Assembly (NCBI GenBank): GCA_043745805.1
Contig: JAYTSD010000043.1
Coordinates: forward strand, 105,089-169,088
Direction of reading: 5' to 3'
DNA: 64,000 nucleotides
Origin: Fibrobacteria bacterium
Lineage (GTDB): Bacteria; Fibrobacterota; Fibrobacteria; UBA11236
Of this stretch, positions 1 to 64,000 are shown piece by piece. The notes beneath the pieces are model-generated. The model did not search any database. It saw only the letters and a program-made list of their open reading frames with translations, and was not told the DNA's origin. A program made the translations under genes and the position numbers. Numbering within the stretch: the first letter of the stretch is position 1; each line of letters begins with the position of its first letter.

Positions 1-3
1 TTT

Positions 4-2112
4 ATGAATTCCAAGTTTCTTTTATTATTTACACTAGCCACATGCCTTATGAGCCTGGCCCATGGATCGGCAACGGTTGAGATGCCATCTCATATCGTTG
101 GATCCGTTGTGAACGTAAACGGAAAGCCGGTTTCGGGCATAGTGGTGCAACTCAAGAATAAGGGTATCACGGCCGTTACGGATGCTTCTGGAAATTACCA
201 GCTGAATATCTTTGACTCGGGAAATAAGATCGTCTCCGAGGATTTCTTCAATGTGGAAGGCCCAAGATTTGCCTTTCATGTGCTAACCCTGCATGCCCAT
301 GTCAAGATTACCGTTTTCGATTTCGCGGGTCATGAACTTGAACAGGTCCTCGATGAGAACTTGGCGCGCGGACTTTATGGACTCTCGCCCTTGGCGGGCT
401 TACGGCATTCATTGAAGGCAGGCATTTATGGCGTACGCTTAGAAATTGGTGAACGTTCCTATTACCATCGAATCCCGTATATTGGCAAAAAGCTCGGTCG
501 TATCGGTGTAAGATTCGTTCCCTTGTCTTTAGAAAGTATTGCGAAGGTGGCCGCTACGGAGGTTGATACCCTCGTGATTTTCAAACTCGGCTATCGCACC
601 GTTCGACAACCAGTCCTTTTGGAGGAAGATAGCCTTCCCGGTATGGTACTTATCCCAGATAGCCTGACCTCCTGGCGTAGCGATGATCGAGCCTATCTCA
701 AAGCTATTGACCCAAGCGTTACCATTACCCCTTTACTTACGGTAGGGGAAAGCGTCCCCCTAACAGGCAACCCGTTGCAGGCCTTTCGTATGGGCGGCTT
801 TCCCGCTGGATTGGGATTGACTCCCAGTGACAGTATGACCGCGCGCTTATTCATGTCTCATGACATCAACTCCAAAAATTTGTCCGATGCCTTCATCACC
901 GGCCCTGCTCGCCGCGGGGCTTATGTGTCGGAATACCTGTTGGACAAGGCGACGGGCCGAGTCCTTTCGGGACGGTACGCTTTCGAAAGCGCTTACAAGA
1001 TATCGGATATTAGCCCTACTCCTGGTTTCTTTAGCGGATTCGGTTCCGGTTTCCTAGCGGGAGCAGCCGAAGGAATATCTACTCCCTTTTACTTGACCTC
1101 CGAAGCCTCCACTGACTCACTCGCCTTTTCGCCATTGGGACCGCAGCCGGTGGCTATTGTGGGCGAGCGAGCGCAAATCCTGCCCGATTTTGGTAAGCTG
1201 TCTTTCAGCGATATCGTAGTAGTTCCTAACGAGGATTCCATGCGCACGGTGACCTTTTTATTAGGGAAAGGGCCAGCTAATGCCGGTCAGCTCTACCTTT
1301 ATGTAGGCCGTAAACTTCGCGATTTGAGAACGCCAGATCCAATTTATGAAAACGGCCTTGCCGGAGGGAAACTTTATGTTTTTGCTGCTCAGAGTAAGCA
1401 CGATGAGGCGGGATTTACTAGGGGAGCTTTGGAGGGGCATTGGGTAGATCCACTCAAGAACCGGCCCGATGCGCCTACCTCATTGACATCCATTTCCGCA
1501 GCTACTTTGCAGGCTTGGTGCGCTGTGAGCGCCGACGGCAAGGATAAAGCCTTCCGCTTCGATCATATTGAAAACGGAACCTACGATCCAAGTTCAAAGG
1601 GAGTCTTTTACTTTGCAACCGCAGGGGATCCCGGTGGGTCTCGCAATCGCTTCGGGCGTATATACAAATTGACCTACGACTCGGTGAATCCCGCGGATGG
1701 TTATGGACCTCGCTTGGAGATTCTTGCCTCGGGCGACCCTACCTCTGGATTTGCGAACCCAGGGGACATTCGTATAGGATCAACAAGAAAGATGATGATA
1801 TGCGAAAAACCCTTATTGGAATCGGCTCGGATTCCCGCCGTTTGGATGCTGGATTTGGAAACAAAAGGCCTCCGCAAGCTGGCCGAGATGGATCCGTATG
1901 CAGTGCCGATAGCATCAAGGCCAGATTCAAAAACGCAATGGGAAGCGACCGGAATAATCGATGCCTCGGCCCAGTTGGGTGCAGGCGAATGGCTTTTGAA
2001 TGTCCAAGCCCATAGTGTTGGAAGCGAGTCGGCAGCAGAGATGCAAGACTCGCCAAAGTCTACGAGACTTATTCAAGGCGGGCAATTGCTATTATTGCAT
2101 ACAGCGCCTTAA
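4..2112 (+). CDS. Secreted protein: carboxypeptidase-regulatory-like Ig domain + FlgD/T9SS-CTD-like domain + degenerate PhoX/DUF839-like beta-propeller
   Basis: Signal peptide; GSVVNVNGKPVSG...TDASGNY; VKITVFDFAGHEL...LKAGIYGVRL; C-terminal GQLYLYVG, NGLAGGKLYVF, WEATGIID, LLNVQAH, GGQLLLL motifs typical of PhoX-like proteins. Confidence 0.65.
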   Translation: MNSKFLLLFTLATCLMSLAHGSATVEMPSHIVGSVVNVNGKPVSGIVVQLKNKGITAVTDASGNYQLNIFDSGNKIVSEDFFNVEGPRFAFHVLTLHAHVKITVFDFAGHELEQVLDENLARGLYGLSPLAGLRHSLKAGIYGVRLEIGERSYYHRIPYIGKKLGRIGVRFVPLSLESIAKVAATEVDTLVIFKLGYRTVRQPVLLEEDSLPGMVLIPDSLTSWRSDDRAYLKAIDPSVTITPLLTVGESVPLTGNPLQAFRMGGFPAGLGLTPSDSMTARLFMSHDINSKNLSDAFITGPARRGAYVSEYLLDKATGRVLSGRYAFESAYKISDISPTPGFFSGFGSGFLAGAAEGISTPFYLTSEASTDSLAFSPLGPQPVAIVGERAQILPDFGKLSFSDIVVVPNEDSMRTVTFLLGKGPANAGQLYLYVGRKLRDLRTPDPIYENGLAGGKLYVFAAQSKHDEAGFTRGALEGHWVDPLKNRPDAPTSLTSISAATLQAWCAVSADGKDKAFRFDHIENGTYDPSSKGVFYFATAGDPGGSRNRFGRIYKLTYDSVNPADGYGPRLEILASGDPTSGFANPGDIRIGSTRKMMICEKPLLESARIPAVWMLDLETKGLRKLAEMDPYAVPIASRPDSKTQWEATGIIDASAQLGAGEWLLNVQAHSVGSESAAEMQDSPKSTRLIQGGQLLLLHTAP

Positions 2113-2321
2113 TCCTTCCTAGAGCATATCCAAAACAAAGCCTCATTTTTGATCCTCGCTATTGAGTGCAACATATTTCTTTCATAAAGATCGGGCACTG
2201 TGCAAGCCCTTTATTTTTTTCTGAATTCAAAATTAAATCCAGATGAAATATTGATCCTATAAATTTCAATCAGGAATTTTTAACCCCTGATCTTTTGGAT
2301 CGTATCAACTAAGGAAAAATA

Positions 2322-3524
2322 ATGAATCATTACGGAAACAATTTCAAACCAAAGTCGGCAGCTATAGTGTTGATCGCGGGCCTTGCCTGCTTTTCCACTC
2401 TTAAAGCTGGAGAAATAATAGACCCCATTACCGATGAATGCCAAGGTTGCCTATTTTCCTTTTCTACCGTCGGCGACTCCCGCCAAGATCCAATTGCTCC
2501 CGATTCCACTCTGATGCCCTTATCCGGTCAAGACTCAATATGGCTGCAAAACACAAAGGCATGGTTTCGGATTGAAAAATCTATCTCAGAGCAAAAATCG
2601 AAAATGCTGTTTTTCAATGGCGACATGATTATGGGCTATGGCAATGCCATAGTACCAGCTAACAATACCACCGTGGCAGGCATTGTTGGATCGGACCTGA
2701 TGGCGTTCTATAAGCAATATGCTTTTTGGCGCGGTATGGTTGCACCTTTGATGGAAACAGGAACCTACGTGATACCCGTAGCAGGAAATCATGAGACCCA
2801 ATGGAAGGCAGGCGGTAAAAAAGCCCAGGTCGCAAATGAAAACGCTTGGCGTGACAATATGGGAGATTTGATCTCCAACAATAGCAAGCTCAGGGAAATC
2901 CTAGGAGCTTCTGCCGTTACTTCCCCCGCCATCGGCGATGAAAGAAATGCCCTCGACTCTCTTACATCTGATCAAAGTAAACTAACCTATAGCTTTGATT
3001 ATATGGGATCGCATTTCGCAGTCATCAATACCGATCCGGTGGGAAAAGATGCCCATGCACCGACTCAATGGCTCACAGCTGATTTGTCTGCGGCCAAGGC
3101 CCGTGGCGCCAAACATATTTTTGTATTCGGCCACAAGCCAGCCTACACTTATTTTTATGGTTCTGTGATTCCGGCGCTTCCAGCATTGCCGCTGCCCGGT
3201 AAAGCCGCAGGATTAGACGTAGATATCGCCGCCCGCAATGCTTTTTGGGACGTGATCGAGTTTTTCGGCGCGACCTATTTTTGTGGACATGAACATGTCT
3301 TTAACATGATGCAACCCCGTGGCGGAGCTTGGCAAATCATGGTTGGCTCTGGCGGATCTCCTTTTGAAGCATCCCCTCATACGCCAACCATTAGCCCTAC
3401 TGATCGCGATTATGCTTGGGCTACGGTCAAAGTTGATTCTGCCGACCATGTCCAACTCAAAGCCTTTGGTTTCGACGACCATGGTGGACCAACAATGTTG
3501 TTACAAACCATCACGTTACCCTAA
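2322..3524 (+). CDS. Secreted calcineurin-like metallophosphoesterase
   Basis: Motifs GDSR, NGDMI, AGNHE, FGHKP, CGHEH; signal peptide; AAGGA RBS. Confidence 0.85.
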   Translation: MNHYGNNFKPKSAAIVLIAGLACFSTLKAGEIIDPITDECQGCLFSFSTVGDSRQDPIAPDSTLMPLSGQDSIWLQNTKAWFRIEKSISEQKSKMLFFNGDMIMGYGNAIVPANNTTVAGIVGSDLMAFYKQYAFWRGMVAPLMETGTYVIPVAGNHETQWKAGGKKAQVANENAWRDNMGDLISNNSKLREILGASAVTSPAIGDERNALDSLTSDQSKLTYSFDYMGSHFAVINTDPVGKDAHAPTQWLTADLSAAKARGAKHIFVFGHKPAYTYFYGSVIPALPALPLPGKAAGLDVDIAARNAFWDVIEFFGATYFCGHEHVFNMMQPRGGAWQIMVGSGGSPFEASPHTPTISPTDRDYAWATVKVDSADHVQLKAFGFDDHGGPTMLLQTITLP

Positions 3525-3540
3525 GCTATTATCAGCAAGC

Positions 3541-3575
3541 AGTTGTAGTTTCCATTCGCGAAGCTACAACTTTAA
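3541..3575. terminator. Hairpin between convergent genes, probable terminator
   Basis: agttgtagtt...agctacaact inverted repeat between stop codons at 3524 (+) and 3645 (-). Confidence 0.45.
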
Positions 3576-3644
3576 ATTTTTCGAGAGCTAATTTCCATTT
3601 CTAGAAATTTTAATAAATTTACTAAACAGCAAAGAAATTAAATA

Positions 3645-5027
3645 TTACAACGATTTCAAAAATCCCAACAAAGCCTGGCGGTCCTTTAATTTCAAAGCCT
3701 GAAAATCAATTCTCGATTTTGTCGCTTCACCACCATGCCAGAGTATAGCCTCGGTGAAGTTGTTGGCGCGGCCATCATGCAAAAACTGCGTATGCCCGTT
3801 CACTACTTCCGTTAAGCCAATACCCCAAAGTGGAGGGGTTCTCCATTCGTTGCCATTGGCCAGAAAGTCCGGACGATTATCCGACAAGGCATCGCCCATA
3901 TCATGCAAAAGCAAATCGGTATAGGGATTAATAATTTGTTGTGATAATTCGGGATGCTGATCGAAATTTCCAGTTTTTAATTCCTGAATATGACATTCAT
4001 TACATTGTAATTGGCGGAATATTTTTTCACCGGCTTGCACTTGGGCATCATTAACATTGCGTCGTGCGGGTACCGCCAAGGTACGTACATAGAATGTGAC
4101 GGCAGCTACCGTAACGCTGTCTACTTCAGGTATAACATTGCCGCAACCTTTTTGGCTTTGTCCAAAGCAGGTTTCCTGAGGAAAAATCCAAGAGGTGACG
4201 CCCATATCATTATTATAAGCCGCTGCACATTGCTGTAATAAATTAGGGGTATTGGATTTTAAGCCAAAGCGCCCTAAAGTTTTTTTTCCTGTTAATACAT
4301 TGATTACATAATTGGGTCGGCCCGATATACCATCATTATCCTTATCTGATTCATCCGCTAAAGCCACTATCGAGGCTTCGTCCAAGGCTTCCAAAAGTCC
4401 CAAACCAAAAACTGGAGGCGCAATGCGCGGAGAAAGCAAGGCAGGGGCACTTAAGGACATATAAAGATCATTTAATTGATAATTGGGTACCTTTAAGGTT
4501 ACCGTTTCCCCGTCGGCTAAATGTACCAAGCTATCATAATAGGTAATGATCACTTGTCCTTCGGGATTTTCTCCGAATATGGCGCGTGGTTGCAATTGGG
4601 TTCCATAATTATCCATGGTCAAAGGACCACCGTTAACATCAGTTCCCGCTTTACTAATACGGAAAAGCATCGAGCTTAAAAGTTCGCCCGCTTCGGGAGG
4701 ACGGCCGCGCCCATCCTTCGAATGGCAAGCAGAGCAAGAGGTATTATTAAATACCGGCCCTAAGCCGGCATTATTGGCTGCCGGAGCAGTTACGAATTTC
4801 GCTTCAAAGGCGGCATCGCCTGTGGCATGTTCATCCAGTTGAGAAGCAGAAAGATTAGGGGCTGGCGAAGAAAAAGCTTTGCTGCTAGCATCTCTTAAAG
4901 TTGTAGAGCCTCCTGGCAAATTAACCACGGTGTTATCCGAGTCATGGTCGGTGGTTTGACAGGCGGTTAAGAGTAAAAATGCACTTGCCATGGAAAGGGC
5001 AAAGAGTTTTTTATTTAAGAGAGGCAT
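3645..5027 (-). CDS. Di-heme oxidoreductase family (DHOR/DUF1111) lipoprotein
   Basis: Two CxxCH motifs (CSACH, CNECH); GLGPVFN, PYTDLLLHDMG, WRTPPLWG, LHDGRA motifs; lipobox LTAC. Confidence 0.9.
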   Translation of the reverse strand: MPLLNKKLFALSMASAFLLLTACQTTDHDSDNTVVNLPGGSTTLRDASSKAFSSPAPNLSASQLDEHATGDAAFEAKFVTAPAANNAGLGPVFNNTSCSACHSKDGRGRPPEAGELLSSMLFRISKAGTDVNGGPLTMDNYGTQLQPRAIFGENPEGQVIITYYDSLVHLADGETVTLKVPNYQLNDLYMSLSAPALLSPRIAPPVFGLGLLEALDEASIVALADESDKDNDGISGRPNYVINVLTGKKTLGRFGLKSNTPNLLQQCAAAYNNDMGVTSWIFPQETCFGQSQKGCGNVIPEVDSVTVAAVTFYVRTLAVPARRNVNDAQVQAGEKIFRQLQCNECHIQELKTGNFDQHPELSQQIINPYTDLLLHDMGDALSDNRPDFLANGNEWRTPPLWGIGLTEVVNGHTQFLHDGRANNFTEAILWHGGEATKSRIDFQALKLKDRQALLGFLKSL

Positions 5028-5065
5028 ACTAAAAAGCTTTCTGTATCAAGCAGGCGATAAAAGGA

Positions 5066-6169
5066 TTATTGTGTTATTAATGGTTTAATATCTTCTTCCA
5101 AAGTTTTTTGCATTTTTTGAATAGCGATTTGGGCAGTAGCAACTTTTTCTTTATTTTTAGCAATAGCATCGCCGAAGGTGGGGATCATTTCTCCAATAGC
5201 TGTAATAGCCGCTGCAATTTCATTTTCTAAACGAGTGGCTAAAGTGGGGTTAAGTGCTTTTACGAATTCACGAATACCTTTATTGGTGGTGCCAGCAGCA
5301 TATTTCCCTAAATACACATTTTGAATACTACGAATATTATCTTGAAAATCAGCATTAGAATTATCGCTGAATTGTGATTCTTCCAAGCTTCTATCTTCTG
5401 CTGTAAAAGGACCATTGATTTTACCATTGGCGACTTCATCACTAATGCCAATCATGCCATTCACTAATTCTTGCAAGGCGGCATTTTTACTAATATAAAC
5501 ACTACCTTCTAAACCAGCCTTTTTAAAATTAGCGATGTAATTTCCATCAGTAGGTGACCACGCTTGTATAAGCTGTTGTGTGGCCGCTTGGAAACTGGCG
5601 GTTACGGCGTTGAGGTATTCAAACTCACGCACAGTAAAAGATTCTAAGGTTTTCGTGTTACCCTGACCAAAGAGTAAATATTCAATAGTGTGAAATCCTT
5701 TTTGTGTGCCTTCTAAGTTATCTACGAAACTTTGATTGAGCGTATTACCACTGGTCAACACTCCCTCCAAATCTGCTTTATTCAGAGGCCAGCTATCAAT
5801 TGAAGGATCAATGCCTTTGCTTTCCACAGGTCCAAAAATAAAAGCTTCGCTTTGTTCCCAAGGGCGACGGGCATTACGCCAGGCTTGTTTGGCTGCCGCT
5901 AAATGATCCATCGTTTTATGGTCTTTAAAATTTTTAATAGCAAAAGCCAAGCTATCGGCTTTTTGTCCCAGATCAACATAAGTGCCATAAATCACCGTGG
6001 TGGATACGGCATCTAAAATCTCGCTAATCCCTTTCTCGCTAGAAAAAGAAATAGTCGGAGAGTCTTCATTACATCCCGCTTGCATGCCCGCCATACCTAG
6101 GGATAATAAACTTAAACCTATACAATAATGTTGGTGATGGTTTTTTATCTGACCTTTTTTAAATAACAT
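5066..6169 (-). CDS. Imelysin-family (IrpA-like) iron-regulated lipoprotein
   Basis: AWRNARRPWEQSEAF, IDSWP, KGFHTIEYLLF (GxHxxE), ESQFSDNS...DFQDNI motifs. Confidence 0.9.
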   Translation of the reverse strand: MLFKKGQIKNHHQHYCIGLSLLSLGMAGMQAGCNEDSPTISFSSEKGISEILDAVSTTVIYGTYVDLGQKADSLAFAIKNFKDHKTMDHLAAAKQAWRNARRPWEQSEAFIFGPVESKGIDPSIDSWPLNKADLEGVLTSGNTLNQSFVDNLEGTQKGFHTIEYLLFGQGNTKTLESFTVREFEYLNAVTASFQAATQQLIQAWSPTDGNYIANFKKAGLEGSVYISKNAALQELVNGMIGISDEVANGKINGPFTAEDRSLEESQFSDNSNADFQDNIRSIQNVYLGKYAAGTTNKGIREFVKALNPTLATRLENEIAAAITAIGEMIPTFGDAIAKNKEKVATAQIAIQKMQKTLEEDIKPLITQ

Positions 6170-6211
6170 ACTTTCTCCGATTTAATAAAAATTTTCTCGT
6201 CATTTCACGAT

Positions 6212-7489
6212 TTAAAACACTAAGCCTAGTCCCAAGGAATAAGTATTTTCTTGATTATTAGTGGCTAATCCTAACGTGCGATAGGAAAGTTGCCCTTTTA
6301 AAATGACTTGGGGATGGGGTTTATAATTTACCCCAGTGGTCCAGGTTTCTTTCCCCCAACGTGGATTGTTAAAATACTCTTCAGGCATTTCGCGCATGGT
6401 GTCGTATCTATCACAACGTGCAAAAATATCCAAGCTCTGTTTGGGAAATGTATTTTGTAATTCCATTTTCGTACGTAGTAATACAAAAACATCCACACCG
6501 ACTTCTGCAAACCAACCTAAGGCAGTTTTACCTACGGGTGTACGCTTAACCGCCAAGTTACTTGAGAGATTTTTATTAGCCAAAGAAACCGAGGCAGCAT
6601 TTTGTAAAATCCCATATAAAAGCAAAGCTCTTGCTTTAAAAGGCCCTTGTTTATAATCCGCATGCATATCTAATACGGTAACATACGCAGGAATTGGTAA
6701 ATCGGGCTTAGGCCGATTGCCGGCACTATTGCCATAATAGCCCGCAATGCCGAAAGTACTTTGGGGAAATAAATCACAATCTAAACGTCCTGCAAGGGCT
6801 AAGTTTTCCGCATTCACAGTTTCAAAACGCCCTTGATGTCCGCGTGATATCCATGTGGAAGAGCTGAAGCCCGTGGCGTCCAATCCATTAATCACTTGTA
6901 CTTGATAGAATAAAGCGCCAAGCTCTCCGAATATTTCAATGCCGGTTTCATGCCATAGCAAAGGGATGAGTTGACTTTCCATTTCCGATCTTTGCACCGT
7001 AAAATAATCTACAGGCTCATCTAGAGTATAAGCCCAACCTATGGGTAAAAAGAAATGTCCCAAGCGAATATTAAAATTTGGATGCAAAGAGAAAACTATA
7101 CAAAGTTCTTCGAGGGTAACTTCGCCGCCTTTTTCAACTTCGCTTTCATATTCGCCAAATTCTTCTAGCTTATCGAATTCCATGGTTGCGCCAGTGCCAC
7201 CATGTTCAAATTCTATTTCTGCTTCAAAGCGAATTTTATTAGTGAGTATATACGTGGGTTCAATTGCAAGTCTTTCCAAATCCATTTGCGCTCGGCGTGT
7301 AGGATCGGTTTGCCAATTAAAAGTTTGGTAGTTAATAGTTCCGTAACCATGTAAAAAGAATTGATTTTTGTTTGACGAATTAGGAGTGGGTTCAACAGCG
7401 TAAATACATAGGGTTAGAGGAAACAATAAATAATATAAAGTGAATATTAGTGTGAGATGACATTTTTCAAATAGCATTTCCTTCCTCAT
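6212..7489 (-). CDS. Outer-membrane beta-barrel/porin of the imelysin iron-uptake operon
   Basis: HGYGTINY, EIEFEHGG, W-H-E-T-G motifs; C-terminal aromatic residue (GLGLVF); context with imelysin and DHOR. Confidence 0.8.
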   Translation of the reverse strand: MRKEMLFEKCHLTLIFTLYYLLFPLTLCIYAVEPTPNSSNKNQFFLHGYGTINYQTFNWQTDPTRRAQMDLERLAIEPTYILTNKIRFEAEIEFEHGGTGATMEFDKLEEFGEYESEVEKGGEVTLEELCIVFSLHPNFNIRLGHFFLPIGWAYTLDEPVDYFTVQRSEMESQLIPLLWHETGIEIFGELGALFYQVQVINGLDATGFSSSTWISRGHQGRFETVNAENLALAGRLDCDLFPQSTFGIAGYYGNSAGNRPKPDLPIPAYVTVLDMHADYKQGPFKARALLLYGILQNAASVSLANKNLSSNLAVKRTPVGKTALGWFAEVGVDVFVLLRTKMELQNTFPKQSLDIFARCDRYDTMREMPEEYFNNPRWGKETWTTGVNYKPHPQVILKGQLSYRTLGLATNNQENTYSLGLGLVF

Positions 7490-7518
7490 CCTTGCTTTCC
7501 GGCTAAAATTAATCTAAT

Positions 7519-7537
7519 ATTAAGACTGAGTCTCAAT
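7519..7537. promoter_or_regulatory. Fur-box-like 19-bp (9-1-9) palindrome
   Basis: ATTAAGACT-G-AGTCTCAAT (one mismatch between arms), 30 bp upstream of the porin start of an iron-uptake operon. Confidence 0.65.
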
Positions 7538-8064
7538 CTTTTAAAAGGATAATAAGGATTGTAAGGCTCGGCAAGGAAATAAGGGATCCATTCCTAAACC
7601 TTTGTTCGCAATGTTTGCAAAAGTTGAGTTTCAGAGGGTTTATGGTAAAAAGCAAATGAATTCGTGAGTGATGAAGAGGCTAATGATACTCCTACTTCAA
7701 AAAATCCTTCGCATCCACAAACTACACCTCTCGAATTAGAAAAACAAAACAGGCTTATTGAAATACTTCAGAAATACAAAAAAATTTAATTCCGATTGAT
7801 TATTGTTAAACATTATGATTTACCCAGCTTTATTATAAGCACACTATAGAGATGTGCTGAACCTATAAATTCACTCATATTTAGAGTTATATATTAGGGT
7901 TTTATTTTAGAAGATTAGTTTTGATTTTATTTATTTTAGATTAGATCTGGGAATTTGAGTTTATTTATTTTATTTAATGGTTAGAAGTTTGCTCAATTTC
8001 TAGTTGTGCTTCTTTTGTTCTGCTATTTCCTATTGCCTTTGGATCAAATTTTAGGAGAGATACC

Positions 8065-10461
8065 ATGCCGATTCAACCTTCATACCCTGGTGTTTATGTT
8101 CAGGAAGTTTCCAGTGGAGTAAGGACAATAACAGGTGTCTCCACTTCGATTGCCGCTTTTTTTGGACGAACATTAAAAGGTCCCATTAATAAAGCCGTGC
8201 GATGCCTGAGCTATACTGATTTTTTGCGATACTTCGGCGGCGGCCATGCTCTGAGTGATACTGGGATTAGTGTTAAACAGTTCTTCGATAATGGGGGAAC
8301 GGATTGTTATGTAGTTCGGTTGGCTAAAAATCCAGCAGTGGCCAGTGTAACTTTAAAAAATGAAACAGCAGTTACGAAGAATGTCCTTATTGTTACTGCC
8401 AAGGCAGAGGGAACTTGGGGACAGCAAATAAAATTATTCACGGATTACAATACCACTAATCCAGATGATAGCTTCAACTTAACTGTTGTTCATGAAATTG
8501 ATGGGGCTGTTTTAGCTCAAGAAGTTCACAGTTTTCTTTCCATGAATCCAAATTCATCACGCTTTGCACCCATTTTTGTTTCGCAATCTTCAAAATTTGT
8601 CAATCTGGCCATTCATTCTGATTTAGGTGATCCTAATATTTCAGGGTCTATTATGAATTTAACCGCCAATACCCCCGCAGGTTATAGTCAAAGCCGCAGA
8701 GTGTTTACGGGAGTATCGGATAATGCGCTTAGGGATGCGGTCAAAACGGAGATTGAATCTAAAATTACTGCGGGTAAATCTAAGTTTGAAATCAATGTAA
8801 ATGGGATTAATGCTACCGTCGATCTCAAGGGAATCGAATTAAGGCCTGACTGGACTACTCCTGTTCCTAATGATGTAACGGGTTTGTTACCTTCGCTTGC
8901 TGCGCATATCAACCCGCAACTTCAGGCTGTGAATGCAAGTTTAGTTGTTGCGTTTAGCTGGGATACTTTGGCAACAAGAACTTTGGTATTAAGGGTAACA
9001 TCCGCTGTTGCGCCATTTTCCAATGTGTCCATTCGACGAAGTAACTCCAATGATATTAGTGCTGCTTTGATGTTGGGTGTAGAGCAAGGTGGTATTGAGG
9101 TTGCACGTTACAGTAATCTTCGTCCAATCCCCAATGGATCCTATTTTTGGGGAGGCGGTACGTATGGAAATTTTACCACTGAACTCGATAAATTCGCCGT
9201 GCTGGCTCAAAATGGAATAACGAGTATCACCCTTGGGACAAAGGTTATCCCTTTAAACCTTGTCACGGCCGGTACTTTGATTTACGAACAAGCCGCAGGC
9301 GCACTGGATGGGGTGCGAGAAAAACTACGACTCATTGTACAGGCCGTAAATGCGGATGTGAATTCCCCCTGTACCGCTGAGTTATGGGGATATCATCTCG
9401 TATTTAAGCGCAAGATGGGTAATATAAATGATACTGCTTCCATTACCACAAGTCCTGGGGCTAACTTTGGAAATGGATTTGTATCCAATGTAAAACAGTA
9501 TAGCCTAGGAGCTCTGGGAACGGGTGTTTATCAATCTGCGGGTACAGCGGGTAGTGATGGTATTGCTCCAGATAAAAATACTTATGTGGGTAGCCCTGTT
9601 GATCATACCGGTTTTTATGCCTTGGATAAAGTGGACCTTTTTAACCTAATGATAATTCCTGGAGATCGTGAAGTGCTCGCCTCACTCTATGCAGAATTGA
9701 TTGCGGAGGCCAGTAATTTTTGCCAGCAAAAACGCGCGTTTTTTCTGGCGGATGCTCCTGCAGATTGGACTCAAGGGGAAATCATGGCGGCGGATGCTAG
9801 CGCAGTTAACAATATTCGCATAGGTGTGGCAAAAACAAATTCGGCAATATTTTATCCGCGAGTACAATTTAGTGATGGTGGATTGCGTAAGTATATCGGC
9901 CCTTCCGGCATGATTGCAGGATTAATGGCCAGAACCGATTCTCAACGCGGAGTGTGGAAAGCACCTGCGGGCATTGATGCGGATTTGCGTGGTGTACTCG
10001 ATGTAGAATTAAACTTAACAGATAATGAAAATGGTGTGTTAAATAAATTAGGCGTGAACTGCCTGCGTAAATTTCCGAATGGAATTGTGAACTGGGGCGC
10101 ACGTACCTTGGATGGTTCAGATGATTTTGGTTCGGAATGGAAATATATTCCTATTCGTCGTCTCGCACTTTTCTTGGAAGAGTCACTTTTTCGCGGAACT
10201 AAATGGGTAGTATTTGAACCCAATGATGAACCCCTTTGGGCTAAGATTAGAATGAACTTAAATGCATTTATGAATAGTCTATTTAGACAGGGTGCATTTC
10301 AGGGAAGTACGCCTGATAAGGCCTTCTTCGTAAAATGCGATGGAGAAACGACCACAGCTAATGATCGCAACTTAGGTATTGTAAATATTCAGGTTGGCTT
10401 TGCACCAGTTAAGCCGGCGGAGTTCGTCATTATTAGCATACAACAAATCCCAGATGTCTAA
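8065..10461 (+). CDS. Contractile tail sheath protein (Afp2/3/4-like), enlarged
   Basis: YPGVYVQE N-terminus; QFFDNGG; RGVWKAPAG, LNKLGVNCLR, WGARTL, WKYIPIRR, VFEPND, APVKPAEF; AGGAG RBS. Confidence 0.96.
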   Translation: MPIQPSYPGVYVQEVSSGVRTITGVSTSIAAFFGRTLKGPINKAVRCLSYTDFLRYFGGGHALSDTGISVKQFFDNGGTDCYVVRLAKNPAVASVTLKNETAVTKNVLIVTAKAEGTWGQQIKLFTDYNTTNPDDSFNLTVVHEIDGAVLAQEVHSFLSMNPNSSRFAPIFVSQSSKFVNLAIHSDLGDPNISGSIMNLTANTPAGYSQSRRVFTGVSDNALRDAVKTEIESKITAGKSKFEINVNGINATVDLKGIELRPDWTTPVPNDVTGLLPSLAAHINPQLQAVNASLVVAFSWDTLATRTLVLRVTSAVAPFSNVSIRRSNSNDISAALMLGVEQGGIEVARYSNLRPIPNGSYFWGGGTYGNFTTELDKFAVLAQNGITSITLGTKVIPLNLVTAGTLIYEQAAGALDGVREKLRLIVQAVNADVNSPCTAELWGYHLVFKRKMGNINDTASITTSPGANFGNGFVSNVKQYSLGALGTGVYQSAGTAGSDGIAPDKNTYVGSPVDHTGFYALDKVDLFNLMIIPGDREVLASLYAELIAEASNFCQQKRAFFLADAPADWTQGEIMAADASAVNNIRIGVAKTNSAIFYPRVQFSDGGLRKYIGPSGMIAGLMARTDSQRGVWKAPAGIDADLRGVLDVELNLTDNENGVLNKLGVNCLRKFPNGIVNWGARTLDGSDDFGSEWKYIPIRRLALFLEESLFRGTKWVVFEPNDEPLWAKIRMNLNAFMNSLFRQGAFQGSTPDKAFFVKCDGETTTANDRNLGIVNIQVGFAPVKPAEFVIISIQQIPDV

Positions 10462-10490
10462 GCACTATTAAAGATCATTAGGAGATAAAA

Positions 10491-11012
10491 ATGGCCAAAG
10501 GTTTTGAAAAAAATGCAAAGCGTATTGATCCTTATAAAAATTTTAAGTTCCGTATTCTATGGGACAATAAAACTGTATTAGGAGTTAGCAAGGTCAGCGC
10601 TTTAAAACGTACTACCGAAGTGGTTTCGCATCGCGATGGGGGTGACAATAGCACTGATCATAAATCACCTGGTCGCACTAAATATGATGGCATCACCTTG
10701 GAACGTGGATTAACCCATGATCCAGAGTTTGAAAAATGGGCAAATAAAGTTCATCCCTACGCGGGCGACTCGGCCATGGATTTAGCCGATTATAAAAAAA
10801 ACTTAACCTTAGAAATGATGAATGAAAAAGGGCAGGTGGTTTATCGCTACTTTCTTTATCATTGCTGGGTTAGCGAATACACGGCCATGCCCGAGCTCAA
10901 TGCCAATGCCAATGCTATATCTATCGAATCTTTAAAAATAGAACTTGAAGGTTGGGATAGAGATTTGGATACCAAAGAACCGAATGAAAGTGATGACGTA
11001 CCGAAATCATGA
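10491..11012 (+). CDS. Tail tube protein (T4 gp19/Afp1-like)
   Basis: RIDPYKNFKF, PGRTKYDGITLERG, ELNANANAISIESL; follows sheath. Confidence 0.95.
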   Translation: MAKGFEKNAKRIDPYKNFKFRILWDNKTVLGVSKVSALKRTTEVVSHRDGGDNSTDHKSPGRTKYDGITLERGLTHDPEFEKWANKVHPYAGDSAMDLADYKKNLTLEMMNEKGQVVYRYFLYHCWVSEYTAMPELNANANAISIESLKIELEGWDRDLDTKEPNESDDVPKS

Positions 11013-11028
11013 TAGGGTGGAATAGAAC

Positions 11029-11859
11029 ATGAATGTTGCTCCGGGATCAAATGCTATTGGTCAGTTATCGGAGCAGACCACGTCCTTTGCCGGATTCTAT
11101 CCAGCGAGCGAAATACGCATGCGTAATTTTGGAATACTGCAAAGCGATCTCGGTATTAATTTTACTACAAAAAATACTTCGGCACTAATTACCCATTTAC
11201 TCGAACAATGTTCATTTGATCCTATAGGTATTGGGTCAACCGGTTTTTTCAAAAATCTTTCTATTGGCAGACGAGTAGAATGCTTGCTTGTTTTGGCAAA
11301 GGGAGGAGACCACTCAGATTTCAATTTCCCATTTGCTTGCTCCGGTTGCAAACAGATTATTGCGTTGGATATTACCATGGAAGAAATCACAACGCTGCAA
11401 AGAGAAGCGGATCACATTGAAACCGTGCAGATTCAAGTAATGGGTAACAATTTCGGTTTGCGAAAACCTTGCGGTCATGATCAAGAAAAATGGGCTGAAA
11501 TGGTTTTTCTCGATCAAAATGAAGCCCAGATAAAGATGATTAATTCGCTTACACTTACGGAGAATTTTCCTGCAAAAATCAATGCCGAGGCTTTGCAGCT
11601 TATTGATGAAGCGATGAACGTAGCGGATCCCTTGATCAACTTTAATTGCCAAGTAACTTGCGAGGAATGTACTACAAAAAATGAAATTGTAATTGACCTT
11701 TGCGATGCGGCGATAAATATGCTGAAGCGGCTTCAGCAGCAATTGATAGTGATGGCACATAAATTGGCTTCCCATTATCATTGGAGTGAAAGTGAAATTT
11801 TTGCTATTCCGCATTGGCGTCGGAAAGTTTATCTCGACCTTATAGCTGTTGGACGATAA
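11029..11859 (+). CDS. eCIS conserved protein (T4 gp26-like/tail assembly) with two CxxC motifs
   Basis: CSGC, CEEC, ADPL and the C-terminal HKLASHYHWSESEIFAIPHWRRKVY motif seen after CIS tube genes. Confidence 0.7.
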   Translation: MNVAPGSNAIGQLSEQTTSFAGFYPASEIRMRNFGILQSDLGINFTTKNTSALITHLLEQCSFDPIGIGSTGFFKNLSIGRRVECLLVLAKGGDHSDFNFPFACSGCKQIIALDITMEEITTLQREADHIETVQIQVMGNNFGLRKPCGHDQEKWAEMVFLDQNEAQIKMINSLTLTENFPAKINAEALQLIDEAMNVADPLINFNCQVTCEECTTKNEIVIDLCDAAINMLKRLQQQLIVMAHKLASHYHWSESEIFAIPHWRRKVYLDLIAVGR

Positions 11860-11862
11860 ATT

Positions 11863-12846
11863 ATGCCAAACTATTTTTCACGTCTTGCTGAGCAGAGTGG
11901 TTTTCAATTTAAGGGAAGCCAAGGAGTAAGGCCCGAAGTATTAGAAAAAAAAGCGGGTAGTGGACTTTCTCCGCTTGAACAAGAAGCGACGATTTTAAGT
12001 CCATCGCAACCATTAGAAAAATCTTCCCTAACCTTAATAGATTCGAATAAGCATGAAATGCAACCCTCCATTTCTAAAAATGAAGAAATTAAAAATGAGC
12101 CTTCAGAGAAAGCGCCTATTAATCCGAAGGAAATTTTTGCTCAAAAACAGGTAACTCGTGAAGTTAATCCAATTGTCCAAAACATAGATTCTGTGACTGC
12201 GCCAATGGAAAATAAAACCCTTGCTGCATCGCTTTTCAATAAAGCGATATTGCCTGTGAATAAAATGAACGAAAATAGTTTATCACAGGAGTCGAAAGAG
12301 TTTAAATCACCGAGTGCTGTTAAATTAGCTGATCCTGTTGAAGCGTCAGTACCGATACAAGATTCACCTCAGTTTGAGTCAGCAGAAAAACAAGAAAGCA
12401 TTGTGTCTCTCCTTTCACCTTTGGAGAATTCTGAAAAGCCAAATTATTTTTCCAGAACTTCGGAGATTTTGAATCAAGGTCAAATCGAAAAACAGGATAT
12501 TCATTCTCTTATTCTGCAAGATGTTCAGGAATGGGTTGCGGCTTCGCCCACGGATACAAAAACGGTAAAAAGTAATATTGAAGTATTCAATACGGCTTTA
12601 AATTCAGAACCTGTATTCTCAAATGAGATAACTGATCCGTTAACACAAAATTTGTTTCGATCTAGAAATGCAGAAGTAGAAAGTTCGTTGGAACATAACT
12701 TTAATCTTTCCATTGGATCCATTAGTATTATTATTGATGAACCCACAAAACCACAGCATTCAGAATTTAAAAGCCAGCCACAACCTCAACCTACAATACC
12801 GAAAAACGAAAATCGTTTTTCGCGACTTAGTCGAAGTTATCTCTAA
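11863..12846 (+). CDS. Low-complexity eCIS hypothetical protein
   Basis: Starts 3 bp after the previous stop; S/E/K/P-rich; MPNYFSRLA start and LSIGSISIII-P C-terminal motif. Confidence 0.65.
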   Translation: MPNYFSRLAEQSGFQFKGSQGVRPEVLEKKAGSGLSPLEQEATILSPSQPLEKSSLTLIDSNKHEMQPSISKNEEIKNEPSEKAPINPKEIFAQKQVTREVNPIVQNIDSVTAPMENKTLAASLFNKAILPVNKMNENSLSQESKEFKSPSAVKLADPVEASVPIQDSPQFESAEKQESIVSLLSPLENSEKPNYFSRTSEILNQGQIEKQDIHSLILQDVQEWVAASPTDTKTVKSNIEVFNTALNSEPVFSNEITDPLTQNLFRSRNAEVESSLEHNFNLSIGSISIIIDEPTKPQHSEFKSQPQPQPTIPKNENRFSRLSRSYL

Positions 12847-12860
12847 ATTATTCAGGATTT

Positions 12861-14084
12861 ATGGCACTTGCTGATACATCAAAAGCTATTGGAGCCGTTA
12901 CTAAAGGGCTTAAAGAACGTCTTGAATTTAGAACGGGTTATCATGTAAGTGCAGGTCGCATTGAAAAGCCCAATTTGACTATAGACGAGGCCTACTTAAA
13001 TCTTTTTTTATATGAAATCGCTTTTGATCCGCAATTAAAAAATACACCATTAAATGAAGGTGAAAAGCCACCTATATGGTTGGTGTTGAAATTTTTGCTA
13101 ACCGCCTTTGCCTCGAAAACAGAAAGCGATACTCAAGCTGCCCATGAAATATTAGGTTTGGCGATTCGAGCTATTTATCAAGATGATTTGCTAAAACTAA
13201 ATGGATTGGGAGATGTCAAACCTTTAGAAAGTAATCCGAGTGAATTGCATGTTACCTTTGAGGAATCACCAGCTGATCTGGTCGCGAAGTTAACCCAGGG
13301 TTCTGATGAAACGCCAAGACTTTCCATTGCCTTTCAAGTGCGTCCGGTGATGATTGCCTCAGCAGAACCCGGCCATTATTCTTTGCTTGTGGGTGTGGAT
13401 TATACTAAACCGCCAATTACCCTTTCACCAGCGCCCGTTGGGCTGGATGTAATTCCTTCCATGGGATCCTTTATAACCGAGATAGTACCCTCAGGATTTG
13501 AAGTGAATGAAGAGATTACTCTGCGTGGTACGGATCTGCATTTGGCGAATCTCTCGGTGATGCTTGGATCAGTTGAACTCCCTATAACCATGCAGCAACC
13601 TGATGAATTAAAGTTTAAAATCGATAGTGCGATTATTGCAGCGAGTGGACTTTCCGCTGGAAGTTATTCGGTTATGATTGTGCAAACTCTTCCGGGTACG
13701 GGTAAAAAACGCAAGAGCAATGCGCTAATAGGAAATTTAGTACCCACACTTTTGAATGCTCCGATAGCGGCATTTAGCCTTATGGTTATTCCCGCAATTC
13801 CTCCCAGTAGTTTCGACACCGCTTATGCCACTATTAATCTGAATGGTATATTGCTAGGAAATAAAAATGATGATGTGATACTTGCTCTTTATCGTGATGG
13901 TAAAGTGTATCAATCTTTTGACGTATTTTCTGTGTTACCCGTCCCACAACCTCCCTTACAACCTGCACAGCAATTGAAGATGATTGCTAAGGACGCGGTG
14001 CCCGTGGGTGACTATCAGGCCATTTTACTAGTTAATGGGCAACAAGCTCCTCAAAGTCCAATTATTTCCCTGCATAATCCATGA
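12861..14084 (+). CDS. DUF4255/Pvc16(Afp16)-like cap/terminator protein with Ig-like (IPT) extension
   Basis: AIGAVT..L, LNLFLYEI, FLLTAF, HEILGLA, RLSIAFQVRPVMI; then ITEIVPS...ITLRGTDL. Confidence 0.85.
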   Translation: MALADTSKAIGAVTKGLKERLEFRTGYHVSAGRIEKPNLTIDEAYLNLFLYEIAFDPQLKNTPLNEGEKPPIWLVLKFLLTAFASKTESDTQAAHEILGLAIRAIYQDDLLKLNGLGDVKPLESNPSELHVTFEESPADLVAKLTQGSDETPRLSIAFQVRPVMIASAEPGHYSLLVGVDYTKPPITLSPAPVGLDVIPSMGSFITEIVPSGFEVNEEITLRGTDLHLANLSVMLGSVELPITMQQPDELKFKIDSAIIAASGLSAGSYSVMIVQTLPGTGKKRKSNALIGNLVPTLLNAPIAAFSLMVIPAIPPSSFDTAYATINLNGILLGNKNDDVILALYRDGKVYQSFDVFSVLPVPQPPLQPAQQLKMIAKDAVPVGDYQAILLVNGQQAPQSPIISLHNP

Positions 14085-16240
14085 GTACTTTAACCGGAAA
14101 ATATGAGAATATTGTATTCTCGACCAATTTACGAGCCGATGATGAATGGGCAAATTATTGGATGCGTCAGGCTACACTTAGGTTACGTCGTGAAATCGCA
14201 TGGATTTGGAATGAAAGAGGGCATACGGGGAAAGCGCGTATGGGCGAGTTGCCTCCTATTATTGACCAAGTTTCGAATTCCTTGGACTTTGCGCGTTACC
14301 GTGATGAAAAGCAAAGATTCTTTAAAGAAAATGCGGCAGCGAGATATTTGACTGAGCAATTGCAAATCGAAAAACCCGAAGATAACAAAGTTCATCGTGG
14401 CTCATTTGGCTGGGTTATTATGGAATTGGGCTTGGATGATATTTCGGCATTTGCGCTGGGCCTTGCGCTTGCGGCCGCTTTCGATGCGAGCTTTGGAGCG
14501 GTGATTGCAGCTTGTCTAAATGAACATGCACGTATTTATCCTAATCTAATGCTCATACAAAGGCTATGGGATTTGCCCGAGGATGCACTTTTGCTTTCCG
14601 ATCCGATGCATTTACTATTCCGCTTTGGTCTTTTACGTCGCAGTGCCGTGGCTCAACGCGCTTATGCCGAGACCTTATGGGAGCAACCCTTATTTATTCC
14701 TTCCATGATCGCGCGTCAACTTTTATGCGAATACCCCATTGTTCCCGCAGGGTTGGAATTGCTTCATCCTGAAAAATTGCCAGCGGGAAAATTAGATAAA
14801 TCCTGTGAGCTAATAGCCTATCGACTCAAATCGGAAAAAGCCAAAAATTTACGCGTGTTACCTCTATTGGGAAATAAACGATCTGCTTATCGCCAAATCG
14901 CAGTGGACATTTCCAAGGTTACTAAACGCGCTTTGTGGGAATATCGCGGTAACCCTTCTCTACTGGCCGATGCGGATTATTTGAATATGCTGGTGACTTT
15001 ATGTTGGTTACAAGATAGAGAATTACTTATCTCTCATGAGATATTTGATAGCAGTGAAAAAAACCGAGAGCGTAATGAAGGTTTACCCCTTGTCTCCATT
15101 CCTATTACTTTATTTTTGGCAATTTCGGATCGTAGACAAATTAAACATATCGATTCGGAATGGATATTACCCCTAATTAAAACTCCCGTTCTGTCTTATG
15201 AAGAGAGGCTTATTTTTTGGCATGCCGAATTTGGGGCGGAGGCAGAAAAACATGGATCTATTTTTACCGAGATTGCGCGAAGATTTCGTTATGACAAAGA
15301 AACTATTCGACAAATTATTAAAGAGTTAAAAGCGCTTCCCCATAAACTCACTGAGGATGATTTTAATATGGCTTGCCGTGTTGAGCTCAATTTTGATATT
15401 GGCGAATTAGCAGCTTATGTGGAGCCTCGCTTTGTGGATGAGCAACTCATTTTACCTAAAAAACAAGAGCAGCAATTTGAAGAACAATTAGCAGCCATGG
15501 AATCGCTTACAAAAGTGCATTATAGTTGGGGAACGGCACGTGCTTGGAATGAAGGCGGAATAACCGTTTTGTTTGCGGGGCCGCCGGGAACGGGAAAAAC
15601 TATGGCCGCCGAAATTATGGCTTTGCGTTTGAAGTTACCCATGTATCGCATTGATTTATCGCAGGTGGTTAATAAATACATCGGTGAAACGGAAAAAAAT
15701 TTAAAACGCATTTTTGATGCGGCTGAAATTTCCGATATGGTACTTTTCTTTGATGAAGCGGATTCGCTTTTTGGCAAGCGTACGGATGTGAATGATGCAC
15801 GTGATCGCTATGCGAATTTGGAAGTGAGTTATTTGCTGGAACGCATGGAACGATTCAAAGGCTTAGCCATTTTGGCGACCAATCGCAAGCGCGATTTGGA
15901 TGATGCCTTTATGCGACGCATACGCTATATCATTGACTTTCCTGTGCCGGAAGAAGCGCAGCGTTTAGCGATTTGGAATCAGGTTATTCCTCAGGACGTG
16001 GCCAAAAATTCTTTATTGGACATTCCTTTTTTGGCAAGGCAATTTCCGCTTTCTGGTGGACATATTCGTTCCGTGGTATTCAATGCTTGTTTACAATCGG
16101 CACATGGGAATAGTGAAAAAAAGGAACTCTTTATGAAAGATGTTTTGATTGCCATTAAACGTGAATATGACAAAATGAATCGCTCTTTGAGTCTCGATCA
16201 ACTGGGACGGTATGCTCAGCATATTAGTGGGTTAGAGTAA
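14081..16240 (+). CDS. eCIS AAA+ ATPase (Afp15/Pvc15-like)
   Basis: Walker A GPPGTGKT, Walker B LFFDEAD, DRYANLEVSYLL, LSGGHIR. Confidence 0.95.
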   Translation: MSTLTGKYENIVFSTNLRADDEWANYWMRQATLRLRREIAWIWNERGHTGKARMGELPPIIDQVSNSLDFARYRDEKQRFFKENAAARYLTEQLQIEKPEDNKVHRGSFGWVIMELGLDDISAFALGLALAAAFDASFGAVIAACLNEHARIYPNLMLIQRLWDLPEDALLLSDPMHLLFRFGLLRRSAVAQRAYAETLWEQPLFIPSMIARQLLCEYPIVPAGLELLHPEKLPAGKLDKSCELIAYRLKSEKAKNLRVLPLLGNKRSAYRQIAVDISKVTKRALWEYRGNPSLLADADYLNMLVTLCWLQDRELLISHEIFDSSEKNRERNEGLPLVSIPITLFLAISDRRQIKHIDSEWILPLIKTPVLSYEERLIFWHAEFGAEAEKHGSIFTEIARRFRYDKETIRQIIKELKALPHKLTEDDFNMACRVELNFDIGELAAYVEPRFVDEQLILPKKQEQQFEEQLAAMESLTKVHYSWGTARAWNEGGITVLFAGPPGTGKTMAAEIMALRLKLPMYRIDLSQVVNKYIGETEKNLKRIFDAAEISDMVLFFDEADSLFGKRTDVNDARDRYANLEVSYLLERMERFKGLAILATNRKRDLDDAFMRRIRYIIDFPVPEEAQRLAIWNQVIPQDVAKNSLLDIPFLARQFPLSGGHIRSVVFNACLQSAHGNSEKKELFMKDVLIAIKREYDKMNRSLSLDQLGRYAQHISGLE

Positions 16241-16244
16241 TAAT

Positions 16245-16505
16245 ATGGCTAATCGAAATATTCACATTGAAAATATACAAGTTAGCATGCCACCTCATTT
16301 GGTAGTGCAGGCGCATGAAATAGGGAATGGACTTGGTCAGGCTATTCTGCATGCCATTGCTGAATCTACGCTTGGAAAACATGGCCATAAAAAAATAGCC
16401 GCCTTAGAGGTCGGAAAAGTGAGTGTGAAAAACTATGCCGAACCGCGAGGAATACAACAACAAATTGCGAGTCATGTGGCGAATACGATTCGGGAAAAAT
16501 TCTAA
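16245..16505 (+). CDS. Small eCIS hypothetical protein
   Basis: Fills the gap in the operon; IHIENIQV motif typical of small CIS accessory ORFs. Confidence 0.65.
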   Translation: MANRNIHIENIQVSMPPHLVVQAHEIGNGLGQAILHAIAESTLGKHGHKKIAALEVGKVSVKNYAEPRGIQQQIASHVANTIREKF

Positions 16506-16522
16506 AAGTTAGGGTAGCGAAG

Positions 16523-17185
16523 ATGGCTGGTTTTTTAATGAGAGGCGCATTGATCGAATACGGTTCCGATTTTATGGGACCCATTCCTAATGTAGTGATC
16601 TTTCAATTCAATCCTGAGACCTTGTCACGTACCGTACAAATTCCTCCGCGTCCGGCTTCTGCGACGGCACGCGAAACGACACAAGCGGGTCAACCTTCTA
16701 TAGAAAAAATCACCTTGAAGGCTAGCTTTAGTGCGGCAGATGAGCTGGGCGATAATAAAGCCTTAGCGCGATTGTTTGGTGTCGGGACTCGTTTAGCCGC
16801 ATTGGAGAAAATGGTTTATCCGTCCAATGAATTGACTGCTGCAATCGGTGCTGCGCTAGGCTTAGGAGGCAGCTCAACCGGTGGTGATCTTAGGCAGCCT
16901 ATTCCGCGTCAAAAAATGCCAAGGATATTATTTATTTGGGGGCCATTAAAAGTATTACCGGTGGTACTCGAATCCATGAGCATTACCGAACAACAATATG
17001 ATTTTTTATTGAATCCCACGCAAGCTGAGGTTTCCATTACCATGGCCGTTAACTCTAATGATCAATGTTCGGATGATAATATAGGTAAAGGCGCTTTATC
17101 TTATTCTAATATGGCAAAGGATGCCCAAGCCATGGCAAACCTTTCTAATACGGCTGCACAAATTGTGGACTTAATTCCATTTTGA
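16523..17185 (+). CDS. CIS tube-initiator protein (Afp7-like)
   Basis: VVIFQFNPETLSR, ILFIWG, LPVVLESMSITEQQYD..LNP. Confidence 0.85.
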   Translation: MAGFLMRGALIEYGSDFMGPIPNVVIFQFNPETLSRTVQIPPRPASATARETTQAGQPSIEKITLKASFSAADELGDNKALARLFGVGTRLAALEKMVYPSNELTAAIGAALGLGGSSTGGDLRQPIPRQKMPRILFIWGPLKVLPVVLESMSITEQQYDFLLNPTQAEVSITMAVNSNDQCSDDNIGKGALSYSNMAKDAQAMANLSNTAAQIVDLIPF

Positions 17186-17198
17186 ATAAGGAGGTAAC

Positions 17199-17501
17199 AT
17201 GTTTGATGTAAATTCTCGTTATGCCAAAAATCCAATCGTTGAGGTGGATAAGTCCAATAGCAAAAAGGTAAATGTTATCAAGTTACGCCACTTGCCTTAT
17301 GTGGGAGGGAATTTATCTGAGGTAAAAGGCATAGATAGACTCGATATTATGGCTCATCGTAATTATAAAGACGGCACAAAGTTTTGGCATGTGGCCGATG
17401 CGAATACCGAGCTTGAGGCTAATGATCTGGTAACTAATAAGTTACCTGAAAATCCACTGCAAAAGCAAGAAACCACTTTCATTTTCATTCCTGAGAACTA
17501 A
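17199..17501 (+). CDS. LysM-like baseplate protein
   Basis: MFDVNSRY; DRLDIMAHRNYKDGTKFWHVADAN; GGAGG RBS. Confidence 0.8.
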   Translation: MFDVNSRYAKNPIVEVDKSNSKKVNVIKLRHLPYVGGNLSEVKGIDRLDIMAHRNYKDGTKFWHVADANTELEANDLVTNKLPENPLQKQETTFIFIPEN

Positions 17502-17502
17502 A

Positions 17503-18660
17503 ATGAACAAAGCATTTCGAGTTTATTATGGGGGGAATTTGGCTACGCAAGAACAACTCAATGCTATTGAGGAAATTGTTGTGGTACAAGAAATGGGTAT
17601 TGCTTGGGAAGCGCAGATAAAAATACCCGTTTGTATTGCTGAAGATGGTTCTTGGGAAGGTGAAAATGATTCCATCTTTGCAGAGTTTGCACGTGTTCGC
17701 ATTGAGGCTCAAATTGGTGAAAATGATTTTATCCCTCTAATCGAAGGGAGTATTCACTCAGGGGAGCCAGATTATAATGCATCGCCAGGCTTAAGTACCG
17801 TAACCGTTATTGTACATGATGACACTCGCTTACTACATCGCCAAGCCGAATCCGTTGCTTTTTCTGGACAAAGCGATAATGAAATTGTGAGTACTATATT
17901 TAATGATGCCTCGCTTGGTGAGAATGCTGAAATAGATAATCCTCCTGCTGGACCGGTACAAAATGCGGTCATAAACCAACAGGGCACAATGATGGAAATG
18001 TTACGTTCCATTGCGGCGCGTTATCAAAACTATTATGCCTATGTGCTTCCAGGATCCACAGTTGGAAATAGTAAAGGTGTTTTTAAAAAACTTCCGACAA
18101 GCCCAGATGCAGGTTTGCCTATTGCCTATTTGAGTGGCCCTAAGCAAAACATTTCGGAATTTCGCATTCGAAGAAATTCTGCTAGGGCCTCTCGTGTTGA
18201 AGGAGCTCATTTAAGTATGAGCGATAAAAGCGTTGCTAAAGCTAGCGCAAATCCGAGCGACAATATTCCTTCAGGAAGTGATAGTGCGACTAGTGGAAGG
18301 GATACCGATCTTCGTCTTCGTCGCCTTCCGTCGGGTATTGGCGATCATACTGATTTAACTGAAGCGGCCAATGGAATGGCTGAAGAATCTAGTTTCACAC
18401 TTAGTGCTGAAGGCAGTGTAATTTCAGGACTTTTTCCAGCGATATTGCAACCGTATAAAATGCTTTCCGTGCAACTTTCCAATAGTCGTTACAGTTCCAA
18501 TTATGTAATTAGCAAGGTGACACATACATTAGGCATTTCGGAATATACCCAAAGTTTTTCGGTAATAGGTAATGTGGTGTCGCCTGAGGGTAGCGCTACT
18601 ATACCTGCGCCAGCAGCAGTGATGTCTGTCAGTTTTAATGTTCAAATGGGTGTATTCTAA
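17503..18660 (+). CDS. Baseplate hub (phage late control D/gp27-like, N-half of VgrG/Afp8)
   Basis: Size and position; C-terminal YSSNYVISKVTHTL...YTQSF motif. Confidence 0.75.
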   Translation: MNKAFRVYYGGNLATQEQLNAIEEIVVVQEMGIAWEAQIKIPVCIAEDGSWEGENDSIFAEFARVRIEAQIGENDFIPLIEGSIHSGEPDYNASPGLSTVTVIVHDDTRLLHRQAESVAFSGQSDNEIVSTIFNDASLGENAEIDNPPAGPVQNAVINQQGTMMEMLRSIAARYQNYYAYVLPGSTVGNSKGVFKKLPTSPDAGLPIAYLSGPKQNISEFRIRRNSARASRVEGAHLSMSDKSVAKASANPSDNIPSGSDSATSGRDTDLRLRRLPSGIGDHTDLTEAANGMAEESSFTLSAEGSVISGLFPAILQPYKMLSVQLSNSRYSSNYVISKVTHTLGISEYTQSFSVIGNVVSPEGSATIPAPAAVMSVSFNVQMGVF

Positions 18661-19304
18661 TGCATAATTCTGAAGTAGAAGATCAATTAATAGGAATTTC
18701 GGAATGGAGAAATCAACATTTCTTTGGGAAATACCGTGGTACCGTAGACGCCGTAGAAACGGGCAATGATCTCGGACTCATTTCTGTTAAAGTCCCAGAT
18801 GTTTTTGGTGCCGATTTTATAGTGAAAAGAGTGCGGCCTTGTTCCCCTTTTGGAGGCAATAAACATGGCTTTGTCGCTATTCCAGAAGCGGGCGATGGAG
18901 TGTGGGTTGAATTTGAAGCGGGAAAAACTTCCCTACCTATTTGGACAGGATTTTGGTGGGCGGATAATGAGATACCCGAACCTAAAGGTCCTTTGATACG
19001 CAGCTTTATTACTACCAAGGGACATAAACTGCTTTTAAATGATGATGCCAATGAAGTGCAATTGCTCCATGCCAGTGGACCTGAAATCACCATGACGGAT
19101 AGCGATATTACTATTCAAATAGGGGATACCAGTATTAAATTGACTACTAGTGATTTAATCTTAAAAGTGGGCGCTTCATCTACTTCACCGCAAATCAAAA
19201 TTACCGCCAGTGACATTACCTTGCAAAGTAGTACAGTAGGTTCTATTAAGCTTACGTCAGGTGGCGTGGATATTGGTAATGGCGCTATGAAAGTAGGAGC
19301 CTAA
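18660..19304 (+). CDS. Baseplate spike (gpV/gp5 OB-fold + beta-prism)
   Basis: FFGKYRGTV, IPEAGDGVWVEFEAG, PIWTG, repeated IKLT/ITLQ strands; TAATG overlap with hub gene. Confidence 0.9.
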   Translation: MHNSEVEDQLIGISEWRNQHFFGKYRGTVDAVETGNDLGLISVKVPDVFGADFIVKRVRPCSPFGGNKHGFVAIPEAGDGVWVEFEAGKTSLPIWTGFWWADNEIPEPKGPLIRSFITTKGHKLLLNDDANEVQLLHASGPEITMTDSDITIQIGDTSIKLTTSDLILKVGASSTSPQIKITASDITLQSSTVGSIKLTSGGVDIGNGAMKVGA

Positions 19305-19640
19305 GTGCCCGGCTATATTTTAACCACGGCTAGTCAAGTAATGTGTACGCATGGAGGCAATGCGATATTAACGACTTCGAATACACAACTGCAAGTGGAT
19401 AATGCACTGGCATTATTAGAAACCGATGTGAATTCCATTGCCGGATGCCCTTTTACTTTACCCGGCCCAAAGCCATCGCCTTGTATTCGTATTGAATGGA
19501 CCGCAGGTGCAACCCAGTGTAAGAGCAATGGGACAAAGGTTTTAATTCAATCCAGTATGGGAAAATGTATTAGTGCCGAAGGGGCAACACAGGGTATAGC
19601 CATAGTGATTCAAACGCAAATGAAGGTGCAGGGGAATTGA
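19305..19640 (+). CDS. PAAR-like (DUF4280-type) spike tip
   Basis: MCTHGG, IAGCPF, PSPC, GKC putative metal-binding residues; immediately after spike; GTG start. Confidence 0.8.
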   Translation: MPGYILTTASQVMCTHGGNAILTTSNTQLQVDNALALLETDVNSIAGCPFTLPGPKPSPCIRIEWTAGATQCKSNGTKVLIQSSMGKCISAEGATQGIAIVIQTQMKVQGN

Positions 19641-19644
19641 TTTT

Positions 19645-20025
19645 ATGAAACTGCAAAATGGTAAACATTTAAAGTTTCCCTTCCATGTAGGCAATGACGG
19701 TCGCATGAGCACCGTTAAAACCTTGGATGAACATGTACATGATGAGCTTATCCAACTGATTCTCACTAATCAGGGAGAGCGTCCTTTTCTAGTAGACTTT
19801 GGCGCGGGTGTGCGTCGTTTGGTTTTTGAAGCGGCTGATGGAATGACGGGTGCCGTAGCGAAAGCAACGATTACTCAAGCTATTAATCGCTGGCTAGGTC
19901 ATCGTGCGGTTTTGGAATTTCTAAATGTGATTGTTGAAAATTCTACCATATCCGTTGATATACGCTATCATTTGGCCGGTACAGCTGATTCGCGCTCACT
20001 TCGTTTTCAACATGCGGGAGCTTGA
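19645..20025 (+). CDS. GPW/gp25-family baseplate protein (Afp9-like)
   Basis: FPFHV, LILTNQGERP...DFGAG...LVFE. Confidence 0.92.
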   Translation: MKLQNGKHLKFPFHVGNDGRMSTVKTLDEHVHDELIQLILTNQGERPFLVDFGAGVRRLVFEAADGMTGAVAKATITQAINRWLGHRAVLEFLNVIVENSTISVDIRYHLAGTADSRSLRFQHAGA

Positions 20026-20033
20026 TTTAGCAA

Positions 20034-22670
20034 ATGTTTAACGAATCCGTAATACCTTTAAGAGAAATGGCTTTGAGTGAGCCTTTGGCGGCACGTGCGC
20101 GATTGATGATCGAGGCCAGCTCATCGAATGCTCCGAATGGTATTAAGCTCATTCGCGTAATATCGGTGAATACGGTAAAGGATGAAGCATGGATAGAACT
20201 GCATTTTTTTAATCTTAATTATTTATCCGCTATCGTTACAAAATATACAAATGATAAATCCTCGGCCCAAAAAATATTTCCTATTTCGGGTGGTTCAAGA
20301 ATTCGTGCTGGAGGAGCTTTAGGGCAGGTTCAGGTGGATAGTTCACTACTTGTGGCATCCCCTTCGATTGCAATGCCTACTGCGACAAAACCCATATTGA
20401 AACTTCGCATTCATCCTATTGGAGACTATTCAACGTATACCTTAGGGATTAGCGCGCTTCCGATTTCCGGATGGATATTCGATCCCTTATTTTCTGAGAT
20501 TCGATTAAAGTTTCGTCCAGGTTGTTTCAATACCAATTGCGCACCCGAATGGGATATGGCCTTACCTCCTTTACCTGAGCCAACCATTGATTATTTAGCC
20601 AAGGATTATGGGTCTTTTCGTCAAACCATGATAACCGCCATGATGGAGCGCGTTCCGGAATGGCAACCCACAAGTGAAGCGGATCTCGATATGGTGCTCG
20701 CGGAACTTTTTAGTGTAGCTGCGGATGAACTTAGTGATTATCAAGATCGAGTGATGAATGAAGCCTATATTGCTTCTGCACGTAAACGTGTTTCCATTGC
20801 ACGGCATGCACGCTTAATGGATTATCATATTCATCAAGGCAATCAAGCTTCTACATGGTTGGCCCTCGAAATTGAACATGATGGTATGGGACAAAAAATC
20901 TTTCAGCTTGTACAAGGGCTCAAGGTATGGGCAGGCGAAAGTAATAGTGAGTCGGATAAAGAAGTAATTGATAGTTCCGTGGTTTTTATGTCGCGCCATG
21001 AAACCCAAACGGTACATCAGTATTTAAATAATATGGGGCTTTATACTTGGAGTGATACCATTACTTCGCTTAAGGCAGGATGCACTCGCGCAGATATAAA
21101 ACTTTATGATAAACTTTATTTGCATAGTCCTGATGCACCCATTGAAATCATCACCAAAGCTGCCGCCAAAGAAATACAAGATTTAATACGTCATGGAAAT
21201 ATTAAGCACTTTGTCATTGAGGAACATTTAAATCCCGAGACGGGATTGTTGGCCGGACGCGATCCTTCAAAAAGACAATTACTAAAACTGATTTCTGGAG
21301 AGGATACAAATCAATCCGCTTTGGCCATGGAAGATCCTATTACCGGTGAATGGTTTGTGCGCATACATTGGGAAAAAGCGGATGCCTTACATCGCGATTA
21401 TTGTTTTAAAGTCCACTGTCCTTCGGGAAATTCCGGCACAGGTATCGGTGCAGTTAATAATATTTCTCTCTTTCATGGAAATTTGATTGAAATATTTCAC
21501 GGCCGAGAAAAGACTGTTCTTTTCAAGGATGAAAATGTTTTATTAGGCAATGATCCCAATAAATCTTATGAGTTTCATTATGAGCGAACACGCTGGGGAG
21601 CGCTTTGCCATATACCGGATACTTTTTTGGCCTATCGTAATACAGATCCTGGCGGTGACGTAGCACCACTGTCAACAATTAACTTAACGGTTGAATTTCT
21701 CTCGGGGCCATCCGATCCATGGAATGAGGTTCCAAGCCTTATTCATAGTGACAATTCGGGTGAAGGTGGCGACCATTTTGTGGTAGAAACCGATGAAAAT
21801 CATAAAAGCCTTATTCGTTTTGGTAATAATAAAAATGGCATGGAATTGCCCGATGAGGCGACGGTTACCGTGACCTATCAATATGGCGATCCTCGTGAAG
21901 GCAATATTGGCGCGGATCGAATTATGTACTTCGATATTTCGACTGTGAAGATTGATCCTGCGACTCCAACATTTCTTTTGCATAGTTGTTGGAATCCATT
22001 CGATGTGGTTAATGGACGTGATCGAGAGCCTTTAGCGGAAATTATTCGTCGCGTGCCCGAGGCTTATCGCCAAAGACAACTGCGCGCAGTGACGCTAAAC
22101 GATTATATTGCTCGGGCCGAAGAAATTGAAGGCGTTTCTCGCGCAGTGGCAAAATATGCGTGGACAGGAAGCTGGCGTACCGTGCAAGTTACCATCGATC
22201 CAATAGGAACGAATGAACTTTCGGAACCCCTGAGAAAGCAAATAGAGTCATATTTAAACGCGGTGCGTTTAATTGGTGAAGATCTCGAAGTGCGTCCGCC
22301 GAAATTTGTTCCCTTAGAAATTCAAGTCCATCTTTGCGCCAAGCCCGACGTTTGGATAGAAGATATTCGTTTTGTTTTGGAGCAAGAGTTTTCAGTAGGC
22401 TGGACGCCGGATGGCCGCATGGGATTTTTTCATCCTGATTTATGGACATTTGGCCAATCTCTTCATGCCAGTCAAATTATGGGCCGCGCTTTTACTGTTC
22501 AGGGAGTAGAACATATTATTAGTGTTTCTATTAAACGTTGGAATTCCCCCTTTCCTCCTGTCGAATCGCTAACTCAGGTGGATTTCAATGAGATTATTCA
22601 AGTACAAAATGATTCCGATCATATGGAATTAGGTACGATTACCTTTGCTATCAAAGGAGGTCGTCAATGA
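20034..22670 (+). CDS. Baseplate J-like protein 1 (Afp11-like)
   Basis: IDYLAKDYGSFR, YQDRVMNEAY, RFGNNKNG, RAVTLNDY, WTGSW. Confidence 0.92.
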   Translation: MFNESVIPLREMALSEPLAARARLMIEASSSNAPNGIKLIRVISVNTVKDEAWIELHFFNLNYLSAIVTKYTNDKSSAQKIFPISGGSRIRAGGALGQVQVDSSLLVASPSIAMPTATKPILKLRIHPIGDYSTYTLGISALPISGWIFDPLFSEIRLKFRPGCFNTNCAPEWDMALPPLPEPTIDYLAKDYGSFRQTMITAMMERVPEWQPTSEADLDMVLAELFSVAADELSDYQDRVMNEAYIASARKRVSIARHARLMDYHIHQGNQASTWLALEIEHDGMGQKIFQLVQGLKVWAGESNSESDKEVIDSSVVFMSRHETQTVHQYLNNMGLYTWSDTITSLKAGCTRADIKLYDKLYLHSPDAPIEIITKAAAKEIQDLIRHGNIKHFVIEEHLNPETGLLAGRDPSKRQLLKLISGEDTNQSALAMEDPITGEWFVRIHWEKADALHRDYCFKVHCPSGNSGTGIGAVNNISLFHGNLIEIFHGREKTVLFKDENVLLGNDPNKSYEFHYERTRWGALCHIPDTFLAYRNTDPGGDVAPLSTINLTVEFLSGPSDPWNEVPSLIHSDNSGEGGDHFVVETDENHKSLIRFGNNKNGMELPDEATVTVTYQYGDPREGNIGADRIMYFDISTVKIDPATPTFLLHSCWNPFDVVNGRDREPLAEIIRRVPEAYRQRQLRAVTLNDYIARAEEIEGVSRAVAKYAWTGSWRTVQVTIDPIGTNELSEPLRKQIESYLNAVRLIGEDLEVRPPKFVPLEIQVHLCAKPDVWIEDIRFVLEQEFSVGWTPDGRMGFFHPDLWTFGQSLHASQIMGRAFTVQGVEHIISVSIKRWNSPFPPVESLTQVDFNEIIQVQNDSDHMELGTITFAIKGGRQ

Positions 22671-25600
22671 GCGAAGACTCTTGTGAAAATGGTTGCGTAT
22701 TACCACTGTACTTTCCTCGCCGTCCAGGTGAGAATCCACCGACTCTGCATGCTAAGGATTGTCCCTGTTGCAGCCCCGAAAATCAAATCGGATCCGACAT
22801 TAGCTCGGACAATAGACCTGCATTATCGCATTTCAACTATCGAATTGGTTCTTATGGAACCATACGTGAATGGTTATTTCATCAAATAAATCAAACTCCT
22901 AATCTCAAGAATTGGACGCATCGCGCTTCGGATGATCCGGCCATTGCTTTGTTGGAAGGCGCCTCCATTCTTGGAGATATTCTCACTTTTTATCAGGAAA
23001 CTTATGCCAATGAAGCTTTTTTAAGAACAGCAAAGTGGCGGGAGAGTATTTCCGATTTGGTGCGCTTATTGGGTTATAGACTTTCGCCGGCCATTGGCGG
23101 CAATGCAACCTTTGCTTTTGAAATTAAGAAACCGGAACCTGTTGTCATCCCGAAAGGATTCCCTCTCAAAGCGACTTTAAAAGAAATTGCTCAACCTTCC
23201 ATTTTTGAAACCAAAGAAGAAGTTAAAGCCTATCCTTGGCTGAATCGCTTCAATTTATTTAAGCCCTTGGATGAGGGTGATATTAGCCCTGCTACGACTG
23301 AGTTTTATATTACTTATCCCGAACAACTTTTAATGCCCATTGATCTTAAAGTAGGTGATCGGTTACTGGTTGGGGATCCCGATATTTCGGCTATTTTTGG
23401 AGCAAGTGTTTTTTCGAATGCGGAAATAGTAATTGTCGATTCCATCACGGAATTACATGGACTTAAGACTTATAAAATCAAGGGTAACCTAAAGCGTACT
23501 TCAAATATAGGCGCATTTTATGCCTTTCGTTTAGGACGAACCTTTCATCATTTTGGACATAATGGTCCCTTACAAATAGTTGATAAATCAAAACCGATTA
23601 AATCCACTTCTAAATCTACTTCTGAAACGAATTCAGCTCCGGCAAAAATGGAATCTTCTTCAAAGGTTCCTTATTTAAATGTCCCGTTTACTCGTCCGAT
23701 TAAAACCGATTCAGGCATTTTTTCAAATTCGGTTATAAGTCCATCGATAGGTGATGATGAATTTCCTTTAGACTCGGAAGTACAAGATATCCCCAGCAAT
23801 GCAGCCGTAATTATTCAGACACGTATTGCCTATCCGGGTGAAACGGATATTGCAAAATATACGGACTTTCAAACCTTAATTCGTTCCATTAAAAGAATTG
23901 ATTCTACTACTATGACTTGGGGTGGAATTTCAAGAACAGTCAGTAAGCTTAAAGTATCAGGTCCGGTTTCGGACTCTATTGGAATCGGTGATATAAATTT
24001 AATTAATGCCGCAATAAATACTGCGAACGTAGCAAATACTAATTCCAATAATGCCAGCTATGCAGCTATCCAAGCCCGAGACATTGCGAAAAATGCTAAA
24101 GCCGCTGCCGCTGCTGCGGCAATTGATGCTACTGATGCCGATAATGAGGTGATTTCAAAAAAGGCTGAATTTGCCACTGCTGAATCTAAAGCCGCGACAT
24201 TAGCCGTTGCTGCTGCGGTTGCAGGCACTGCTCTAAAAGATAATACTACTGATTTACGAGCGCGGGATGCTGTTTTAAAAGCGCAGGATGCCGTTAATGC
24301 TATCAACACAGCTCAAGGCTCAACTAATATTGCATCTTTATCTGCCTCTTCATCAAAACAATATTGGGATTCGCTTACTACTCCTGGTGCCGTGGCTGGT
24401 CAAATAGGGCTTTCATTACTTATTCCGTGTGGACCATTTGCCGCTGGGTTCGCATTAACGGTTGCTGGAAAAGCCAAAAATCTAGCAATAATCGTTTCTC
24501 AAAACGTAACTACGGCAAAAGGAAAAGTTGACCTTGCTAAATCAGCAGCAGATGATTCAAAAAGAGCAGTCGACGCTGTTGCTGCTGCCGCAGCTGCAGA
24601 CGTCGATGCCAAAGCACGTTATGATAAAGCCAAGGATGTTGCGGATAAAGCCGAAATTGCAGTTACTACTGCAAAAAATGATGTTACTACATCACAAACA
24701 AAAGCAGATACCGCTCATGCAAAAGCAATTCAACTTGCTCAGGATGTTGAAGGTGCAGAAGTACTTGCAGAGATGGCGGAAGACTTGGCTGAAATTACGG
24801 CCGAAATCGCAGCTCTCAAAGAAGCGATTAAGGTAACGCGCTTGTATATTGGTGATGCACTTCTGCATGAAGTAACAAGCCCCTTATTCACATTAAAGCG
24901 AGCAAAAAAAGAAACCTCTTTAATATCGTTTAATACACTCAATTTTTATGGCACGGTAGAGGAAGTAAATTCCCTCAAAGGCCGAAGAATACTTTTGGAA
25001 AAAAAGGACCAAGCTCCTAAGGTATTGAATGTAGCGGAAGTAAATTCACTTTCGGCTAATGGAACAGAAATGCTCTCGCAACTTCATGAAATTGAACTTT
25101 CAGAGTCTGTGACCTATAGCGATTTTCCCAATATAAATCCAATAGTTACGGTTTTTGGTAATCTGGTTGAGGCTAATGAAGGCAAAACCGTTCCCGAAGT
25201 AGTTCTGGGTAACGGTGATGCTACTCTAGTATTTCAGAACTTTAAACTTCCTAAAACACCGTTGACTTATCACTTAAGACCTGACAACACACCTACTGAA
25301 ACGCCGGAAGCGCAAATCTATGTAGATGGGCGCATGTGGGTAAAAGTGGACAGCTTTTTTGGACGAAGCGCTAAGGAACAAATTTATATCATTCGTGAAG
25401 ATGCTGAAGGCAATAGCTGGGTGCAATTTGGCGATGGTAAAACAGGTGCAAGATTGAGTTACGGTAATAGTAATGTTACGGCCATTTATCGCCTCGGGGC
25501 AGGATCTTTTGGACCTTTAAAAGAGGATACCAAGATTCAGGCTTTAGCTAAGCTCAAGAATCTGGATAAAATTCAGATGTTAGATGTCGTCTCGGGTGGT

Positions 25601-26269
25601 GTTGCGCCGGAGGACGGTGAAAATGCGCGTTATGCAGCCCCAGCAAAGGTGCAAAGTCTTGGACGCATAGTCAGTATTAAAGATTTTGAAGCCGAGGCGG
25701 CTGCTATTCCAGGTGTGGATAGAGTCTCCGCAGCATGGCAATTGGTAGAAAATATTCCTGCCGTAGTGATAACGGTTTTGATGGCAACTGGACGCCATGC
25801 CGAATTTGAGTCTGTCCGTAATACGCTGATTACTTTTAATTCGCTTCGCGGTGCAGGACGAACTTCTATTATCGTTGCAGAAGGAAAACGAATGTATGTT
25901 ACCGCTTCACTTCAATATATGCTGCAATCGGGATATAGAGCGGACTTAGTGGAGCCAGAAATTCGGCGCGCCTTAGGGGTAAATTTTGCGCGGACAATGG
26001 GGAAAGAGGATCAAACGGGAATTTTTAGTTTGCAGCAAAGGAATTTTGGCGCGCGAGAATATGCTTCCTCTCTCGAAGGAATGATGCAAAATATTGCGGG
26101 TGTATTATGGGCGGAGAGCAAAGCCTTTACCGAGCTCATGGAAAGTGACAGTCCTGAAGAAATAATGTTACCCATAAATTCGGAACTAAAACCCATTGTG
26201 CCTTGTAATTCCAAAAATATTCTTAGTCTCTATGACAAACATTTATTCTTAACAGCAGTAAGCGCATAG
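22667..26269 (+). CDS. Baseplate J-like protein 2 with large Ala-rich helical insertion
   Basis: DDPAIALLE, DILTFYQE..ANEAFLRTA, LVRLLGY, QFGDGKTGARL, RIVSIKDFE; insertion at ~24001-24835. Confidence 0.92.
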   Translation: MSEDSCENGCVLPLYFPRRPGENPPTLHAKDCPCCSPENQIGSDISSDNRPALSHFNYRIGSYGTIREWLFHQINQTPNLKNWTHRASDDPAIALLEGASILGDILTFYQETYANEAFLRTAKWRESISDLVRLLGYRLSPAIGGNATFAFEIKKPEPVVIPKGFPLKATLKEIAQPSIFETKEEVKAYPWLNRFNLFKPLDEGDISPATTEFYITYPEQLLMPIDLKVGDRLLVGDPDISAIFGASVFSNAEIVIVDSITELHGLKTYKIKGNLKRTSNIGAFYAFRLGRTFHHFGHNGPLQIVDKSKPIKSTSKSTSETNSAPAKMESSSKVPYLNVPFTRPIKTDSGIFSNSVISPSIGDDEFPLDSEVQDIPSNAAVIIQTRIAYPGETDIAKYTDFQTLIRSIKRIDSTTMTWGGISRTVSKLKVSGPVSDSIGIGDINLINAAINTANVANTNSNNASYAAIQARDIAKNAKAAAAAAAIDATDADNEVISKKAEFATAESKAATLAVAAAVAGTALKDNTTDLRARDAVLKAQDAVNAINTAQGSTNIASLSASSSKQYWDSLTTPGAVAGQIGLSLLIPCGPFAAGFALTVAGKAKNLAIIVSQNVTTAKGKVDLAKSAADDSKRAVDAVAAAAAADVDAKARYDKAKDVADKAEIAVTTAKNDVTTSQTKADTAHAKAIQLAQDVEGAEVLAEMAEDLAEITAEIAALKEAIKVTRLYIGDALLHEVTSPLFTLKRAKKETSLISFNTLNFYGTVEEVNSLKGRRILLEKKDQAPKVLNVAEVNSLSANGTEMLSQLHEIELSESVTYSDFPNINPIVTVFGNLVEANEGKTVPEVVLGNGDATLVFQNFKLPKTPLTYHLRPDNTPTETPEAQIYVDGRMWVKVDSFFGRSAKEQIYIIREDAEGNSWVQFGDGKTGARLSYGNSNVTAIYRLGAGSFGPLKEDTKIQALAKLKNLDKIQMLDVVSGGVAPEDGENARYAAPAKVQSLGRIVSIKDFEAEAAAIPGVDRVSAAWQLVENIPAVVITVLMATGRHAEFESVRNTLITFNSLRGAGRTSIIVAEGKRMYVTASLQYMLQSGYRADLVEPEIRRALGVNFARTMGKEDQTGIFSLQQRNFGAREYASSLEGMMQNIAGVLWAESKAFTELMESDSPEEIMLPINSELKPIVPCNSKNILSLYDKHLFLTAVSA

Positions 26270-26273
26270 GGTA

Positions 26274-28922
26274 ATGGATATGACAAAGCATAAACGCGTA
26301 GAACTTTATCGTCGCCTTCCGGAAATTTACCGAATTAAAGATGAAGGTTTACCCGAAAATTTTCTTTATGCAGGAGAGCCGGTTGAAGCTTTTCAATTGC
26401 GCAGCTATCTCGCACCTGTCGAAGATATGTTTTCGGCTATTCATGAAAATATTGAATCGCTCTATCATGATTTAAGCATCGAAACCTGTGATGATTGGGT
26501 GATTCCTTATATTGCCGACCTTTTAGGTGCTAGTCATTTATCGGGAGACCCATGGACATTGCGTGCCGATGTCGCGGATACCATTGCTCTTCGCCGTCGC
26601 AAGGGTACTCTGGGTGCTATCGAATTATTGGCTTTTATTTTGACGAAATGGGGTGTGCATTCCGTTGAGTTAATGGAAAACTTAATTTGGAATCAATCTC
26701 TCAATCATCAGCGCCCTGATGAAGGCGGAACACCGCCTTATAGTTTACCGAAGTATTTGCGTACCGCACCGATTCGTGGGGGCACGGTTAATTTACGCGA
26801 TCCATCTTTATTAGCGCAATTGAATACACCCTTTGATCCTTTTGCGCATGTGGTGGATGTGCAACCGCATGCAACAGGACAGGTTCGCTACAACCTTCCC
26901 AATCTGGCAATTTATTTTTGGCGCTTAAAAAGTTATCGCCTAAATGCTATAAAGCCACTCACGCGAATAGTAACACCGGTATCAGGTGCAGCACGTGTAG
27001 TACGTGTTAACATAGATCCTATGCCAATTAATAATCTTTCGTTCCCCTATGTTAAACCTGCCAATACACCAGCAGGAAGACCCATAACGCTTTTCAACAA
27101 TAGTCGCCTAGATTTATTTAATCAACGTCGTACGGGAACCGATAAATTGAATCTTGCTGCTATTGCACCGCGCATTTCTTCGGTCGATCAGGTTGCTGGT
27201 CCCATTCCAGTTGAGCGCTTATCCGATTTCGATATTGCCCAAGCTTACGATGACTCATTAGCTTCAGCAATGCCACAAAGCTTATCCGTGTTTACTGAAG
27301 CATCTTTTACCGCACCTCAGGAATATATCTCTATTGCAAGTTATGATGAAACAAAACCGCTACTTAATACCTTAAATATTTCTGATCAAGGATTACAGTT
27401 ACATATTCCCCATTTAACTTTTCCGAATCAAGGTTGGCCACATACCACTCTCCCTCGTAATTGGACTATACGAGGAGAAAATTTATGCGCTTGGGAAAAA
27501 GGATTACAGCCACCCTTAAAAGATCGTGAAATTGCTATTGATCCGCTTCGTGGCCGTATTTGCATGGGCGTATCAACTGATACACAAGCCAACGCTTTGC
27601 TTAATGATTTGTTGCTCACCTTTTCTTATGGAGCGGTGGGCGAGGTGGGCGCGCATCCTATTGAGTATCCAGAGTTACCCCATGATTTTAATCATAAGTT
27701 GAATCCCTCTGTAATTTATAAGTCCGTGAATTTTCGTCAAGGGCCGAGTTTACAAAAGGCTTTAGAGGAAGCACTTAAAGAAGCTCAGCAAAAAGTGAAT
27801 ATCGATCCGATGAGTCTAGGCAATGTACCTATTGTCATAGAAATTACCGATAACTTTACCCATAGCCTAAATATTTCTGCCATTCCCGTACTTGATCTTA
27901 CAACTATTATTGAAGCGGGAATGACCAGCATTAAACTTAATGCGTCGCTAATCATTCGTTCAGCAGATGGGCAAAGGCCCATTATCGAACTTGGCCAGCC
28001 GCTTGCATTTCGTCCGGCACAAGTTCTTGGGGCTAATACAACCCAGCAATTGCAATTTGATGCGGTGATGGACGCATTGTTCGTAAGACTCGAAGGATTA
28101 TATATTGCGCGTGGATTGAAATATGCGGCAGGACTTCCACTTTTAGCGCGTGCTGCACTTAATAAGTTGGAAATTTTAAACTGTACGCTTGATCCTGGTG
28201 GCTTCAGTCGCCTTGATAAATCGCGTGCTCCGCTATTATCGGGGATAAGAATATTTGCAAACTATGGTTTTGATACCCTTAATGAAAAACTCAAATTTAA
28301 GCAGGTGCCAGAAATTATTATTCAGCGTTCCATTTGCGGTGCAATTTTTACGGATGAGGGATATCGACTTTGCCTAAGCGATTCGATTATCGAATCTATT
28401 CCCATAGAAGTTACCCTTAGTGGAGGTAGCAAACGAATGGAGTCCTTTGCTATTGCAGGTGCAGCCAATATTGTGAAGGAATATGCTGGAGAAATTATTA
28501 TTAATTGTGTAACTATTTTGGGTCGAGTGCGCGCTTCCAATATTAAAGGCTACGGTGGAATTTTTAAAAATGTACTCGAAGTTTTTGATGAGCAAAGTGG
28601 CTGCTTAAAATATAGCTACTTCGCGGATGATTCGAAAAGTCCTGCATCACCCGATGAAATTAAAAATCGATTACCACAACATTTTGCTTGCGTTATGGGT
28701 AAAGATGCGAAATTAATATTTACGAGTGAAATTTTTGGTGAAGCCGCCTATTGTCAACTTTCGCTTGAATGTGATACACGCATTTTAGAAGAAGGCGTGG
28801 GCAATGATCAAATGGGAGCTTTTAATTTTCAATTAGAAGCCCATAAATGGCGCAATTTAAAAATCAGATTTCGAGAATTTATGCCGGTTGGAATCAGACC
28901 GCTTTTGATTCCAATTAATTAG
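26274..28922 (+). CDS. Baseplate/tail protein (P2 gpI-like N-terminus; Afp12-like)
   Basis: LYRRLPEIYRIKD, IETCDDWVIPYIADLLG, RRRKGT, IDPLRGR, GCLKYSY, QMGAF. Confidence 0.85.
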   Translation: MDMTKHKRVELYRRLPEIYRIKDEGLPENFLYAGEPVEAFQLRSYLAPVEDMFSAIHENIESLYHDLSIETCDDWVIPYIADLLGASHLSGDPWTLRADVADTIALRRRKGTLGAIELLAFILTKWGVHSVELMENLIWNQSLNHQRPDEGGTPPYSLPKYLRTAPIRGGTVNLRDPSLLAQLNTPFDPFAHVVDVQPHATGQVRYNLPNLAIYFWRLKSYRLNAIKPLTRIVTPVSGAARVVRVNIDPMPINNLSFPYVKPANTPAGRPITLFNNSRLDLFNQRRTGTDKLNLAAIAPRISSVDQVAGPIPVERLSDFDIAQAYDDSLASAMPQSLSVFTEASFTAPQEYISIASYDETKPLLNTLNISDQGLQLHIPHLTFPNQGWPHTTLPRNWTIRGENLCAWEKGLQPPLKDREIAIDPLRGRICMGVSTDTQANALLNDLLLTFSYGAVGEVGAHPIEYPELPHDFNHKLNPSVIYKSVNFRQGPSLQKALEEALKEAQQKVNIDPMSLGNVPIVIEITDNFTHSLNISAIPVLDLTTIIEAGMTSIKLNASLIIRSADGQRPIIELGQPLAFRPAQVLGANTTQQLQFDAVMDALFVRLEGLYIARGLKYAAGLPLLARAALNKLEILNCTLDPGGFSRLDKSRAPLLSGIRIFANYGFDTLNEKLKFKQVPEIIIQRSICGAIFTDEGYRLCLSDSIIESIPIEVTLSGGSKRMESFAIAGAANIVKEYAGEIIINCVTILGRVRASNIKGYGGIFKNVLEVFDEQSGCLKYSYFADDSKSPASPDEIKNRLPQHFACVMGKDAKLIFTSEIFGEAAYCQLSLECDTRILEEGVGNDQMGAFNFQLEAHKWRNLKIRFREFMPVGIRPLLIPIN

Positions 28923-28934
28923 AAAGAGGATAAG

Positions 28935-31900
28935 ATGAAAGGTGATTTTTCCGCTTGGAATAAAGACCGAGCTCAGAACTTTAGAGGAGTACTTCATCAA
29001 CAAGGAAGAGTATTACTCGACCGTGATTGGAATGCACAAACTGAAATATTCAATGAATGGCAGGAAACCGCTGGTAGAGATGCTTTTGGCGCAGGCGTCG
29101 CCGCCGTACCCGCTGAAGTCTCACAAAGTTTTAAAATAACCGAAGCCAAAATAGAATCTGGAAAAATCAAGATTTCCGCCAATAAGGGGCGAGTATGGGC
29201 AGATGGTTTATTAGTAGAATCATTACAAGATATTACTAATCGTATTGCCACCTATTTAAATCTTCCTCCCGCTTCCGTTCCCAATCCTGCGGCGCATCAA
29301 CGTGACACGGTGATACTGGAAACATGGATGGACGCTTTGAATCCTTTTCAAGTCCCCTCTTTACTGATTGAGCCCGCATTGGGTGGTGTCGATACTACAG
29401 AGCGTGTACTTACCTCCACACGATTTCGACTATTTCGAATGGAAGCTGGGGAAACATGTGATTCTATTATCCCTATGCTTAAAGATGATTTTTCGGCAAA
29501 AGGTAAGCTTACGGTTAAGCTTAATCCAAATACCAGTACCGATGGCGATTGCCCAGTTATAGAAAGCGGTGGTTATACAGGATTTGAACATCGACTATAT
29601 CGCATTGAAATTGCTGAAACCAAAAAGCCCGACGCTTATTTTAAGTGGTCGCAATTTAATGGCGGATTGGTCGGCACAGGCGACTTTGATGTAGTTAACC
29701 GGAAAGTGACTCTTCATGGAAACATCAATGCCATACAACATTCCGGCCTTAAAGATTTTTATCTCGAAGCATTAGAATTCGATGCGACATTGGGGGCCTG
29801 GAATGTGGCGTATGCGGCTAAGGCTACACTTGGCCCAGATCATTTGTTGACCTTACCTGCTGATGGCGTGGCAGATGAATTTTTAGGAAAAATGATGTCG
29901 GGAAGAAAGTTTTTTCGACTTTGGAATGGGATAGCCGCGATAGCCAATTTTGCTGCTGCGGATAAGGACTTACCGGATTTGGTAGGAATCAAATTGAAAT
30001 TTGATTCGGTTTTGGCGAATAAATATACTCCAGCCGATTTTTGGACCTTTGAAGTTCGTGCTGGTGGATTAGGAAATCCTGCGGTATTGTTGGGTGATCC
30101 TGTCACCTTTGCAGGTTCGCCACCGCAGGGTATTTTTTATCATCGTGTGCCTTTAGCAGAGCTAATGTGGACTAGTAATGTCATTACTGGAGATCAAATT
30201 GAAGATTGTCGTCGTGTTTTTCAACCGCTGACAAAACAAAAAACATGCTGCACCTATCGAGTCGGTGACGGTATTCATTCGCATGGTGATTTTACCAAAA
30301 TTCAGGATGCCATCAACGCACTTCCAAAAAAAGAAGGTGGAGAAGTATGCGTGTTACCTGGCTATTATGAAGAAAATATCGAAATTAAAGCGCCGCATAA
30401 TCGAAATATTATTCTCAAGGGATGCGGGCCTCGCACCGTTATTCAATTTAAAACCAATGCTCCTGTGATTCATATACATTATGGACAAAATATTAGGATT
30501 GAATCGCTGGCCATTGTGGCTCATGATGAGGGGATGGGGATTTTTCTTGAAGGCGAAGAGAAATCGGCTAACCATAAAAATAGCGAGAAATATTTGAAGG
30601 ATATTGTGCTAACCGAGTTATTTGTGAAAGCGGTAAAGAATTCTGCCATCAAAGGGCATCTAGCTCAATTTCTTACGCTCAGTAATTCCATTATACATAT
30701 TAAAGATTTTGAAACAAAAAAAGTGGCTGTGTATTTGGCCGGCGATGATATGTTAATTGAACGGTCGGAGATTCGTGTTCTCCCCGAAGTCATTACATCA
30801 CAGGATAATAAAACTAAAATTAGTTTCGATTTATTGAACAAAGTAAACGAGATGGGTAATAATTCTCTCGAAGTTGAAAATGTTGGAATTCGTTCTCGAG
30901 GTGGAATCAGCGATCCATTTGGTGTCGAATCGAATGCCAAATCTGGTAAAACTCTTCCTTCTGATGCTGAAAAGAAACAAAGTGGTAATACAGATATTTT
31001 AAATGATTTGGATTTTTTGTTACCCTCCCAGGGTGCCGCGGGTGGCCTACAAATCGGAGGTGGCTCGGATCGTGTTCGTATTATTGATAACCTTATTGTT
31101 AGTGGAACTGGAAACGGAATCACTTTAGGAAGTATTGACTTAATAAAAAATCAGGTAGTCATTACTAATCATGATCCCATCGAGCCAAAAAATCCAAAAA
31201 AAGATTGTTGCTTTCCAGATACCGGAATCGTTGATGAGGGCGATGTCACAGTCGAAGGTGCAAAACAAGTCGCAGGTCCTCCACTAAGCGATATTTTAAT
31301 TAAAGATAATCGCATCTTTAATATGGGCCGTAATGGAATCGGTGTGGTTGCTTTTTTTAGTCTGGGTGAATTGGATATTAAGATTAAGGATAAAATAGAT
31401 CTTAAGGATAAGAATTCGGTAATGGGTTTAGTTTCAGTAACTCGGCTTAAAATCATCGAAAATCGTATTGAACAATGTATGAATATTTCAATTGGCGACA
31501 TTCCCGAAAAATTCAAATGGAAAATTGGTTATGGGGGAATTTCCCTTGCTAATACCGAAACCTTGGTGATACGTGATAATACGATAGTTAATAATGGGCC
31601 AGATTTTTTAGAGCCGATTTGTGGCATTTTTATATTGTCGGGTGAAGGGATAGAAATATCTCGCAATCATATTTTGAACAATGGTATTGCTAATGAAAAA
31701 GAGGTAACTAGTAAATCTGTAAAAAGTGGCCCTCGCGGTGGAATTTTCATTGCCCGTGCTCGCCAATCTAATATTGAGTTACAGCAGGGTTTCGCTCATA
31801 AATCGAATTTTACTCGTGATTTTCCTGCCGCAAAGATTCAAGAAAATATTGTTTCCGCTCCCCTCGGGAGAAGTTTAACGCTTTTTGCAGATGGCGCGGT

Positions 31901-32654
31901 ATCCGTTATTGGCAATCAATTTACCAGCTTGGGTATTCCGCCTTTTGATTTTCTGGGTTTGATTCGCAATTTAAGTAAAATGGATAAATCAGATAAAAAT
32001 TTTCTATGGCAAATTATCGATCTCATTGCTGGGAACATTTTAATTTTCGATTTAGGTAAATCATCATTCCTCTCTAAAAATGGATTTCAGGATATAAAGA
32101 GTGGTGAGGCTGCACAAAGCTTTAAGGCTAGGAATACTTCTTCCGTAAATGACCAAATGGGAACATCAGCAGTGACTGGAAACATAAGTAAACGATATTT
32201 TTCGAACGGAAATGTTTTATTTACTAATAATCAATGCCATTTAAATTTGTTCAATTTTAAAGAAGGAATGGCTTTAGCTGCCATTTTTGTTGGTAGCTTA
32301 GATGATATTGGATTTCACAACAATCAAACTGATTGTGATATTGATGATGATTTTCTATTAGTAAATACGTTTGTTTTTGGAATTTCTTTACGCGTTAGTG
32401 ACAATCATTTCACGGAAACTATTTCTAAGGCGATTTTTTCAGCAATGACTTTGGGCGTACAAAATATTACTACCGACAATGAATCCATTCATTGCCTAAT
32501 GGTTAAAGGGACTGCTTATCTTAGTAAACACAATTTGGTATTCACTGAAATAGCCACGGTTAATGGCGATATCAGTGAATATGTTGGCCCACATCTTTGT
32601 GATGACGGCAAAAGTTCATTTGATAATTTCGGCATGGTATTTCTTCCGGGATAA
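28935..32654 (+). CDS. DUF6519-domain protein with right-handed parallel beta-helix (putative fibre/tailspike)
   Basis: MKGDFS, QQGRVLLDRDWN, YTGFEHRLYRIEI, FKWS, CCTYRVGDG, many I-x-D/E-N-x-I repeats. Confidence 0.88.
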   Translation: MKGDFSAWNKDRAQNFRGVLHQQGRVLLDRDWNAQTEIFNEWQETAGRDAFGAGVAAVPAEVSQSFKITEAKIESGKIKISANKGRVWADGLLVESLQDITNRIATYLNLPPASVPNPAAHQRDTVILETWMDALNPFQVPSLLIEPALGGVDTTERVLTSTRFRLFRMEAGETCDSIIPMLKDDFSAKGKLTVKLNPNTSTDGDCPVIESGGYTGFEHRLYRIEIAETKKPDAYFKWSQFNGGLVGTGDFDVVNRKVTLHGNINAIQHSGLKDFYLEALEFDATLGAWNVAYAAKATLGPDHLLTLPADGVADEFLGKMMSGRKFFRLWNGIAAIANFAAADKDLPDLVGIKLKFDSVLANKYTPADFWTFEVRAGGLGNPAVLLGDPVTFAGSPPQGIFYHRVPLAELMWTSNVITGDQIEDCRRVFQPLTKQKTCCTYRVGDGIHSHGDFTKIQDAINALPKKEGGEVCVLPGYYEENIEIKAPHNRNIILKGCGPRTVIQFKTNAPVIHIHYGQNIRIESLAIVAHDEGMGIFLEGEEKSANHKNSEKYLKDIVLTELFVKAVKNSAIKGHLAQFLTLSNSIIHIKDFETKKVAVYLAGDDMLIERSEIRVLPEVITSQDNKTKISFDLLNKVNEMGNNSLEVENVGIRSRGGISDPFGVESNAKSGKTLPSDAEKKQSGNTDILNDLDFLLPSQGAAGGLQIGGGSDRVRIIDNLIVSGTGNGITLGSIDLIKNQVVITNHDPIEPKNPKKDCCFPDTGIVDEGDVTVEGAKQVAGPPLSDILIKDNRIFNMGRNGIGVVAFFSLGELDIKIKDKIDLKDKNSVMGLVSVTRLKIIENRIEQCMNISIGDIPEKFKWKIGYGGISLANTETLVIRDNTIVNNGPDFLEPICGIFILSGEGIEISRNHILNNGIANEKEVTSKSVKSGPRGGIFIARARQSNIELQQGFAHKSNFTRDFPAAKIQENIVSAPLGRSLTLFADGAVSVIGNQFTSLGIPPFDFLGLIRNLSKMDKSDKNFLWQIIDLIAGNILIFDLGKSSFLSKNGFQDIKSGEAAQSFKARNTSSVNDQMGTSAVTGNISKRYFSNGNVLFTNNQCHLNLFNFKEGMALAAIFVGSLDDIGFHNNQTDCDIDDDFLLVNTFVFGISLRVSDNHFTETISKAIFSAMTLGVQNITTDNESIHCLMVKGTAYLSKHNLVFTEIATVNGDISEYVGPHLCDDGKSSFDNFGMVFLPG

Positions 32655-32690
32655 GTTTAATTTTTTGAAATTTATAATTGAGGTTTGAAA

Positions 32691-33149
32691 ATGACTATAA
32701 AACAAAAAACTCGCCTTGAGCAAACGGCTGCTGAATTTGATAATATCGTATTAGCGCTCGATCAAGTTCGTACTCTGCAAATCGCAGATGGACATAGTCT
32801 TGAAAATGCGAAGGGCAATGTTTATGAAAGAGAACATGAACGTTTGTTGCGAAAATTTGGAAAAGAACATCCTCGTACCGTAGAAATGGGATTGCGAATC
32901 AAAGGCAATGAAAAATATAAAACGGCGATTATTGTAGAATACAAAAAAGCCTCTTCGTCGATTGAAAAAAAATCTCAGCGTCCAGCACCCCCTAATAATA
33001 CAGGCTCAAATAAATTTACCAAGGTTGCAGAAGCAAAGGTAACCGATGCCAAGGAAACAACGCCTTCTCCTGAATCTGGAAGAGAAGTTCCTAAAACATC
33101 GGTAACAAAAATAGTGAAGAAAACTGCCGCTAAGAAAAAGAAAAAATAA
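32691..33149 (+). CDS. eCIS hypothetical protein (ATG 32691 preferred over TTG 32685)
   Basis: GAGG RBS 7 nt upstream of ATG; REHERLLRKFGKEHPR helix; Lys-rich tail. Confidence 0.65.
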   Translation: MTIKQKTRLEQTAAEFDNIVLALDQVRTLQIADGHSLENAKGNVYEREHERLLRKFGKEHPRTVEMGLRIKGNEKYKTAIIVEYKKASSSIEKKSQRPAPPNNTGSNKFTKVAEAKVTDAKETTPSPESGREVPKTSVTKIVKKTAAKKKKK

Positions 33150-33194
33150 TTTTTACTAAAAATAAAGCAAATGGTTATGACATAGAGTAAAAGT

Positions 33195-36100
33195 ATGAAG
33201 GCATTGGTTTCAGAAAAAGCTGAGGTAGAGAAGGCTGGAAAAGTCTCAACTAGCCATAGCTCTGATAGTCTACAGCCAATTTTTGGATCCGCCAACCAAT
33301 CCTCTCCTTCTATATTTCGCAAAGCGACTTGTGCTTGCGGCGGTGGTTGTTCTAGTTGTCAAGCTTCTACGAATGATTTAAAAATATCTCAACCTAATGA
33401 TCCCGCAGAAATTGAAGCGGATCAAATAGCGGATAGGGTAATGCGCATGCCGAAGGAAAATGTTTCTTCGGATAGTAACATGCAACGGTCATCCAAAGTC
33501 GATGGAAATAATCTCCAACGAAAATCATTACCCTCAAGTAGTGGAATTATTTCTCAAAGTTCTGGGCATGTGCAAAATGCCATGCAAAGTGGTGGTCGTC
33601 CTTTAGAGCTTGGCACTCGTAATTATTTTGAACCAAGATTAGGTTATGATTTAAGTTCCGTCCGTCTGCATACGGATGCAAAAGCGAATGAGTCGGCTCA
33701 TGCTCTCAATGCAAAGGCTTATACCGTTGGCAAAGATATTGTATTCGGGCGCGATGAATACAAAACAAATTCTGAGGGCGGGAATCGTTTATTGGCCCAT
33801 GAGCTTGCACATGTCACACAGAATAATTCTGTCATTCATCGGGATGAAAAACCCGATGCCGTAGTTGATCCTGTAGAAGTGAGGCTTGAAGGGCTCCCCG
33901 AAGACGGACTTAAATTAATGGCGAAGTCCACACGTGTGGATGCGAATATAATTGATAAGGAGATGGTAAAGAATGGAGATTTGGTTTTTCCCGAATTTGG
34001 GGTGCACGATAATCAAGGGAAAACCTGGGCCTGGATAAATGTGCCTAGTAGAAATGCAATAGATGTACCCATCAATAAACTTTATGCAAAAGATCGCAGG
34101 TTTAACTATCCAATTTTGCATGGATTTATTGAATTCAAATATTTGGGAAATATTACTATTCATATTACTATATATGCTAAACCACCGGTAAAGATAGATC
34201 CTCCGGCTCCGGTTTCTTTAGAACCCCCTAAACGAGATAAACCCGCTGCTCCTGAAACACAATCTGCCAAAGATTTGATCAATCATGAAACATCTTGGTA
34301 CCTAGAATTAAATGAGGAGGCGCTTGGAAAAAAGCTACTTGAATATGCAGATGGAGGAAATTTTTCTACACCCGATTCTGTACTTGAAGAGCTTGGTAGT
34401 AGTGATCGTGATGATGTCTCCTTTGAATTAATAAAGGCATCCAGCGAGGAACAGCTTTCGGGAATGGCAGAAACTGAACAGGGCAGAAAATTTTTAGATC
34501 GACTCTATGATGAATTAACCAGCGGATCTGCAGATGAAGCGGAAACGGTGCAGGCTGAGCGAATTCTCATGGCCAAGGCGCGTCGAATCGACCCGGAAAA
34601 ATTCATGAATGCGGATAAATATGCTATGGTTATTCCCTTTTCTGCTTCTGGATTTACCAAATTCAATTCAGCTTCACTTTCAGTTCATCGAATGGATAAT
34701 GGAAATATTTGGGTACGTAGCCATATGACAGGGGAACATTACCCGAATTCAAAAATTTCGCCTGAACATTATGCCATTATGTATTCGGGAATGGAAATGG
34801 ACCCTGATACAGTAGTTGGGCTTTATCTTTATGATGATGGAGGTAAAATCATTTATATGCCTGCACTCTACCTCCTTCAGCTTAGTAATAGTGAAACTAC
34901 TAAAATTGGTACTATGGCTGGTGAGGCATTTTTAACTGGCTTAACCCTTGGTGCTGGTGGTGAAGCTGTTGCCATTGCGGAAGGTGCAAATGCGTCGCGT
35001 GCAGCCATTTGGGGAGCTCGGGCATTTACGGTGCTTAAATGGACTGATAGAGCGGCTGCGGTTTTCGCTGCAGCAAGTACAATAATTAATGAGCATCGTG
35101 GTTGGATTATCGAAAAATTTGGCGAAGATGGACGTGAATTTCTAAAAGATTGGGCAAAAGTTGATCGCATTCTAATGATTTATGGGTTGGCAAGAGGTGC
35201 CGTTGCCTTAGGCCAAATGGGATGGGGTTTGCGGGCAAGCTACAAGAATTGGCGTTCGGCAGCTGATAAATTGGATGATTTGGCTGAAGATGAGAAAAAA
35301 ATAGTTAATGATTTAGCCTCAAATACGGAATCGACTATAGAGGAAATAGAAACTGCCCAAAACAATGCAGGCATGGGAACAAAAGCGGCTACCACCGATG
35401 CTGCAAAGCAAATGGATGAAGCTACTGATGATATTAAAGTTTTGAATAAAAATGATATTACCGTTTCTAATACTGGAAAAGCAACCGGTGAAGTTGAAGA
35501 GGCAGGAGCGGAGGTTGTTGAGCTTGACAAATACCGACAGCAAAAATCTTTAAAACAAAAAGCACGTCAGCCTGCTCAGCAAATGAAAAAAACCGGCACA
35601 GATGATACTGTGGCGGTAGCGCAAGATGCGCCGATTGCAGCTAATGACAATGTCGAAATAGTTTCTGATTCAACTACAACAACAACAGGTAATTCTACTC
35701 GTAACGCAAAAGTTACTCCTATTAATGGGCAACCGAAAGTTGACCTTTCTGAATTTACCAATGGTGCGAAGCTAGAAAAAGATAAATGGATTGGGAAAAA
35801 ATGGAAAAAAGGAGATCCCCTTCCTGAGGGTTATGTCAGCCTTGAAGATGGTGGAATACGAAGGGGTCCTGGATTTCGTGAAAAAAATTATGTACCCCTT
35901 GAAGTAAAAGAAGGAAAGCTTGTTGTGGGAACGGGTGGTGAACGCATAAGTAACCCCTCGGTAATGAATCGGAATTATAAGAAGGGATTGGCTCAAGATT
36001 TGGAAGTTAAAAATCCAAGTTGGTCAAAGGCAAGATTAGAAAAGGAAGTGGCAAAGGAAGTTGAAAAAAATGCCGTTCATCATTTAATACCTGATAATGT

Positions 36101-36467
36101 GGTTCAGGACCATCCTCTCGCTCAGGCGGCAAGAGATGTTGGATACGATCTGGACAATAGTGAAAATTTAATTGGGTTACCTAAATCCAAATCCCTCACC
36201 GATATTGAGGCAGGGGAAATGGGACATTGGACAAGCCATCCTCAATATGACAAGATTGTAAAGGACGAGCTCACAAAGGTTCAGAAATTATTGGAAAAAA
36301 AATTCGGAAGCCTAGACAAAGTTCCTAAGCAAAGATTAATGGATGCGATGAAAAATGTTGAAGAGAAACTTCAAAAACTTATTGAAGACGGTTTGGCTCC
36401 AATCAAAGATGGTCACCTCGCCGAAGAAGAACAGGAGGAATCCAAAAATCCATCTTCATTTGCCTAG
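33195..36467 (+). CDS. eCIS effector 1: DUF4157 + C-terminal AHH-type HNH nuclease
   Basis: FEPRLGYDLSSVRLH, AKAYTVGKDIVF, LLAHELAHV; C-terminal AVHHLIP...YDLDNSENLIGLP...GHWTSHPQY. Confidence 0.85.
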   Translation: MKALVSEKAEVEKAGKVSTSHSSDSLQPIFGSANQSSPSIFRKATCACGGGCSSCQASTNDLKISQPNDPAEIEADQIADRVMRMPKENVSSDSNMQRSSKVDGNNLQRKSLPSSSGIISQSSGHVQNAMQSGGRPLELGTRNYFEPRLGYDLSSVRLHTDAKANESAHALNAKAYTVGKDIVFGRDEYKTNSEGGNRLLAHELAHVTQNNSVIHRDEKPDAVVDPVEVRLEGLPEDGLKLMAKSTRVDANIIDKEMVKNGDLVFPEFGVHDNQGKTWAWINVPSRNAIDVPINKLYAKDRRFNYPILHGFIEFKYLGNITIHITIYAKPPVKIDPPAPVSLEPPKRDKPAAPETQSAKDLINHETSWYLELNEEALGKKLLEYADGGNFSTPDSVLEELGSSDRDDVSFELIKASSEEQLSGMAETEQGRKFLDRLYDELTSGSADEAETVQAERILMAKARRIDPEKFMNADKYAMVIPFSASGFTKFNSASLSVHRMDNGNIWVRSHMTGEHYPNSKISPEHYAIMYSGMEMDPDTVVGLYLYDDGGKIIYMPALYLLQLSNSETTKIGTMAGEAFLTGLTLGAGGEAVAIAEGANASRAAIWGARAFTVLKWTDRAAAVFAAASTIINEHRGWIIEKFGEDGREFLKDWAKVDRILMIYGLARGAVALGQMGWGLRASYKNWRSAADKLDDLAEDEKKIVNDLASNTESTIEEIETAQNNAGMGTKAATTDAAKQMDEATDDIKVLNKNDITVSNTGKATGEVEEAGAEVVELDKYRQQKSLKQKARQPAQQMKKTGTDDTVAVAQDAPIAANDNVEIVSDSTTTTTGNSTRNAKVTPINGQPKVDLSEFTNGAKLEKDKWIGKKWKKGDPLPEGYVSLEDGGIRRGPGFREKNYVPLEVKEGKLVVGTGGERISNPSVMNRNYKKGLAQDLEVKNPSWSKARLEKEVAKEVEKNAVHHLIPDNVVQDHPLAQAARDVGYDLDNSENLIGLPKSKSLTDIEAGEMGHWTSHPQYDKIVKDELTKVQKLLEKKFGSLDKVPKQRLMDAMKNVEEKLQKLIEDGLAPIKDGHLAEEEQEESKNPSSFA
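33318..33452 (+). repeat. Copy 1 of effector N-terminal repeat (CxCGGGCxxC-LKISQPND module)
   Basis: Similar DNA at 36711 and 38896. Confidence 0.85.
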
Positions 36468-36584
36468 TGCCAACAATAAAATAGTGGAATAACTTTAATT
36501 TTTTTTTAAAAAGTAATGATGGAAAATTTTAAACATCACAATGATATTAATTTCAATACCAAAATGATTTTGGCTTGAATTTTT

Positions 36585-38753
36585 ATGTTTAGTCAAACCA
36601 CAAAATTATCTGAACAAAAATCCGACTATAAAAGTAAGTCGCATGGAAGCAATTCAGATTATGGAAGAACTGAACAATTTAATAAAAACTCGTCTGAGCA
36701 CTTATTGTATCGCAAAGCAGCCTGTCCTTGTGGCGGCGGTTGTTCGACTTGTCAATCCTCCTCTAATGATTTAAAAATATCCCAACCTAATGACACAGCA
36801 GAAATTGAGGCTGATCAAATTGCGGATAAGGTAATGCGTATGCCTGCCGATATTCCCATGAAAGTAAATACTAATATTTCTGTAACGGATAAGTTACATG
36901 CGAAATGTGACACCTACGAGGAAGAGAAAAAAACCGAAACGATTTTTAGAAAAGAAGGATTTGATGCAGTAAGTAGTTCTGCTTCAATATATGAAAATTC
37001 TTCAGTAAAAAGCGTCGTTAATTCCAATGGCCGATCTCTTGATTCTGCAAGTCGATCATTTTTCGAGCCTCGATTTGGTCGAGATCTTGGCCATGTTCGA
37101 GTGCATAATGATTCCACAGCGGCCAATTCTGCTCGTGCTATAAATGCACGTGCCTATACAGTTGGGAGTAATATTGTTTTCGGTAAAGGTGAATATGGAC
37201 CTGAGCATGAAAGAGGCAGACATTTATTAGCGCATGAGCTTGCACATGTGATGCAACAGGAGGGCTCTTCATCGAAATTAGATCGCAGCGTTATTTATCG
37301 GCAACCTTTAAGCGACGAGCAACAAGACTTAAATAATATTGACATTGAGATTGAAATTTTGAGTGAGCAATTATTAGATCCAATGGCTGCGCCATTAATG
37401 ATGCGAATAAATTATTTACAACAACGAAAAGCCATTTTATTAAGTCGAACATCGGCAACAATACCACGAACACAGAAATCTCTCAATGAAGAAGCTGTTC
37501 GCCTAGGCACCAAGCAAGCTATTCGGCGAAATCTTTGGGATGATTTAGATAAAATTCCTTCTTGGATCATTGAGGATTGGTTGTCAACGGATTTAATTCA
37601 AAGTGTAACCAAAGAACTTAATCTTTATTGGGATTCGGATGAAAAGGCTTTTATTCGCAATCGGATTGTTGATGCAATTGAACACGATGTAATGAACAAC
37701 ATTGAGGCAAAGAGAATTTATAATGCAACGGTTTGGGACTTAACAGTAAATAGAAAAGTTGAAAAATCTTGGTTTAAAAAATCCATGGATGTTGTCTGTG
37801 ATTATACGAATCCCTGTCATGGTAACATGGAAGAATTTCATGCGGACATTGAAAGTGGAATGAGCGTAGAGGAAGCACGCAAACACGGACTCAATCGGAT
37901 ATTTGGATGGGGTTTGGAGCAATCTCTCTCTTTTGGTGGATCGAGTGAATCTGGAAGTAGTAATGGACCAAAATTGGAATTAGTACCAGGAAAATTTTCT
38001 AACCCTATTCCTGCAACATCAGAAATCACCGGTGGAAATCCAGGTATGATTCGTGAAAGTGTTCCTAAAATACCCATTCATCCGGAGCCTATATGGGAGC
38101 CCACTCCCATAACGAAGCCAAAAGCAGCTCCGGAAGCTTTACCTGAACATACTACTACATCGTCAGACAATACTGGGGTGGTTCGAGCATCCAAACCACC
38201 ACCAAAATTGAATCCTAATTCAACTAATAGTACTAATGAAAATCCACAACCCTTCCCCGTTCCACCCACAATCCGAATTAAACCTCCCGACGTTGATACT
38301 GATTTGGATAAAAAAAAGCGTCGGGGAAAATGCACTTATGAATCTATTGGCCAGCAATCAGGACGATTTCCATGTCATGCCGATTATGCGAAAAAATTAA
38401 GTGGCGTTCCGCGTGAAGTAAGAATTCAAAGTCCCGACGGAGAATCTGTGGATTTCGATGCAATGGATCATGGGAATACTTTGTATGAAGTTAAAACGGG
38501 GTATCGTTGGATAGCCTTCATGAGTGACGGACCGCGGAAGACTGAAATAATTACCAGGTTTTGGACACAAGCTATTTCTCAAATAATAGTCGCAGCAAGT
38601 TGTGGTCATCCGTTAATGTGGTATTTTAATGATCCCTATGCCGCTAGTTTTTTTGGGGCTGAGAATTCACCGTATCCGAATTACTTTCAGATTCATTTAC
38701 CCGTTCGGGTTTGGTATGTTCCCTTCAACTGCAAGGAGGATAGCGATGGCTGA
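36585..38753 (+). CDS. eCIS effector 2: DUF4157 + Tox-REase-5-like nuclease
   Basis: LLAHELAHV; C-terminal VDFDA...LYEVKTGY...QAISQ...LMWYF. Confidence 0.8.
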   Translation: MFSQTTKLSEQKSDYKSKSHGSNSDYGRTEQFNKNSSEHLLYRKAACPCGGGCSTCQSSSNDLKISQPNDTAEIEADQIADKVMRMPADIPMKVNTNISVTDKLHAKCDTYEEEKKTETIFRKEGFDAVSSSASIYENSSVKSVVNSNGRSLDSASRSFFEPRFGRDLGHVRVHNDSTAANSARAINARAYTVGSNIVFGKGEYGPEHERGRHLLAHELAHVMQQEGSSSKLDRSVIYRQPLSDEQQDLNNIDIEIEILSEQLLDPMAAPLMMRINYLQQRKAILLSRTSATIPRTQKSLNEEAVRLGTKQAIRRNLWDDLDKIPSWIIEDWLSTDLIQSVTKELNLYWDSDEKAFIRNRIVDAIEHDVMNNIEAKRIYNATVWDLTVNRKVEKSWFKKSMDVVCDYTNPCHGNMEEFHADIESGMSVEEARKHGLNRIFGWGLEQSLSFGGSSESGSSNGPKLELVPGKFSNPIPATSEITGGNPGMIRESVPKIPIHPEPIWEPTPITKPKAAPEALPEHTTTSSDNTGVVRASKPPPKLNPNSTNSTNENPQPFPVPPTIRIKPPDVDTDLDKKKRRGKCTYESIGQQSGRFPCHADYAKKLSGVPREVRIQSPDGESVDFDAMDHGNTLYEVKTGYRWIAFMSDGPRKTEIITRFWTQAISQIIVAASCGHPLMWYFNDPYAASFFGAENSPYPNYFQIHLPVRVWYVPFNCKEDSDG
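36711..36967 (+). repeat. Copy 2 of effector N-terminal repeat (~257 bp shared with copy 3)
   Basis: Colinear, high-identity match to 38896-39152 visible by eye. Confidence 0.9.
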
Positions 38754-41682
38754 GGCATTGGGTTTAAAAAAAATGACAATGGGAGAAACCCATTCAAAGT
38801 CATTAATGCAGAAGTCGAAAAATGAATTTTATAATGACGAAATAAAATCCTCATTTGATAGCTTACCATTTTGGGGTCCGGATACGAAAATCAATCGCAA
38901 AGCCTCTTGCCCTTGTGGCGGCGGTTGTTCGACTTGTCAATCCTCCTTCAACGATTTAAAAATATCTCAACCCAATGATGCCGCAGAAATTGAAGCGGAT
39001 CAAATAGCGGATAAGGTGATGCGCATGTCCGCCGATGTTCCGGTGAAAGTAAATACTAATATTTCAGTAACTGATAAGTTACATGCGAAATGTGACAGTT
39101 GCGAGGAAGAGAAAGAAACCGAAACTGTTTTTAGAAAGGAAAGTTTTGCTGCCGCAATGGAACCTCCTCCCGAGGAGATAAGCTCCACAGTAAAAAGAAC
39201 TCTAAATTACGGTGGAAAATCACTAGACGAAAATAGTAGAGCATTCTTTGAACCTCGTTTTGGGATAGATTTTAGTCATATCCAAATTCACAATGATTCC
39301 CACGCTGCCGATTCTGCGCGTTCGATCAATGCTCGTGCTTACACGTTTAGCAATAATATTGTTTTCGGAAAAGGTGAATACCAACCTGAAAATGAAGCTG
39401 GAAAGGCATTGCTCGCCCATGAATTAGCCCATGTTGCTCAACAAAAAAATGGAAGTATTTCACCAAAAATACATCGGCTAGTAGGTGATGAGGAATCCGA
39501 GGTTACCTCTGCAAGCACGGAATCTACCCATGAAGCTGATGTTGCAACGGAGGAAAGTTATACAGACCGGCTTGTTAGGGAAGCCATCGAAAATGTATCC
39601 GTTCACATGGCACGTACCATGCGAGCTACTAGTCAGGTACCCATTCCAGAAACCATCATGGCCGCCCTTATTGCGGCTGAGGTGAGTTTTTTGTATCGGA
39701 GTTATGAGCGATTAGTTGAACGGGGCGAAGGCCTACAAATACTTAGTCGAATTACGGAGTTATTGAGCCCACTCGTTTTTGCCGAATTCTGCGCGCGATT
39801 TATTTGGGGAGTGATTCAGGGTTTGGTCAGTCCCATTACCGGTTTAGTGCATTTGGCTGCAGGGGCTATTCGACTAACTTTGTCCGCACTTGATTGGCTA
39901 GATACTCTGCCCTCGCGATTTCCCGCCTTGGTTGAAGAAGCTCAGGCGCTTAATGTTGCCATGACAGTATTTGGTACCCAAGCTTCCACCATATTGGAGT
40001 CCCTTACAAATCGAAGCAATTTGTTAACCTTCGCCGGTGGAATTTTCGAAGCCGCAACTTCCGCATCGGATGCAATAGAACATACAATAGTACGAGGAGC
40101 TCAAGCACAGGGGCGTTCAGCGGCAGATTCTTTGGCTACCCATTTTCTCGAAACTCCGCTTCCAGAACTGGCAGAAACTTCGGGAGAAATTATTGGCACA
40201 GTCATAATTGAATTAGTAATTCTGATATTTACTGACGGAGTAGGAAATCTCATTACTAAACTTGGAGAGTTTGCTCGTTCGCTAAGACCATTATCTCGTG
40301 GGGTTGTAGCTTTTACTGAAGTTGCAATTCGCGCAGGCCGTATTATTTCACAAATCGAGCATTTGATTGGAGTGCTGCTTAGCAGAACGGTTTTACGTCC
40401 ATTAATGCCTTTATTTGAGGCTTTAGAACCGTTACTTATAAGGATGAGAAGTTTTACTCAAAGCTTGATTGGTGCGGGAGAAGAAAGTGCCATAGTACTC
40501 GCACGTAGAAGTGCAAGGGCTATTGAAGAAACTGCTGCCGCTACCACGCGTACCTCTGAAAGAGCAGGATCACATCATACCACTATGCGAACATCGCCAC
40601 CTCGGAATCCTGCAACATCGGCTCCGCGAGTTACGGAGCCAATTCCAGAAGCAGCTGTAGTTGAACCCATTTCCGAACCATTAATGATGGAGCCACGAGT
40701 TACGGAAACGCCTAGGGAACCTGTCGTTACGGACTCGGAACCAAGACCTTTGTCCTCTGAACCCGAAGCGACAAATCCTACGACGGAAACTATTGAACCC
40801 CGTGCACCTGAAGCTGGGCTTAATCCCCAAGAGTTAGCTGAAGTTGGACCGGTCAATGATGAAACCCTAATTAATTTTCAAGAGCATCCCGATCGATTAC
40901 AAGCATGGGCAGAAAATCCGGAAGCTGCTGAGGCATTTAGATTTTGTAATTCTCCTTGCTTTCCCGAAAACATGACACCAGATCAAATTCGCAGAGCCGA
41001 AGCAATCATGCGGGATTTTCCAGAATTCGCACGAGCCAATCGCAGATCCCTTCATGAAGCCTTTGAAGCTGCCGATGAAGATGGCATAGAAGTTTTGCTT
41101 GAGGGACTTGATACTCGATTAAGGAGTCCGATAGAGGATGTTGTTGATCCTATGATGGATCCGGCGGATCGAGAGCTTTTATCAGGAACAAGTGAAGCCG
41201 ACGCACCGACTGGATTAAGGGAATCTGAAGAAATGGCGGCAGATCGTGTTGAAGCCGGTTTGACTCCACGAGAGGCTTGGGAGCCACCAAGTGGTGTAAG
41301 ACCTAGACCATCCGAGACATCAACCATTTCAGAACGGACTGAATGGATGCGTGAACGATTACAAATGCATGTTGACGAGGCCATTGAACACTATCGAGTA
41401 GGTGGAGGTTTAACTTCAGCGCAAGAGGCGGCTTTGTTGAAAAATCCTCACATGTTACCTGCGTTTCGCGGTAGTCGTGTAGATCAGTTTGCCAAGGATA
41501 CCATCATGCAAGATATTGATCTTGCCGATATTGTTACGGCCCCTGATTTTTTTGCTGAACCTGATATCCTAAGTTCTATTTTACCAGAATGGTTTGATAT
41601 CACGACTCGAGCCGCTTGGGTGGCGCATATTCAAAGATATCAATCTCGTTATGGTTTGGGTGTTCTTTTGCCAACGAATTGA
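38746..41682 (+). CDS. eCIS effector 3: DUF4157 + hydrophobic helical region + unassigned nuclease-like C-terminal domain (start 38746 rather than 38629)
   Basis: AAGGAGG RBS before ATG 38746, overlapping the previous stop; LLAHELAHV; C-terminal RGSRVD...PDI...WFDITT...H..RY. Confidence 0.8.
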   Translation: MAEALGLKKMTMGETHSKSLMQKSKNEFYNDEIKSSFDSLPFWGPDTKINRKASCPCGGGCSTCQSSFNDLKISQPNDAAEIEADQIADKVMRMSADVPVKVNTNISVTDKLHAKCDSCEEEKETETVFRKESFAAAMEPPPEEISSTVKRTLNYGGKSLDENSRAFFEPRFGIDFSHIQIHNDSHAADSARSINARAYTFSNNIVFGKGEYQPENEAGKALLAHELAHVAQQKNGSISPKIHRLVGDEESEVTSASTESTHEADVATEESYTDRLVREAIENVSVHMARTMRATSQVPIPETIMAALIAAEVSFLYRSYERLVERGEGLQILSRITELLSPLVFAEFCARFIWGVIQGLVSPITGLVHLAAGAIRLTLSALDWLDTLPSRFPALVEEAQALNVAMTVFGTQASTILESLTNRSNLLTFAGGIFEAATSASDAIEHTIVRGAQAQGRSAADSLATHFLETPLPELAETSGEIIGTVIIELVILIFTDGVGNLITKLGEFARSLRPLSRGVVAFTEVAIRAGRIISQIEHLIGVLLSRTVLRPLMPLFEALEPLLIRMRSFTQSLIGAGEESAIVLARRSARAIEETAAATTRTSERAGSHHTTMRTSPPRNPATSAPRVTEPIPEAAVVEPISEPLMMEPRVTETPREPVVTDSEPRPLSSEPEATNPTTETIEPRAPEAGLNPQELAEVGPVNDETLINFQEHPDRLQAWAENPEAAEAFRFCNSPCFPENMTPDQIRRAEAIMRDFPEFARANRRSLHEAFEAADEDGIEVLLEGLDTRLRSPIEDVVDPMMDPADRELLSGTSEADAPTGLRESEEMAADRVEAGLTPREAWEPPSGVRPRPSETSTISERTEWMRERLQMHVDEAIEHYRVGGGLTSAQEAALLKNPHMLPAFRGSRVDQFAKDTIMQDIDLADIVTAPDFFAEPDILSSILPEWFDITTRAAWVAHIQRYQSRYGLGVLLPTN
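38896..39152 (+). repeat. Copy 3 of effector N-terminal repeat
   Basis: Matches 36711-36967 and partly 33318-33452. Confidence 0.9.
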
Positions 41683-41737
41683 AATATTCTCTTTGAGAAT
41701 GCACCATATTTAAGGCATTATTATCGTAATACCTAAT

Positions 41738-41827
41738 TTACTTCTTCGATTTCTTCCGCGTGAAAACCATCATACCCACCAACAAACCGGTAAGCACCAA
41801 AAAAGCAAAGGGAATCATTTTAGCCAT
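41738..41827 (-). CDS. 29-aa single-pass membrane peptide MAKMIPFAFLVLTGLLVGMMVFTRKKSKK
   Basis: AAGGA RBS overlapping the ABC ATPase stop, ATG 6 nt later; hydrophobic helix plus basic tail; below the ORF-track cutoff. Confidence 0.55.
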   Translation of the reverse strand: MAKMIPFAFLVLTGLLVGMMVFTRKKSKK

Positions 41828-41836
41828 CTCGCGTCC

Positions 41837-42937
41837 TTAAATTCTTTTCTCAGTTTGCGCTTCAAAAAAATGCAATGCTTCATTTGGAAATGTTAACACC
41901 AAGGTTTCCCCTAATTTATATTGCCTATTACTTTCCGCGCGTACCGTCACGGATTGATTTTGAACATCCATCACTAAAAAGGACTGGGCGCCCATATGTT
42001 CGATTAATTTCACTTGACCACTTATTCCATAAGGTCCAACTGGCTCACTCACCGCTTGGCTGTGGATATTTTCTGGACGTATGCCTACGGTTACCTTTCC
42101 AGATATAGCTTTTATTTTGTTGAAAAGTGTGGCTTCAAGTCCATCAAGAGGGATTTTAATTCCCGCGCCGAAAAAATAAATTTGCGCTTCCGCTTTAATT
42201 TCACCCATAAAAAAATTCATACTAGGCATGCCAATAAAATCAGCGACAAACTTATTGGCGGGCTGATGATATAAAGTTTGTGGATCAGCGACTTGTTGAA
42301 TTAGGCCATCGCGCAATACCACAATTCTATCACCCAAGGTCATTGCTTCCACTTGATCATGAGTCACAAATAACATAGTGGTGCCTAAAGATTTTTGTAA
42401 TTGCCCAATTTCTACCCGCATTTGGGAACGCATTTTAGCATCGAGATTAGATAAAGGTTCGTCAAGTAAAAAAGCTTTGGGCTTGCGCAGAATGGCTCGT
42501 CCCAAGGCTGCACGTTGTCTTTGGCCGCCAGAAAGGGCATGAGGGTAACGTTCCAGTAACTCGGTTAATCCCAAAGTTTTAGCCATGCCCACTACGCGTT
42601 CGCGAATGGTAGGAGGGTTTTCTTTGCGGAGCTTAAGCCCAAAGGCCATATTTTCATAAACCGTCAAATGCGGAAATAAAGTATAGCTTTGAAACATCAA
42701 AGCGAGGTCACGATCTTTCGGCGGTAAATTATTCAAAAGACGTCCCTCGAGATTTATCTCTCCCGAAGTTAAGGCTTCTAAGCCTGCTACTATGCGCAAG
42801 AGCGTCGATTTACCGCAGCCGGAAGGACCGACAATGGCAATCAATTCTCCATCGGCAATATTTAAATCAAAATTTTGTAAGGCTTTTACACCGTTTGGAA
42901 AAGTCTTACAAATATTCTTCAAAGAAAGCTTAGCCAT
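41837..42937 (-). CDS. Carbohydrate ABC transporter ATPase (MalK/MsmK/UgpC family)
   Basis: GPSGCGKST, LSGGQRQR, LLDEPLSNLDA, VTHDQVEAM, C-terminal TOBE region. Confidence 0.95.
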   Translation of the reverse strand: MAKLSLKNICKTFPNGVKALQNFDLNIADGELIAIVGPSGCGKSTLLRIVAGLEALTSGEINLEGRLLNNLPPKDRDLALMFQSYTLFPHLTVYENMAFGLKLRKENPPTIRERVVGMAKTLGLTELLERYPHALSGGQRQRAALGRAILRKPKAFLLDEPLSNLDAKMRSQMRVEIGQLQKSLGTTMLFVTHDQVEAMTLGDRIVVLRDGLIQQVADPQTLYHQPANKFVADFIGMPSMNFFMGEIKAEAQIYFFGAGIKIPLDGLEATLFNKIKAISGKVTVGIRPENIHSQAVSEPVGPYGISGQVKLIEHMGAQSFLVMDVQNQSVTVRAESNRQYKLGETLVLTFPNEALHFFEAQTEKRI

Positions 42938-42945
42938 GATTTCTC

Positions 42946-43782
42946 TTAGAGTCCCGTCAATTCGGACAAGGAGGTTTTAAACTGTTTAAACAAAAATAAA
43001 AATAACAATGTGGTGGGAATTAATGTGAGACTGGAGCCGACCATTAGTAAGGCATAGGGCATATGCATACTTCCACCGTATAAGCTATTTAAGGCGACGG
43101 ACACCGTCATATTTTCTTTGGTGGTAATCATTACCAGCGGTATTAAATGTTCTTGCCAAGCGAGTACAAAATGAATGAGGCCATAAGCAAAGAGCGCAGG
43201 TTTAAGCATCGGTAAACACATAAAAAAAATCTGATACTCCGAAGCGCCTTCGCTACGTGCTAAATCAATTAAAGGCTTGGGCAAGCGCTTACTTACTTGG
43301 GTGAAGTAAATAATTCCAATTCCCGAAACCATTCCTGGCAAAATGACTGCGGCACTTTTATCCAATAAATGCAAACTATTCATCCATAAAAACAAAGGTA
43401 AAACCATGACTTGGCGAGGGATTAAAACGACTAATACGGCAAGAGCGTAAATAATTTTCGCGCCTTTAAAATTAAAGCGCCCCAGTACGTAACTTGCGGG
43501 TACCGTAATGAGCAAGGCACCCAAGGTTTCGGCAAAGGCAATCCATAAGGAATTCAAAAATTGCAGCGGATAAGGAATCCATTTTCCATTTAACAATTCA
43601 TGATAATAAGCTAAAGAAAAAGTTTTGGGCCAAAGAGGGAAAGGGGTGAATATATCGGGATCGTCTTTAAAGGTGGCAAAAAACATCCATAAAAAAGGAT
43701 AGGCAAATAGTAGGCAAAGTAAAAGCAAGGTTAGTGTACATAACCATGCTGTTTTAGAATGGAAGAATGGTTTATTAAACAT
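42946..43782 (-). CDS. Carbohydrate ABC transporter permease (MalG-like)
   Basis: PFLWMFFATFK, FLNSL, EAA-like loop DLARSEGAS. Confidence 0.9.
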   Translation of the reverse strand: MFNKPFFHSKTAWLCTLTLLLLCLLFAYPFLWMFFATFKDDPDIFTPFPLWPKTFSLAYYHELLNGKWIPYPLQFLNSLWIAFAETLGALLITVPASYVLGRFNFKGAKIIYALAVLVVLIPRQVMVLPLFLWMNSLHLLDKSAAVILPGMVSGIGIIYFTQVSKRLPKPLIDLARSEGASEYQIFFMCLPMLKPALFAYGLIHFVLAWQEHLIPLVMITTKENMTVSVALNSLYGGSMHMPYALLMVGSSLTLIPTTLLFLFLFKQFKTSLSELTGL

Positions 43783-44710
43783 TTACTTCCAGTTGTTGGT
43801 TTTTCCGATTAAAGGAAGGTCTTAATAAAATCAACCAAATTAAAAAAAGTAGGGGCGGCACTATAGAAAAGCTAATGGCTGCCGCTTGCGAAAATTTTCC
43901 ATATGTAAAGGCGCTTTGATAAGTATAACCAACCAGTAGTAAACCTGCATCTAAGGTTCCACCGGATCCACCAAGTAATACATAAGCGCCTTCGAATAAA
44001 ACAAAAGCATCGAGACATAAAAATATGCCCACAAAAATTAAAATGGGTTTAAGCATCGGTAAGGTGATATTTCGTAATTGCCACCAAAAACTTGCGCCTT
44101 CGGCATAGGCGACTTCATAATAGGTTTTGGGAATGCCTTCCATACCGGAAAGGAAAAATAAGGTGATAAATCCCGACCAGCGCCAAAGCGTTTGTAATAC
44201 AATGGAAAACTTTATGAAATTAGGATCGCGAATCCAATCAATTGCGGGTAAGCCAAAAGGAGTCAAAAATATACTATTGAGTATTCCATGCGGTCCATTA
44301 AAAACTAATAAGTATAAATAGGCTAATACTGAAGGAGGCGTAAGGCCAGGTAACAATAAACAAAAGCTTAAAGGTCCGCGCCATTTGGGTAAACTTTTCT
44401 GTAAAAGATGTGCTAAGGTTAAGGAGAACAGTGAGACTAAAACAATACTCATTCCTGCATAGAGAACAGTATTATAAACGGCATGGAAATAACGGTGATC
44501 GCTTAATAGGTCCCTATAATTTTGCCAACCCGCAAATTCACCCTCTCCCAAAAGATTATCCGTTTGTAAACTCAAATAAAACCCCTGTAACAAGGGTGTT
44601 AACCAAAACAAAGCAAAGCAGAATAGAAAGGGAATCAATAATAAAAGCGGGACTTGCAAGCGTTTGGTTTTTGTCGACTTTTCTGTCGACAAAGTGTTAG
44701 GCAATCCCAA
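43775..44710 (-). CDS. Carbohydrate ABC transporter permease (MalF-like)
   Basis: FAGWQNY, YEVAYAEGAS, ITLPMLKP. Confidence 0.9.
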   Translation of the reverse strand: MGLPNTLSTEKSTKTKRLQVPLLLLIPFLFCFALFWLTPLLQGFYLSLQTDNLLGEGEFAGWQNYRDLLSDHRYFHAVYNTVLYAGMSIVLVSLFSLTLAHLLQKSLPKWRGPLSFCLLLPGLTPPSVLAYLYLLVFNGPHGILNSIFLTPFGLPAIDWIRDPNFIKFSIVLQTLWRWSGFITLFFLSGMEGIPKTYYEVAYAEGASFWWQLRNITLPMLKPILIFVGIFLCLDAFVLFEGAYVLLGGSGGTLDAGLLLVGYTYQSAFTYGKFSQAAAISFSIVPPLLFLIWLILLRPSFNRKNQQLEVNV

Positions 44711-44723
44711 AATGCTTTGTCGC

Positions 44724-46052
44724 TTATTTAGTGGGGGCCGGTTTTTTAGATTTGGTGGATGCAGGTTTTGATGCGGCAGGCTTGGTTAATTCACTCTGAA
44801 TGATTTGCAAGCTTTCTTCAATGTTGGCTCCACCTTTTATGAGTGCTTGCCAATAATTTTCACGTAAGAGATTTACGAATTTCGCACGATAAGGAGACTG
44901 TACAACCATAGGCGATTTTGGAGCTTGCTCAATTAATAAACTGGCTACCGATTGACCACCAAAATATGGCTCAGGACGACTTAAGCGCATATCGAGCCAA
45001 GCTGGTTTATAAGGGGTTAAGCAATTGCCTTGTAAATATCTTTGCACATTTGCTTCGGTATTGCTCATGGTCCAACTCATGAATTTCCAAGCGCGTTCTT
45101 GTTGTTTGCTTTTTTGCATAATGACAAAACCCTGTCCCGAAAAATTCGAAGTGGTATTTTTGCCTTTCGATTTAGTATCGGTCCAAACGGGAAGTGGCAT
45201 GGCGCGCCATTTACCTGCGAGTTTGGGTGAAAAGCCCTGTAACATATCTAGTCCATACCAGTCTGCACCGATAATACTTACTACTCCATTATTAGCGACA
45301 TAGCTATTAAAAAATTCGGGTTCAAAAATTGATCCGCGATCGGGAACCATACCTACGCTATCATTTTTTAAGGAAACCAGAAATTTCATGGTTTCGATGG
45401 AGGCTTCGGAAAGTAATTGCGGATTACCTTTTTCATCAAATATATCGAAACCGCGTTGGCGTAATAAAATTTCGAATAGTGACCAATCTAAAGCTAGCAT
45501 GCTACGTGATTCCGTATGAATTTTTTTACTCACCGCAATAAATTTATCCCAAGTATCAATGCTTGCAGGCGTAATTCCTAAATCTTTAAAAATATCATCG
45601 CGATAGTACAAAACCACATTGGCAATAGATTGAGGTAACCCATAAGTTTTCCCTTTATAACTAAAGAGACCCATACGTTGTGGCATCACCGTTTGATTAA
45701 ATCCTGCGGCTTCAATTTTTTTGGTTAAGTCGGCAAAAGGCATGGCCGATCCATTTAAATAAATGCTGAAATAAATTTCATCGAGTTGCACTAAGTCGGG
45801 CGCATTGATTCCCGTTTTAATGGCGATGGCTAATTTGTCGGGCATTTCCGTAAAGCCATAAGAATGCACTGTGGCTGCAAAATCTTTATCCACCGTTTCT
45901 TGATAGATCTTAATCATATTTCGATAATAGGCATCATCTGTTGCGGAGTTAACCCATATTTCAACGGGATCTAATTTCGCCTGCGCAATGCTTAATGTCA
46001 AAGACAGTAAAGATAAGGAAAGAATTTTTTTAATCATCTGCATTTTCATCAC
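44724..46052 (-). CDS. ABC transporter sugar-binding protein
   Basis: Signal peptide; APDLVQLD, YGLP, LYYRDDIF, TWDKF. Confidence 0.9.
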   Translation of the reverse strand: MMKMQMIKKILSLSLLSLTLSIAQAKLDPVEIWVNSATDDAYYRNMIKIYQETVDKDFAATVHSYGFTEMPDKLAIAIKTGINAPDLVQLDEIYFSIYLNGSAMPFADLTKKIEAAGFNQTVMPQRMGLFSYKGKTYGLPQSIANVVLYYRDDIFKDLGITPASIDTWDKFIAVSKKIHTESRSMLALDWSLFEILLRQRGFDIFDEKGNPQLLSEASIETMKFLVSLKNDSVGMVPDRGSIFEPEFFNSYVANNGVVSIIGADWYGLDMLQGFSPKLAGKWRAMPLPVWTDTKSKGKNTTSNFSGQGFVIMQKSKQQERAWKFMSWTMSNTEANVQRYLQGNCLTPYKPAWLDMRLSRPEPYFGGQSVASLLIEQAPKSPMVVQSPYRAKFVNLLRENYWQALIKGGANIEESLQIIQSELTKPAASKPASTKSKKPAPTK

Positions 46053-46095
46053 TCGCTTTTAGGAAAAGTCCTTCAAAAATATTGGGTATAATATA

Positions 46096-46839
46096 CTACT
46101 TCTTGTCTTCAAAATGATTTAGTCCCAGCAAATAACCTCCTGCCACATCGACATTTATTCCTGTGATATAGCGTGCTTTTTCACTAATTAAAAAAGCAAC
46201 CGTGCTAGCAATATCTTCACATTCTCCTAAATACCCTAAAGGCACAACCGTCTTGGGATTGCTGGGGAACTCCACCGAGTTTGCCAATATGCCCGGCGAA
46301 ACCATATTTATGCGAATGCCTTTAGGGCCAAGGGCTTCAGCATAAGATTTGGTCAAAATCAATAAACCACTTTTGGAAATAAGATAGGCGGTATTATGTA
46401 TGGAAGAGGTTAAATTTTCAATACCCGCATAGCCGATATTAATAATATTACCTCCGGAAGGAGGGAAAAGCGCAAGGCTTAATTGAATAGTATAAAAGCA
46501 GCCGAATAAATTTGTTTGTAAAGTATTTTCAAAATCCTCAATCGCATAGTCGATTAATGATCCCGTTTTATATATTCCCACATTATTAATCAATAGGTCG
46601 AGTTGACCAGAATGTTCTTTGATGGTAGTTAACATAGAGGTTACTTGTTGGCGAGAAGCAATATCCGCACTAACAATTTTACCTACACCTCCACGACGAC
46701 GAATTTCTGCTAAAGTGGCTTCGGCTTCGAGGCGCGATTCTTTATAATGTACCCACACGAAATATCCCGCGCGACCTAGGCTAATGGCTAGTTCGCGACC
46801 TAAACGTTTTGCGGCACCCGTGACTAAAGCAATTTTCAT
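46096..46839 (-). CDS. SDR oxidoreductase, pteridine reductase/FolM-like
   Basis: TGAAKRLG (Arg variant typical of pteridine reductases), YLISK (YxxxK); coupled to folB. Confidence 0.8.
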   Translation of the reverse strand: MKIALVTGAAKRLGRELAISLGRAGYFVWVHYKESRLEAEATLAEIRRRGGVGKIVSADIASRQQVTSMLTTIKEHSGQLDLLINNVGIYKTGSLIDYAIEDFENTLQTNLFGCFYTIQLSLALFPPSGGNIINIGYAGIENLTSSIHNTAYLISKSGLLILTKSYAEALGPKGIRINMVSPGILANSVEFPSNPKTVVPLGYLGECEDIASTVAFLISEKARYITGINVDVAGGYLLGLNHFEDKK

Positions 46840-47207
46840 GAGACGGCCCTTTCCACAATAACGGCTGCAAAACTGGCTTTGGCCAAGGCACCGGGTTTTT
46901 TAATTTCAATACGACATTTTTTAACGGCAGGCCAACGTTGTAAAATTTGTGTAGTAGCATGTTCCGCCAAGGTTTCAATGAGCATGAATTTTTCGGTTTG
47001 AATCCATTCTTCCAGCCATGCTGCTAACTCAGTATAATCTAAAGTATGTTCCAAGTTATCCGTAGCGGCCGCTTGCGTAAAATCTAAATGCAAATCTAAA
47101 TCCACAAAAATATCTTGTTGTACCTTACGTTCATGTGGATATAAACCCACAATGCAGTTAATTTTTAAATCGCGAATGGCTATAATCCCCATATTCTTAT
47201 CCTTCAT
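46836..47207 (-). CDS. folB: Dihydroneopterin aldolase
   Basis: IVGLYPHER..QDI, TLDY, FMLIETLAE, KPGAL. Confidence 0.92.
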   Translation of the reverse strand: MKDKNMGIIAIRDLKINCIVGLYPHERKVQQDIFVDLDLHLDFTQAAATDNLEHTLDYTELAAWLEEWIQTEKFMLIETLAEHATTQILQRWPAVKKCRIEIKKPGALAKASFAAVIVERAVS

Positions 47208-48084
47208 TTATTAACTCTAAAACTTTACGGATCAAAACGGCCGTAGGCTCATTCACACGCTGTTGTAAAGCCTCTTGCAGGGGTACCCACCTATAGGCAT
47301 CACTCTCATAATTTAATTGCACCGTAGTTTCTTGGGTAACATCTATTTCCGCCCAATAATTCAATAATAAAAAGTGACGCAAGCGATAGAATTCTGGATG
47401 TTCAATGCAATCCTGATTGCAAACAAAGCGTAGATTTTTTAAGGATAATCCGGTTTCTTCTTTGATCTCTCGTCTTAAGGCGGCTTCAGTTGTCTCACCA
47501 TAATGAATTTTTCCACCCGGAATGCCATAAAGATTAGACCATTTTGCTGTGCGCACCAATAAAACTTCTTGTTTTGCATTTTGAATTAAAGCGCCTACGG
47601 TGGCAATAGGCCATAAGCGACTTTCCGAAAAATTAGCGCGATCGAAAAATATTTTTAATTCCCCAAGGCTGGTAAAAACTTCATCGGGTTTTGTGCGCAT
47701 GAGCATTTGATATTCAATATTTTCAACTGAGCCATCCCAAAAAATGGCGGTGGCGATTTTAGCCTGGCTTGCGGCAAGTAAGGCGCTGGGAGAATTGCCG
47801 ATAAAAATGGTTTCGGCAGGCTGCAAATTAAATTCAACTAAGAGGTTCAAAAAATCTTTTTTATCATACTCGAGGGAATGAACGGCTTCAAAAATTTTAA
47901 AATGGGCGTCTAAAATAAGCGTCGACGTTTGTGGCATTTCATTGTCTAACTTAGGTGTTAAGTCAATTGTAGGAGTCGATAGTGAACTAAATTGAAGCGC
48001 CAAAAGACGGTTTTTGAGTTTAAGACTTTGCAGTAATTCGTAGTTTTTGGTAAGGGCACTTGGCCACATTAAGAGAATATTCAT
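47197..48084 (-). CDS. Degenerate HAD-like domain fused to Nudix hydrolase
   Basis: Nudix box GGKIHYGETTEAALRREIKEETGL; HAD-like PAETIFIGNS...PDEVF lacking the catalytic Asp residues. Confidence 0.8.
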   Translation of the reverse strand: MNILLMWPSALTKNYELLQSLKLKNRLLALQFSSLSTPTIDLTPKLDNEMPQTSTLILDAHFKIFEAVHSLEYDKKDFLNLLVEFNLQPAETIFIGNSPSALLAASQAKIATAIFWDGSVENIEYQMLMRTKPDEVFTSLGELKIFFDRANFSESRLWPIATVGALIQNAKQEVLLVRTAKWSNLYGIPGGKIHYGETTEAALRREIKEETGLSLKNLRFVCNQDCIEHPEFYRLRHFLLLNYWAEIDVTQETTVQLNYESDAYRWVPLQEALQQRVNEPTAVLIRKVLELINEG

Positions 48085-48161
48085 CGGTTTTTCATGCTCA
48101 ACATTGGTAGATTATTCAGATAAATTATTCACCAACACTTCAAAAAGTTAGATTAATAGAA

Positions 48162-49523
48162 ATGTCTTGCAAGAAATTTTCCCGCCGAACATATAAGGTC
48201 GCAAAAACCCTTGGATGCTTAAGTGTAGTTATAGCCTTGCAGGGGAATGCCTTTTTATTTGCCGACGATTTATCCAACGGACTTAATGAAGCAGCGGGTG
48301 TTAACCTTACGGCAGAGGAAGGTTTTGGTGCGCGCCAATCGGCACGTTCTATCACCTTTGCAGGCTATAGTGGGGATGCGGACGCAGTGGCTAATGCACC
48401 AGCAGCCATGAATGATGTTAATGATTTTACTTTTAGTGTGGGACATCTCGAAAAATTTGGGACCGCGAAATTCGATCATTTTAATGTGCTTTTCCCCTTT
48501 CAAAGCAATAGTACATTGGGCTTGGGCTTGTCTCGCTTTGGCGTGAATGATATTGAAAAAAGGGTAGGGGTGGTTGGCAATTTTACTGAACCGGATGGCT
48601 ATTTTTCTAGTGCCGATTATTTGATAGTTGGTGCTTTGGCACGACATTTTGGTGATTTAGATATAGGCGCTAATTTACATATGCTTTACCGCCAATTAGA
48701 CCAAAGCGGTGTCGGATTGCGTGGGGATGTGATGGCGCAATATACGGTGGCAGAAAATTTTCGTGTGAATACCCTTATAAAAGGCGCATTACCTTCTTCA
48801 GCGCATTGGAGTAGTGGCTATACTGAATATCAACCCACTGACGTTTTTTTAGGATGCGGATTAAAAGTTCCTGCTGAATATTTTTATGGTGAATTACAAA
48901 TAGCCCTACAAACAGAAGGTTTATTTCAACAAAATGGTAAAAGTCCTACTTCATTAACAGGGGGACGTATTCACGAAAGCCCTCTTGATATTTTGACGAC
49001 TACAAATTTGGGATTGGAATATATTTTTGATTTTGGTCTAGCCCTTAGAGCGGGAACAAATAATTTGGATATAGCGGATTTAATGTCAGTATTTTCTTTA
49101 GGATTGGGATATTCATGGCGGCATATTGTGACGGTAGATTATAGCTTTGCTCCCGCTCCAGGCTTATTGGCAGCGCAAAGAATCTCCATTCAATGCACGC
49201 CTTCTTTTGCGCATTTTAACGGTTTAAATTATCGCGGACATAATGCTAAGACAGACGAACAAAAAAAATCTCCAATATCTGTTCCACAAGCTCCTTCTGA
49301 GAATGGGGAGATGGAGGAAGCGGTTCAAGAAGAGGAATTACCCTTAGCGACAAGACCTAAAACCGAAGTTCAACTCACGCGTCCTGTTTCACCTGCTCAA
49401 AGCGCATCAACAAACGCATCACCAAAAGTGATAGCACCAGATCCATCTAAGCAAACTCCTGCGGCGGACGAAGAACCAAAATCCACTTCGGAAGTATTAG
49501 AGAAGGAAGAAATTGAAAATTAA
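48162..49523 (+). CDS. PorV/PorQ-like outer-membrane barrel with low-complexity tail
   Basis: GFGARQ...A.NAPAAM start, alternating beta strands, VDYSF; acidic/Pro-rich C-terminus. Confidence 0.65.
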   Translation: MSCKKFSRRTYKVAKTLGCLSVVIALQGNAFLFADDLSNGLNEAAGVNLTAEEGFGARQSARSITFAGYSGDADAVANAPAAMNDVNDFTFSVGHLEKFGTAKFDHFNVLFPFQSNSTLGLGLSRFGVNDIEKRVGVVGNFTEPDGYFSSADYLIVGALARHFGDLDIGANLHMLYRQLDQSGVGLRGDVMAQYTVAENFRVNTLIKGALPSSAHWSSGYTEYQPTDVFLGCGLKVPAEYFYGELQIALQTEGLFQQNGKSPTSLTGGRIHESPLDILTTTNLGLEYIFDFGLALRAGTNNLDIADLMSVFSLGLGYSWRHIVTVDYSFAPAPGLLAAQRISIQCTPSFAHFNGLNYRGHNAKTDEQKKSPISVPQAPSENGEMEEAVQEEELPLATRPKTEVQLTRPVSPAQSASTNASPKVIAPDPSKQTPAADEEPKSTSEVLEKEEIEN

Positions 49524-49529
49524 GTTTGC

Positions 49530-50015
49530 TTAATCTTGCCCAATAAAATTGTGCTGATAAGTTTCAAAATTAGGGAGTATGGATACCACCCTATCTAAGC
49601 CCACGGTGCGCAAGCTTTCAATTAAATGTTCATCGTCCGTGATTATGCAGGCCTTTTTCATTTCTTGCGAAAGTCTTTGAATGGATTTGGCCAATAAATG
49701 AATGACGGTGCTATCGAGATAGGAGCTGGATTTAAATTCAAAGGCTAAGGATTTGGGGTTTTCGTCCAAGCTTTTAGCCACTTCGACTTTCAACAATTCC
49801 ACATCTTTAATTTTATATAGTGTACCCATAATAGTCATACGTACATGGCCATGCAGACTTTGTTTTTCAAGCCAGAAGGGGAAATCTTTTTCGGGTTGAA
49901 AGGCGGCTTGGCAGTTGGAGCATTGATTTTCCCCCGAAAGTGATTCGGTAAAAATATGCCCACAATTTTTACATTTTAAAAAGCGAACTGTTGGATATTT
50001 CTCTTCGTTTCTCAA
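49530..50015 (-). CDS. Zn-ribbon + STAS (anti-anti-sigma-like) protein
   Basis: CKNC...CSNC; YLDSTV, LRTVGLDRV. Confidence 0.75.
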   Translation of the reverse strand: MRNEEKYPTVRFLKCKNCGHIFTESLSGENQCSNCQAAFQPEKDFPFWLEKQSLHGHVRMTIMGTLYKIKDVELLKVEVAKSLDENPKSLAFEFKSSSYLDSTVIHLLAKSIQRLSQEMKKACIITDDEHLIESLRTVGLDRVVSILPNFETYQHNFIGQD

Positions 50016-50179
50016 TTTATCCTGCAGTTATTAATTAGTTTCGTTTTACTCAAAAAAAGTGTGTAAAATATACTTAATGACATCTCATTATTTGTTAGTT
50101 TTAGGCATCATTTTCCACAGGCTCACTGTAGACTTTGTCAGGACTATTAATCGCTCGGTTAAATTCGAGGGGGTAGCTT

Positions 50180-52210
50180 ATCAAATTTGATATTCGATCT
50201 GTTGGTATTTTCGATGTTGTCTCCGCTCGTTTAAACGACGGTGAAGTATTCGATTCTGCTAAACTGAAAAATACAATTCGTTTTTTAATTGAAAACGATA
50301 TGCGCAATGTGGTTATCGATCTCGGTACTTTAGAGTACTTGTATAGCGACACTATCAATGCTTTTATCGCCTCCAATCGACATATGCTTGAGGTGAGTGG
50401 ACGCATAGCCATTTTAACTGAACATCCAAAAGTGCAAGATATTTTAAAGCGCGCGGGACTCGATAATATTATGCGCATCTACCGTTCCGAAGCAGAAATG
50501 ATCGCCGACTCGAAAGAGATTTTGCGACAAACTTCTAGTTATCGAATTGAAGAATTGCAAAAAATTTCCAGCCAAGCCAATGAACCCCCACCAGTGCCTA
50601 AAACTGAATTCGATGAATTCCGTATGGAAATGGGTGAACAGCTTGGTAATAAGCTCGAAAATAATGAATTACCGCAGTATCAATTTGGGGCACCACAAGT
50701 TACCCCTCAACCTGTGAGTCCACCGCCTGCGCAGCCACCTGTAAACGCTCCAGCAAATTTTGATTTTCCCACAGTGCAAATGCCTGCTCAACCGTATGCA
50801 CAAGTCCCTCCCGTTAGCAATACACCGAATCATGGTGCCACGCAACCTCCCGTGGGCTTTATGCCTACGGATCTCAGTGACGAAGATATTGATCCACGCC
50901 AACGTAAAGCTGGACAAGAACGTTTACGCAATGCACGTCGTCCACAAGGTCGTCGTGTAGGAGGACGTTTTGAAGGGGATGATGCTGAGCTCGAAAACTC
51001 ACCCGCTCAAAATGAAGCAATGGCCTATTCCGAGCCCGCTCCCCAAGCCACTTATGGCATGTCACAAGATATCGCGCCAGAAAATCAACCCTATGAAAAA
51101 CCCATTTCTTCTTCAAAATTAGAAGACGATAACAAGTCAGTGGGTAAATGGATATTTATTGTTTTGGCCATTTTATTATTTGGTGGCCTTGCCGTGTTTT
51201 ATTTCTCCAATAGTACTTCATCCACACAAGATAAATTGACGAAGGTCGCTCCTAAAGTGGAAACCCCGACAGCTCCAGTGAATGAGTCGTTGCCTCCAGT
51301 CGCTGCAAAGCCTGTTGAAGTCGTTCCCACACCAGGCATTCCAGCTGTAAAGCCAGTGGAAGACGTAAAGCCTGTGTCTGCAGGGAAATCGGGCCATGAG
51401 AAAAACCAAGGCAAGAAACCTAAAGCCGAAGTCAAACCAATTGCACCTACAGAGCCTGTTACACCTACCGCTCCGGTCGAGGTACAAAAGCCTATAGTAC
51501 CCACTCCCCCTCCGGCCGTAACAAAGCCTGTAAAGTCCGCCAAGCCCACTTCAACGCCGGCTGTGGCAAATGCTTTTAAAGTGATTAGCAATCCTCCGGG
51601 TGCCGAAGTATTAGTGAACTTCTCTAAAAAAGGAGTTACCCCTCTTGAATTGGAATTAGCAAATAACACTAATAAAATTATGATTCGTTTATCGGGTTAT
51701 AAAAAATTCGAAGCAACGGTAGCCAAAAATTCTACGGAACATGAAATCAATGTGACCTTAGAAAAAGACGGCGGCGCAGCTCCTGCTCCTACACCTAAAG
51801 TTGAAGAACCGAAACCAACTCCTCCGCCAAAGCCCACTCCTGTGGTGGAAAAGCCTAAGCCCGAGCCAAAGGAAGAGCCGGTGGTGGAAAAGCCCAAACC
51901 AGCTCCTAAACCCGCGCCGGTGGTGGAAAAACCAAAGCCAGAACCTAAGATTGAAGAACCTGCGGCTGAAAAGCCAAAGTCGGCTCCTCAACCAGGAACG
52001 GGTGCTATTGGAATAATTTTCTTATCGAGTAGCCCTGCCCGTGCCGATATAACTATCGATGGAAATGCTACAGGAAAGAAAACTCCGGTTAAGGTGGAGC
52101 TACCTTCCGGTATGCATCGCATTCAAATGTCCAAGGGTGGTCAATCGGCAACGATGGACCAAGAGGTTAATGAAGGCAAGAATAAAGCCTTACACATGAC
52201 TCTTCAATAG
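50180..52210 (+). CDS. STAS + TM + Pro-rich linker + two PEGA domains; probable ATC start at 50180 (first ATG 50300)
   Basis: STAS core VVIDLGTLEYLYSD...ILKRAGLD; TM WIFIVLAILLFGGLAVFYF; SNPPGAEV...GVTP and SSPARADI...KKTP PEGA motifs. Confidence 0.75.
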   Translation: MKFDIRSVGIFDVVSARLNDGEVFDSAKLKNTIRFLIENDMRNVVIDLGTLEYLYSDTINAFIASNRHMLEVSGRIAILTEHPKVQDILKRAGLDNIMRIYRSEAEMIADSKEILRQTSSYRIEELQKISSQANEPPPVPKTEFDEFRMEMGEQLGNKLENNELPQYQFGAPQVTPQPVSPPPAQPPVNAPANFDFPTVQMPAQPYAQVPPVSNTPNHGATQPPVGFMPTDLSDEDIDPRQRKAGQERLRNARRPQGRRVGGRFEGDDAELENSPAQNEAMAYSEPAPQATYGMSQDIAPENQPYEKPISSSKLEDDNKSVGKWIFIVLAILLFGGLAVFYFSNSTSSTQDKLTKVAPKVETPTAPVNESLPPVAAKPVEVVPTPGIPAVKPVEDVKPVSAGKSGHEKNQGKKPKAEVKPIAPTEPVTPTAPVEVQKPIVPTPPPAVTKPVKSAKPTSTPAVANAFKVISNPPGAEVLVNFSKKGVTPLELELANNTNKIMIRLSGYKKFEATVAKNSTEHEINVTLEKDGGAAPAPTPKVEEPKPTPPPKPTPVVEKPKPEPKEEPVVEKPKPAPKPAPVVEKPKPEPKIEEPAAEKPKSAPQPGTGAIGIIFLSSSPARADITIDGNATGKKTPVKVELPSGMHRIQMSKGGQSATMDQEVNEGKNKALHMTLQ

Positions 52211-52226
52211 TGTTTATAATTAGAGT

Positions 52227-52916
52227 GTGAAGCTCTCGCAGCTAGAATTCAAGCCTGGAAAGCGGACCAAATTTGTGGGTCCGCCTCCTTTAAAAAAACC
52301 TAAACTGCGGTTGCTTTTATTGTTGTTACTTGCAGCCCCGGTTTATTTTATTTTAGAAAAACCTGTGGTGATAAAGTTTTTTCATCACACATTACCGGGA
52401 AATTTTGCGGGCTTTATGGATTCGGGAGATGCTATAAAGACGAATCTTGAAGAGACTAAGATTGAATCAGTAAAATCCGAAAAAACTTCTTTGTTGCCAG
52501 CACGTCCCATTTTCAACGCACAAACGCCTTTGCAATCTTTTCGTTTATTTAATCCTGCAGATTCTGCCAGCCAAAATTTGGAAAATAAAAATTGGTTGGG
52601 GGATGAAAAGAGTTTGCTTTTTTTTCCACCAAATAATAATCGTAATTGTGATATTCGCCCCATTTTGCCGGGAAAGTTGGTGAAACTACATCGCGAAGGA
52701 AAAAACTCTTGGGTTAAAATTTATCATGGTTTAAATCTATACTCTACTTATACACATTTTTACCCACTCGCTAATTTGCTGGAAGGTGAAAAAGTTGGAA
52801 ATATTCTAGGTTATATTATGGCTAAAGATAGCAGTGCCTTACCTTTTGAATTGCAAATCGAAAAAGAGGGTTTAATGATTTCTCCCGCCAAATTTTTGAA
52901 TATGCTATCCGAATGA
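52227..52916 (+). CDS. Membrane-anchored degenerate M23/LytM-like protein
   Basis: IRPILPGKLV, WVKIYHG..LYSTYTH, GEKVG, ISP..FL; HxH motif absent. Confidence 0.5.
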   Translation: MKLSQLEFKPGKRTKFVGPPPLKKPKLRLLLLLLLAAPVYFILEKPVVIKFFHHTLPGNFAGFMDSGDAIKTNLEETKIESVKSEKTSLLPARPIFNAQTPLQSFRLFNPADSASQNLENKNWLGDEKSLLFFPPNNNRNCDIRPILPGKLVKLHREGKNSWVKIYHGLNLYSTYTHFYPLANLLEGEKVGNILGYIMAKDSSALPFELQIEKEGLMISPAKFLNMLSE

Positions 52917-53281
52917 GAGCATCTTGGGAATTCAAAAATGCATATTTGCAAATTTATCAGCAGGGTCATCGATGGCCACAGTCCGCGGTAGCTTATATTT
53001 ATCATTTACTTGCACGTAGAATTAGACCTGCTGCGAGATCTGTCATTGGGCCTGTGGAACTACAACATTTAAATACCGAAATTATTTGTCAAAAATTTAA
53101 ACAAGAATTAAAAAATGATTTTGGAAAATTGGCGAAAAACGTTCTGTATGATTGGGGAATAAATAGCTATTCTCAATTGGGGCAAATTATATTTGCCTTG
53201 GCAGAAAACAAATGTTTGGTTTTACAGGAAAGTGATCGCTTGGAAGATTATGAAAAGGCCGGAAACATTGAGTTGGAATAG
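52913..53281 (+). CDS. Minf_1886-like conserved protein
   Basis: FGKLAKNVLYDWGI...LGQIIFAL...DRLEDY pattern. Confidence 0.6.
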   Translation: MRASWEFKNAYLQIYQQGHRWPQSAVAYIYHLLARRIRPAARSVIGPVELQHLNTEIICQKFKQELKNDFGKLAKNVLYDWGINSYSQLGQIIFALAENKCLVLQESDRLEDYEKAGNIELE

Positions 53282-53981
53282 CTTGCTTGGCATTGCAGTA
53301 TTATCGGCAAGTTTTTTTTGGGCTTGCTTAGGCGATAATAATGTGGTGCGTGAACCCACCAAGGTCAGCACAATTCAAGTAGATAGTTTACGCTTTTTAC
53401 CCGTGGGCAAAAGATTTATAACTGACTCGAATGCGCAAATTTTATTTCAGCATATCCATGCCGGTTTTAAATGCTCCATGATTTCCCCCTTTGGAATGAA
53501 TAGTGATATGCATGGCGATACTTTATTTTTATCTCCTAACATTGGAGCGATTTTACCGGCTAATGAAAATTGTGCTTTAGATTCTAATGGACGGGATAGC
53601 ATTTCCCTTTTTTACTTTCATGATTCATTAAACTCTATTCAGCTTAGAAACTCTAAGGGTACGGTAACCGACAAAGCTTTAAGAGTCAAAGCGCATAGTT
53701 ATGCGGATAGTTTTTTATTGATTAAAGGAATTTCTCAGCAAAGCGATTCTAGTCGCTTTGCTTTTAGCGACACAGCAGGAATTTTTCCACGCCTATTAAG
53801 GGCGAAAAGTTTAACAGCTTGCGAAGCCTTGAATTATGCAAATTATCGTAAGTATGGAGACACTTTAAAAATCACTTTTGGTTGGGTACTTTTTGACTCA
53901 TTGCTTGTCCCTACACATTGCGATACGGCCATTTCTCGACAAGAATTTTTGCAAGTGTTGCCGGCTTTAATAATTCCTTAA
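53250..53981 (+). CDS. Hypothetical lipoprotein (ATG 53250 likely)
   Basis: Signal ending FFWAC; long open frame. Confidence 0.55.
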   Translation: MKRPETLSWNSLLGIAVLSASFFWACLGDNNVVREPTKVSTIQVDSLRFLPVGKRFITDSNAQILFQHIHAGFKCSMISPFGMNSDMHGDTLFLSPNIGAILPANENCALDSNGRDSISLFYFHDSLNSIQLRNSKGTVTDKALRVKAHSYADSFLLIKGISQQSDSSRFAFSDTAGIFPRLLRAKSLTACEALNYANYRKYGDTLKITFGWVLFDSLLVPTHCDTAISRQEFLQVLPALIIP

Positions 53982-54001
53982 AAGGATTACTTAGTTTTAT
54001 T

Positions 54002-55099
54002 TTAAGTCGATAAAATTTTTGTTAAATAACCACATAGGTTTTTGGGTAAATCATCAGTGGCGATATTTTTCATCCCTTCGCTTGCCAAGTGTTGATAGTG
54101 ATGCCGTAAAGTCTCATCATTCCATAATTGCATAATCGCCTCGGCCAATTTATGTTCATCAGCACAATTAATTCCCAAGGCTAACCCTTGTGCGAATTCT
54201 GCTTGGCTAGAGGCATCATGATAAATACAGGCTTTGCCTTGTGTGAGCGCTTCGTATAAAGGGAATCCAAAGCCTTCGTATAAGGAACTGCTGATGAAAA
54301 GTGTGCATTGCGCATAATACGCCCACAAAAGGTTTTCTTCAATATACCCTAATAAATGCACATGATTTTGCATAGCATGTGTTTGAATAGTTTGTTCTAG
54401 TTCCGCTAGTCCCCAAGCTTTATTGCCAACAATAAATAAATCGGGTATTGTCGGGTTTTGTTTTTTTGCCCCAGCAAAAGCTTTTACCAAGAGCGGAAAG
54501 TTTTTGCGTGGTTCAATATTTCCCACTCCTAGCAGAAACGGCACAGAGAAAATGGTTTTTGAGAAAGTAATATTTTTATGACTTTGCATCGGTTTATAAT
54601 TAGGTGGGATTACAGCGATATGGGGTATGGCGTCAGTAAATAAGTGTCTTATTCTTTGTTGGGTAAATTGAGTGCTAGTGATAAGAGCTTGTGCTTGAGG
54701 GATTTTTTTTCGTAACCAATTTCGATTATAATTATCAAATTTCGAATTGCGCCAGCCTAATTTTTCCAATGGAGCAACATCGGCAATCAATAGAATATAA
54801 AGCGCATGTGGCTTCCACCAAGGTAGGGTTTGCCCTAAACACAAGACACCTTTAGGAGCTTTTCGCCAAATGAGAAAGGGGAAAATAATTTGCGTCCATA
54901 AACGAAAAGGTTTGGCTTGCACATAAATGGGATTTAAAAAATGAGGTAACTTGAACATTTCGTTTTTACGGAGAATAACTTCAATATGATGAGTTTGTGC
55001 AAGCGGTTCGAGGGCTTGTAAAAATAAACGCACGTGGCGACCTAGACCTGAATCATTACCCGCTGCAAGTGCTTCTACGAGGAGTTTTGGTTTAAGCAT
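54002..55099 (-). CDS. GT4-family glycosyltransferase
   Basis: VGNIEPRKN, SLYEGFGFPLYEA. Confidence 0.92.
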   Translation of the reverse strand: MLKPKLLVEALAAGNDSGLGRHVRLFLQALEPLAQTHHIEVILRKNEMFKLPHFLNPIYVQAKPFRLWTQIIFPFLIWRKAPKGVLCLGQTLPWWKPHALYILLIADVAPLEKLGWRNSKFDNYNRNWLRKKIPQAQALITSTQFTQQRIRHLFTDAIPHIAVIPPNYKPMQSHKNITFSKTIFSVPFLLGVGNIEPRKNFPLLVKAFAGAKKQNPTIPDLFIVGNKAWGLAELEQTIQTHAMQNHVHLLGYIEENLLWAYYAQCTLFISSSLYEGFGFPLYEALTQGKACIYHDASSQAEFAQGLALGINCADEHKLAEAIMQLWNDETLRHHYQHLASEGMKNIATDDLPKNLCGYLTKILST

Positions 55100-56390
55100 G
55101 CCGTGAAATTTTATCCGTAGGTAAAATATTTTTTTTACCCTCTGGGTTTTTCCATTCTATAAAACGACTGAAGATTAAGCTTATCCATAAACAAAAAATG
55201 GGTAATAAGGGAAAAATAAAACGTGAATAGGCGCTTAATAAACTTAAACCAGCTAACGATAAAATGGCAAAACCTAAGGAGTATAATATTTCGACCGGAA
55301 TTTTTTTTCGATGCTTCCACGTGGGCCATAAACACAAAAGGCACAGAAAAAAAATAGGGGCATAGGTGAAGCTGAGATTACCCGTTTTTAATTCGCTATG
55401 CGAGGTGGGGAAATGAGAAAAAGGATAATCCATAATCAGGCGATTCACATTGGCGCACCAATTCAAAAAAAACTTTTTAGGGTATTTTTTGATATTGGCA
55501 ATAGCTGCTTTTTTGAATTGTTCTCCCTTTTCGACTTCATTAAGTGACGCTAATTTTTTCATTAACTCTGCTTCGCTAGGGAAGGCTTCGGGATGTTCGC
55601 TAACCACATTCATAGGGATCACATCCCCTAAAAGTTTTGGTTCAGGAACGGTTAACGTATAAAGTTGACTTCCTCCTGTATTTCCCCAATAAAAAAACTT
55701 TCCGGTAAGGCGATAGGTGTATAGCAAATAAGGGGTACATAAAAATAAAGCAGTGATTAGTACTAACATTGTTTGCAGGTTCTTTTTTTTAGAGTTACTC
55801 CAAAAACCCAGAGCTGCACAGGGAATGGAAAATAGCACCACATAAGCGAAGAAAAATTTGGTTAAGATTAAATAACCTAAAAAACAGGCGGTTGCTATAA
55901 AATCAATCCAAGCAATACCATGACTTTCATTTCTAAGTAGCCGGCAATAAAAGAAAAGGCCTCCCGCGATAAGGAAAAACGCTAACATTTCGGTCATTAA
56001 CAAATGCAACCAGCTTGCCCCAAAAAGAAAAGCATAAAGCATAATTGCAAAAATACAGAGATTACTCGCCTTCTGGGAAGGAGACGTTGAGTTAATGGGA
56101 AGATAAGCGCGTAAATTTATCCATAAAAATAAGACACCTCCTTCGAGGAAGAGTACATTAATAAGCTTAGCCCAAATCAGCGGGATATGGGCTAAGCGAA
56201 AAGGGATGAGTAGTAAAGGATAACCTGGCCCATTCCATAAAAACAAGGTATCATGGGGTGCATAGAATCCTTGGAGCAGATTATCAGCATAATAAACAAA
56301 ACGGTCTTCATCGAGTATAAAAACATTTTGCGCGCGCAAAATGATATAGACTACCAAAAAAAATGCAAAACCCAAAAAGGGAATTTTCAA
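55092..56390 (-). CDS. Polytopic membrane protein, GT-C/ArnT-like glycosyltransferase
   Basis: DE..Y, PGYPLLL, LMTE, R-F/Y..P motifs; about 10 TM segments. Confidence 0.65.
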   Translation of the reverse strand: MKIPFLGFAFFLVVYIILRAQNVFILDEDRFVYYADNLLQGFYAPHDTLFLWNGPGYPLLLIPFRLAHIPLIWAKLINVLFLEGGVLFLWINLRAYLPINSTSPSQKASNLCIFAIMLYAFLFGASWLHLLMTEMLAFFLIAGGLFFYCRLLRNESHGIAWIDFIATACFLGYLILTKFFFAYVVLFSIPCAALGFWSNSKKKNLQTMLVLITALFLCTPYLLYTYRLTGKFFYWGNTGGSQLYTLTVPEPKLLGDVIPMNVVSEHPEAFPSEAELMKKLASLNEVEKGEQFKKAAIANIKKYPKKFFLNWCANVNRLIMDYPFSHFPTSHSELKTGNLSFTYAPIFFLCLLCLWPTWKHRKKIPVEILYSLGFAILSLAGLSLLSAYSRFIFPLLPIFCLWISLIFSRFIEWKNPEGKKNILPTDKISRHA

Positions 56391-56425
56391 ATCTTTGCTC
56401 CAATTTTTAATTTAGCATATCATTT

Positions 56426-56441
56426 TGGCATTCGTCTTGCA
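56426..56441 (+). promoter_or_regulatory. Putative sigma-54 (-24/-12) promoter
   Basis: TGGCATTCGTCTTGCA = GG-N10-GC, 26 bp upstream of the amidohydrolase start. Confidence 0.45.
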
Positions 56442-56467
56442 TCAGAAATGGACTACAATCTTTCCTT

Positions 56468-57682
56468 GTGATATATACAGCCGATTTTTTAGTGTCTCCG
56501 GGGAAAAATCCCATTCGTCAGGGTGCAATGCGTATTCAAGGGCAGCGCATTGTGCAAGTGGGAAATCGAGATGAAATTAAAGCTCATCCTGGCGAAGAAG
56601 TTTATGAGTTAAACGATGCTCTATTAATGCCCGGACTAATTAATGCGCATTGCCATTTGGAATTAGGAATGATGCGAGGGGTTTTGTCGGGTGAACAATC
56701 TTTTGCTTTATGGGTAAGCCGATTACGTAAATTCCTCTTATCTGCTTTGCCCGCGGATTATGCAAATGCGACACAACTTGGTGCTTTAGAGTGTTTAAAA
56801 AATGGGATTACTACGGTTGTCGATGTTGGTAACACCGGAGAACCCTTTGGCGTATTACAACAAATTCCTATTCGTTCCTTTCCGCATTTAGAATTAATCG
56901 GTTTGGATCCTGCGGTGGCAGAATCTCGTTTGTGCGAAGCTAAATCCAAAATAACGAATTTATCTGCTTTTCCGTCTTTAATGCGGCCCTCTTTGGCGGC
57001 GCATGCGCCCTTTTCATGTTCTATTGAATTATTACAAATATTACAAAATGATTTGGCCGCGGCGAGTTCATTCTTCACTATGCATTTAGCAGAAAGTAAG
57101 GAAGAACAATTATTGTTTTTGGAAGGTCGTGGACCCTTATGGGAATTTTGTCGACGCATTTTCCCTGCGATGCAATGCCCTGCGGAAACACCGGTAAAAT
57201 ATTTACAGCGAAATAATTTGTTACCCTCACAAGCTTTATGGGTGCATGGTAATTTATTGCAAGCGGAGGATTTTGAAATTTTAGCACAAACCAAAAGTAC
57301 TCTGGTGCATTGTCCGAAAAGCCACGCTTTCTTTCATCATCCACGATTTGCTTATACGGAGGCTGTTGCCGCAGGATTAAATATTTGCTTAGGCACCGAC
57401 AGCTTAGCGTCAAATGATAGTTTAAGTATTTTTGATGAGATGGCGGAGTTTAAACGAGTATATCCTCAAGTTACCTGCCAAGAAATTTTTAAAATGGCTA
57501 CGGTGAATGGGGCGAATGCTTTGGGGTACAGTGATTTAGGTCGCTTAGAAGTGGGCGCATTGGCGGATTTTATTGCGATTCATTTTAAGCATGATGAAGC
57601 TTGTATTTTGGAAGATGAAATTGTTTGCGAAGCGCATGAAGTTAGTTTGGTGGTGGTAAATGGAGAAGCGGTAATACAATGA
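56468..57682 (+). CDS. Amidohydrolase-family metal-dependent deaminase (MtaD/aminofutalosine deaminase-like)
   Basis: PGLINAHCH, HAPFS, MHLAES, VHG, HCPKS, LGTDSLAS. Confidence 0.88.
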   Translation: MIYTADFLVSPGKNPIRQGAMRIQGQRIVQVGNRDEIKAHPGEEVYELNDALLMPGLINAHCHLELGMMRGVLSGEQSFALWVSRLRKFLLSALPADYANATQLGALECLKNGITTVVDVGNTGEPFGVLQQIPIRSFPHLELIGLDPAVAESRLCEAKSKITNLSAFPSLMRPSLAAHAPFSCSIELLQILQNDLAAASSFFTMHLAESKEEQLLFLEGRGPLWEFCRRIFPAMQCPAETPVKYLQRNNLLPSQALWVHGNLLQAEDFEILAQTKSTLVHCPKSHAFFHHPRFAYTEAVAAGLNICLGTDSLASNDSLSIFDEMAEFKRVYPQVTCQEIFKMATVNGANALGYSDLGRLEVGALADFIAIHFKHDEACILEDEIVCEAHEVSLVVVNGEAVIQ

Positions 57683-58959
57683 ACTCGCGTTTAATTTATT
57701 CGGTGATTTTATTTTTCTTTGCAGGTTTATCTTGCCCATCCTTTACTTGGGGATTGGGAAAAATTTTAATCCCTATGGATTTACAACAAAACAATCACTT
57801 GAAGGCTTATGGCTTGGCCTATGCTTCTTTGGCACAAGGGTTAAAAGTAGAATGGCTATTGAATTATCGCGGAGGCAGTTTCTTTTTGGAAAGCTTACCT
57901 GCGGTGGCGCGCGAAGCGGGGCGTCGGGGCGTGCTTTTTGAGTCGTTGAATGATGCGGAGTGTGAACAAATTTATGTAGCAATTGACGCCGGAAATATGG
58001 ATAAAATCACTTTAGAAAAAGCCCCGCGTATTGCCGTATACACTCCTTTGACGAAACAACCTTGGGATGATGCCGTAACTTTAGCATTAACCTATGCCGA
58101 AATTCCTTATACCAAAATTTATGATAGCGAAATCATTGAAGGAAAATTAAAAGATTTTGATTGGCTGCATTTACATCATGAAGATTTTACCGGACAAAAC
58201 TCTAAATTTTTTGCGGCTTTTCGAGGTCAAGCTTGGTATCAATTACAAGTTACCTCCAATCAAAAAAGTGCGCAGAATTTAGGCTTTCCCAATAATGTGA
58301 TGTTAAAAAAGGCCGTGGTCTTGGCGATTCGTGACTATGTGGAAAAAGGCGGTTTTCTTTTTGCTATGTGTTTAGCCTGCAATACTTTGGATGTGGCTTT
58401 GGCGGCCACTAAAACCGATATAGTCGATATGCCTTTCGATGGAAGTCCTGTTGCTAAGAATGCGCAAAAGGCTTTGGACTTTAATTTGAGTTTAGCCTTT
58501 GAAAATTTCCACGTGGATACCGATCCCATGTCGCCTTCGCATGATGACATCGATTATAATCAAGTGAATGCGGGTCCTTTAAAACGTAGGCCTGCCAGCG
58601 ACTTTGTGCTTTTTAATTTTGCAGCAAAATACGATCCGGTGCCATCCATGTTGGTACAAAATCATACCGATGTGATTCCAGGTTTTTTAGGATTGGCCAC
58701 AACTTTTCGCAAAGCTGTTTTAAAAAAAGGCCTTACGATTTTAGCCGAATCGAATGGGCAAGAAGCGGTACGTTACATACACGGTAATTTGGGTCAGGGG
58801 CATTTTACTTATTATGGTGGCCATGATCCGGAAGACTATTCCCATGCGGTAGGAGATAGTCCCACAGATTTGAATTTGCATAAAAATTCTCCAGGTTATC
58901 GTTTGATACTGAATAATATTCTTTATCCGGCGGCCAAACAAAAAAAGCGAAAAACCTAA
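57679..58959 (+). CDS. Conserved exported protein with GATase-like domain (family often labelled 'asparagine synthetase B')
   Basis: NHLKAYG, WLLNYRGGSF, QPWDDAVT, LHLHHEDFTGQ, GHDPEDY, NSPGYRLILNN. Confidence 0.8.
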   Translation: MNSRLIYSVILFFFAGLSCPSFTWGLGKILIPMDLQQNNHLKAYGLAYASLAQGLKVEWLLNYRGGSFFLESLPAVAREAGRRGVLFESLNDAECEQIYVAIDAGNMDKITLEKAPRIAVYTPLTKQPWDDAVTLALTYAEIPYTKIYDSEIIEGKLKDFDWLHLHHEDFTGQNSKFFAAFRGQAWYQLQVTSNQKSAQNLGFPNNVMLKKAVVLAIRDYVEKGGFLFAMCLACNTLDVALAATKTDIVDMPFDGSPVAKNAQKALDFNLSLAFENFHVDTDPMSPSHDDIDYNQVNAGPLKRRPASDFVLFNFAAKYDPVPSMLVQNHTDVIPGFLGLATTFRKAVLKKGLTILAESNGQEAVRYIHGNLGQGHFTYYGGHDPEDYSHAVGDSPTDLNLHKNSPGYRLILNNILYPAAKQKKRKT

Positions 58960-58996
58960 GGTAACCTTTGAGTTACTTATTCTGAATTAAGCGATT

Positions 58997-60013
58997 GTGC
59001 AAAAAAAACTGGATTTAATCGAAGCTTTTTTTAAAACCCAAAATGATGTTTTGCAGTGGGGAATAACTTCCGCTCAACAAACACCACATGCTCAGAACTT
59101 GCAAAAATGGATTCAAGGGGAACAGCATGCTGGTTTGCAATATATGGCACAAAATTTAGAAAAGCGCATGCATCCAGAAGTATTTCAACCCTGGGCAAAA
59201 TCCATTTTAGTATTGGCCTTAGCTTATCCCAAACCTTTGCAAACGCTTGCGACTAATGGTTATCAAATAGCGGCTTATGCGCAAGGAGCGGACTATCATT
59301 ATCGCGGTAAAGAAATTTTAATGGGTTTAGAAAACGAATTAAAAAAACACTTAGGCGATTTTTCCTTTTATGCTTTTACCGATACGGCTCCAGTTTTCGA
59401 AAGAGATTTAGCCTCCGAAGCGGGTTTGGGTTGGCGAGGAAAAAATTGTTGTACTCTAGATAAAAAAAATGGCTCGGCATTTTTCCTTGCAGGTTGTTTT
59501 TTACCTTGGGAGTTACCGCATAATAATCCGGTAGCAGAGTTTTGTGGAGGCTGTACCTTATGCCTCGATCATTGCCCTACGCAAGCGTTTAGCGCGCCCG
59601 GACAATTGAATGCCAATAAATGTATTTCCTATTGGACTATTGAAGCTAAAACCTTTATTCCTGTGGAATTGAGTGAGCAATTTGGGCCATGGATTTTTGG
59701 TTGTGATATTTGTCAAGCCATATGCCCATGGAATAAAAAGCATTTAGGGGACTGTGATGCGGCGAGCATTTCCTTGAGTGGCTGCGAATGGTTAGAATTG
59801 CTTCGCAAAGGGGGCGGCTTTCAACGTCGCTTTAAGCATACGCCCTTAGCGAGAGCTGGTCGCAAAGGGCTATTGCGTAATGTAGCGATAGCAGCACGTA
59901 ACAATAATGATACTGAAACTTTAACGTTACTACAAGCGATATTACCTGAAGAAAATGAGGAATGGGTGAGAGTAGAGTTGGAAAGAACCATCCAACATCT
60001 TTGTAAGCTTTAG
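58997..60013 (+). CDS. queG: Epoxyqueuosine reductase
   Basis: YAQGADYH, DTAPVFER, GLGWRGKN, CGGCTLCLDHCP, CISYWTIE, FGCDICQAICPWN. Confidence 0.93.
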   Translation: MQKKLDLIEAFFKTQNDVLQWGITSAQQTPHAQNLQKWIQGEQHAGLQYMAQNLEKRMHPEVFQPWAKSILVLALAYPKPLQTLATNGYQIAAYAQGADYHYRGKEILMGLENELKKHLGDFSFYAFTDTAPVFERDLASEAGLGWRGKNCCTLDKKNGSAFFLAGCFLPWELPHNNPVAEFCGGCTLCLDHCPTQAFSAPGQLNANKCISYWTIEAKTFIPVELSEQFGPWIFGCDICQAICPWNKKHLGDCDAASISLSGCEWLELLRKGGGFQRRFKHTPLARAGRKGLLRNVAIAARNNNDTETLTLLQAILPEENEEWVRVELERTIQHLCKL

Positions 60014-60057
60014 TCGGCTGAATGTCAGGTTAAAGGCTATTTAGGGTTTAGGAGAAT

Positions 60058-60858
60058 TTATCTTTTGCCAGAAGGAGATTTGGCCGTTTTAGCGGCGATT
60101 GCAGGCGAAACGAATTCATATTGAATATCGAGGACGGTATCAGTGATCGCTGCAGGCATAGGCGGAAACTTTTTTATTTTGCGAAAACATTGCTGCGCCG
60201 TATTTTGAAAAATAGTATTGGGGCTTTTTTCATTCCATTTTACTTCGAGTATAGTCCCTTGATGATCGACTTTTATTTTTGCTATGGCTTTGCAAGGTAC
60301 GAGACTAGAAAATTGGCGGGGTAAATTCCAATAGGTTTCCATGGTCTTACGTACTCGAAATACCCATTGTTGTAAGGCTGCATCACGGTCACGTTTTTTG
60401 ACTAAAATCTCTAAGCGTTTTATTTCGGTTAGCGAGTCTTCTAATTGATGCGGGTTAGGAATAAGTCCATTTTCATCAAAATCCTGACGATTGATTTGGT
60501 TTCCATTTTGAAAAGTTGCAATGCTTTTTAATTTACCATTAGGTCGCCAGTAAGTGAGGGTACCTTCGGCTTTACCATTTTCTTCACTGCCTTCATACCA
60601 TTTTACGCCACTAGGATACCAAGAAGTGAAAACACCTTTTCGTTGATTATTTACATTTTGGGATGCATATTTTTTAACGCCATTATCATACCACCAAATT
60701 TCTGGCCCTTGTTTACGACCTTCTTTATCTAATTGTATGGAGTATTTATTTCTGTGATTAGGATAATAACCTTGTTGTAAATTGGCAGGAGCACTGCAAT
60801 GCATAAGCAGCCAAGCAGAAAAAAGTAAAAGCGCATAAAACCAAATATTTTGTTTCAT
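60058..60858 (-). CDS. Lipoprotein with MORN-variant repeats and TonB/TolA C-terminal domain
   Basis: LMHC lipobox; WYDNG/WYPSG/WRPNG repeats; C-terminal KVDHQGTI...FPPMP. Confidence 0.7.
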   Translation of the reverse strand: MKQNIWFYALLLFSAWLLMHCSAPANLQQGYYPNHRNKYSIQLDKEGRKQGPEIWWYDNGVKKYASQNVNNQRKGVFTSWYPSGVKWYEGSEENGKAEGTLTYWRPNGKLKSIATFQNGNQINRQDFDENGLIPNPHQLEDSLTEIKRLEILVKKRDRDAALQQWVFRVRKTMETYWNLPRQFSSLVPCKAIAKIKVDHQGTILEVKWNEKSPNTIFQNTAQQCFRKIKKFPPMPAAITDTVLDIQYEFVSPAIAAKTAKSPSGKR

Positions 60859-60876
60859 CGCTTTAAAGTAATATTC

Positions 60877-61536
60877 TTATACCGCATAGCGGCGCAAAAC
60901 ACCAATTACACGTCCTGCAATAGAAAAATCTTGAATAGAGGAGTCAATGATAATTGGGCGATAAGCATCATTCGCCGGCTCAAGTCGCACACGACCAGTT
61001 TCCGGGAAATAATATTTTACTGTGGCTTCATCGCCAATTAGGGCAACAATGACTTGGCCTTTATCGGCAACATTTTGTTGACGTGCAAATACCAAATCTC
61101 CATTGAGGATACCTGCATCCTTCATACTATCGCCTTGCACGCGTAAGGCAAAAACATTTTCTTGCCGCATAAGGAAATCGCGATCAACAACTACAGTGCC
61201 TTCCAAATTTTGCACGGCCATAATGGGTTGACCGGCTGCAACACGTCCCAAAATGGGAATTTCCATCACATTGGCATTGTGGTTGGATGTTTCACGACTA
61301 GTTTGATCTGCTTCGGGAATATCAATTCCGCGAGAAAGTTTGGGTGAGCGGGCTATATAGCCTTTTTTGACTAAAGCGCCGAGAATACTACGTACCCCAT
61401 TGGTGGAGGTGATTTCGAATTTGAGACCGATTTCTCGCAAGGTTGGCGGTCTATTAGTTTGGGAAATACGTTCTCTGATAAATTCGTAGACCTCTTGTTG
61501 GCGAGAGGTTAAAGGTTTTTTGGGTATTGTTTCCAT
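60877..61536 (-). CDS. lexA: LexA repressor (start 61536)
   Basis: [19 protein letters not shown] cleavage site, GDSM, TVK; GGAGGT RBS before ATG 61536. Confidence 0.96.
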
Positions 61537-61559
61537 GATGACCTCCAGTTTTGATTTAA

Positions 61560-61599
61560 TATACTGCACATAAGTATAAGTGTCAAGTTGTGCAGTATA
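61560..61599. promoter_or_regulatory. lexA operator region (SOS-box candidates)
   Basis: Perfect 11-bp inverted repeat TATACTGCACA-N18-TGTGCAGTATA containing TGCAC/GTGCA half-sites. Confidence 0.7.
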
Positions 61600-61815
61600 A
61601 TTAGTTTTTATTTATTTTCGTCTATCAAGTTGAAATTTAAATGGCAAATATAGAGTTCAACTTATTTATTTTTAAGGAATTAGCGCATTAATTAGGCTTT
61701 TTAAAAGCAGTTAAATAATTATAAAGCTTTATAAATCAATGATTTATGCCATTATTTGTACAATTAATTCAATTAATTTATTGCAACCCCCCTTCGGATT
61801 TGTTAACTTAAGGCT

Positions 61816-61998
61816 GTGGTACTTCTCAATTTATTGTTGAGTTTAGGCTTTTTAATATTCATAGCCGTTGTTTTGTCCGTGATCAGTCGCATCAATTGCC
61901 TCTCACGCCAAACAGTTCGGTTATTGTCGATCATACAGAGGGCTGAAGAAGAGGAAGAAAGTCTTACTTCAGCAATTCCTACGCAAAAGAAAAGCTAA
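61816..61998 (+). CDS. Small single-pass membrane hypothetical protein
   Basis: GTG start after AAGG; N-terminal TM helix. Confidence 0.4.
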   Translation: MVLLNLLLSLGFLIFIAVVLSVISRINCLSRQTVRLLSIIQRAEEEEESLTSAIPTQKKS

Positions 61999-62129
61999 AC
62001 CCCAATAAAAAATACTTTGCTAGAGGGCTTTTTGAAAATTCGCCTCTCGAAGTAAAAATAGAGCCAAGTGTGCTGGCGAGAAGGCCATGAACAGGCACAT
62101 GTAACAATTAAGGAAAGACTCAAAATCTA

Positions 62130-62885
62130 ATGGAAACAATCATTTATCTACTCACCGCTTTAACCGGTGTATCAATCGTACTCAGTGTTCTTACACTTTT
62201 AAAAATCAAGAACATCAATTATTTACTGGAACAACCCGTCATTAAAAAGATGTCTCCAGAACTTAAATTGAAGCCAGTTAAAATTGGAGACGACGAAGAC
62301 AATAAAAAAAATCAAAATCGCAATCAAAATAACGCTCCACAAAATCGTAACAATCGCCCCGCTATGGATAAACCTGCTGAAAATAGTGCTGAACCTCGTC
62401 GTGATTTTAACAATCGCCCTGATCGCAATGAACGTTTACCCCGTAATGATCGTAATGAAGGCAGCACTGACCGTGCCCGTAATAATAATAATGATCGTTT
62501 TCGTGACCGTGATCGCAATCGCGACAATCGCAATGGTCCCGACCGTAATCGCAATCAACGCTTAGACGTTTTCTCCAATGAAAAAGAAGCGCCAGTAGAA
62601 GAAAACACTAATGGACATCGTCCCGCACTCGTAGTAGAAGCTGCACCGGCTCCCATTGTAAATCAATCGGTTTCTCCATTGCCCGCCCGTCGTCCTTTGC
62701 CTTCCGCAATTTCGCAAGAAGAAGCGAAGATTAGTATATCAGCTCCTGCCGCTCAAGAGGCCGCAATCTTTGCACAAGATGATGCCGATATTCAACATGG
62801 CCGTCGCAACCAATTGAAAAAGAAACCTGTTTTTGCAGATGTGAAAATGGAAGAAGTTGAAGCCAAAGAAGGCGCAAGCGTTTAA
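62130..62885 (+). CDS. Membrane-anchored protein with R/D/N-rich disordered region
   Basis: N-terminal TM; RNDR/RDRD repeats; followed by a terminator. Confidence 0.7.
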   Translation: METIIYLLTALTGVSIVLSVLTLLKIKNINYLLEQPVIKKMSPELKLKPVKIGDDEDNKKNQNRNQNNAPQNRNNRPAMDKPAENSAEPRRDFNNRPDRNERLPRNDRNEGSTDRARNNNNDRFRDRDRNRDNRNGPDRNRNQRLDVFSNEKEAPVEENTNGHRPALVVEAAPAPIVNQSVSPLPARRPLPSAISQEEAKISISAPAAQEAAIFAQDDADIQHGRRNQLKKKPVFADVKMEEVEAKEGASV

Positions 62886-62913
62886 TTCTTTTTTATAAAT
62901 TTTTTTAGATATG

Positions 62914-62942
62914 ATGGAGCTCGTGAGGGCTCCATTTTTTTT
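62914..62942 (+). terminator. Rho-independent terminator
   Basis: ATGGAGCTC-GTGA-GGGCTCCAT followed by a T run. Confidence 0.85.
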
Positions 62943-62949
62943 GTCCTAA

Positions 62950-63078
62950 TGGCGCAGGACGCGGTGCGGGGCTGATACAATATAGCGTGCCCCTTCGCGC
63001 GGCTGCGGGTCAGGCTGTTCAGGGCTTCGCTTTCGCTGCGGTGCTGCGCACTTTACCCTTACCATCCTTCACGCGGAA
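62950..63078. repeat. GC-rich intergenic REP/MITE-like element (single copy in this window)
   Basis: Sharp GC spike with nested short inverted repeats inside AT-rich intergenic DNA. Confidence 0.35.
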
Positions 63079-63619
63079 AGTTGCGCTAGGCATTTTTATT
63101 GAAATTAAAATGAGCAAAAAATGGGATGTTTTCCGTCGAACGGAGAGAAACGCCATTATTTGCTTAATGTGGGTGATTTTTGCCAATCAAAAAATCGTAT
63201 TTGTAATCAAAATGTATGAAGACAGATTTTTGAAAAATGTTTTAATTACATATGCACGGATGAATAAAATTATCCGTTAAAGAAATGCTGACCCAGCAAT
63301 GAATTGGAATAGATGCATGGTAACTTTGATGTTAACCATGCTTTAAGTGTTTTCTTTTATTCGAAATGCGTTTTGTAATGGTGTAAATAAAATAAAATGT
63401 GAAGTTTTTTAGGAAAATAAATAGCCGTTCAAAGATAAAGTATTTAAATTCGGTTTGCGATTAGCTGAGAGTAGGAGTAAAGTAAAATAATTATAACTAT
63501 GGTTCGGAGATGGGAAATTATTAACTTAAGTTTGGATTCTTAAGCCGCATGAGCGAAAAAGAATAAAACGTTTCGAATAAAAGTATTAGAGTTTGGTTTT
63601 TAAAAATTAAGGAGTGATT

Positions 63620-64000
63620 ATGGAAAATCATTATGTTGAATATGTTTTTGGATTGGCCTGTTTGATTGTATTGGCAGGGAGTGCTGTTTCGGCTCAGTCG
63701 CAAACGGTTGTAAATGATCCTTCATCTTCACAAGAAGCCACCTCACCTGATACGCTTACACCAAAGCGACAAAAGAAAAATCACGACGAATTGCAAAAAA
63801 TGCTTTTGGTGGATTCACTGTCTTGGCTTAAAGCCAATGCCACTCGCTCCGCTGACACCAAGGATGCTGAGGTTACAAGCGTTTATAATCAAAGACGAGT
63901 CGCTAGGCTTAAAGGCTTTTGCAATGATAAGCGCTTTGCTTCTTTAAGCGAAGTTGATTTACTCACCGAAATGACTTCGGAAGAGCGCGGGTTTTGCAAA
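63620..64000 (+). CDS. Exported hypothetical protein, truncated by window end
   Basis: AAGGAG RBS; MENHYVEYVFGLACLIVLAGSAVSAQ signal; 127 codons without a stop. Confidence 0.65.
   Translation, partial: MENHYVEYVFGLACLIVLAGSAVSAQSQTVVNDPSSSQEATSPDTLTPKRQKKNHDELQKMLLVDSLSWLKANATRSADTKDAEVTSVYNQRRVARLKGFCNDKRFASLSEVDLLTEMTSEERGFCK

Follow-up and report, generated by a model that had tools for sequence, protein, structure and literature searches.

What kind of machine is encoded by the 21 genes at positions 8065 to 41682 of this DNA, and is it a new one? The window, by which we mean the whole 64,000-nucleotide stretch analyzed, had been described in an earlier note as carrying a complete, headless contractile injection system (CIS) with three tandem effectors, in a Fibrobacterota-like host and perhaps of an undescribed variant. 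We consider it likely that the region is one chromosomal, operon-like CIS locus of lineage II, coding for a headless particle derived from a phage tail and for three cargo toxins at its 3' end.

The ORF list and translations gave exactly 21 plus-strand ORFs between these positions, the number previously claimed, all intact and none broken. The ORFs are tightly packed: neighbors overlap slightly or lie 0-45 nt apart, the exception being 118 nt 5' of g20, which encodes the second effector. The 18 genes that precede the effectors are listed below, with Pfam E-values unless another source is named.

8065..10461, plus strand: g1, sheath, 798 aa (Phage_sheath_1 9.6e-13, Phage_sheath_1C 4.9e-12)
10491..11012, plus strand: g2, inner tube protein (Phage_T4_gp19 1e-40; NCBIfam TIGR02241 1.4e-40)
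11029..11859, plus strand: g3, T4-baseplate-hub-like and DUF6760-like protein with two CxxC pairs
11863..12846, plus strand: g4, low-complexity protein with conserved ends, 3' of the tube gene and g3
12861..14084, plus strand: g5, cap/tail terminator with a C-terminal extension of ~230 aa (Pvc16_N, formerly DUF4255, 1e-16, residues 43-172)
14081..16240, plus strand: g6, AAA+ ATPase (AAA 4.8e-28; one AAA domain, residues 496-621)
16245..16505, plus strand: g7, small protein without a Pfam or PHROG family match; relatives covering at least 60% in 11 loci
16523..17185, plus strand: g8, tube-initiator-like protein (CIS_tube E 0.0076, below cut-off)
17199..17501, plus strand: g9, conserved 100-aa protein without a Pfam or PHROG family match; relatives in 64 loci
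17503..18660, plus strand: g10, gp27/gpD-like hub candidate, directly 5' of the gp5-like gene g11
18660..19304, plus strand: g11, gp5-like spike with an OB domain and beta-helix repeats (Phage_base_V 1.5e-14; weak VgrG-family NCBIfam matches)
19305..19640, plus strand: g12, PAAR-like spike tip (DUF4280 E 0.0062, below cut-off)
19645..20025, plus strand: g13, gp25-like baseplate wedge protein/sheath initiator (GPW_gp25 5.1e-10)
20034..22670, plus strand: g14, first Baseplate-J/Cis11 (Afp11) paralogue (Baseplate_J 1.7e-06; TIGR02243 6.8e-45, scoring 153.8 bits against a cut-off of 155.8)
22667..26269, plus strand: g15, second Cis11-like paralogue (TIGR02243 7.5e-36; phrog_219 'baseplate wedge subunit' 3.3e-17)
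26274..28922, plus strand: g16, P2-gpI-like/Cis12-like wedge protein (Tail_P2_I E 0.0012, residues 42-141, below cut-off); relatives in 67 loci
28935..32654, plus strand: g17, tail fibre with a DUF6519 (eBAP5) baseplate anchor (DUF6519 1.8e-09)
32685..33149, plus strand: g18, small Lys-rich protein between fibre and effectors, without a Pfam or PHROG family match

The matches to Phage_sheath_1, Phage_sheath_1C, Phage_T4_gp19, Pvc16_N, AAA, Phage_base_V, GPW_gp25, Baseplate_J and DUF6519, together with eCIS_core (formerly DUF4157) in three proteins and AHH in one, reached or exceeded the curated Pfam cut-offs, so that the HMM check bore out a complete CIS locus. The eCIS core set of PMC8213781 comprises sheath, tube, spike, gp25, Baseplate_J, DUF4255 cap and AAA ATPase. 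All of it was found at or above these cut-offs, the PAAR part being seen only as the DUF4280 match of g12. Headlessness also held for the window. Its flanks contain 27 ORFs, 18 of which match ordinary cellular Pfam families, while nine have neither a Pfam nor a PHROG family. Searching the 27 by Pfam, and the nine Pfam-less ORFs also by PHROGs, turned up no capsid, portal, terminase, integrase, holin or endolysin family.

In g1, a large insertion separates the N-terminal part from the conserved C-terminal domains. A PDB sequence search placed CIS sheaths of Streptomyces (8bky/9gtp, 251 bits; 8bl4/9gts, 243) and Halogeometricum (9ezm, 244) on top, with lower scores for Pvc2 (156), Afp3 (138), the Anabaena tCIS sheath (136) and the AlgoCIS sheath (131). 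The single-sheath, single-tube layout previously proposed stood as far as the one main tube protein, g2, is concerned, but g8 is a second, weakly tube-like protein. Because g8 weakly matches CIS_tube, 'single tube' is better read as one principal tube protein alongside a tube-initiator-like one. Within the locus, g8 is also the best conserved protein, at 82-85% identity in the closest loci.

We assigned g3, g4, g8, g10, g12 and g16 putative roles from sub-threshold matches or gene position. The g3 protein matched DUF6760 (E 0.0017), T4_baseplate (E 0.033) and phrog_150 'baseplate hub' (E 3.8e-4, residues 53-272), and among 22 family members taken from the loci T4_baseplate was found in 16 (best 1e-09) and DUF6760 in 17; g3 is probably an assembly factor. 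g4 had no Pfam or PHROG match, and an alignment of nine members showed conserved N-terminal, middle and C-terminal blocks joined by variable spacers. We regard it as a putative tape-measure-like or tube-lumen protein. In g6, a region of ~480 aa precedes the AAA domain. While the gp5-like identity of g11 is firmly predicted from its sequence, g10 is a probable gp27/gpD-like hub, which would make it the leading part of a split VgrG: in its family of 20, four members matched Phage_GPD (best E 0.001) and six YQBQ-like, the window protein itself giving YQBQ at E 0.064 only. At the position equivalent to g12, the Halogeometricum borinquense cluster has an annotated PAAR domain protein. Sequence searches of solved structures returned no match for the family profiles of g3, g8, g10 and g16, nor for the g5, g10 and g16 proteins.

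The fibre g17 had sub-threshold matches to Beta_helix (0.0011) and Pectinesterase (0.0019) in Pfam, NosD (3.3e-05) in NCBIfam and phrog_7458 'tail spike' (7.6e-4), and its shaft is probably a beta-helix. In the available text of PMC12923769, DUF6519 fibres form class eBAP5, with 658 genes, and often end in beta-helix folds. Weak relatives of g18 (27-38% identity) occupy the same position in 10 of 80 loci.

The Fibrobacterota-like host proposed earlier was corroborated. Among the 120 best relatives of QueG, all five organism-named proteins came from Fibrobacteria, Fibrobacteres or Fibrobacterota (52-54% identity), and the locus was sister, with support 1.0, to that of a Fibrobacteria MAG. One marker at ~53% identity and the neighbouring locus thus support an uncultured Fibrobacterota-like bacterium as the probable host.

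The suggestion of an undescribed variant did not survive comparison. The available sections of PMC6899500 (Chen et al. 2019, dbeCIS) characterize lineage II subtypes IIa/IIc by a single sheath gene, a duplicated afp11, a PAAR-like afp10 and an afp8 divided into gp27-like and gp5-like genes. The window has the single sheath gene and the afp11 pair, both g14 and g15 matching TIGR02243, together with the PAAR-like g12 and a candidate afp8 split, whose gp27-like half, g10, is putative. Divergent afp12-/afp13-like genes, a IIa trait there, were seen in the window too, as were extra genes without known domains, which in lineage II are subtype-specific. The same source screens for eCIS by an afp11-type Baseplate-J and a gp19-type tube protein, and the window has both (Baseplate_J and Phage_T4_gp19, with TIGR02243 and TIGR02241). 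Lineage II is described there as occurring in bacteria and archaea and as generally lacking the tape measure afp14, for whose role g4 is a candidate.

Relatives of g15 (759 at E<=0.001 among 8000 candidates scored) are encoded in 210 species genomes, and a Methanosaeta MAG is among the relatives fetched. Two of the genomes, both in the public set, are Fibrobacteria MAGs (loci L012 and L013) that already have the type. The order from g5 to g17 with DUF4157 genes recurs across 80 fetched loci from many phyla; where at least 3 kb lay downstream, 49 of 54 loci had at least one DUF4157 ORF 3' of the fibre gene and 22 had at least two. The fibre and cargo classes are likewise in print. Judged by its gene traits, the locus is probably a lineage-II CIS of IIa/IIc type, and it has the ordinary layout of a widespread, catalogued class. 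A classical T6SS (subtypes i-iii) was rejected, as the TssB/TssC pair, TssJLM and ClpV were absent from the Pfam and NCBIfam matches of the 21 proteins and from the Pfam matches of the flanks; the overlap with T6SS is confined to common modules (VgrG-like, gp25).

Three named systems help to place the locus. The CIS of H. borinquense, the one characterized clade IIa system, lies on plasmid pHBOR03 and was shown to work in a T6SS-like mode, as reported in the accessible part of PMC11566945 (sheath 9EZM). This system shares with the window the order gp27-like, gp5-like, PAAR, gp25, two baseplate assembly (cis11) genes, tail protein and DUF4157 genes; a DUF6760 gene lies 3' of the tube gene in H. 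borinquense, while in the window g3 has this region fused. Unlike the window, the H. borinquense cluster is interrupted by an interspacing region, encodes cap and ATPase on the other strand, has no DUF6519 fibre in the fetched stretch, and provides its toxic DUF4157 proteins with downstream immunity partners. The type IId CIS of Streptomyces coelicolor (PMC12237407, PMC10066040; models 9GTP, 9GTS), which has a cytoplasmic role in cell death, supplies the top solved sheath for g1. It has no fibre genes and needs the membrane protein CisA for firing, in contrast to the fibre-bearing window, and its VgrG is a single ORF (PMC6899500, available sections), compared with a split candidate here. AlgoCIS of Algoriphagus machipongonensis is an extracellular particle of subtype Ib in the available texts of PMC8894135 and bioRxiv 10.64898/2026.05.27.728243. 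Like the window, it has two or more DUF4157 cargo genes at the cluster end, in its case two, with similar N-termini and different C-termini, but it belongs to a different lineage and has the fibre Alg19, one Cis11 and a cap adaptor.

The two Cis11 paralogues raise the question of how the baseplate wedge is built. When the g14 family profile was compared with solved structures, the best match was S. coelicolor Cis11 (9gtp_1K, 1.8e-10), with the AlgoCIS Baseplate_J protein 7aeb_G at 2.9e-4. A predicted wedge of g15 residues 1-330 with g14 165-470 and g16 1-260 scored 0.76, against 0.53 for the best of three controls, passing a mark that 116 of 157 solved complexes and 2 of 215 mismatched pairs attain. 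Runs agreed in at least 95% of contacts, and the partners had pLDDT of at least 71. Since solved gp6/gp7-type wedges exist, this pass may reflect likeness to known structures. The model suggests that each wedge would be a g14/g15/g16 heterotrimer; the S. coelicolor wedge likewise has three chains (two Cis11, one Cis12). S. coelicolor uses one cis11 gene twice, whereas in the window two paralogues would fill the places held there by two copies of one Cis11. As a separate observation, g15 carries an Ala-rich insertion of ~316 aa (23954-24901).

The effector genes and the most conserved DNA stretch of their N-terminal module are as follows.

33195..36467, plus strand: g19, effector 1; shared N-module, DUF4157 (33600-33830), long linker, AHH nuclease domain (36048-36302)
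36585..38753, plus strand: g20, effector 2; shared N-module, DUF4157 (37038-37265), PD-(D/E)xK Tox-REase-5-like domain (38340-38750), the latter predicted
38746..41682, plus strand: g21, effector 3; shared N-module, DUF4157 (39223-39453), hydrophobic middle, C-terminal toxin domain (41125-41679)
33317..33451, plus strand: most conserved DNA stretch of the N-terminal module; other copies at 36710-36844 and 38895-39027

The claim of three tandem polymorphic DUF4157 effectors was confirmed. All three matched eCIS_core (g19 4.8e-29, g20 1.2e-30, g21 9.3e-30) and show HExxH in translation. Similarity is limited to the N-terminal 190-250 residues (g20/g21 72% over 187 aa, g19/g20 44% over 250 aa, g19/g21 44% over 214 aa); BLASTP among the three found nothing beyond this region, and the C-termini are mutually unrelated. 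At the DNA level (blastn), the g19 stretch was 84-86% identical to g20 and g21 over 133-135 nt, and g20 was 77% identical to g21 over 504 nt; the conserved stretch encodes a Cys-rich motif and an acidic helix that precede DUF4157. One constant module with swappable toxin ends in tandem is the usual polymorphic-toxin arrangement.

That all three are nucleases, as had also been claimed, holds to different degrees. For g19 the prediction is firm: AHH, of the HNH/EndoVII superfamily, matched at 5.4e-13 in the whole protein and 4.7e-14 in the C-terminal piece alone (cut-off 22.3 bits). The translation shows a His-His dyad in AHH, which we take to be the catalytic one. For g20 the case for a PD-(D/E)xK domain with a Tox-REase-5-like fold is good but indirect. 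Residues 523-722 gave no match to Pfam, including the Tox-REase-5 model PF15648, even at E<=1. An AF2 model of the domain had a mean pLDDT of 90.1, and its best Foldseek match, at prob 0.97, E 0.025 and TMq 0.57, was 9oz0_B, from the T6SS effector-immunity entry PA3907-PA3908; PA3907 presumably carries a Tox-REase-5 domain. In the Atlas, Tox-REase-5 clusters were found at 0.95 with 196 features in common. An Asp and a Glu-x-Lys are invariant among relatives of the domain, 20 of 20 of which carry PF13699. Because Atlas, Foldseek and these invariant residues agree without a PF15648 match, g20 would act like Tox-REase-5, family membership aside.

For g21 there are weak leads, and its C-terminus is a polymorphic toxin domain that may be a PD-(D/E)xK-type nuclease. 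The gene most likely starts at ATG 38746 rather than 38629, given the upstream AAGGAGG and the overlap with the g20 stop codon. The domain has a conserved core at ~41320-41679 and 268 relatives at E<=0.001, C-terminal in proteins of 66 to 5736 aa; of 73 aligned members, 18 have eCIS_core and none a Pfam family on the domain. Its AF2 model had a mean pLDDT of 90.9. Foldseek placed Cas4 on top (4r5q; prob 0.84, E 0.42) and restriction endonucleases next, with none of the 198 matches listed at E<=0.001. The Atlas gave Tox-REase-9 at 0.90 as a lead only, and no canonical (D/E)xK lysine was seen among the invariant residues. A PoNe DNase was rejected for g20 and g21: judged by eye on translations and consensus, neither follows the motif Kx3GExnGIDx2YxnYx3ExK (PMC6688995), g20 having a Tyr directly before Glu-x-Lys and g21 lacking Glu-x-Lys.

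The effectors resemble eCIS toxins described by Geller et al. 2021 (PMC8213781) and Danov et al. 2024 (PMC11297309), with N-terminal DUF4157 HExxH, long linker, C-terminal toxin and a 3'-terminal place in the locus, usually without a recognizable immunity gene; PMC8213781 describes proteins with a DUF4157 N-terminus and a toxin C-terminus that lack immunity genes. Compared with these, the C-terminal domain of g21 stands out in matching no Pfam family. In the window, the ORF list and translations showed no immunity-like ORF adjoining any effector, a point against the model proposed below, which does not account for self-protection of the producer.

We propose the following working model. The hub of g10, g11 and g12 would nucleate the baseplate, g13 would start the sheath, g8 the tube, and g5 would cap the particle, with g3 as assembly factor and g4 as length or lumen protein. 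By analogy with the DUF4157 cargo of AlgoCIS, the g6 ATPase may feed effectors into the tube lumen via their shared N-terminal region. In the available text of PMC8894135, AlgoCIS DUF4157 cargo is located in the tube lumen, and that of bioRxiv 10.64898/2026.05.27.728243 describes ATPase-assisted loading that needs the disordered N-terminus, DUF4157 being dispensable. Sheath-dependent secretion is reported for H. borinquense DUF4157 proteins in the available part of PMC11566945. The particles would then be released from the producer, a step that we favor by a small margin, and attach to a surface glycan via g17, the beta-helix fibre. Contraction would inject the effectors, which would cut the target's nucleic acid through the AHH domain, the Tox-REase-5-like domain and perhaps the third.

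Could the genes instead be a contractile-tailed prophage remnant or an R-type tailocin, with no cargo delivery? Myovirus tails have the sheath, tube, gp25, Baseplate_J and spike families too, and 519 phage records match g1 at low identity, but coverage of the query stays below 80% in all of them, and the best one shows 35% identity across 53% of g1. The Pvc16_N cap, the dedicated AAA ATPase and the three eCIS_core proteins are eCIS-enriched markers (PMC8213781), the headless gene set recurs in loci of many phyla, and no tRNA, and thus no such integration site, was found in the window, nor any Rfam family. With the head, packaging and lysis families missing from the 27 flanking ORFs, this explanation is close to refuted for the window, and we give it very little credence. 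We also think it improbable, if somewhat less so, that the locus is an intact but silent or decaying island, acquired horizontally and without a current role. The spread of the type over many phyla implies horizontal transfer, no regulator was recognized in the window (Pfam/PHROG), and promoter-like sites 5' of the sheath gene (seven, against a shuffled expectation of 3.6 +/- 1.9) are not clearly in excess. However, all 21 ORFs are open across 33.6 kb with coupled starts, the locus GC of 0.38-0.45 lies inside the range of the flanks, and the nearest relative, the Fibrobacteria MAG locus, has the same order, which fits retention within the lineage.

A more serious, though still rather unlikely, alternative to the injecting free particle uses the same parts in a particle that is never released. 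It would act attached to the producer's membrane in a T6SS-like way, as in H. borinquense, or, like the Streptomyces and Anabaena systems, inside the cell, with the g15 insertion as the membrane contact. The top-scoring solved sheaths for g1 come from two systems that work without free particles, the Streptomyces CIS being cytoplasmic (PMC12237407) and that of Halogeometricum T6SS-like (PMC11566945, available part), and the latter cluster has the same module order. In the available texts of PMC11566945 and PMC8894136, Cis11 lies at the membrane contact in Halogeometricum and forms a cage in Anabaena. Neither Pfam nor PHROGs revealed genes for lysis or release in the window. Against this, g17 belongs to a class treated as the target-binding fibre of eCIS (PMC12923769, available text), whereas the Streptomyces cluster has no fibres (PMC12237407) and the fetched Halogeometricum stretch contains neither a g17 match nor an annotated fibre gene. 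The Halogeometricum parts show low identity to those of the window (37% over 282 aa for the sheath, 39% over 280 aa for the ATPase, 26-28% for Cis11). The insertion itself points both ways: a hydrophobic 19-mer (24404-24460) sits at its center, and 10 of the 14 g15 relatives with an insertion of similar size have a hydrophobic stretch likewise placed, but 100 of the 120 best g15 relatives have no insertion, which means that the type as a whole does not share it.

Within 8065-41682, 21 plus-strand ORFs (g1-g21) follow one another with almost no spacing, and none of them is broken. At or above the curated Pfam cut-offs, these encode a sheath (g1), a gp19-type tube (g2), a Pvc16_N cap (formerly DUF4255; g5), an AAA ATPase (g6), a gp5-like spike OB domain (g11), gp25 (g13), Baseplate_J (g14), DUF6519 (g17) and, in each of g19, g20 and g21, eCIS_core (formerly DUF4157), with an AHH domain ending g19. 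NCBIfam models assigned TIGR02241 to the tube and TIGR02243 to both g14 and g15. With the core families recognized by Pfam and NCBIfam and all 21 ORFs intact, the proposal of the earlier note that this is a complete contractile injection system (CIS) was borne out.

The other parts were assigned with more caution. Below the Pfam cut-offs, g8 resembled CIS_tube, g12 DUF4280 (PAAR-like) and g16 Tail_P2_I. Because 4 of 20 g10 relatives match Phage_GPD, we assign g10, more weakly, as gp27/gpD-like. A similarly weaker, sequence-based assignment makes g3 a putative T4-baseplate-hub-like protein with DUF6760: 16 of its 22 relatives match the former and 17 of 22 the latter, and g3 itself matches phrog_150. 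The proteins encoded by g4, g7, g9 and g18, together with their relatives, gave no family of their own in Pfam or PHROGs. Two g18 relatives carry transthyretin/CarboxypepD_reg-like matches in regions absent from the g18 studied here; an extra region of this kind is seen in the g18 relative of L012, a related locus from a Fibrobacteria metagenome-assembled genome (MAG). The ends of g4 are conserved and its low-complexity middle is variable. Given its position after the tube gene and g3, we infer that g4 encodes a tape-measure-like or lumen protein.

Sequence searches of the PDB with the single proteins g14, g10 and g5 returned no match. Family profiles of g10, g16, g3 and g8 returned none either, so these four parts could not be linked to solved CIS components by sequence. 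Overall, no solved structure was found by sequence for the cap, the tube initiator, the hub, the P2-gpI-like wedge protein or g3. A hit of g16 to ribose-1,5-bisphosphate isomerase (E 0.0055) in the PDB sequence search was at chance level and was discarded. Promoter and terminator scans gave counts close to the shuffled expectation.

We rejected the reading of the locus as a prophage: most flanking ORFs are cellular, the others match no phage family, and the sheath lacks a close phage relative. Cellular Pfam families were matched by 18 of the 27 flanking ORFs, among them imelysin, di-haem oxidoreductase, a sugar ABC transporter, FolB, NUDIX, PEGA, glycosyltransferase, QueG, TonB and LexA; the other 9 of the 27 matched neither a Pfam nor a PHROG family. 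The tRNA and Rfam scans of the 64-kb window were empty. The sheath matched 519 phage records, none of which covers 80% of the protein, the best showing 35% identity over 53% of g1. Just upstream of the locus, on the minus strand (3645-7489), three genes encode an imelysin (Peptidase_M75), a di-haem oxidoreductase and a 425-aa protein without a family match, whose C-terminal end is beta-barrel-like. Together they resemble a cluster for iron-related uptake with no relation to the CIS. Downstream, at 49530-52210 and 60877-61569, are genes for two proteins with STAS domains, of which one also has PEGA domains fused to it, and for the repressor LexA, the last of these 19 kb from the CIS locus.

The earlier note had also suggested that the layout could be an undescribed variant. 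This did not hold, since the same gene order recurs across many phyla. Of 8000 candidates scored against the C-terminal 400 residues of g15, the second Cis11 (Baseplate-J) paralogue, 759 are relatives at E<=0.001, the best 70% identical. A genome scan with one genome per species gave 229 pattern matches, 210 of which encode a g15 relative, and the best 80 of the 210 were kept. Their hosts include Acidobacteriota, Nitrospira, a betaproteobacterium, Verrucomicrobia, Bacteroidota relatives, Chloroflexota, Cyanobacteria, Actinomycetota, a Methanosaeta archaeon and two Fibrobacteria MAGs. Among these best 80 loci the order g5, g6, (g7), g8-g17, (g18), DUF4157 genes is nearly invariant, and g1-g4 precede g5 wherever the fetched flank extends far enough. 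As the order is kept across the fetched loci, we consider this layout to be standard for a large clade. A g17 relative followed by 3 kb or more of DNA is present in 54 loci; of these, 49 have at least one DUF4157 ORF in that downstream DNA, 22 at least two and 5 at least three, counts that reflect about 3-4.6 kb visible per locus and pieces some of which may be fragments.

In L056, the Methanosaeta MAG locus, and in L075, DUF4157 genes are found upstream of g8 instead of after the fibre gene; apart from this, the archaeal locus runs from g8 to g17 in the usual order. Many CIS genes are in several ORF pieces in L009, L021 and L069, three loci from long-contig MAGs, reflecting either assembly frameshift errors or decaying loci. 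A search of a plasmid collection found distant relatives only (g14 at 23-30% identity; best sheath 41%, on a Cupriavidus megaplasmid). Cultured relatives with the same gene order include Pseudaquabacterium terrae S2 and Nodosilinea nodulosa PCC 7104, and therefore this CIS type is open to study.

How does the locus relate to published classes? In the parts of PMC6899500 that describe the subtypes, two afp11 copies occur in IIa and IIc, afp8 is split into gp27 and gp5 ORFs in IIa, IIb and IIc, afp10 is present in IIa, IIc and IId, and divergent afp12 and afp13 are kept in IIa and IIb. By gene content, the locus would fit IIa best and IIc next. The module order is the same as in the characterized IIa system of Halogeometricum borinquense, although identity is low and the DNA fetched from there contains no match to the g17 fibre. 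By score, the solved sheaths nearest to g1 are those of Streptomyces and Halogeometricum, and PVC, Afp, tCIS and AlgoCIS are far behind. The data statements in PMC12237407 and PMC11566945 link 9GTP, 9GTS and 9EZM to these two organisms. The section of PMC12923769 on DUF6519 describes it as the eBAP5 fibre anchor, with 658 genes that often end in a beta-helix. The word 'Fibrobacter' is absent from the main texts of PMC8213781, PMC12210884, PMC12923769 and PMC6899500, whose supplementary tables may list such loci, and a passage of PMC8651086 names the FCB group only. We therefore regard the locus as a complete and sound representative of a system type that is already known and widespread, here in a phylum that has received little study, and it leaves the current picture of eCIS biology unchanged.

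For the host, the 120 best QueG relatives include five proteins with a named organism, and all five (52-54% identity) belong to Fibrobacterota. A tree of seven concatenated CIS proteins (3189 columns) was built from the window and the 46 loci holding all seven; the other 34 loci, which lacked coverage, were left out. It places the window as sister to L012 with support 1.0, and the next neighbours of this pair are one betaproteobacterium and two Acidobacteriota. From the QueG relatives and the sister placement of L012 we conclude, in agreement with the earlier note, that the host is Fibrobacterota-like, distant from named members. The locus thereby adds such a host to a very widespread, structurally uncharacterized CIS branch. 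This CIS type has moved between phyla.

The array of three polymorphic DUF4157 effectors at the end of the locus was likewise confirmed. The products of g19, g20 and g21 share only their first ~190-250 residues and differ in the remainder. In the shared part, a variable start is followed by a Cys-rich motif, then by an acidic helix and the DUF4157 domain with HExxH. Over ~135 nt, the DNA for the Cys-rich motif and acidic helix of g19 is 84-86% identical to that of g20 and g21, much above the rest of the shared module.

Copies of the high-identity stretch in the effector genes
33317-33451 (+), copy in g19
36710-36844 (+), copy in g20
38895-39027 (+), copy in g21

Recombination that exchanges the toxin ends could act on this stretch. 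The third-effector ORF is open from 38629, and its true start is most likely the ATG at 38746, 117 nt later. As this ATG overlaps the g20 stop behind a strong ribosome-binding site, g20 and g21 would be translationally coupled. None of the three effectors (33195-41836) has a small immunity-like ORF next to it; the gene next after the array is a convergent one for an ABC transporter ATPase. Most eCIS-associated toxins likewise lack an adjoining immunity gene (PMC8213781).

The toxin ends themselves qualify the description of the effectors as nuclease-type, which stands for g19, stands for g20 as a nuclease-like fold outside the Pfam model, and is a lead for g21. In Pfam searches of the effector linkers and C-terminal pieces at E<=1, AHH was the sole match, and the C-terminus of g19 is an AHH nuclease domain. 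The g20 C-terminal domain has 20 relatives (59-73% identity), all 20 fused to DUF4157, with an invariant Asp and Glu-x-Lys. Its model (mean pLDDT 90) best matched 9oz0, a P. aeruginosa T6SS effector entry (prob 0.97, E 0.025), with other PD-(D/E)xK nucleases lower in the list. In the Atlas it adjoins Tox-REase-5 clusters (0.95), and it gave no match to the Pfam Tox-REase-5 model itself. A full-length g20 relative, C-terminal domain included, is present at L012:19795-22855 (30% identity over 788 aa).

The g21 C-terminal domain has 268 relatives at E<=0.001 and is always at the C-terminal end, in proteins of 66-5736 residues. DUF4157 occurs in 18 of the 73 aligned members and other scaffolds in a few; a Pfam family falls on the domain in none of the 73. 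We regard it as a genuine polymorphic toxin domain, widespread but without a named family, that occurs on many delivery scaffolds. Its model (mean pLDDT 91) showed weak likeness in Foldseek to Cas4 and restriction endonucleases, with nothing at E<=0.001, and the Atlas gave Tox-REase-9 at 0.90. Possibly the domain is a nuclease of the PD-(D/E)xK-like type whose active site is unusual. Profile-profile comparison of the g21 and g20 toxin alignments aligned the DUF4157 parts of full-length rows alone and says nothing of the C-terminal domains. We also considered PoNe for effectors 2 and 3 and rejected it, as the published motif misfits both. In the g21 linker (39700-40300), two 19-mers are strongly hydrophobic (residues 378-396 and 514-532, counted in the 1017-aa ORF), and this part may be a membrane-interacting or translocation region.

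The baseplate has two Cis11-like paralogues and one P2-gpI-like protein. We modelled g15 (1-330) with g14 (165-470) and g16 (1-260), and the complex scored 0.76, compared with 0.53 for the best of three controls; 116 of 157 solved complexes attain that mark, as do 2 of 215 mismatched pairs. Agreement between runs is 95% of contacts or more, the partner pLDDT does not fall below 71, and the modelled interface is a helical bundle from all three chains. We read the wedge as a predicted g14-g15-g16 heterotrimer. Since similar wedges are already solved, the model shows likeness to them and is not proof. If the wedge does have two distinct Cis11 paralogues, it would show how one twice-used gene became two specialized genes.

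The second paralogue also carries a large insertion.

Features of g15 (22667-26269, +)
23954-24901 (+), insertion of ~316 aa, 25% Ala
24404-24460 (+), hydrophobic 19-mer at the centre of the insertion

Long forms account for 20 of the 120 best g15 relatives, and in 10 of 14 relatives with an insertion of similar size the most hydrophobic segment is near the centre. The Ala-rich insertion may have been gained in a sub-branch to which this locus belongs together with its neighbours from Fibrobacteria and Pseudaquabacterium. A long helical hairpin whose tip is hydrophobic is one structure that the insertion may adopt.

A more novel reading, which we consider improbable, has two separate parts: g15 membrane legs would anchor or trigger the particle, and g21 would supply a PD-(D/E)xK-like nuclease with an unusual site. 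If true, six g15 legs beneath the baseplate would enter a membrane or sense it, and the result would be a T6SS-like or membrane-gated mode of action in a diderm host, despite the fibres. More generally, a particle that acts while membrane-attached or inside the cell would suit the hydrophobic centre of the insertion, the lack of visible lysis genes in the 64-kb window and the fact that the nearest solved relatives do not act free. We nevertheless hold such a mode to be doubtful, as the fibre gene g17 speaks for a particle that is released and attaches to the surface of a target.

What the first reader, a model, noticed from the sequence alone, without database searches (positions are those of the whole stretch)
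24001..24835. Baseplate-J protein carries a ~280-aa symmetric helical hairpin with a hydrophobic tip (candidate membrane anchor or tether)
Seen: inside an otherwise beta-rich baseplate protein lies an Ala/Lys/Asp-rich helical block. About 127 residues lead out, a hydrophobic Gly-rich segment follows (PGAVAGQIGLSLLIPCGPFAAGFALTVAG, ~24383-24470) almost exactly at the midpoint, and about 120 residues lead back. Normal baseplate sequence then resumes (LLHEVTSP). Inference: an antiparallel coiled-coil arm of roughly 18-19 nm (0.15 nm/residue) ending in a membrane-inserting hairpin, like the tongue of alpha-pore-forming toxins. In multiple copies around the baseplate it could tether the CIS to the producer's membrane or grip a target membrane. 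I do not know this architecture from described baseplates.
Basis: partly seen in the sequence, partly recalled or inferred. Interest (0 to 1): 0.85.

Follow-up and report, generated by a model that had tools for sequence, protein, structure and literature searches.

The report
Swappable helical arm on CIS baseplate
A phage-tail-like injection machine in an uncultured sediment bacterium has a baseplate protein carrying a long two-helix arm with a greasy tip that related bacteria exchange like a cassette; it is probably a device for touching a membrane or cell surface, and I found no description of it.

Summary
ORF 22667-26269 (1200 aa) is the second of two gp6/Baseplate-J paralogues in a contractile injection system (CIS) locus. 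It carries a clean ~287-aa insertion (residues 441-727) between two beta-strands. Of the 120 best homologues, 104 have a 26-32-aa loop there, 14 carry the long insert and 2 a short remnant.

AlphaFold2 gives a two-helix antiparallel stalk, about 18-19 nm if straight, with pLDDT above 90 in the basal half. Alanine conserved with a ~3.5-residue period in all four arm segments supports an Ala-core coiled coil. The tip (569-601) has no charged residue and is Gly/Pro-rich, but only moderately hydrophobic. Its sequence is not conserved and it is modelled with low confidence. It is not a classical transmembrane helix, and nothing ties it specifically to alpha-pore-forming toxins.

New here: the distal half (residues 526-640) is an exchangeable cassette. 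Two related genomes are 97-98% identical in flanking DNA but unalignable over 367/412 nt. The breakpoints lie exactly at the two conserved motifs (…LKD / AAAADADA), which are also the predicted helix kinks.

My reading is a stalk-mounted, exchangeable surface- or membrane-contact module, six per baseplate. Which membrane it touches, and which way it points, remain open. I rate it a new variant of known baseplate extensions.

The parts
22667..26269 (+). J2: the second gp6/Baseplate-J (Cis11-like) paralogue, 1200 aa, which hosts the insert
   Evidence: ORF. NCBIfam TIGR02243 scores 123.9 bits, below the 155.8 cut-off. Foldseek best match is 9gtp_1G, the Streptomyces CIS baseplate, at E 3.7e-16, followed by T4 gp6 5iv5_A/B. 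VIA gives Z 12.6-13.2 with 383-450 residues aligned. BLASTP to J1 gives two collinear pieces at E 3e-7 and 6e-7.
23987..24847 (+). The insertion, residues 441-727, absent from 104 of the 120 best homologues
   Evidence: Alignments A1 and A2. AF2 places it between strands 421-430 and 725-727.
23993..24226 (+). Basal outbound helix, residues 443-520, with Ala conserved in heptad register (449, 456, 463, 470 and onward)
   Evidence: Five of 2000 shuffles reach the observed 3.5-residue Ala periodicity.
24227..24253 (+). Junction motif 1 (A-L-K524-D525-x-x-T-D529). It is the predicted kink at 521-526 and the left cassette breakpoint
   Evidence: K524, D525 and D529 are invariant in 14 of 14 carriers. 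Kink. The DNA breakpoint falls directly after ...AAALKD in L002 versus L050.
24242..24586 (+). Exchangeable distal cassette, residues 526-640: both distal helices plus the tip
   Evidence: Segment identities, sliding identity and DNA breakpoints.
24371..24469 (+). Tip, residues 569-601: 33 aa without D/E/K/R, Gly/Pro-rich.
   Evidence: pLDDT is about 28-30 in the full-length model. The insert-only model gives a short helix 575-583, a loop 584-589 and a helix from 590, with block-mean pLDDT 40-51.
24587..24610 (+). Junction motif 2 (AAAAD-V-DA, residues 641-648). It lies at the predicted kink 642-645 and is the right cassette breakpoint
   Evidence: A642 is invariant; D645, A646 and A648 are present in 13 of 14 carriers. 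The breakpoint falls directly before AAAADADA in L002 versus L050.
24602..24826 (+). Basal return helix, residues 646-720, with conserved Ala at 648, 655, 662, 669, 676 and 683
   Evidence: None of 2000 shuffles reach the observed periodicity.
20034..22670 (+). J1: the first Baseplate-J paralogue (878 aa), presumed wedge partner
   Evidence: Pfam Baseplate_J at E 1.7e-6. TIGR02243 scores 153.8 bits.
26274..28922 (+). P2 gpI-like (Cis12-like) protein, presumed third wedge subunit
   Evidence: Pfam Tail_P2_I at E 0.0012, 19.1 bits, below the 20.6 cut-off. The gene order matches other CIS loci.
8065..41682 (+). The whole CIS locus: sheath, tube, Pvc16-like cap, AAA ATPase, VgrG-like spike, PAAR-like protein, gp25, J1, J2, P2_I-like protein, DUF6519/beta-helix protein and three eCIS_core cargo proteins
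   Evidence: Pfam scan. The same gene order occurs in 11 related loci.

Best explanation
The insert is a stalk-mounted, exchangeable contact module on the CIS baseplate.

Shown:
- J2 is a gp6/Cis11-type wedge protein.
- From a loop of its beta-rich region it projects an antiparallel Ala-core coiled coil. The basal segment is about 78 residues (about 12 nm) and co-evolves with the protein. A conserved elbow follows (LKD..TD opposite AAADADA). Then comes a distal segment of about 42 residues (about 6 nm) ending in an uncharged Gly/Pro-rich turn of 29-36 residues.
- The part distal to the elbow is swapped between otherwise near-identical genes.

Inferred:
- In the solved Streptomyces CIS wedge there are two Cis11 and one Cis12. 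By analogy the wedge here is J1+J2+P2_I-like, which gives six arms per particle.
- The arms reach out from the baseplate, and their tips make the first contact with a target cell envelope. Contact would be by shallow, fusion-loop-like insertion into a lipid leaflet or by docking on an envelope component.
- That contact holds the baseplate in place, or helps trigger it, for firing.
- Cassette exchange retunes what the tip binds, as tail-fibre tips do in phages and tailocins.
For: - Clean, rare insertion: 14 long, 2 short and 104 without, of 120 homologues.
- Hairpin model with pLDDT above 90 in the basal half.
- Ala periodicity of about 3.5 residues in all four arm segments; 5, 0, 2 and 0 of 2000 shuffles reach it.
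- About 290 residues of the insert-only model superpose on known elongated stalks that carry a working tip: PrgA Z 15.3 with 288 aligned, chemoreceptor 2ch7 with 295 aligned, colicin E9 and E2 receptor-binding hairpins Z 12.7 and 11.3.
- The tip of P0001 has 33 residues without charge, and the 36-residue tip segment 569-604 is 25% Gly+Pro.
- Cassette exchange. P0008 versus P0014: core 98%, basal arms 93% and 94%, distal 24%. P0004 versus P0005: core 85%, distal 29%, while P0005's distal part is 59% identical to P0003's.
- At the DNA level, 97.7% identity over 2553 nt and 97.1% over 1075 nt flank 412 versus 367 unalignable nt, with breakpoints at the two conserved motifs.
- A sister clade of six proteins carries a different ~430-aa Ala-rich insert at another loop. 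Uncharged Gly/Pro-rich segments such as those of P0033 and P0079 occur at a similar relative position in 4 of the 6, so the theme recurs.
- The locus has the make-up of a cargo-delivering CIS: three eCIS_core proteins, one with an AHH nuclease domain.
- The wedge stoichiometry precedent, and the peripheral exposed position of Cis11, come from passages read in PMC12237407.
Against: - No coordinates were available, so the direction of the arm, exposure of the tip and pairing of the arms are not directly seen.
- pLDDT is 47-70 in the distal arms and below 50 at the tip.
- Hydrophobicity is marginal and uneven among carriers: the 19-residue Kyte-Doolittle maximum in the tip region is 1.06-2.15, and only 7 of 14 have an uncharged tip stretch of 25 aa or more.
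- High tip variability could mean weak constraint rather than selection for specificity.
- The structural matches are in the score range that long helices reach by arrangement alone (notes).
- Most orthologous loci work without the arm, and the same DUF6519/beta-helix candidate fibre is present with and without it.
- No expression or localisation data exist.
Confidence: 0.4

Rival explanations
1. Producer-membrane tether. The six tips dip into the cytoplasmic face of the producer's inner membrane and hold a cytoplasmic CIS perpendicular to it. That would be a T6SS-like or thylakoid-CIS-like mode, and the arms would be the 'feet'.
For: There are precedents for baseplate-borne anchoring. In Anabaena tCIS a Cis12 extension touches the thylakoid membrane and a Cis13 transmembrane helix penetrates it (passages read in PMC8894136). 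Six feet-like densities plus a Cis11 cage touch the membrane in a haloarchaeal T6SS (PMC11566945) and in Aureispira and T6SS-iv (bioRxiv 10.1101/2024.01.29.577165). Streptomyces Cis11 is predicted to meet the membrane protein CisA. No other structural protein of the window's locus has a transmembrane-like segment that could do the job. A marginally hydrophobic tip suits post-assembly insertion from the cytoplasm.
Against: Wholesale cassette exchange between near-identical genes is not expected for an anchor in one's own lipid bilayer. The tip halves in P0001 (about 13 and 11 residues) are too short to span a bilayer. Seven of 14 carriers have an Asp-Pro at the turn. An 18-nm spacer is longer than any described anchor. 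The 104 of 120 orthologues without the arm show no compensating gene among those compared, although genes unique to non-carriers were not searched for.
Confidence: 0.25
2. Internal strut, cage or trigger element. The arms lie along the spike or baseplate, like the Cis11 cage extensions. The tips pack against each other or against another baseplate protein. The elbow then lets the arms swing away on firing.
For: [quoted passage not shown] J2 is a Cis11-type protein with a large extra beta-region. Burying the tips would solve the solubility problem of six greasy loops. There are conserved elbow motifs, and structural matches include SMC, MukB and cohesin elbows.
Against: A partner-packing interface should be conserved, yet the tip is the most variable part, with 0-41% identity even within one cassette type. 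Cassette swaps do not go with changes in the neighbouring genes compared. The described cages are globular or beta extensions, not helical hairpins, as far as the passages read say.
Confidence: 0.2
3. Dispensable decoration. A fast-evolving low-complexity helical insertion is tolerated in a surface loop and has no role in function.
For: It has been gained or lost repeatedly: 6 state changes on the core tree, and carrier P0009 is nested among non-carriers at 99 support. Remnant short forms exist (P0071, P0077). The insert has almost no detectable relatives: one hit in 1.84 billion representatives.
Against: The reading frame, the equal arm lengths, the heptad-register Ala positions and the two junction motifs are kept across proteins whose cores are only 48-60% identical. 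The architecture is preserved through cassette swaps. An analogous insert sits at a second site in a sister clade.
Confidence: 0.1

Closest known systems
Membrane-contacting baseplate and fibre extensions of the Anabaena thylakoid-anchored CIS (Cis12 extension, Cis13 transmembrane helix; Weiss et al. 2022, PMC8894136, passages read)
   Same: It is an add-on to a conserved baseplate or fibre component of a CIS that reaches to a membrane. It occurs in six-fold copies and is present only in some lineages.
   Different: The host protein differs: a Cis11-type gp6 paralogue here, against Cis12 and Cis13 there. The architecture differs: an internal coiled-coil hairpin with a turn-located hydrophobic segment, against a C-terminal triple helix with a true transmembrane helix and a putative amphipathic helix. 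No sequence relation was found. Cassette exchange is not described there in the passages I read.
Cis11 'cage' extensions (AlgoCIS, tCIS, Aureispira T6SS, haloarchaeal T6SS)
   Same: They are extra parts of the gp6-like wedge protein that surround or extend beyond the spike. In two systems they touch a membrane.
   Different: In the passages read, the cage is described as a domain, not as an 18-nm helical hairpin. Whether the insertion sites correspond could not be tested.
Streptomyces coelicolor CIS wedge (two Cis11 plus one Cis12; PDB 9gtp; PMC12237407)
   Same: It is the best structural match of J2 (Foldseek E 3.7e-16). Its wedge has two gp6-like subunits. Cis11 is peripheral and is proposed to meet a membrane protein.
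   Different: Streptomyces uses two copies of one Cis11 with no arm, and membrane contact goes through a separate protein, CisA. Here there are two diverged paralogues, one of them carrying the arm.
Antiparallel coiled-coil stalks with a working tip: colicin E2/E3/E9 receptor-binding hairpins, enterococcal PrgA stalk, chemoreceptor cytoplasmic hairpin, dynein stalk, efflux-adaptor hairpins
   Same: The fold arrangement and length match: VIA Z 10.8-15.3 with 123-295 residues aligned. The principle of presenting a binding tip at a distance is shared.
   Different: This is analogy only. The scores are in the range long helices reach by arrangement alone, there is no sequence similarity, and none of these is part of a baseplate.
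TcA toxin channel helices and alpha-pore-forming toxins (MakA / ClyA family)
   Same: Long helix pairs are joined by a hydrophobic loop that enters a membrane. My description of these toxins is recalled, not taken from a call.
   Different: The matches are weak and non-specific: TcdA4 ranks 26th with Z 9.5 and rmsd 9.9, and MakA ranks 25th at E 0.064. The tail and head domains of those toxins are absent.
Exchange of receptor-binding tips in phage tail fibres and tailocins, and variable ends of polymorphic toxins set off by conserved junction motifs (recalled)
   Same: A variable module is bounded by short conserved motifs and is swapped between otherwise near-identical genes.
   Different: Here the cassette is internal, bounded on both sides, and lies in a wedge protein rather than at the C-terminal end of a fibre or toxin. 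No immunity-like gene accompanies it.

Membership tests
gp6 / Baseplate_J / Cis11 wedge proteins | Sequence signature (Pfam PF04865 Baseplate_J or NCBIfam TIGR02243) | tested here: inconclusive
   There is no Pfam family at E<=0.01. TIGR02243 matches residues 831-1151 at E 7.5e-36 with 123.9 bits, below the curated cut-off of 155.8. A profile of the family finds the 9gtp_1K 'Baseplate protein J-like' chain at E 0.0026 and a phage gp6 at 0.0044.
gp6 / Baseplate_J / Cis11 wedge proteins | The gp6-type fold | tested here: met
   Foldseek: 9gtp_1G at E 3.7e-16, T4 gp6 5iv5_B and 5iv5_A at about 5e-13, P1 BplA, and Anabaena 7b5h_AH at 2.2e-10. VIA: Z 12.6-13.2 with 383-450 residues aligned to T4 gp6, KP1 gp6 and the Streptomyces chain.
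gp6 / Baseplate_J / Cis11 wedge proteins | Gene position between gp25-like and P2 gpI-like genes of a contractile-tail locus | tested here: met
   The order is gp25 19645, J1 20034, J2 22667, P2_I-like 26274. The same order is found in 11 related loci.
gp6 / Baseplate_J / Cis11 wedge proteins | Physical place in the wedge (core bundle with a second gp6-like subunit and a gp7/gpI-like subunit) | not testable with these tools
   Inferred only, from the Streptomyces structure described in PMC12237407.
tCIS-type membrane anchors (Cis13 transmembrane helix, Cis12 extension) | A predicted transmembrane helix in a small tail-fibre-like protein of the locus | tested here: not met
   The 19-residue hydropathy maxima of all 18 structural ORFs are 1.99 or less, and no short fibre-like ORF has a transmembrane-like segment. 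This is a simple scale, not a dedicated predictor.
tCIS-type membrane anchors (Cis13 transmembrane helix, Cis12 extension) | Sequence relation of the insert to the Cis12 extension or to Cis13 | tested here: not met
   P0001 finds no PDB chain at E<=0.01, and PDB 7b5h is in the library searched. The insert alone has one relative in 1.84 billion representatives, itself a J2 protein.
Alpha-pore-forming toxins (ClyA / MakA / XaxA type) | Fold likeness of the helical hairpin with hydrophobic tongue, plus the toxin's helical bundle | tested here: inconclusive
   MakA 7p3r_A ranks 25th at E 0.064 with TM 0.25-0.27. It is not among the 50 best rows of the search without Foldseek. There is no Pfam hit.
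Two-stranded antiparallel coiled coil with an alanine core ('Alacoil' type; the name is recalled) | Small residues conserved at heptad a/d positions on both strands, and equal arm lengths | tested here: met
   Ala is conserved in 12 or more of 14 carriers at 449/456/463/470, 535/539/542/546/549/556 and 648/655/662/669/676/683. The period is 3.45-3.65, reached by 5, 0, 2 and 0 of 2000 shuffles. The arms are 126 and 116 helical residues. Inter-helix packing itself was not seen, because no coordinates were available.
Classical transmembrane helical hairpin | Two hydrophobic stretches of about 18-20 residues each, favourable for insertion | tested here: not met
   In P0001 the two halves are about 13 and 11 residues around IPCGP. 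The 19-residue Kyte-Doolittle maximum is 1.77. The summed Hessa-scale value is +3.9, and +2.2 to +6.9 across the carriers, with scale values recalled from memory. No dedicated predictor was available.

The most novel reading that the evidence does not exclude
The arm would be a previously unseen way for a contractile injection system to take hold of a membrane. Six 18-nm coiled-coil legs would be built into a wedge protein. Their hydrophobic fusion-loop-like tips would enter a lipid leaflet directly, with no protein receptor and no tail fibre. The distal cassette, bounded by the LKD and AAADADA joints, would be nature's own plug-in site for retuning that grip. If the leaflet is the producer's own inner membrane, these legs would give a molecular identity to the unexplained 'feet' seen by tomography under T6SS-iv-like machines.
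Probability: 0.25. Interest if true: 0.8.

Novelty: new variant of a known kind. Interest (0 to 1): 0.62.

Why it matters
How CIS particles find and hold the membrane they pierce is known for only a few systems: tail fibres in AFP and PVC, TssJLM in T6SS, and Cis12/Cis13 in the thylakoid CIS.

This finding would add a different solution. The contact device is built into a gp6-like wedge protein as an internal coiled-coil stalk, and it has a naturally exchangeable distal cassette with sharply defined junctions.

That gives three things. First, a testable candidate for anchoring or target contact in a widespread, unstudied CIS clade found in Acidobacteriota, Nitrospirota, Fibrobacterota and Burkholderiales. 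Second, natural swap sites that could guide retargeting of engineered injection systems. Third, a clean example of cassette evolution inside a structural protein.

One carrier, Pseudaquabacterium terrae S2 (locus L001), is a named strain rather than a metagenome-assembled genome by its record title, so experiments may be possible.

Tried and rejected
- Hydropathy-based heptad test. On the single sequence it was not significant in 3 of 4 helices (199, 147, 37 and 70 of 1000 shuffles reach it). On the 14-sequence average only the return arm was significant (265, 201, 18 and 19 of 2000). I replaced it with the Ala-conservation periodicity.
- PDB sequence search with P0001: 0 hits.
- Foldseek with the insert alone: no match at E<=0.001.
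- ESM Atlas with the insert: no usable hit.
- Insert alone against 1.84 billion representatives: only P0002.
- Word-based search restricted to the insert: only P0003 besides the query. Neither search can therefore count carriers.
- HMM of the 14 inserts against the six inserts of the second type: all scores were negative (-13.6 to -34.2). Two were about 4-5 sd above their shuffles and the rest 1-2 sd. No homology is claimed.
- Silent cassette copies in the window's own genome (3.95 Mb, 99.2% complete): none at E<=10.
- DNA repeats in 23800-25000: only Ala-codon runs, no inverted and no tandem repeats.
- Phage collection: 13 records match, and the 10 listed match only residues 870-1107. Plasmid collection: 18 records match in N- and C-terminal pieces. 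No record covers 80% or more of the query.
- Pfam on other length variants of the family: nothing informative.
- Cluster look-up of ten carriers: names for one only.
- RNA evidence: no RNA holder listed.
- Complex prediction was not used. Arm self-association, or binding to the spike, would be the test between cage and leg.
- Orientation of the arm and burial of the tip: not obtainable, because the structure tools return no coordinates.
- Mapping the insertion site onto the Cis11 cage site of 7b5h or 7aeb: VIA and Foldseek give end-to-end ranges only.
- Supplementary tables of PMC8894136, on conservation of the Cis12 and Cis13 features across clusters, were not opened. They might list related clusters.
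Full report
**The locus.** Window 8065-41682 (+) is a contractile injection system (CIS) locus. By Pfam it encodes a sheath (8065), a gp19-type tube (10491), a Pvc16_N cap (12861), an AAA ATPase (14081), a VgrG-type OB spike (18660), a weak PAAR-like DUF4280 match (19305) and gp25 (19645). Then come a Baseplate_J protein (J1, 20034-22670, 878 aa), the ORF in question (J2, 22667-26269, 1200 aa, no Pfam hit) and a weak P2 gpI-like protein (26274). A DUF6519/beta-helix protein (28935) and three eCIS_core proteins follow, one with an AHH nuclease domain.

J2 is a distant paralogue of J1. Both match NCBIfam TIGR02243 'putative baseplate assembly protein', at 153.8 and 123.9 bits against a cut-off of 155.8. 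BLASTP aligns them in two collinear pieces at E 3e-7 and 6e-7.

**J2 has the gp6 fold.** The full-length AF2 model has mean pLDDT 78.6. Its best Foldseek match is the Streptomyces CIS baseplate chain 9gtp_1G (E 3.7e-16), followed by gp6 of T4 and of a Klebsiella phage, P1 BplA and Anabaena 7b5h_AH. VIA gives Z 12.6-13.2 with 383-450 residues aligned. The Pfam signature itself, however, lies on the neighbouring gene.

The hydrophobic motif is at residues 573-601, DNA 24383-24469, and conserved sequence resumes at residue 728 and onward. The database search gave 292 hits, of which the best 120 were listed and aligned. Between invariant G419 and I728, 104 of these have 40 residues or fewer, and 26-32 in those I read. 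Fourteen have 308-332 residues and two have 96-104. It is thus a clean insertion of about 287 aa (residues 441-727) into a loop between two strands.

**Misassembly is not indicated.** Two runs hold the stretch 23700-25100 in one identical contig each, though they may be the source of the window. A third run of the same study has pieces crossing both junctions. No joints or loose ends were reported. Carriers also occur in assemblies from several independent sources.

**Shape of the arm.** The full-length model gives helices 443-520 and 527-568 outbound and 605-641 and 646-720 back, with nothing regular at 569-604 (pLDDT about 28-30). An insert-only model built with the 15 insert-bearing relatives has pLDDT above 90 for 452-491 and 662-711, 66-79 in the distal arms and 40-51 at the tip. 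There it draws a short helix (575-583), a loop (584-589, around IPCGP) and a helix from 590 that runs on into the return arm.

About 290 residues of that model superpose on elongated two-helix stalks: the PrgA stalk (Z 15.3, 288 aligned), a chemoreceptor hairpin (295 aligned), and SMC, dynein and colicin receptor-binding hairpins. The model is therefore an extended hairpin and not a folded-back bundle.

**Coiled-coil evidence.** Hydropathy periodicity was a poor test. Conservation of alanine is decisive. Ala is kept in 12 or more of 14 carriers at 449, 456, 463, 470; at 535, 539, 542, 546, 549, 556; and at 648, 655, 662, 669, 676, 683. The Ala-frequency profile has a period of 3.45-3.65 in all four arm segments, reached by 5, 0, 2 and 0 of 2000 shuffles. 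This is the signature of a tight alanine-core antiparallel coiled coil. The name 'Alacoil' is recalled, not taken from a call.

**The tip.** In P0001 residues 569-601 hold no D, E, K or R, and the tip segment 569-604 is 25% Gly+Pro. But it is only moderately hydrophobic. Its 19-residue Kyte-Doolittle maximum is 1.77, against 1.99 in the locus's soluble ATPase and 1.73 in the cap. A summed Hessa-scale energy, with values recalled from memory, is positive in all 14 carriers.

The tip sequence is not conserved. Seven of 14 carriers have their longest uncharged stretch (25-33 aa) at the tip, and seven of 14 have Asp-Pro at the turn. It is not a classical transmembrane hairpin. A shallow fusion-loop-like insertion, or a hydrophobic protein-docking surface, both remain possible.

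Nothing ties it specifically to alpha-pore-forming toxins. MakA ranks 25th at E 0.064 and is not among the 50 best rows of the Foldseek-independent search.

**The new finding: a cassette.** Two motifs are conserved in the arms. They are A-L-K524-D525-x-x-T-D529 and A-A-A-A-D-x-D-A (641-648) followed by R651. They coincide with the two predicted kinks at 521-526 and 642-645.

Identity was computed by segment:

| Pair | Core | Basal arm 1 | Basal arm 2 | Distal part (527-641) |
|---|---|---|---|---|
| P0008 vs P0014 | 98% | 93% | 94% | 24% |
| P0004 vs P0005 | 85% | 77% | 69% | 29% |
| P0001 vs P0002 | 74% | 49% | 46% | 18% |

P0005's distal part is 59% identical to that of P0003. P0004's is 60-65% identical to those of P0002 and P0006. 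Sliding windows place the drops at about 520-530 and the recoveries at about 634-640.

At the DNA level, two loci from related genomes (L050 and L002) are 97.7% identical over 2553 nt. Then come 412 versus 367 nt that blastn cannot align, and then 97.1% identity over 1075 nt. In protein terms the replaced block begins right after ...AAALKD and ends right before AAAADADA....

So the distal half of the arm, meaning both distal helices plus the tip, is exchanged as a unit at the two joints. The heptad Ala positions are kept across cassette types. The tip is the most variable part even within a type, at 0-41% identity. The window's own genome has no second copy that could serve as a silent donor. 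Exchange is therefore between genomes.

**Evolution and distribution.** On a FastTree of the core with the insert columns removed (120 rows), the three states need 6 changes. Long-insert carriers sit in at least five places. P0009 is nested among eight non-carriers (support 99). The two short-insert proteins are sisters of carrier P0016 (support 99). This is a quick tree with local supports only.

Loci with and without the insert are collinear and similarly close to the window. The structural proteins are mostly 50-84% identical in 2 carrier and 9 non-carrier loci. None of the window's genes within about 10 kb is carrier-specific. Genes unique to non-carriers were not searched for.

Among 77 loci from species-representative genomes, only L001 (Pseudaquabacterium terrae S2) and L002 (a Fibrobacteria MAG) carry the insert.

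In the window's kin, 7 of 61 genomes (the window's own included) match J2 at E<=1e-20. Two genomes of the window's own family hold the carrier form. Their loci are the same sequences as L002 and L050. The window's organism is therefore probably a member of Fibrobacterota. It has TonB and other diderm traits.

A sister clade of six proteins has a different ~430-aa Ala-rich insert at another loop, near residue 240. Uncharged Gly/Pro-rich stretches of 20-30 aa lie at a similar relative position in 4 of the 6. It has no significant profile similarity to the first insert. The recurrence of the theme argues for function.

**How it most likely works.** In the solved Streptomyces wedge there are two Cis11 and one Cis12, and Cis11 is peripheral and exposed (PMC12237407, passages read). 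By analogy the wedge here is J1+J2+P2_I-like, so six arms per baseplate. This is inference.

Each arm has three parts: a basal stalk of about 12 nm that co-evolves with the protein, a conserved elbow, and an exchangeable distal piece of about 6 nm with a greasy tip. Many unrelated stalks of this shape present a binding tip at a distance. Cassette exchange at conserved joints is what specificity modules such as tail-fibre tips do (recalled). I therefore favour a contact leg for a target envelope, at 0.40.

It has good precedents in tCIS, haloarchaeal T6SS and T6SS-iv-like systems, and it fits the lack of any other transmembrane-like protein in the locus. It explains the cassette exchange less well, so I give it 0.25. 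A cage or trigger strut gets 0.20 and a dispensable decoration 0.10. None is excluded, because the direction of the arm and the exposure of the tip could not be read.

**What is known.** Full-text searches found no paper describing such an arm. 'Cis11b' gave 0 papers. CIS + baseplate + 'helical hairpin' gave 6 papers, of which 4 were listed, and none is about this by title or abstract. No listed paper of the search holds CIS, baseplate and coiled-coil together with 'hydrophobic loop' (0 occurrences in all 12 rows). The cage and anchor papers read in passages describe other devices. The searches cover open-access papers and bioRxiv only, and supplements were not seen.

I rate it a new variant of a known kind, namely lineage-specific baseplate extensions for contact or anchoring. 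It has an undescribed architecture and an undescribed cassette mechanism.

Noticed in passing
Proteins P0033, P0057, P0068, P0076, P0079 and P0080; the site corresponds to window residues ~236-256 of J2, DNA ~23372-23434: A sister clade of J2 proteins (1333-1357 aa) carries a different ~430-aa Ala-rich (21-27% Ala) insertion at another loop. Uncharged Gly/Pro-rich segments of 20-30 aa lie at a similar relative position in 4 of the 6. It has no significant profile similarity to the window's insert. It may be a second, independent stalk-and-tip device.
   Followed up: partly
Proteins P0071 and P0077 (same site as window 23987-24847): Two proteins that are sisters of carrier P0016 have only 96-104 aa at the insertion site. 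One looks like a short helical hairpin without a hydrophobic tip. The other is acidic and degenerate. They look like stages of loss.
   Followed up: partly
window 33195-36467, 36585-38753 and 38629-41682 (+): Three large proteins carry the eCIS_core domain (PF13699) and are likely cargo. The first also has an AHH nuclease domain. The second and third ORFs overlap by 125 nt. The third has the most hydrophobic 19-mer of the locus (Kyte-Doolittle 2.13 at residue 521).
   Followed up: no
window 28935-32654 (+): A 1239-aa protein has an N-terminal DUF6519 match and weak beta-helix, pectinesterase and NosD-like matches. It is a candidate fibre or receptor-binding protein and is present in loci with and without the arm.
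   Followed up: partly
window 20034-26269 (+): There are two diverged gp6-like paralogues in tandem, where Streptomyces uses two copies of one Cis11. This implies a fixed heterotrimeric wedge with distinct inner and outer gp6 positions. Two cis11 genes are also mentioned for haloarchaeal clusters (PMC11566945).
   Followed up: partly
window 11863-12846 (+) and 17503-18660 (+): Two locus ORFs (327 aa, Ser/Pro/Glu/Gln-rich; and 385 aa) have no Pfam or NCBIfam match. Their positions suggest a tape-measure or tube-initiator role, but this was not examined.
   Followed up: no
L050 2811-3222 versus L002 11554-11920: The cassettes of two genomes of one family differ in length (138 versus 123 aa) and in tip type. 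One has an Asp-Pro turn and the other a Pro/Gly turn with several Asp. So arm length is not strictly fixed.
   Followed up: yes
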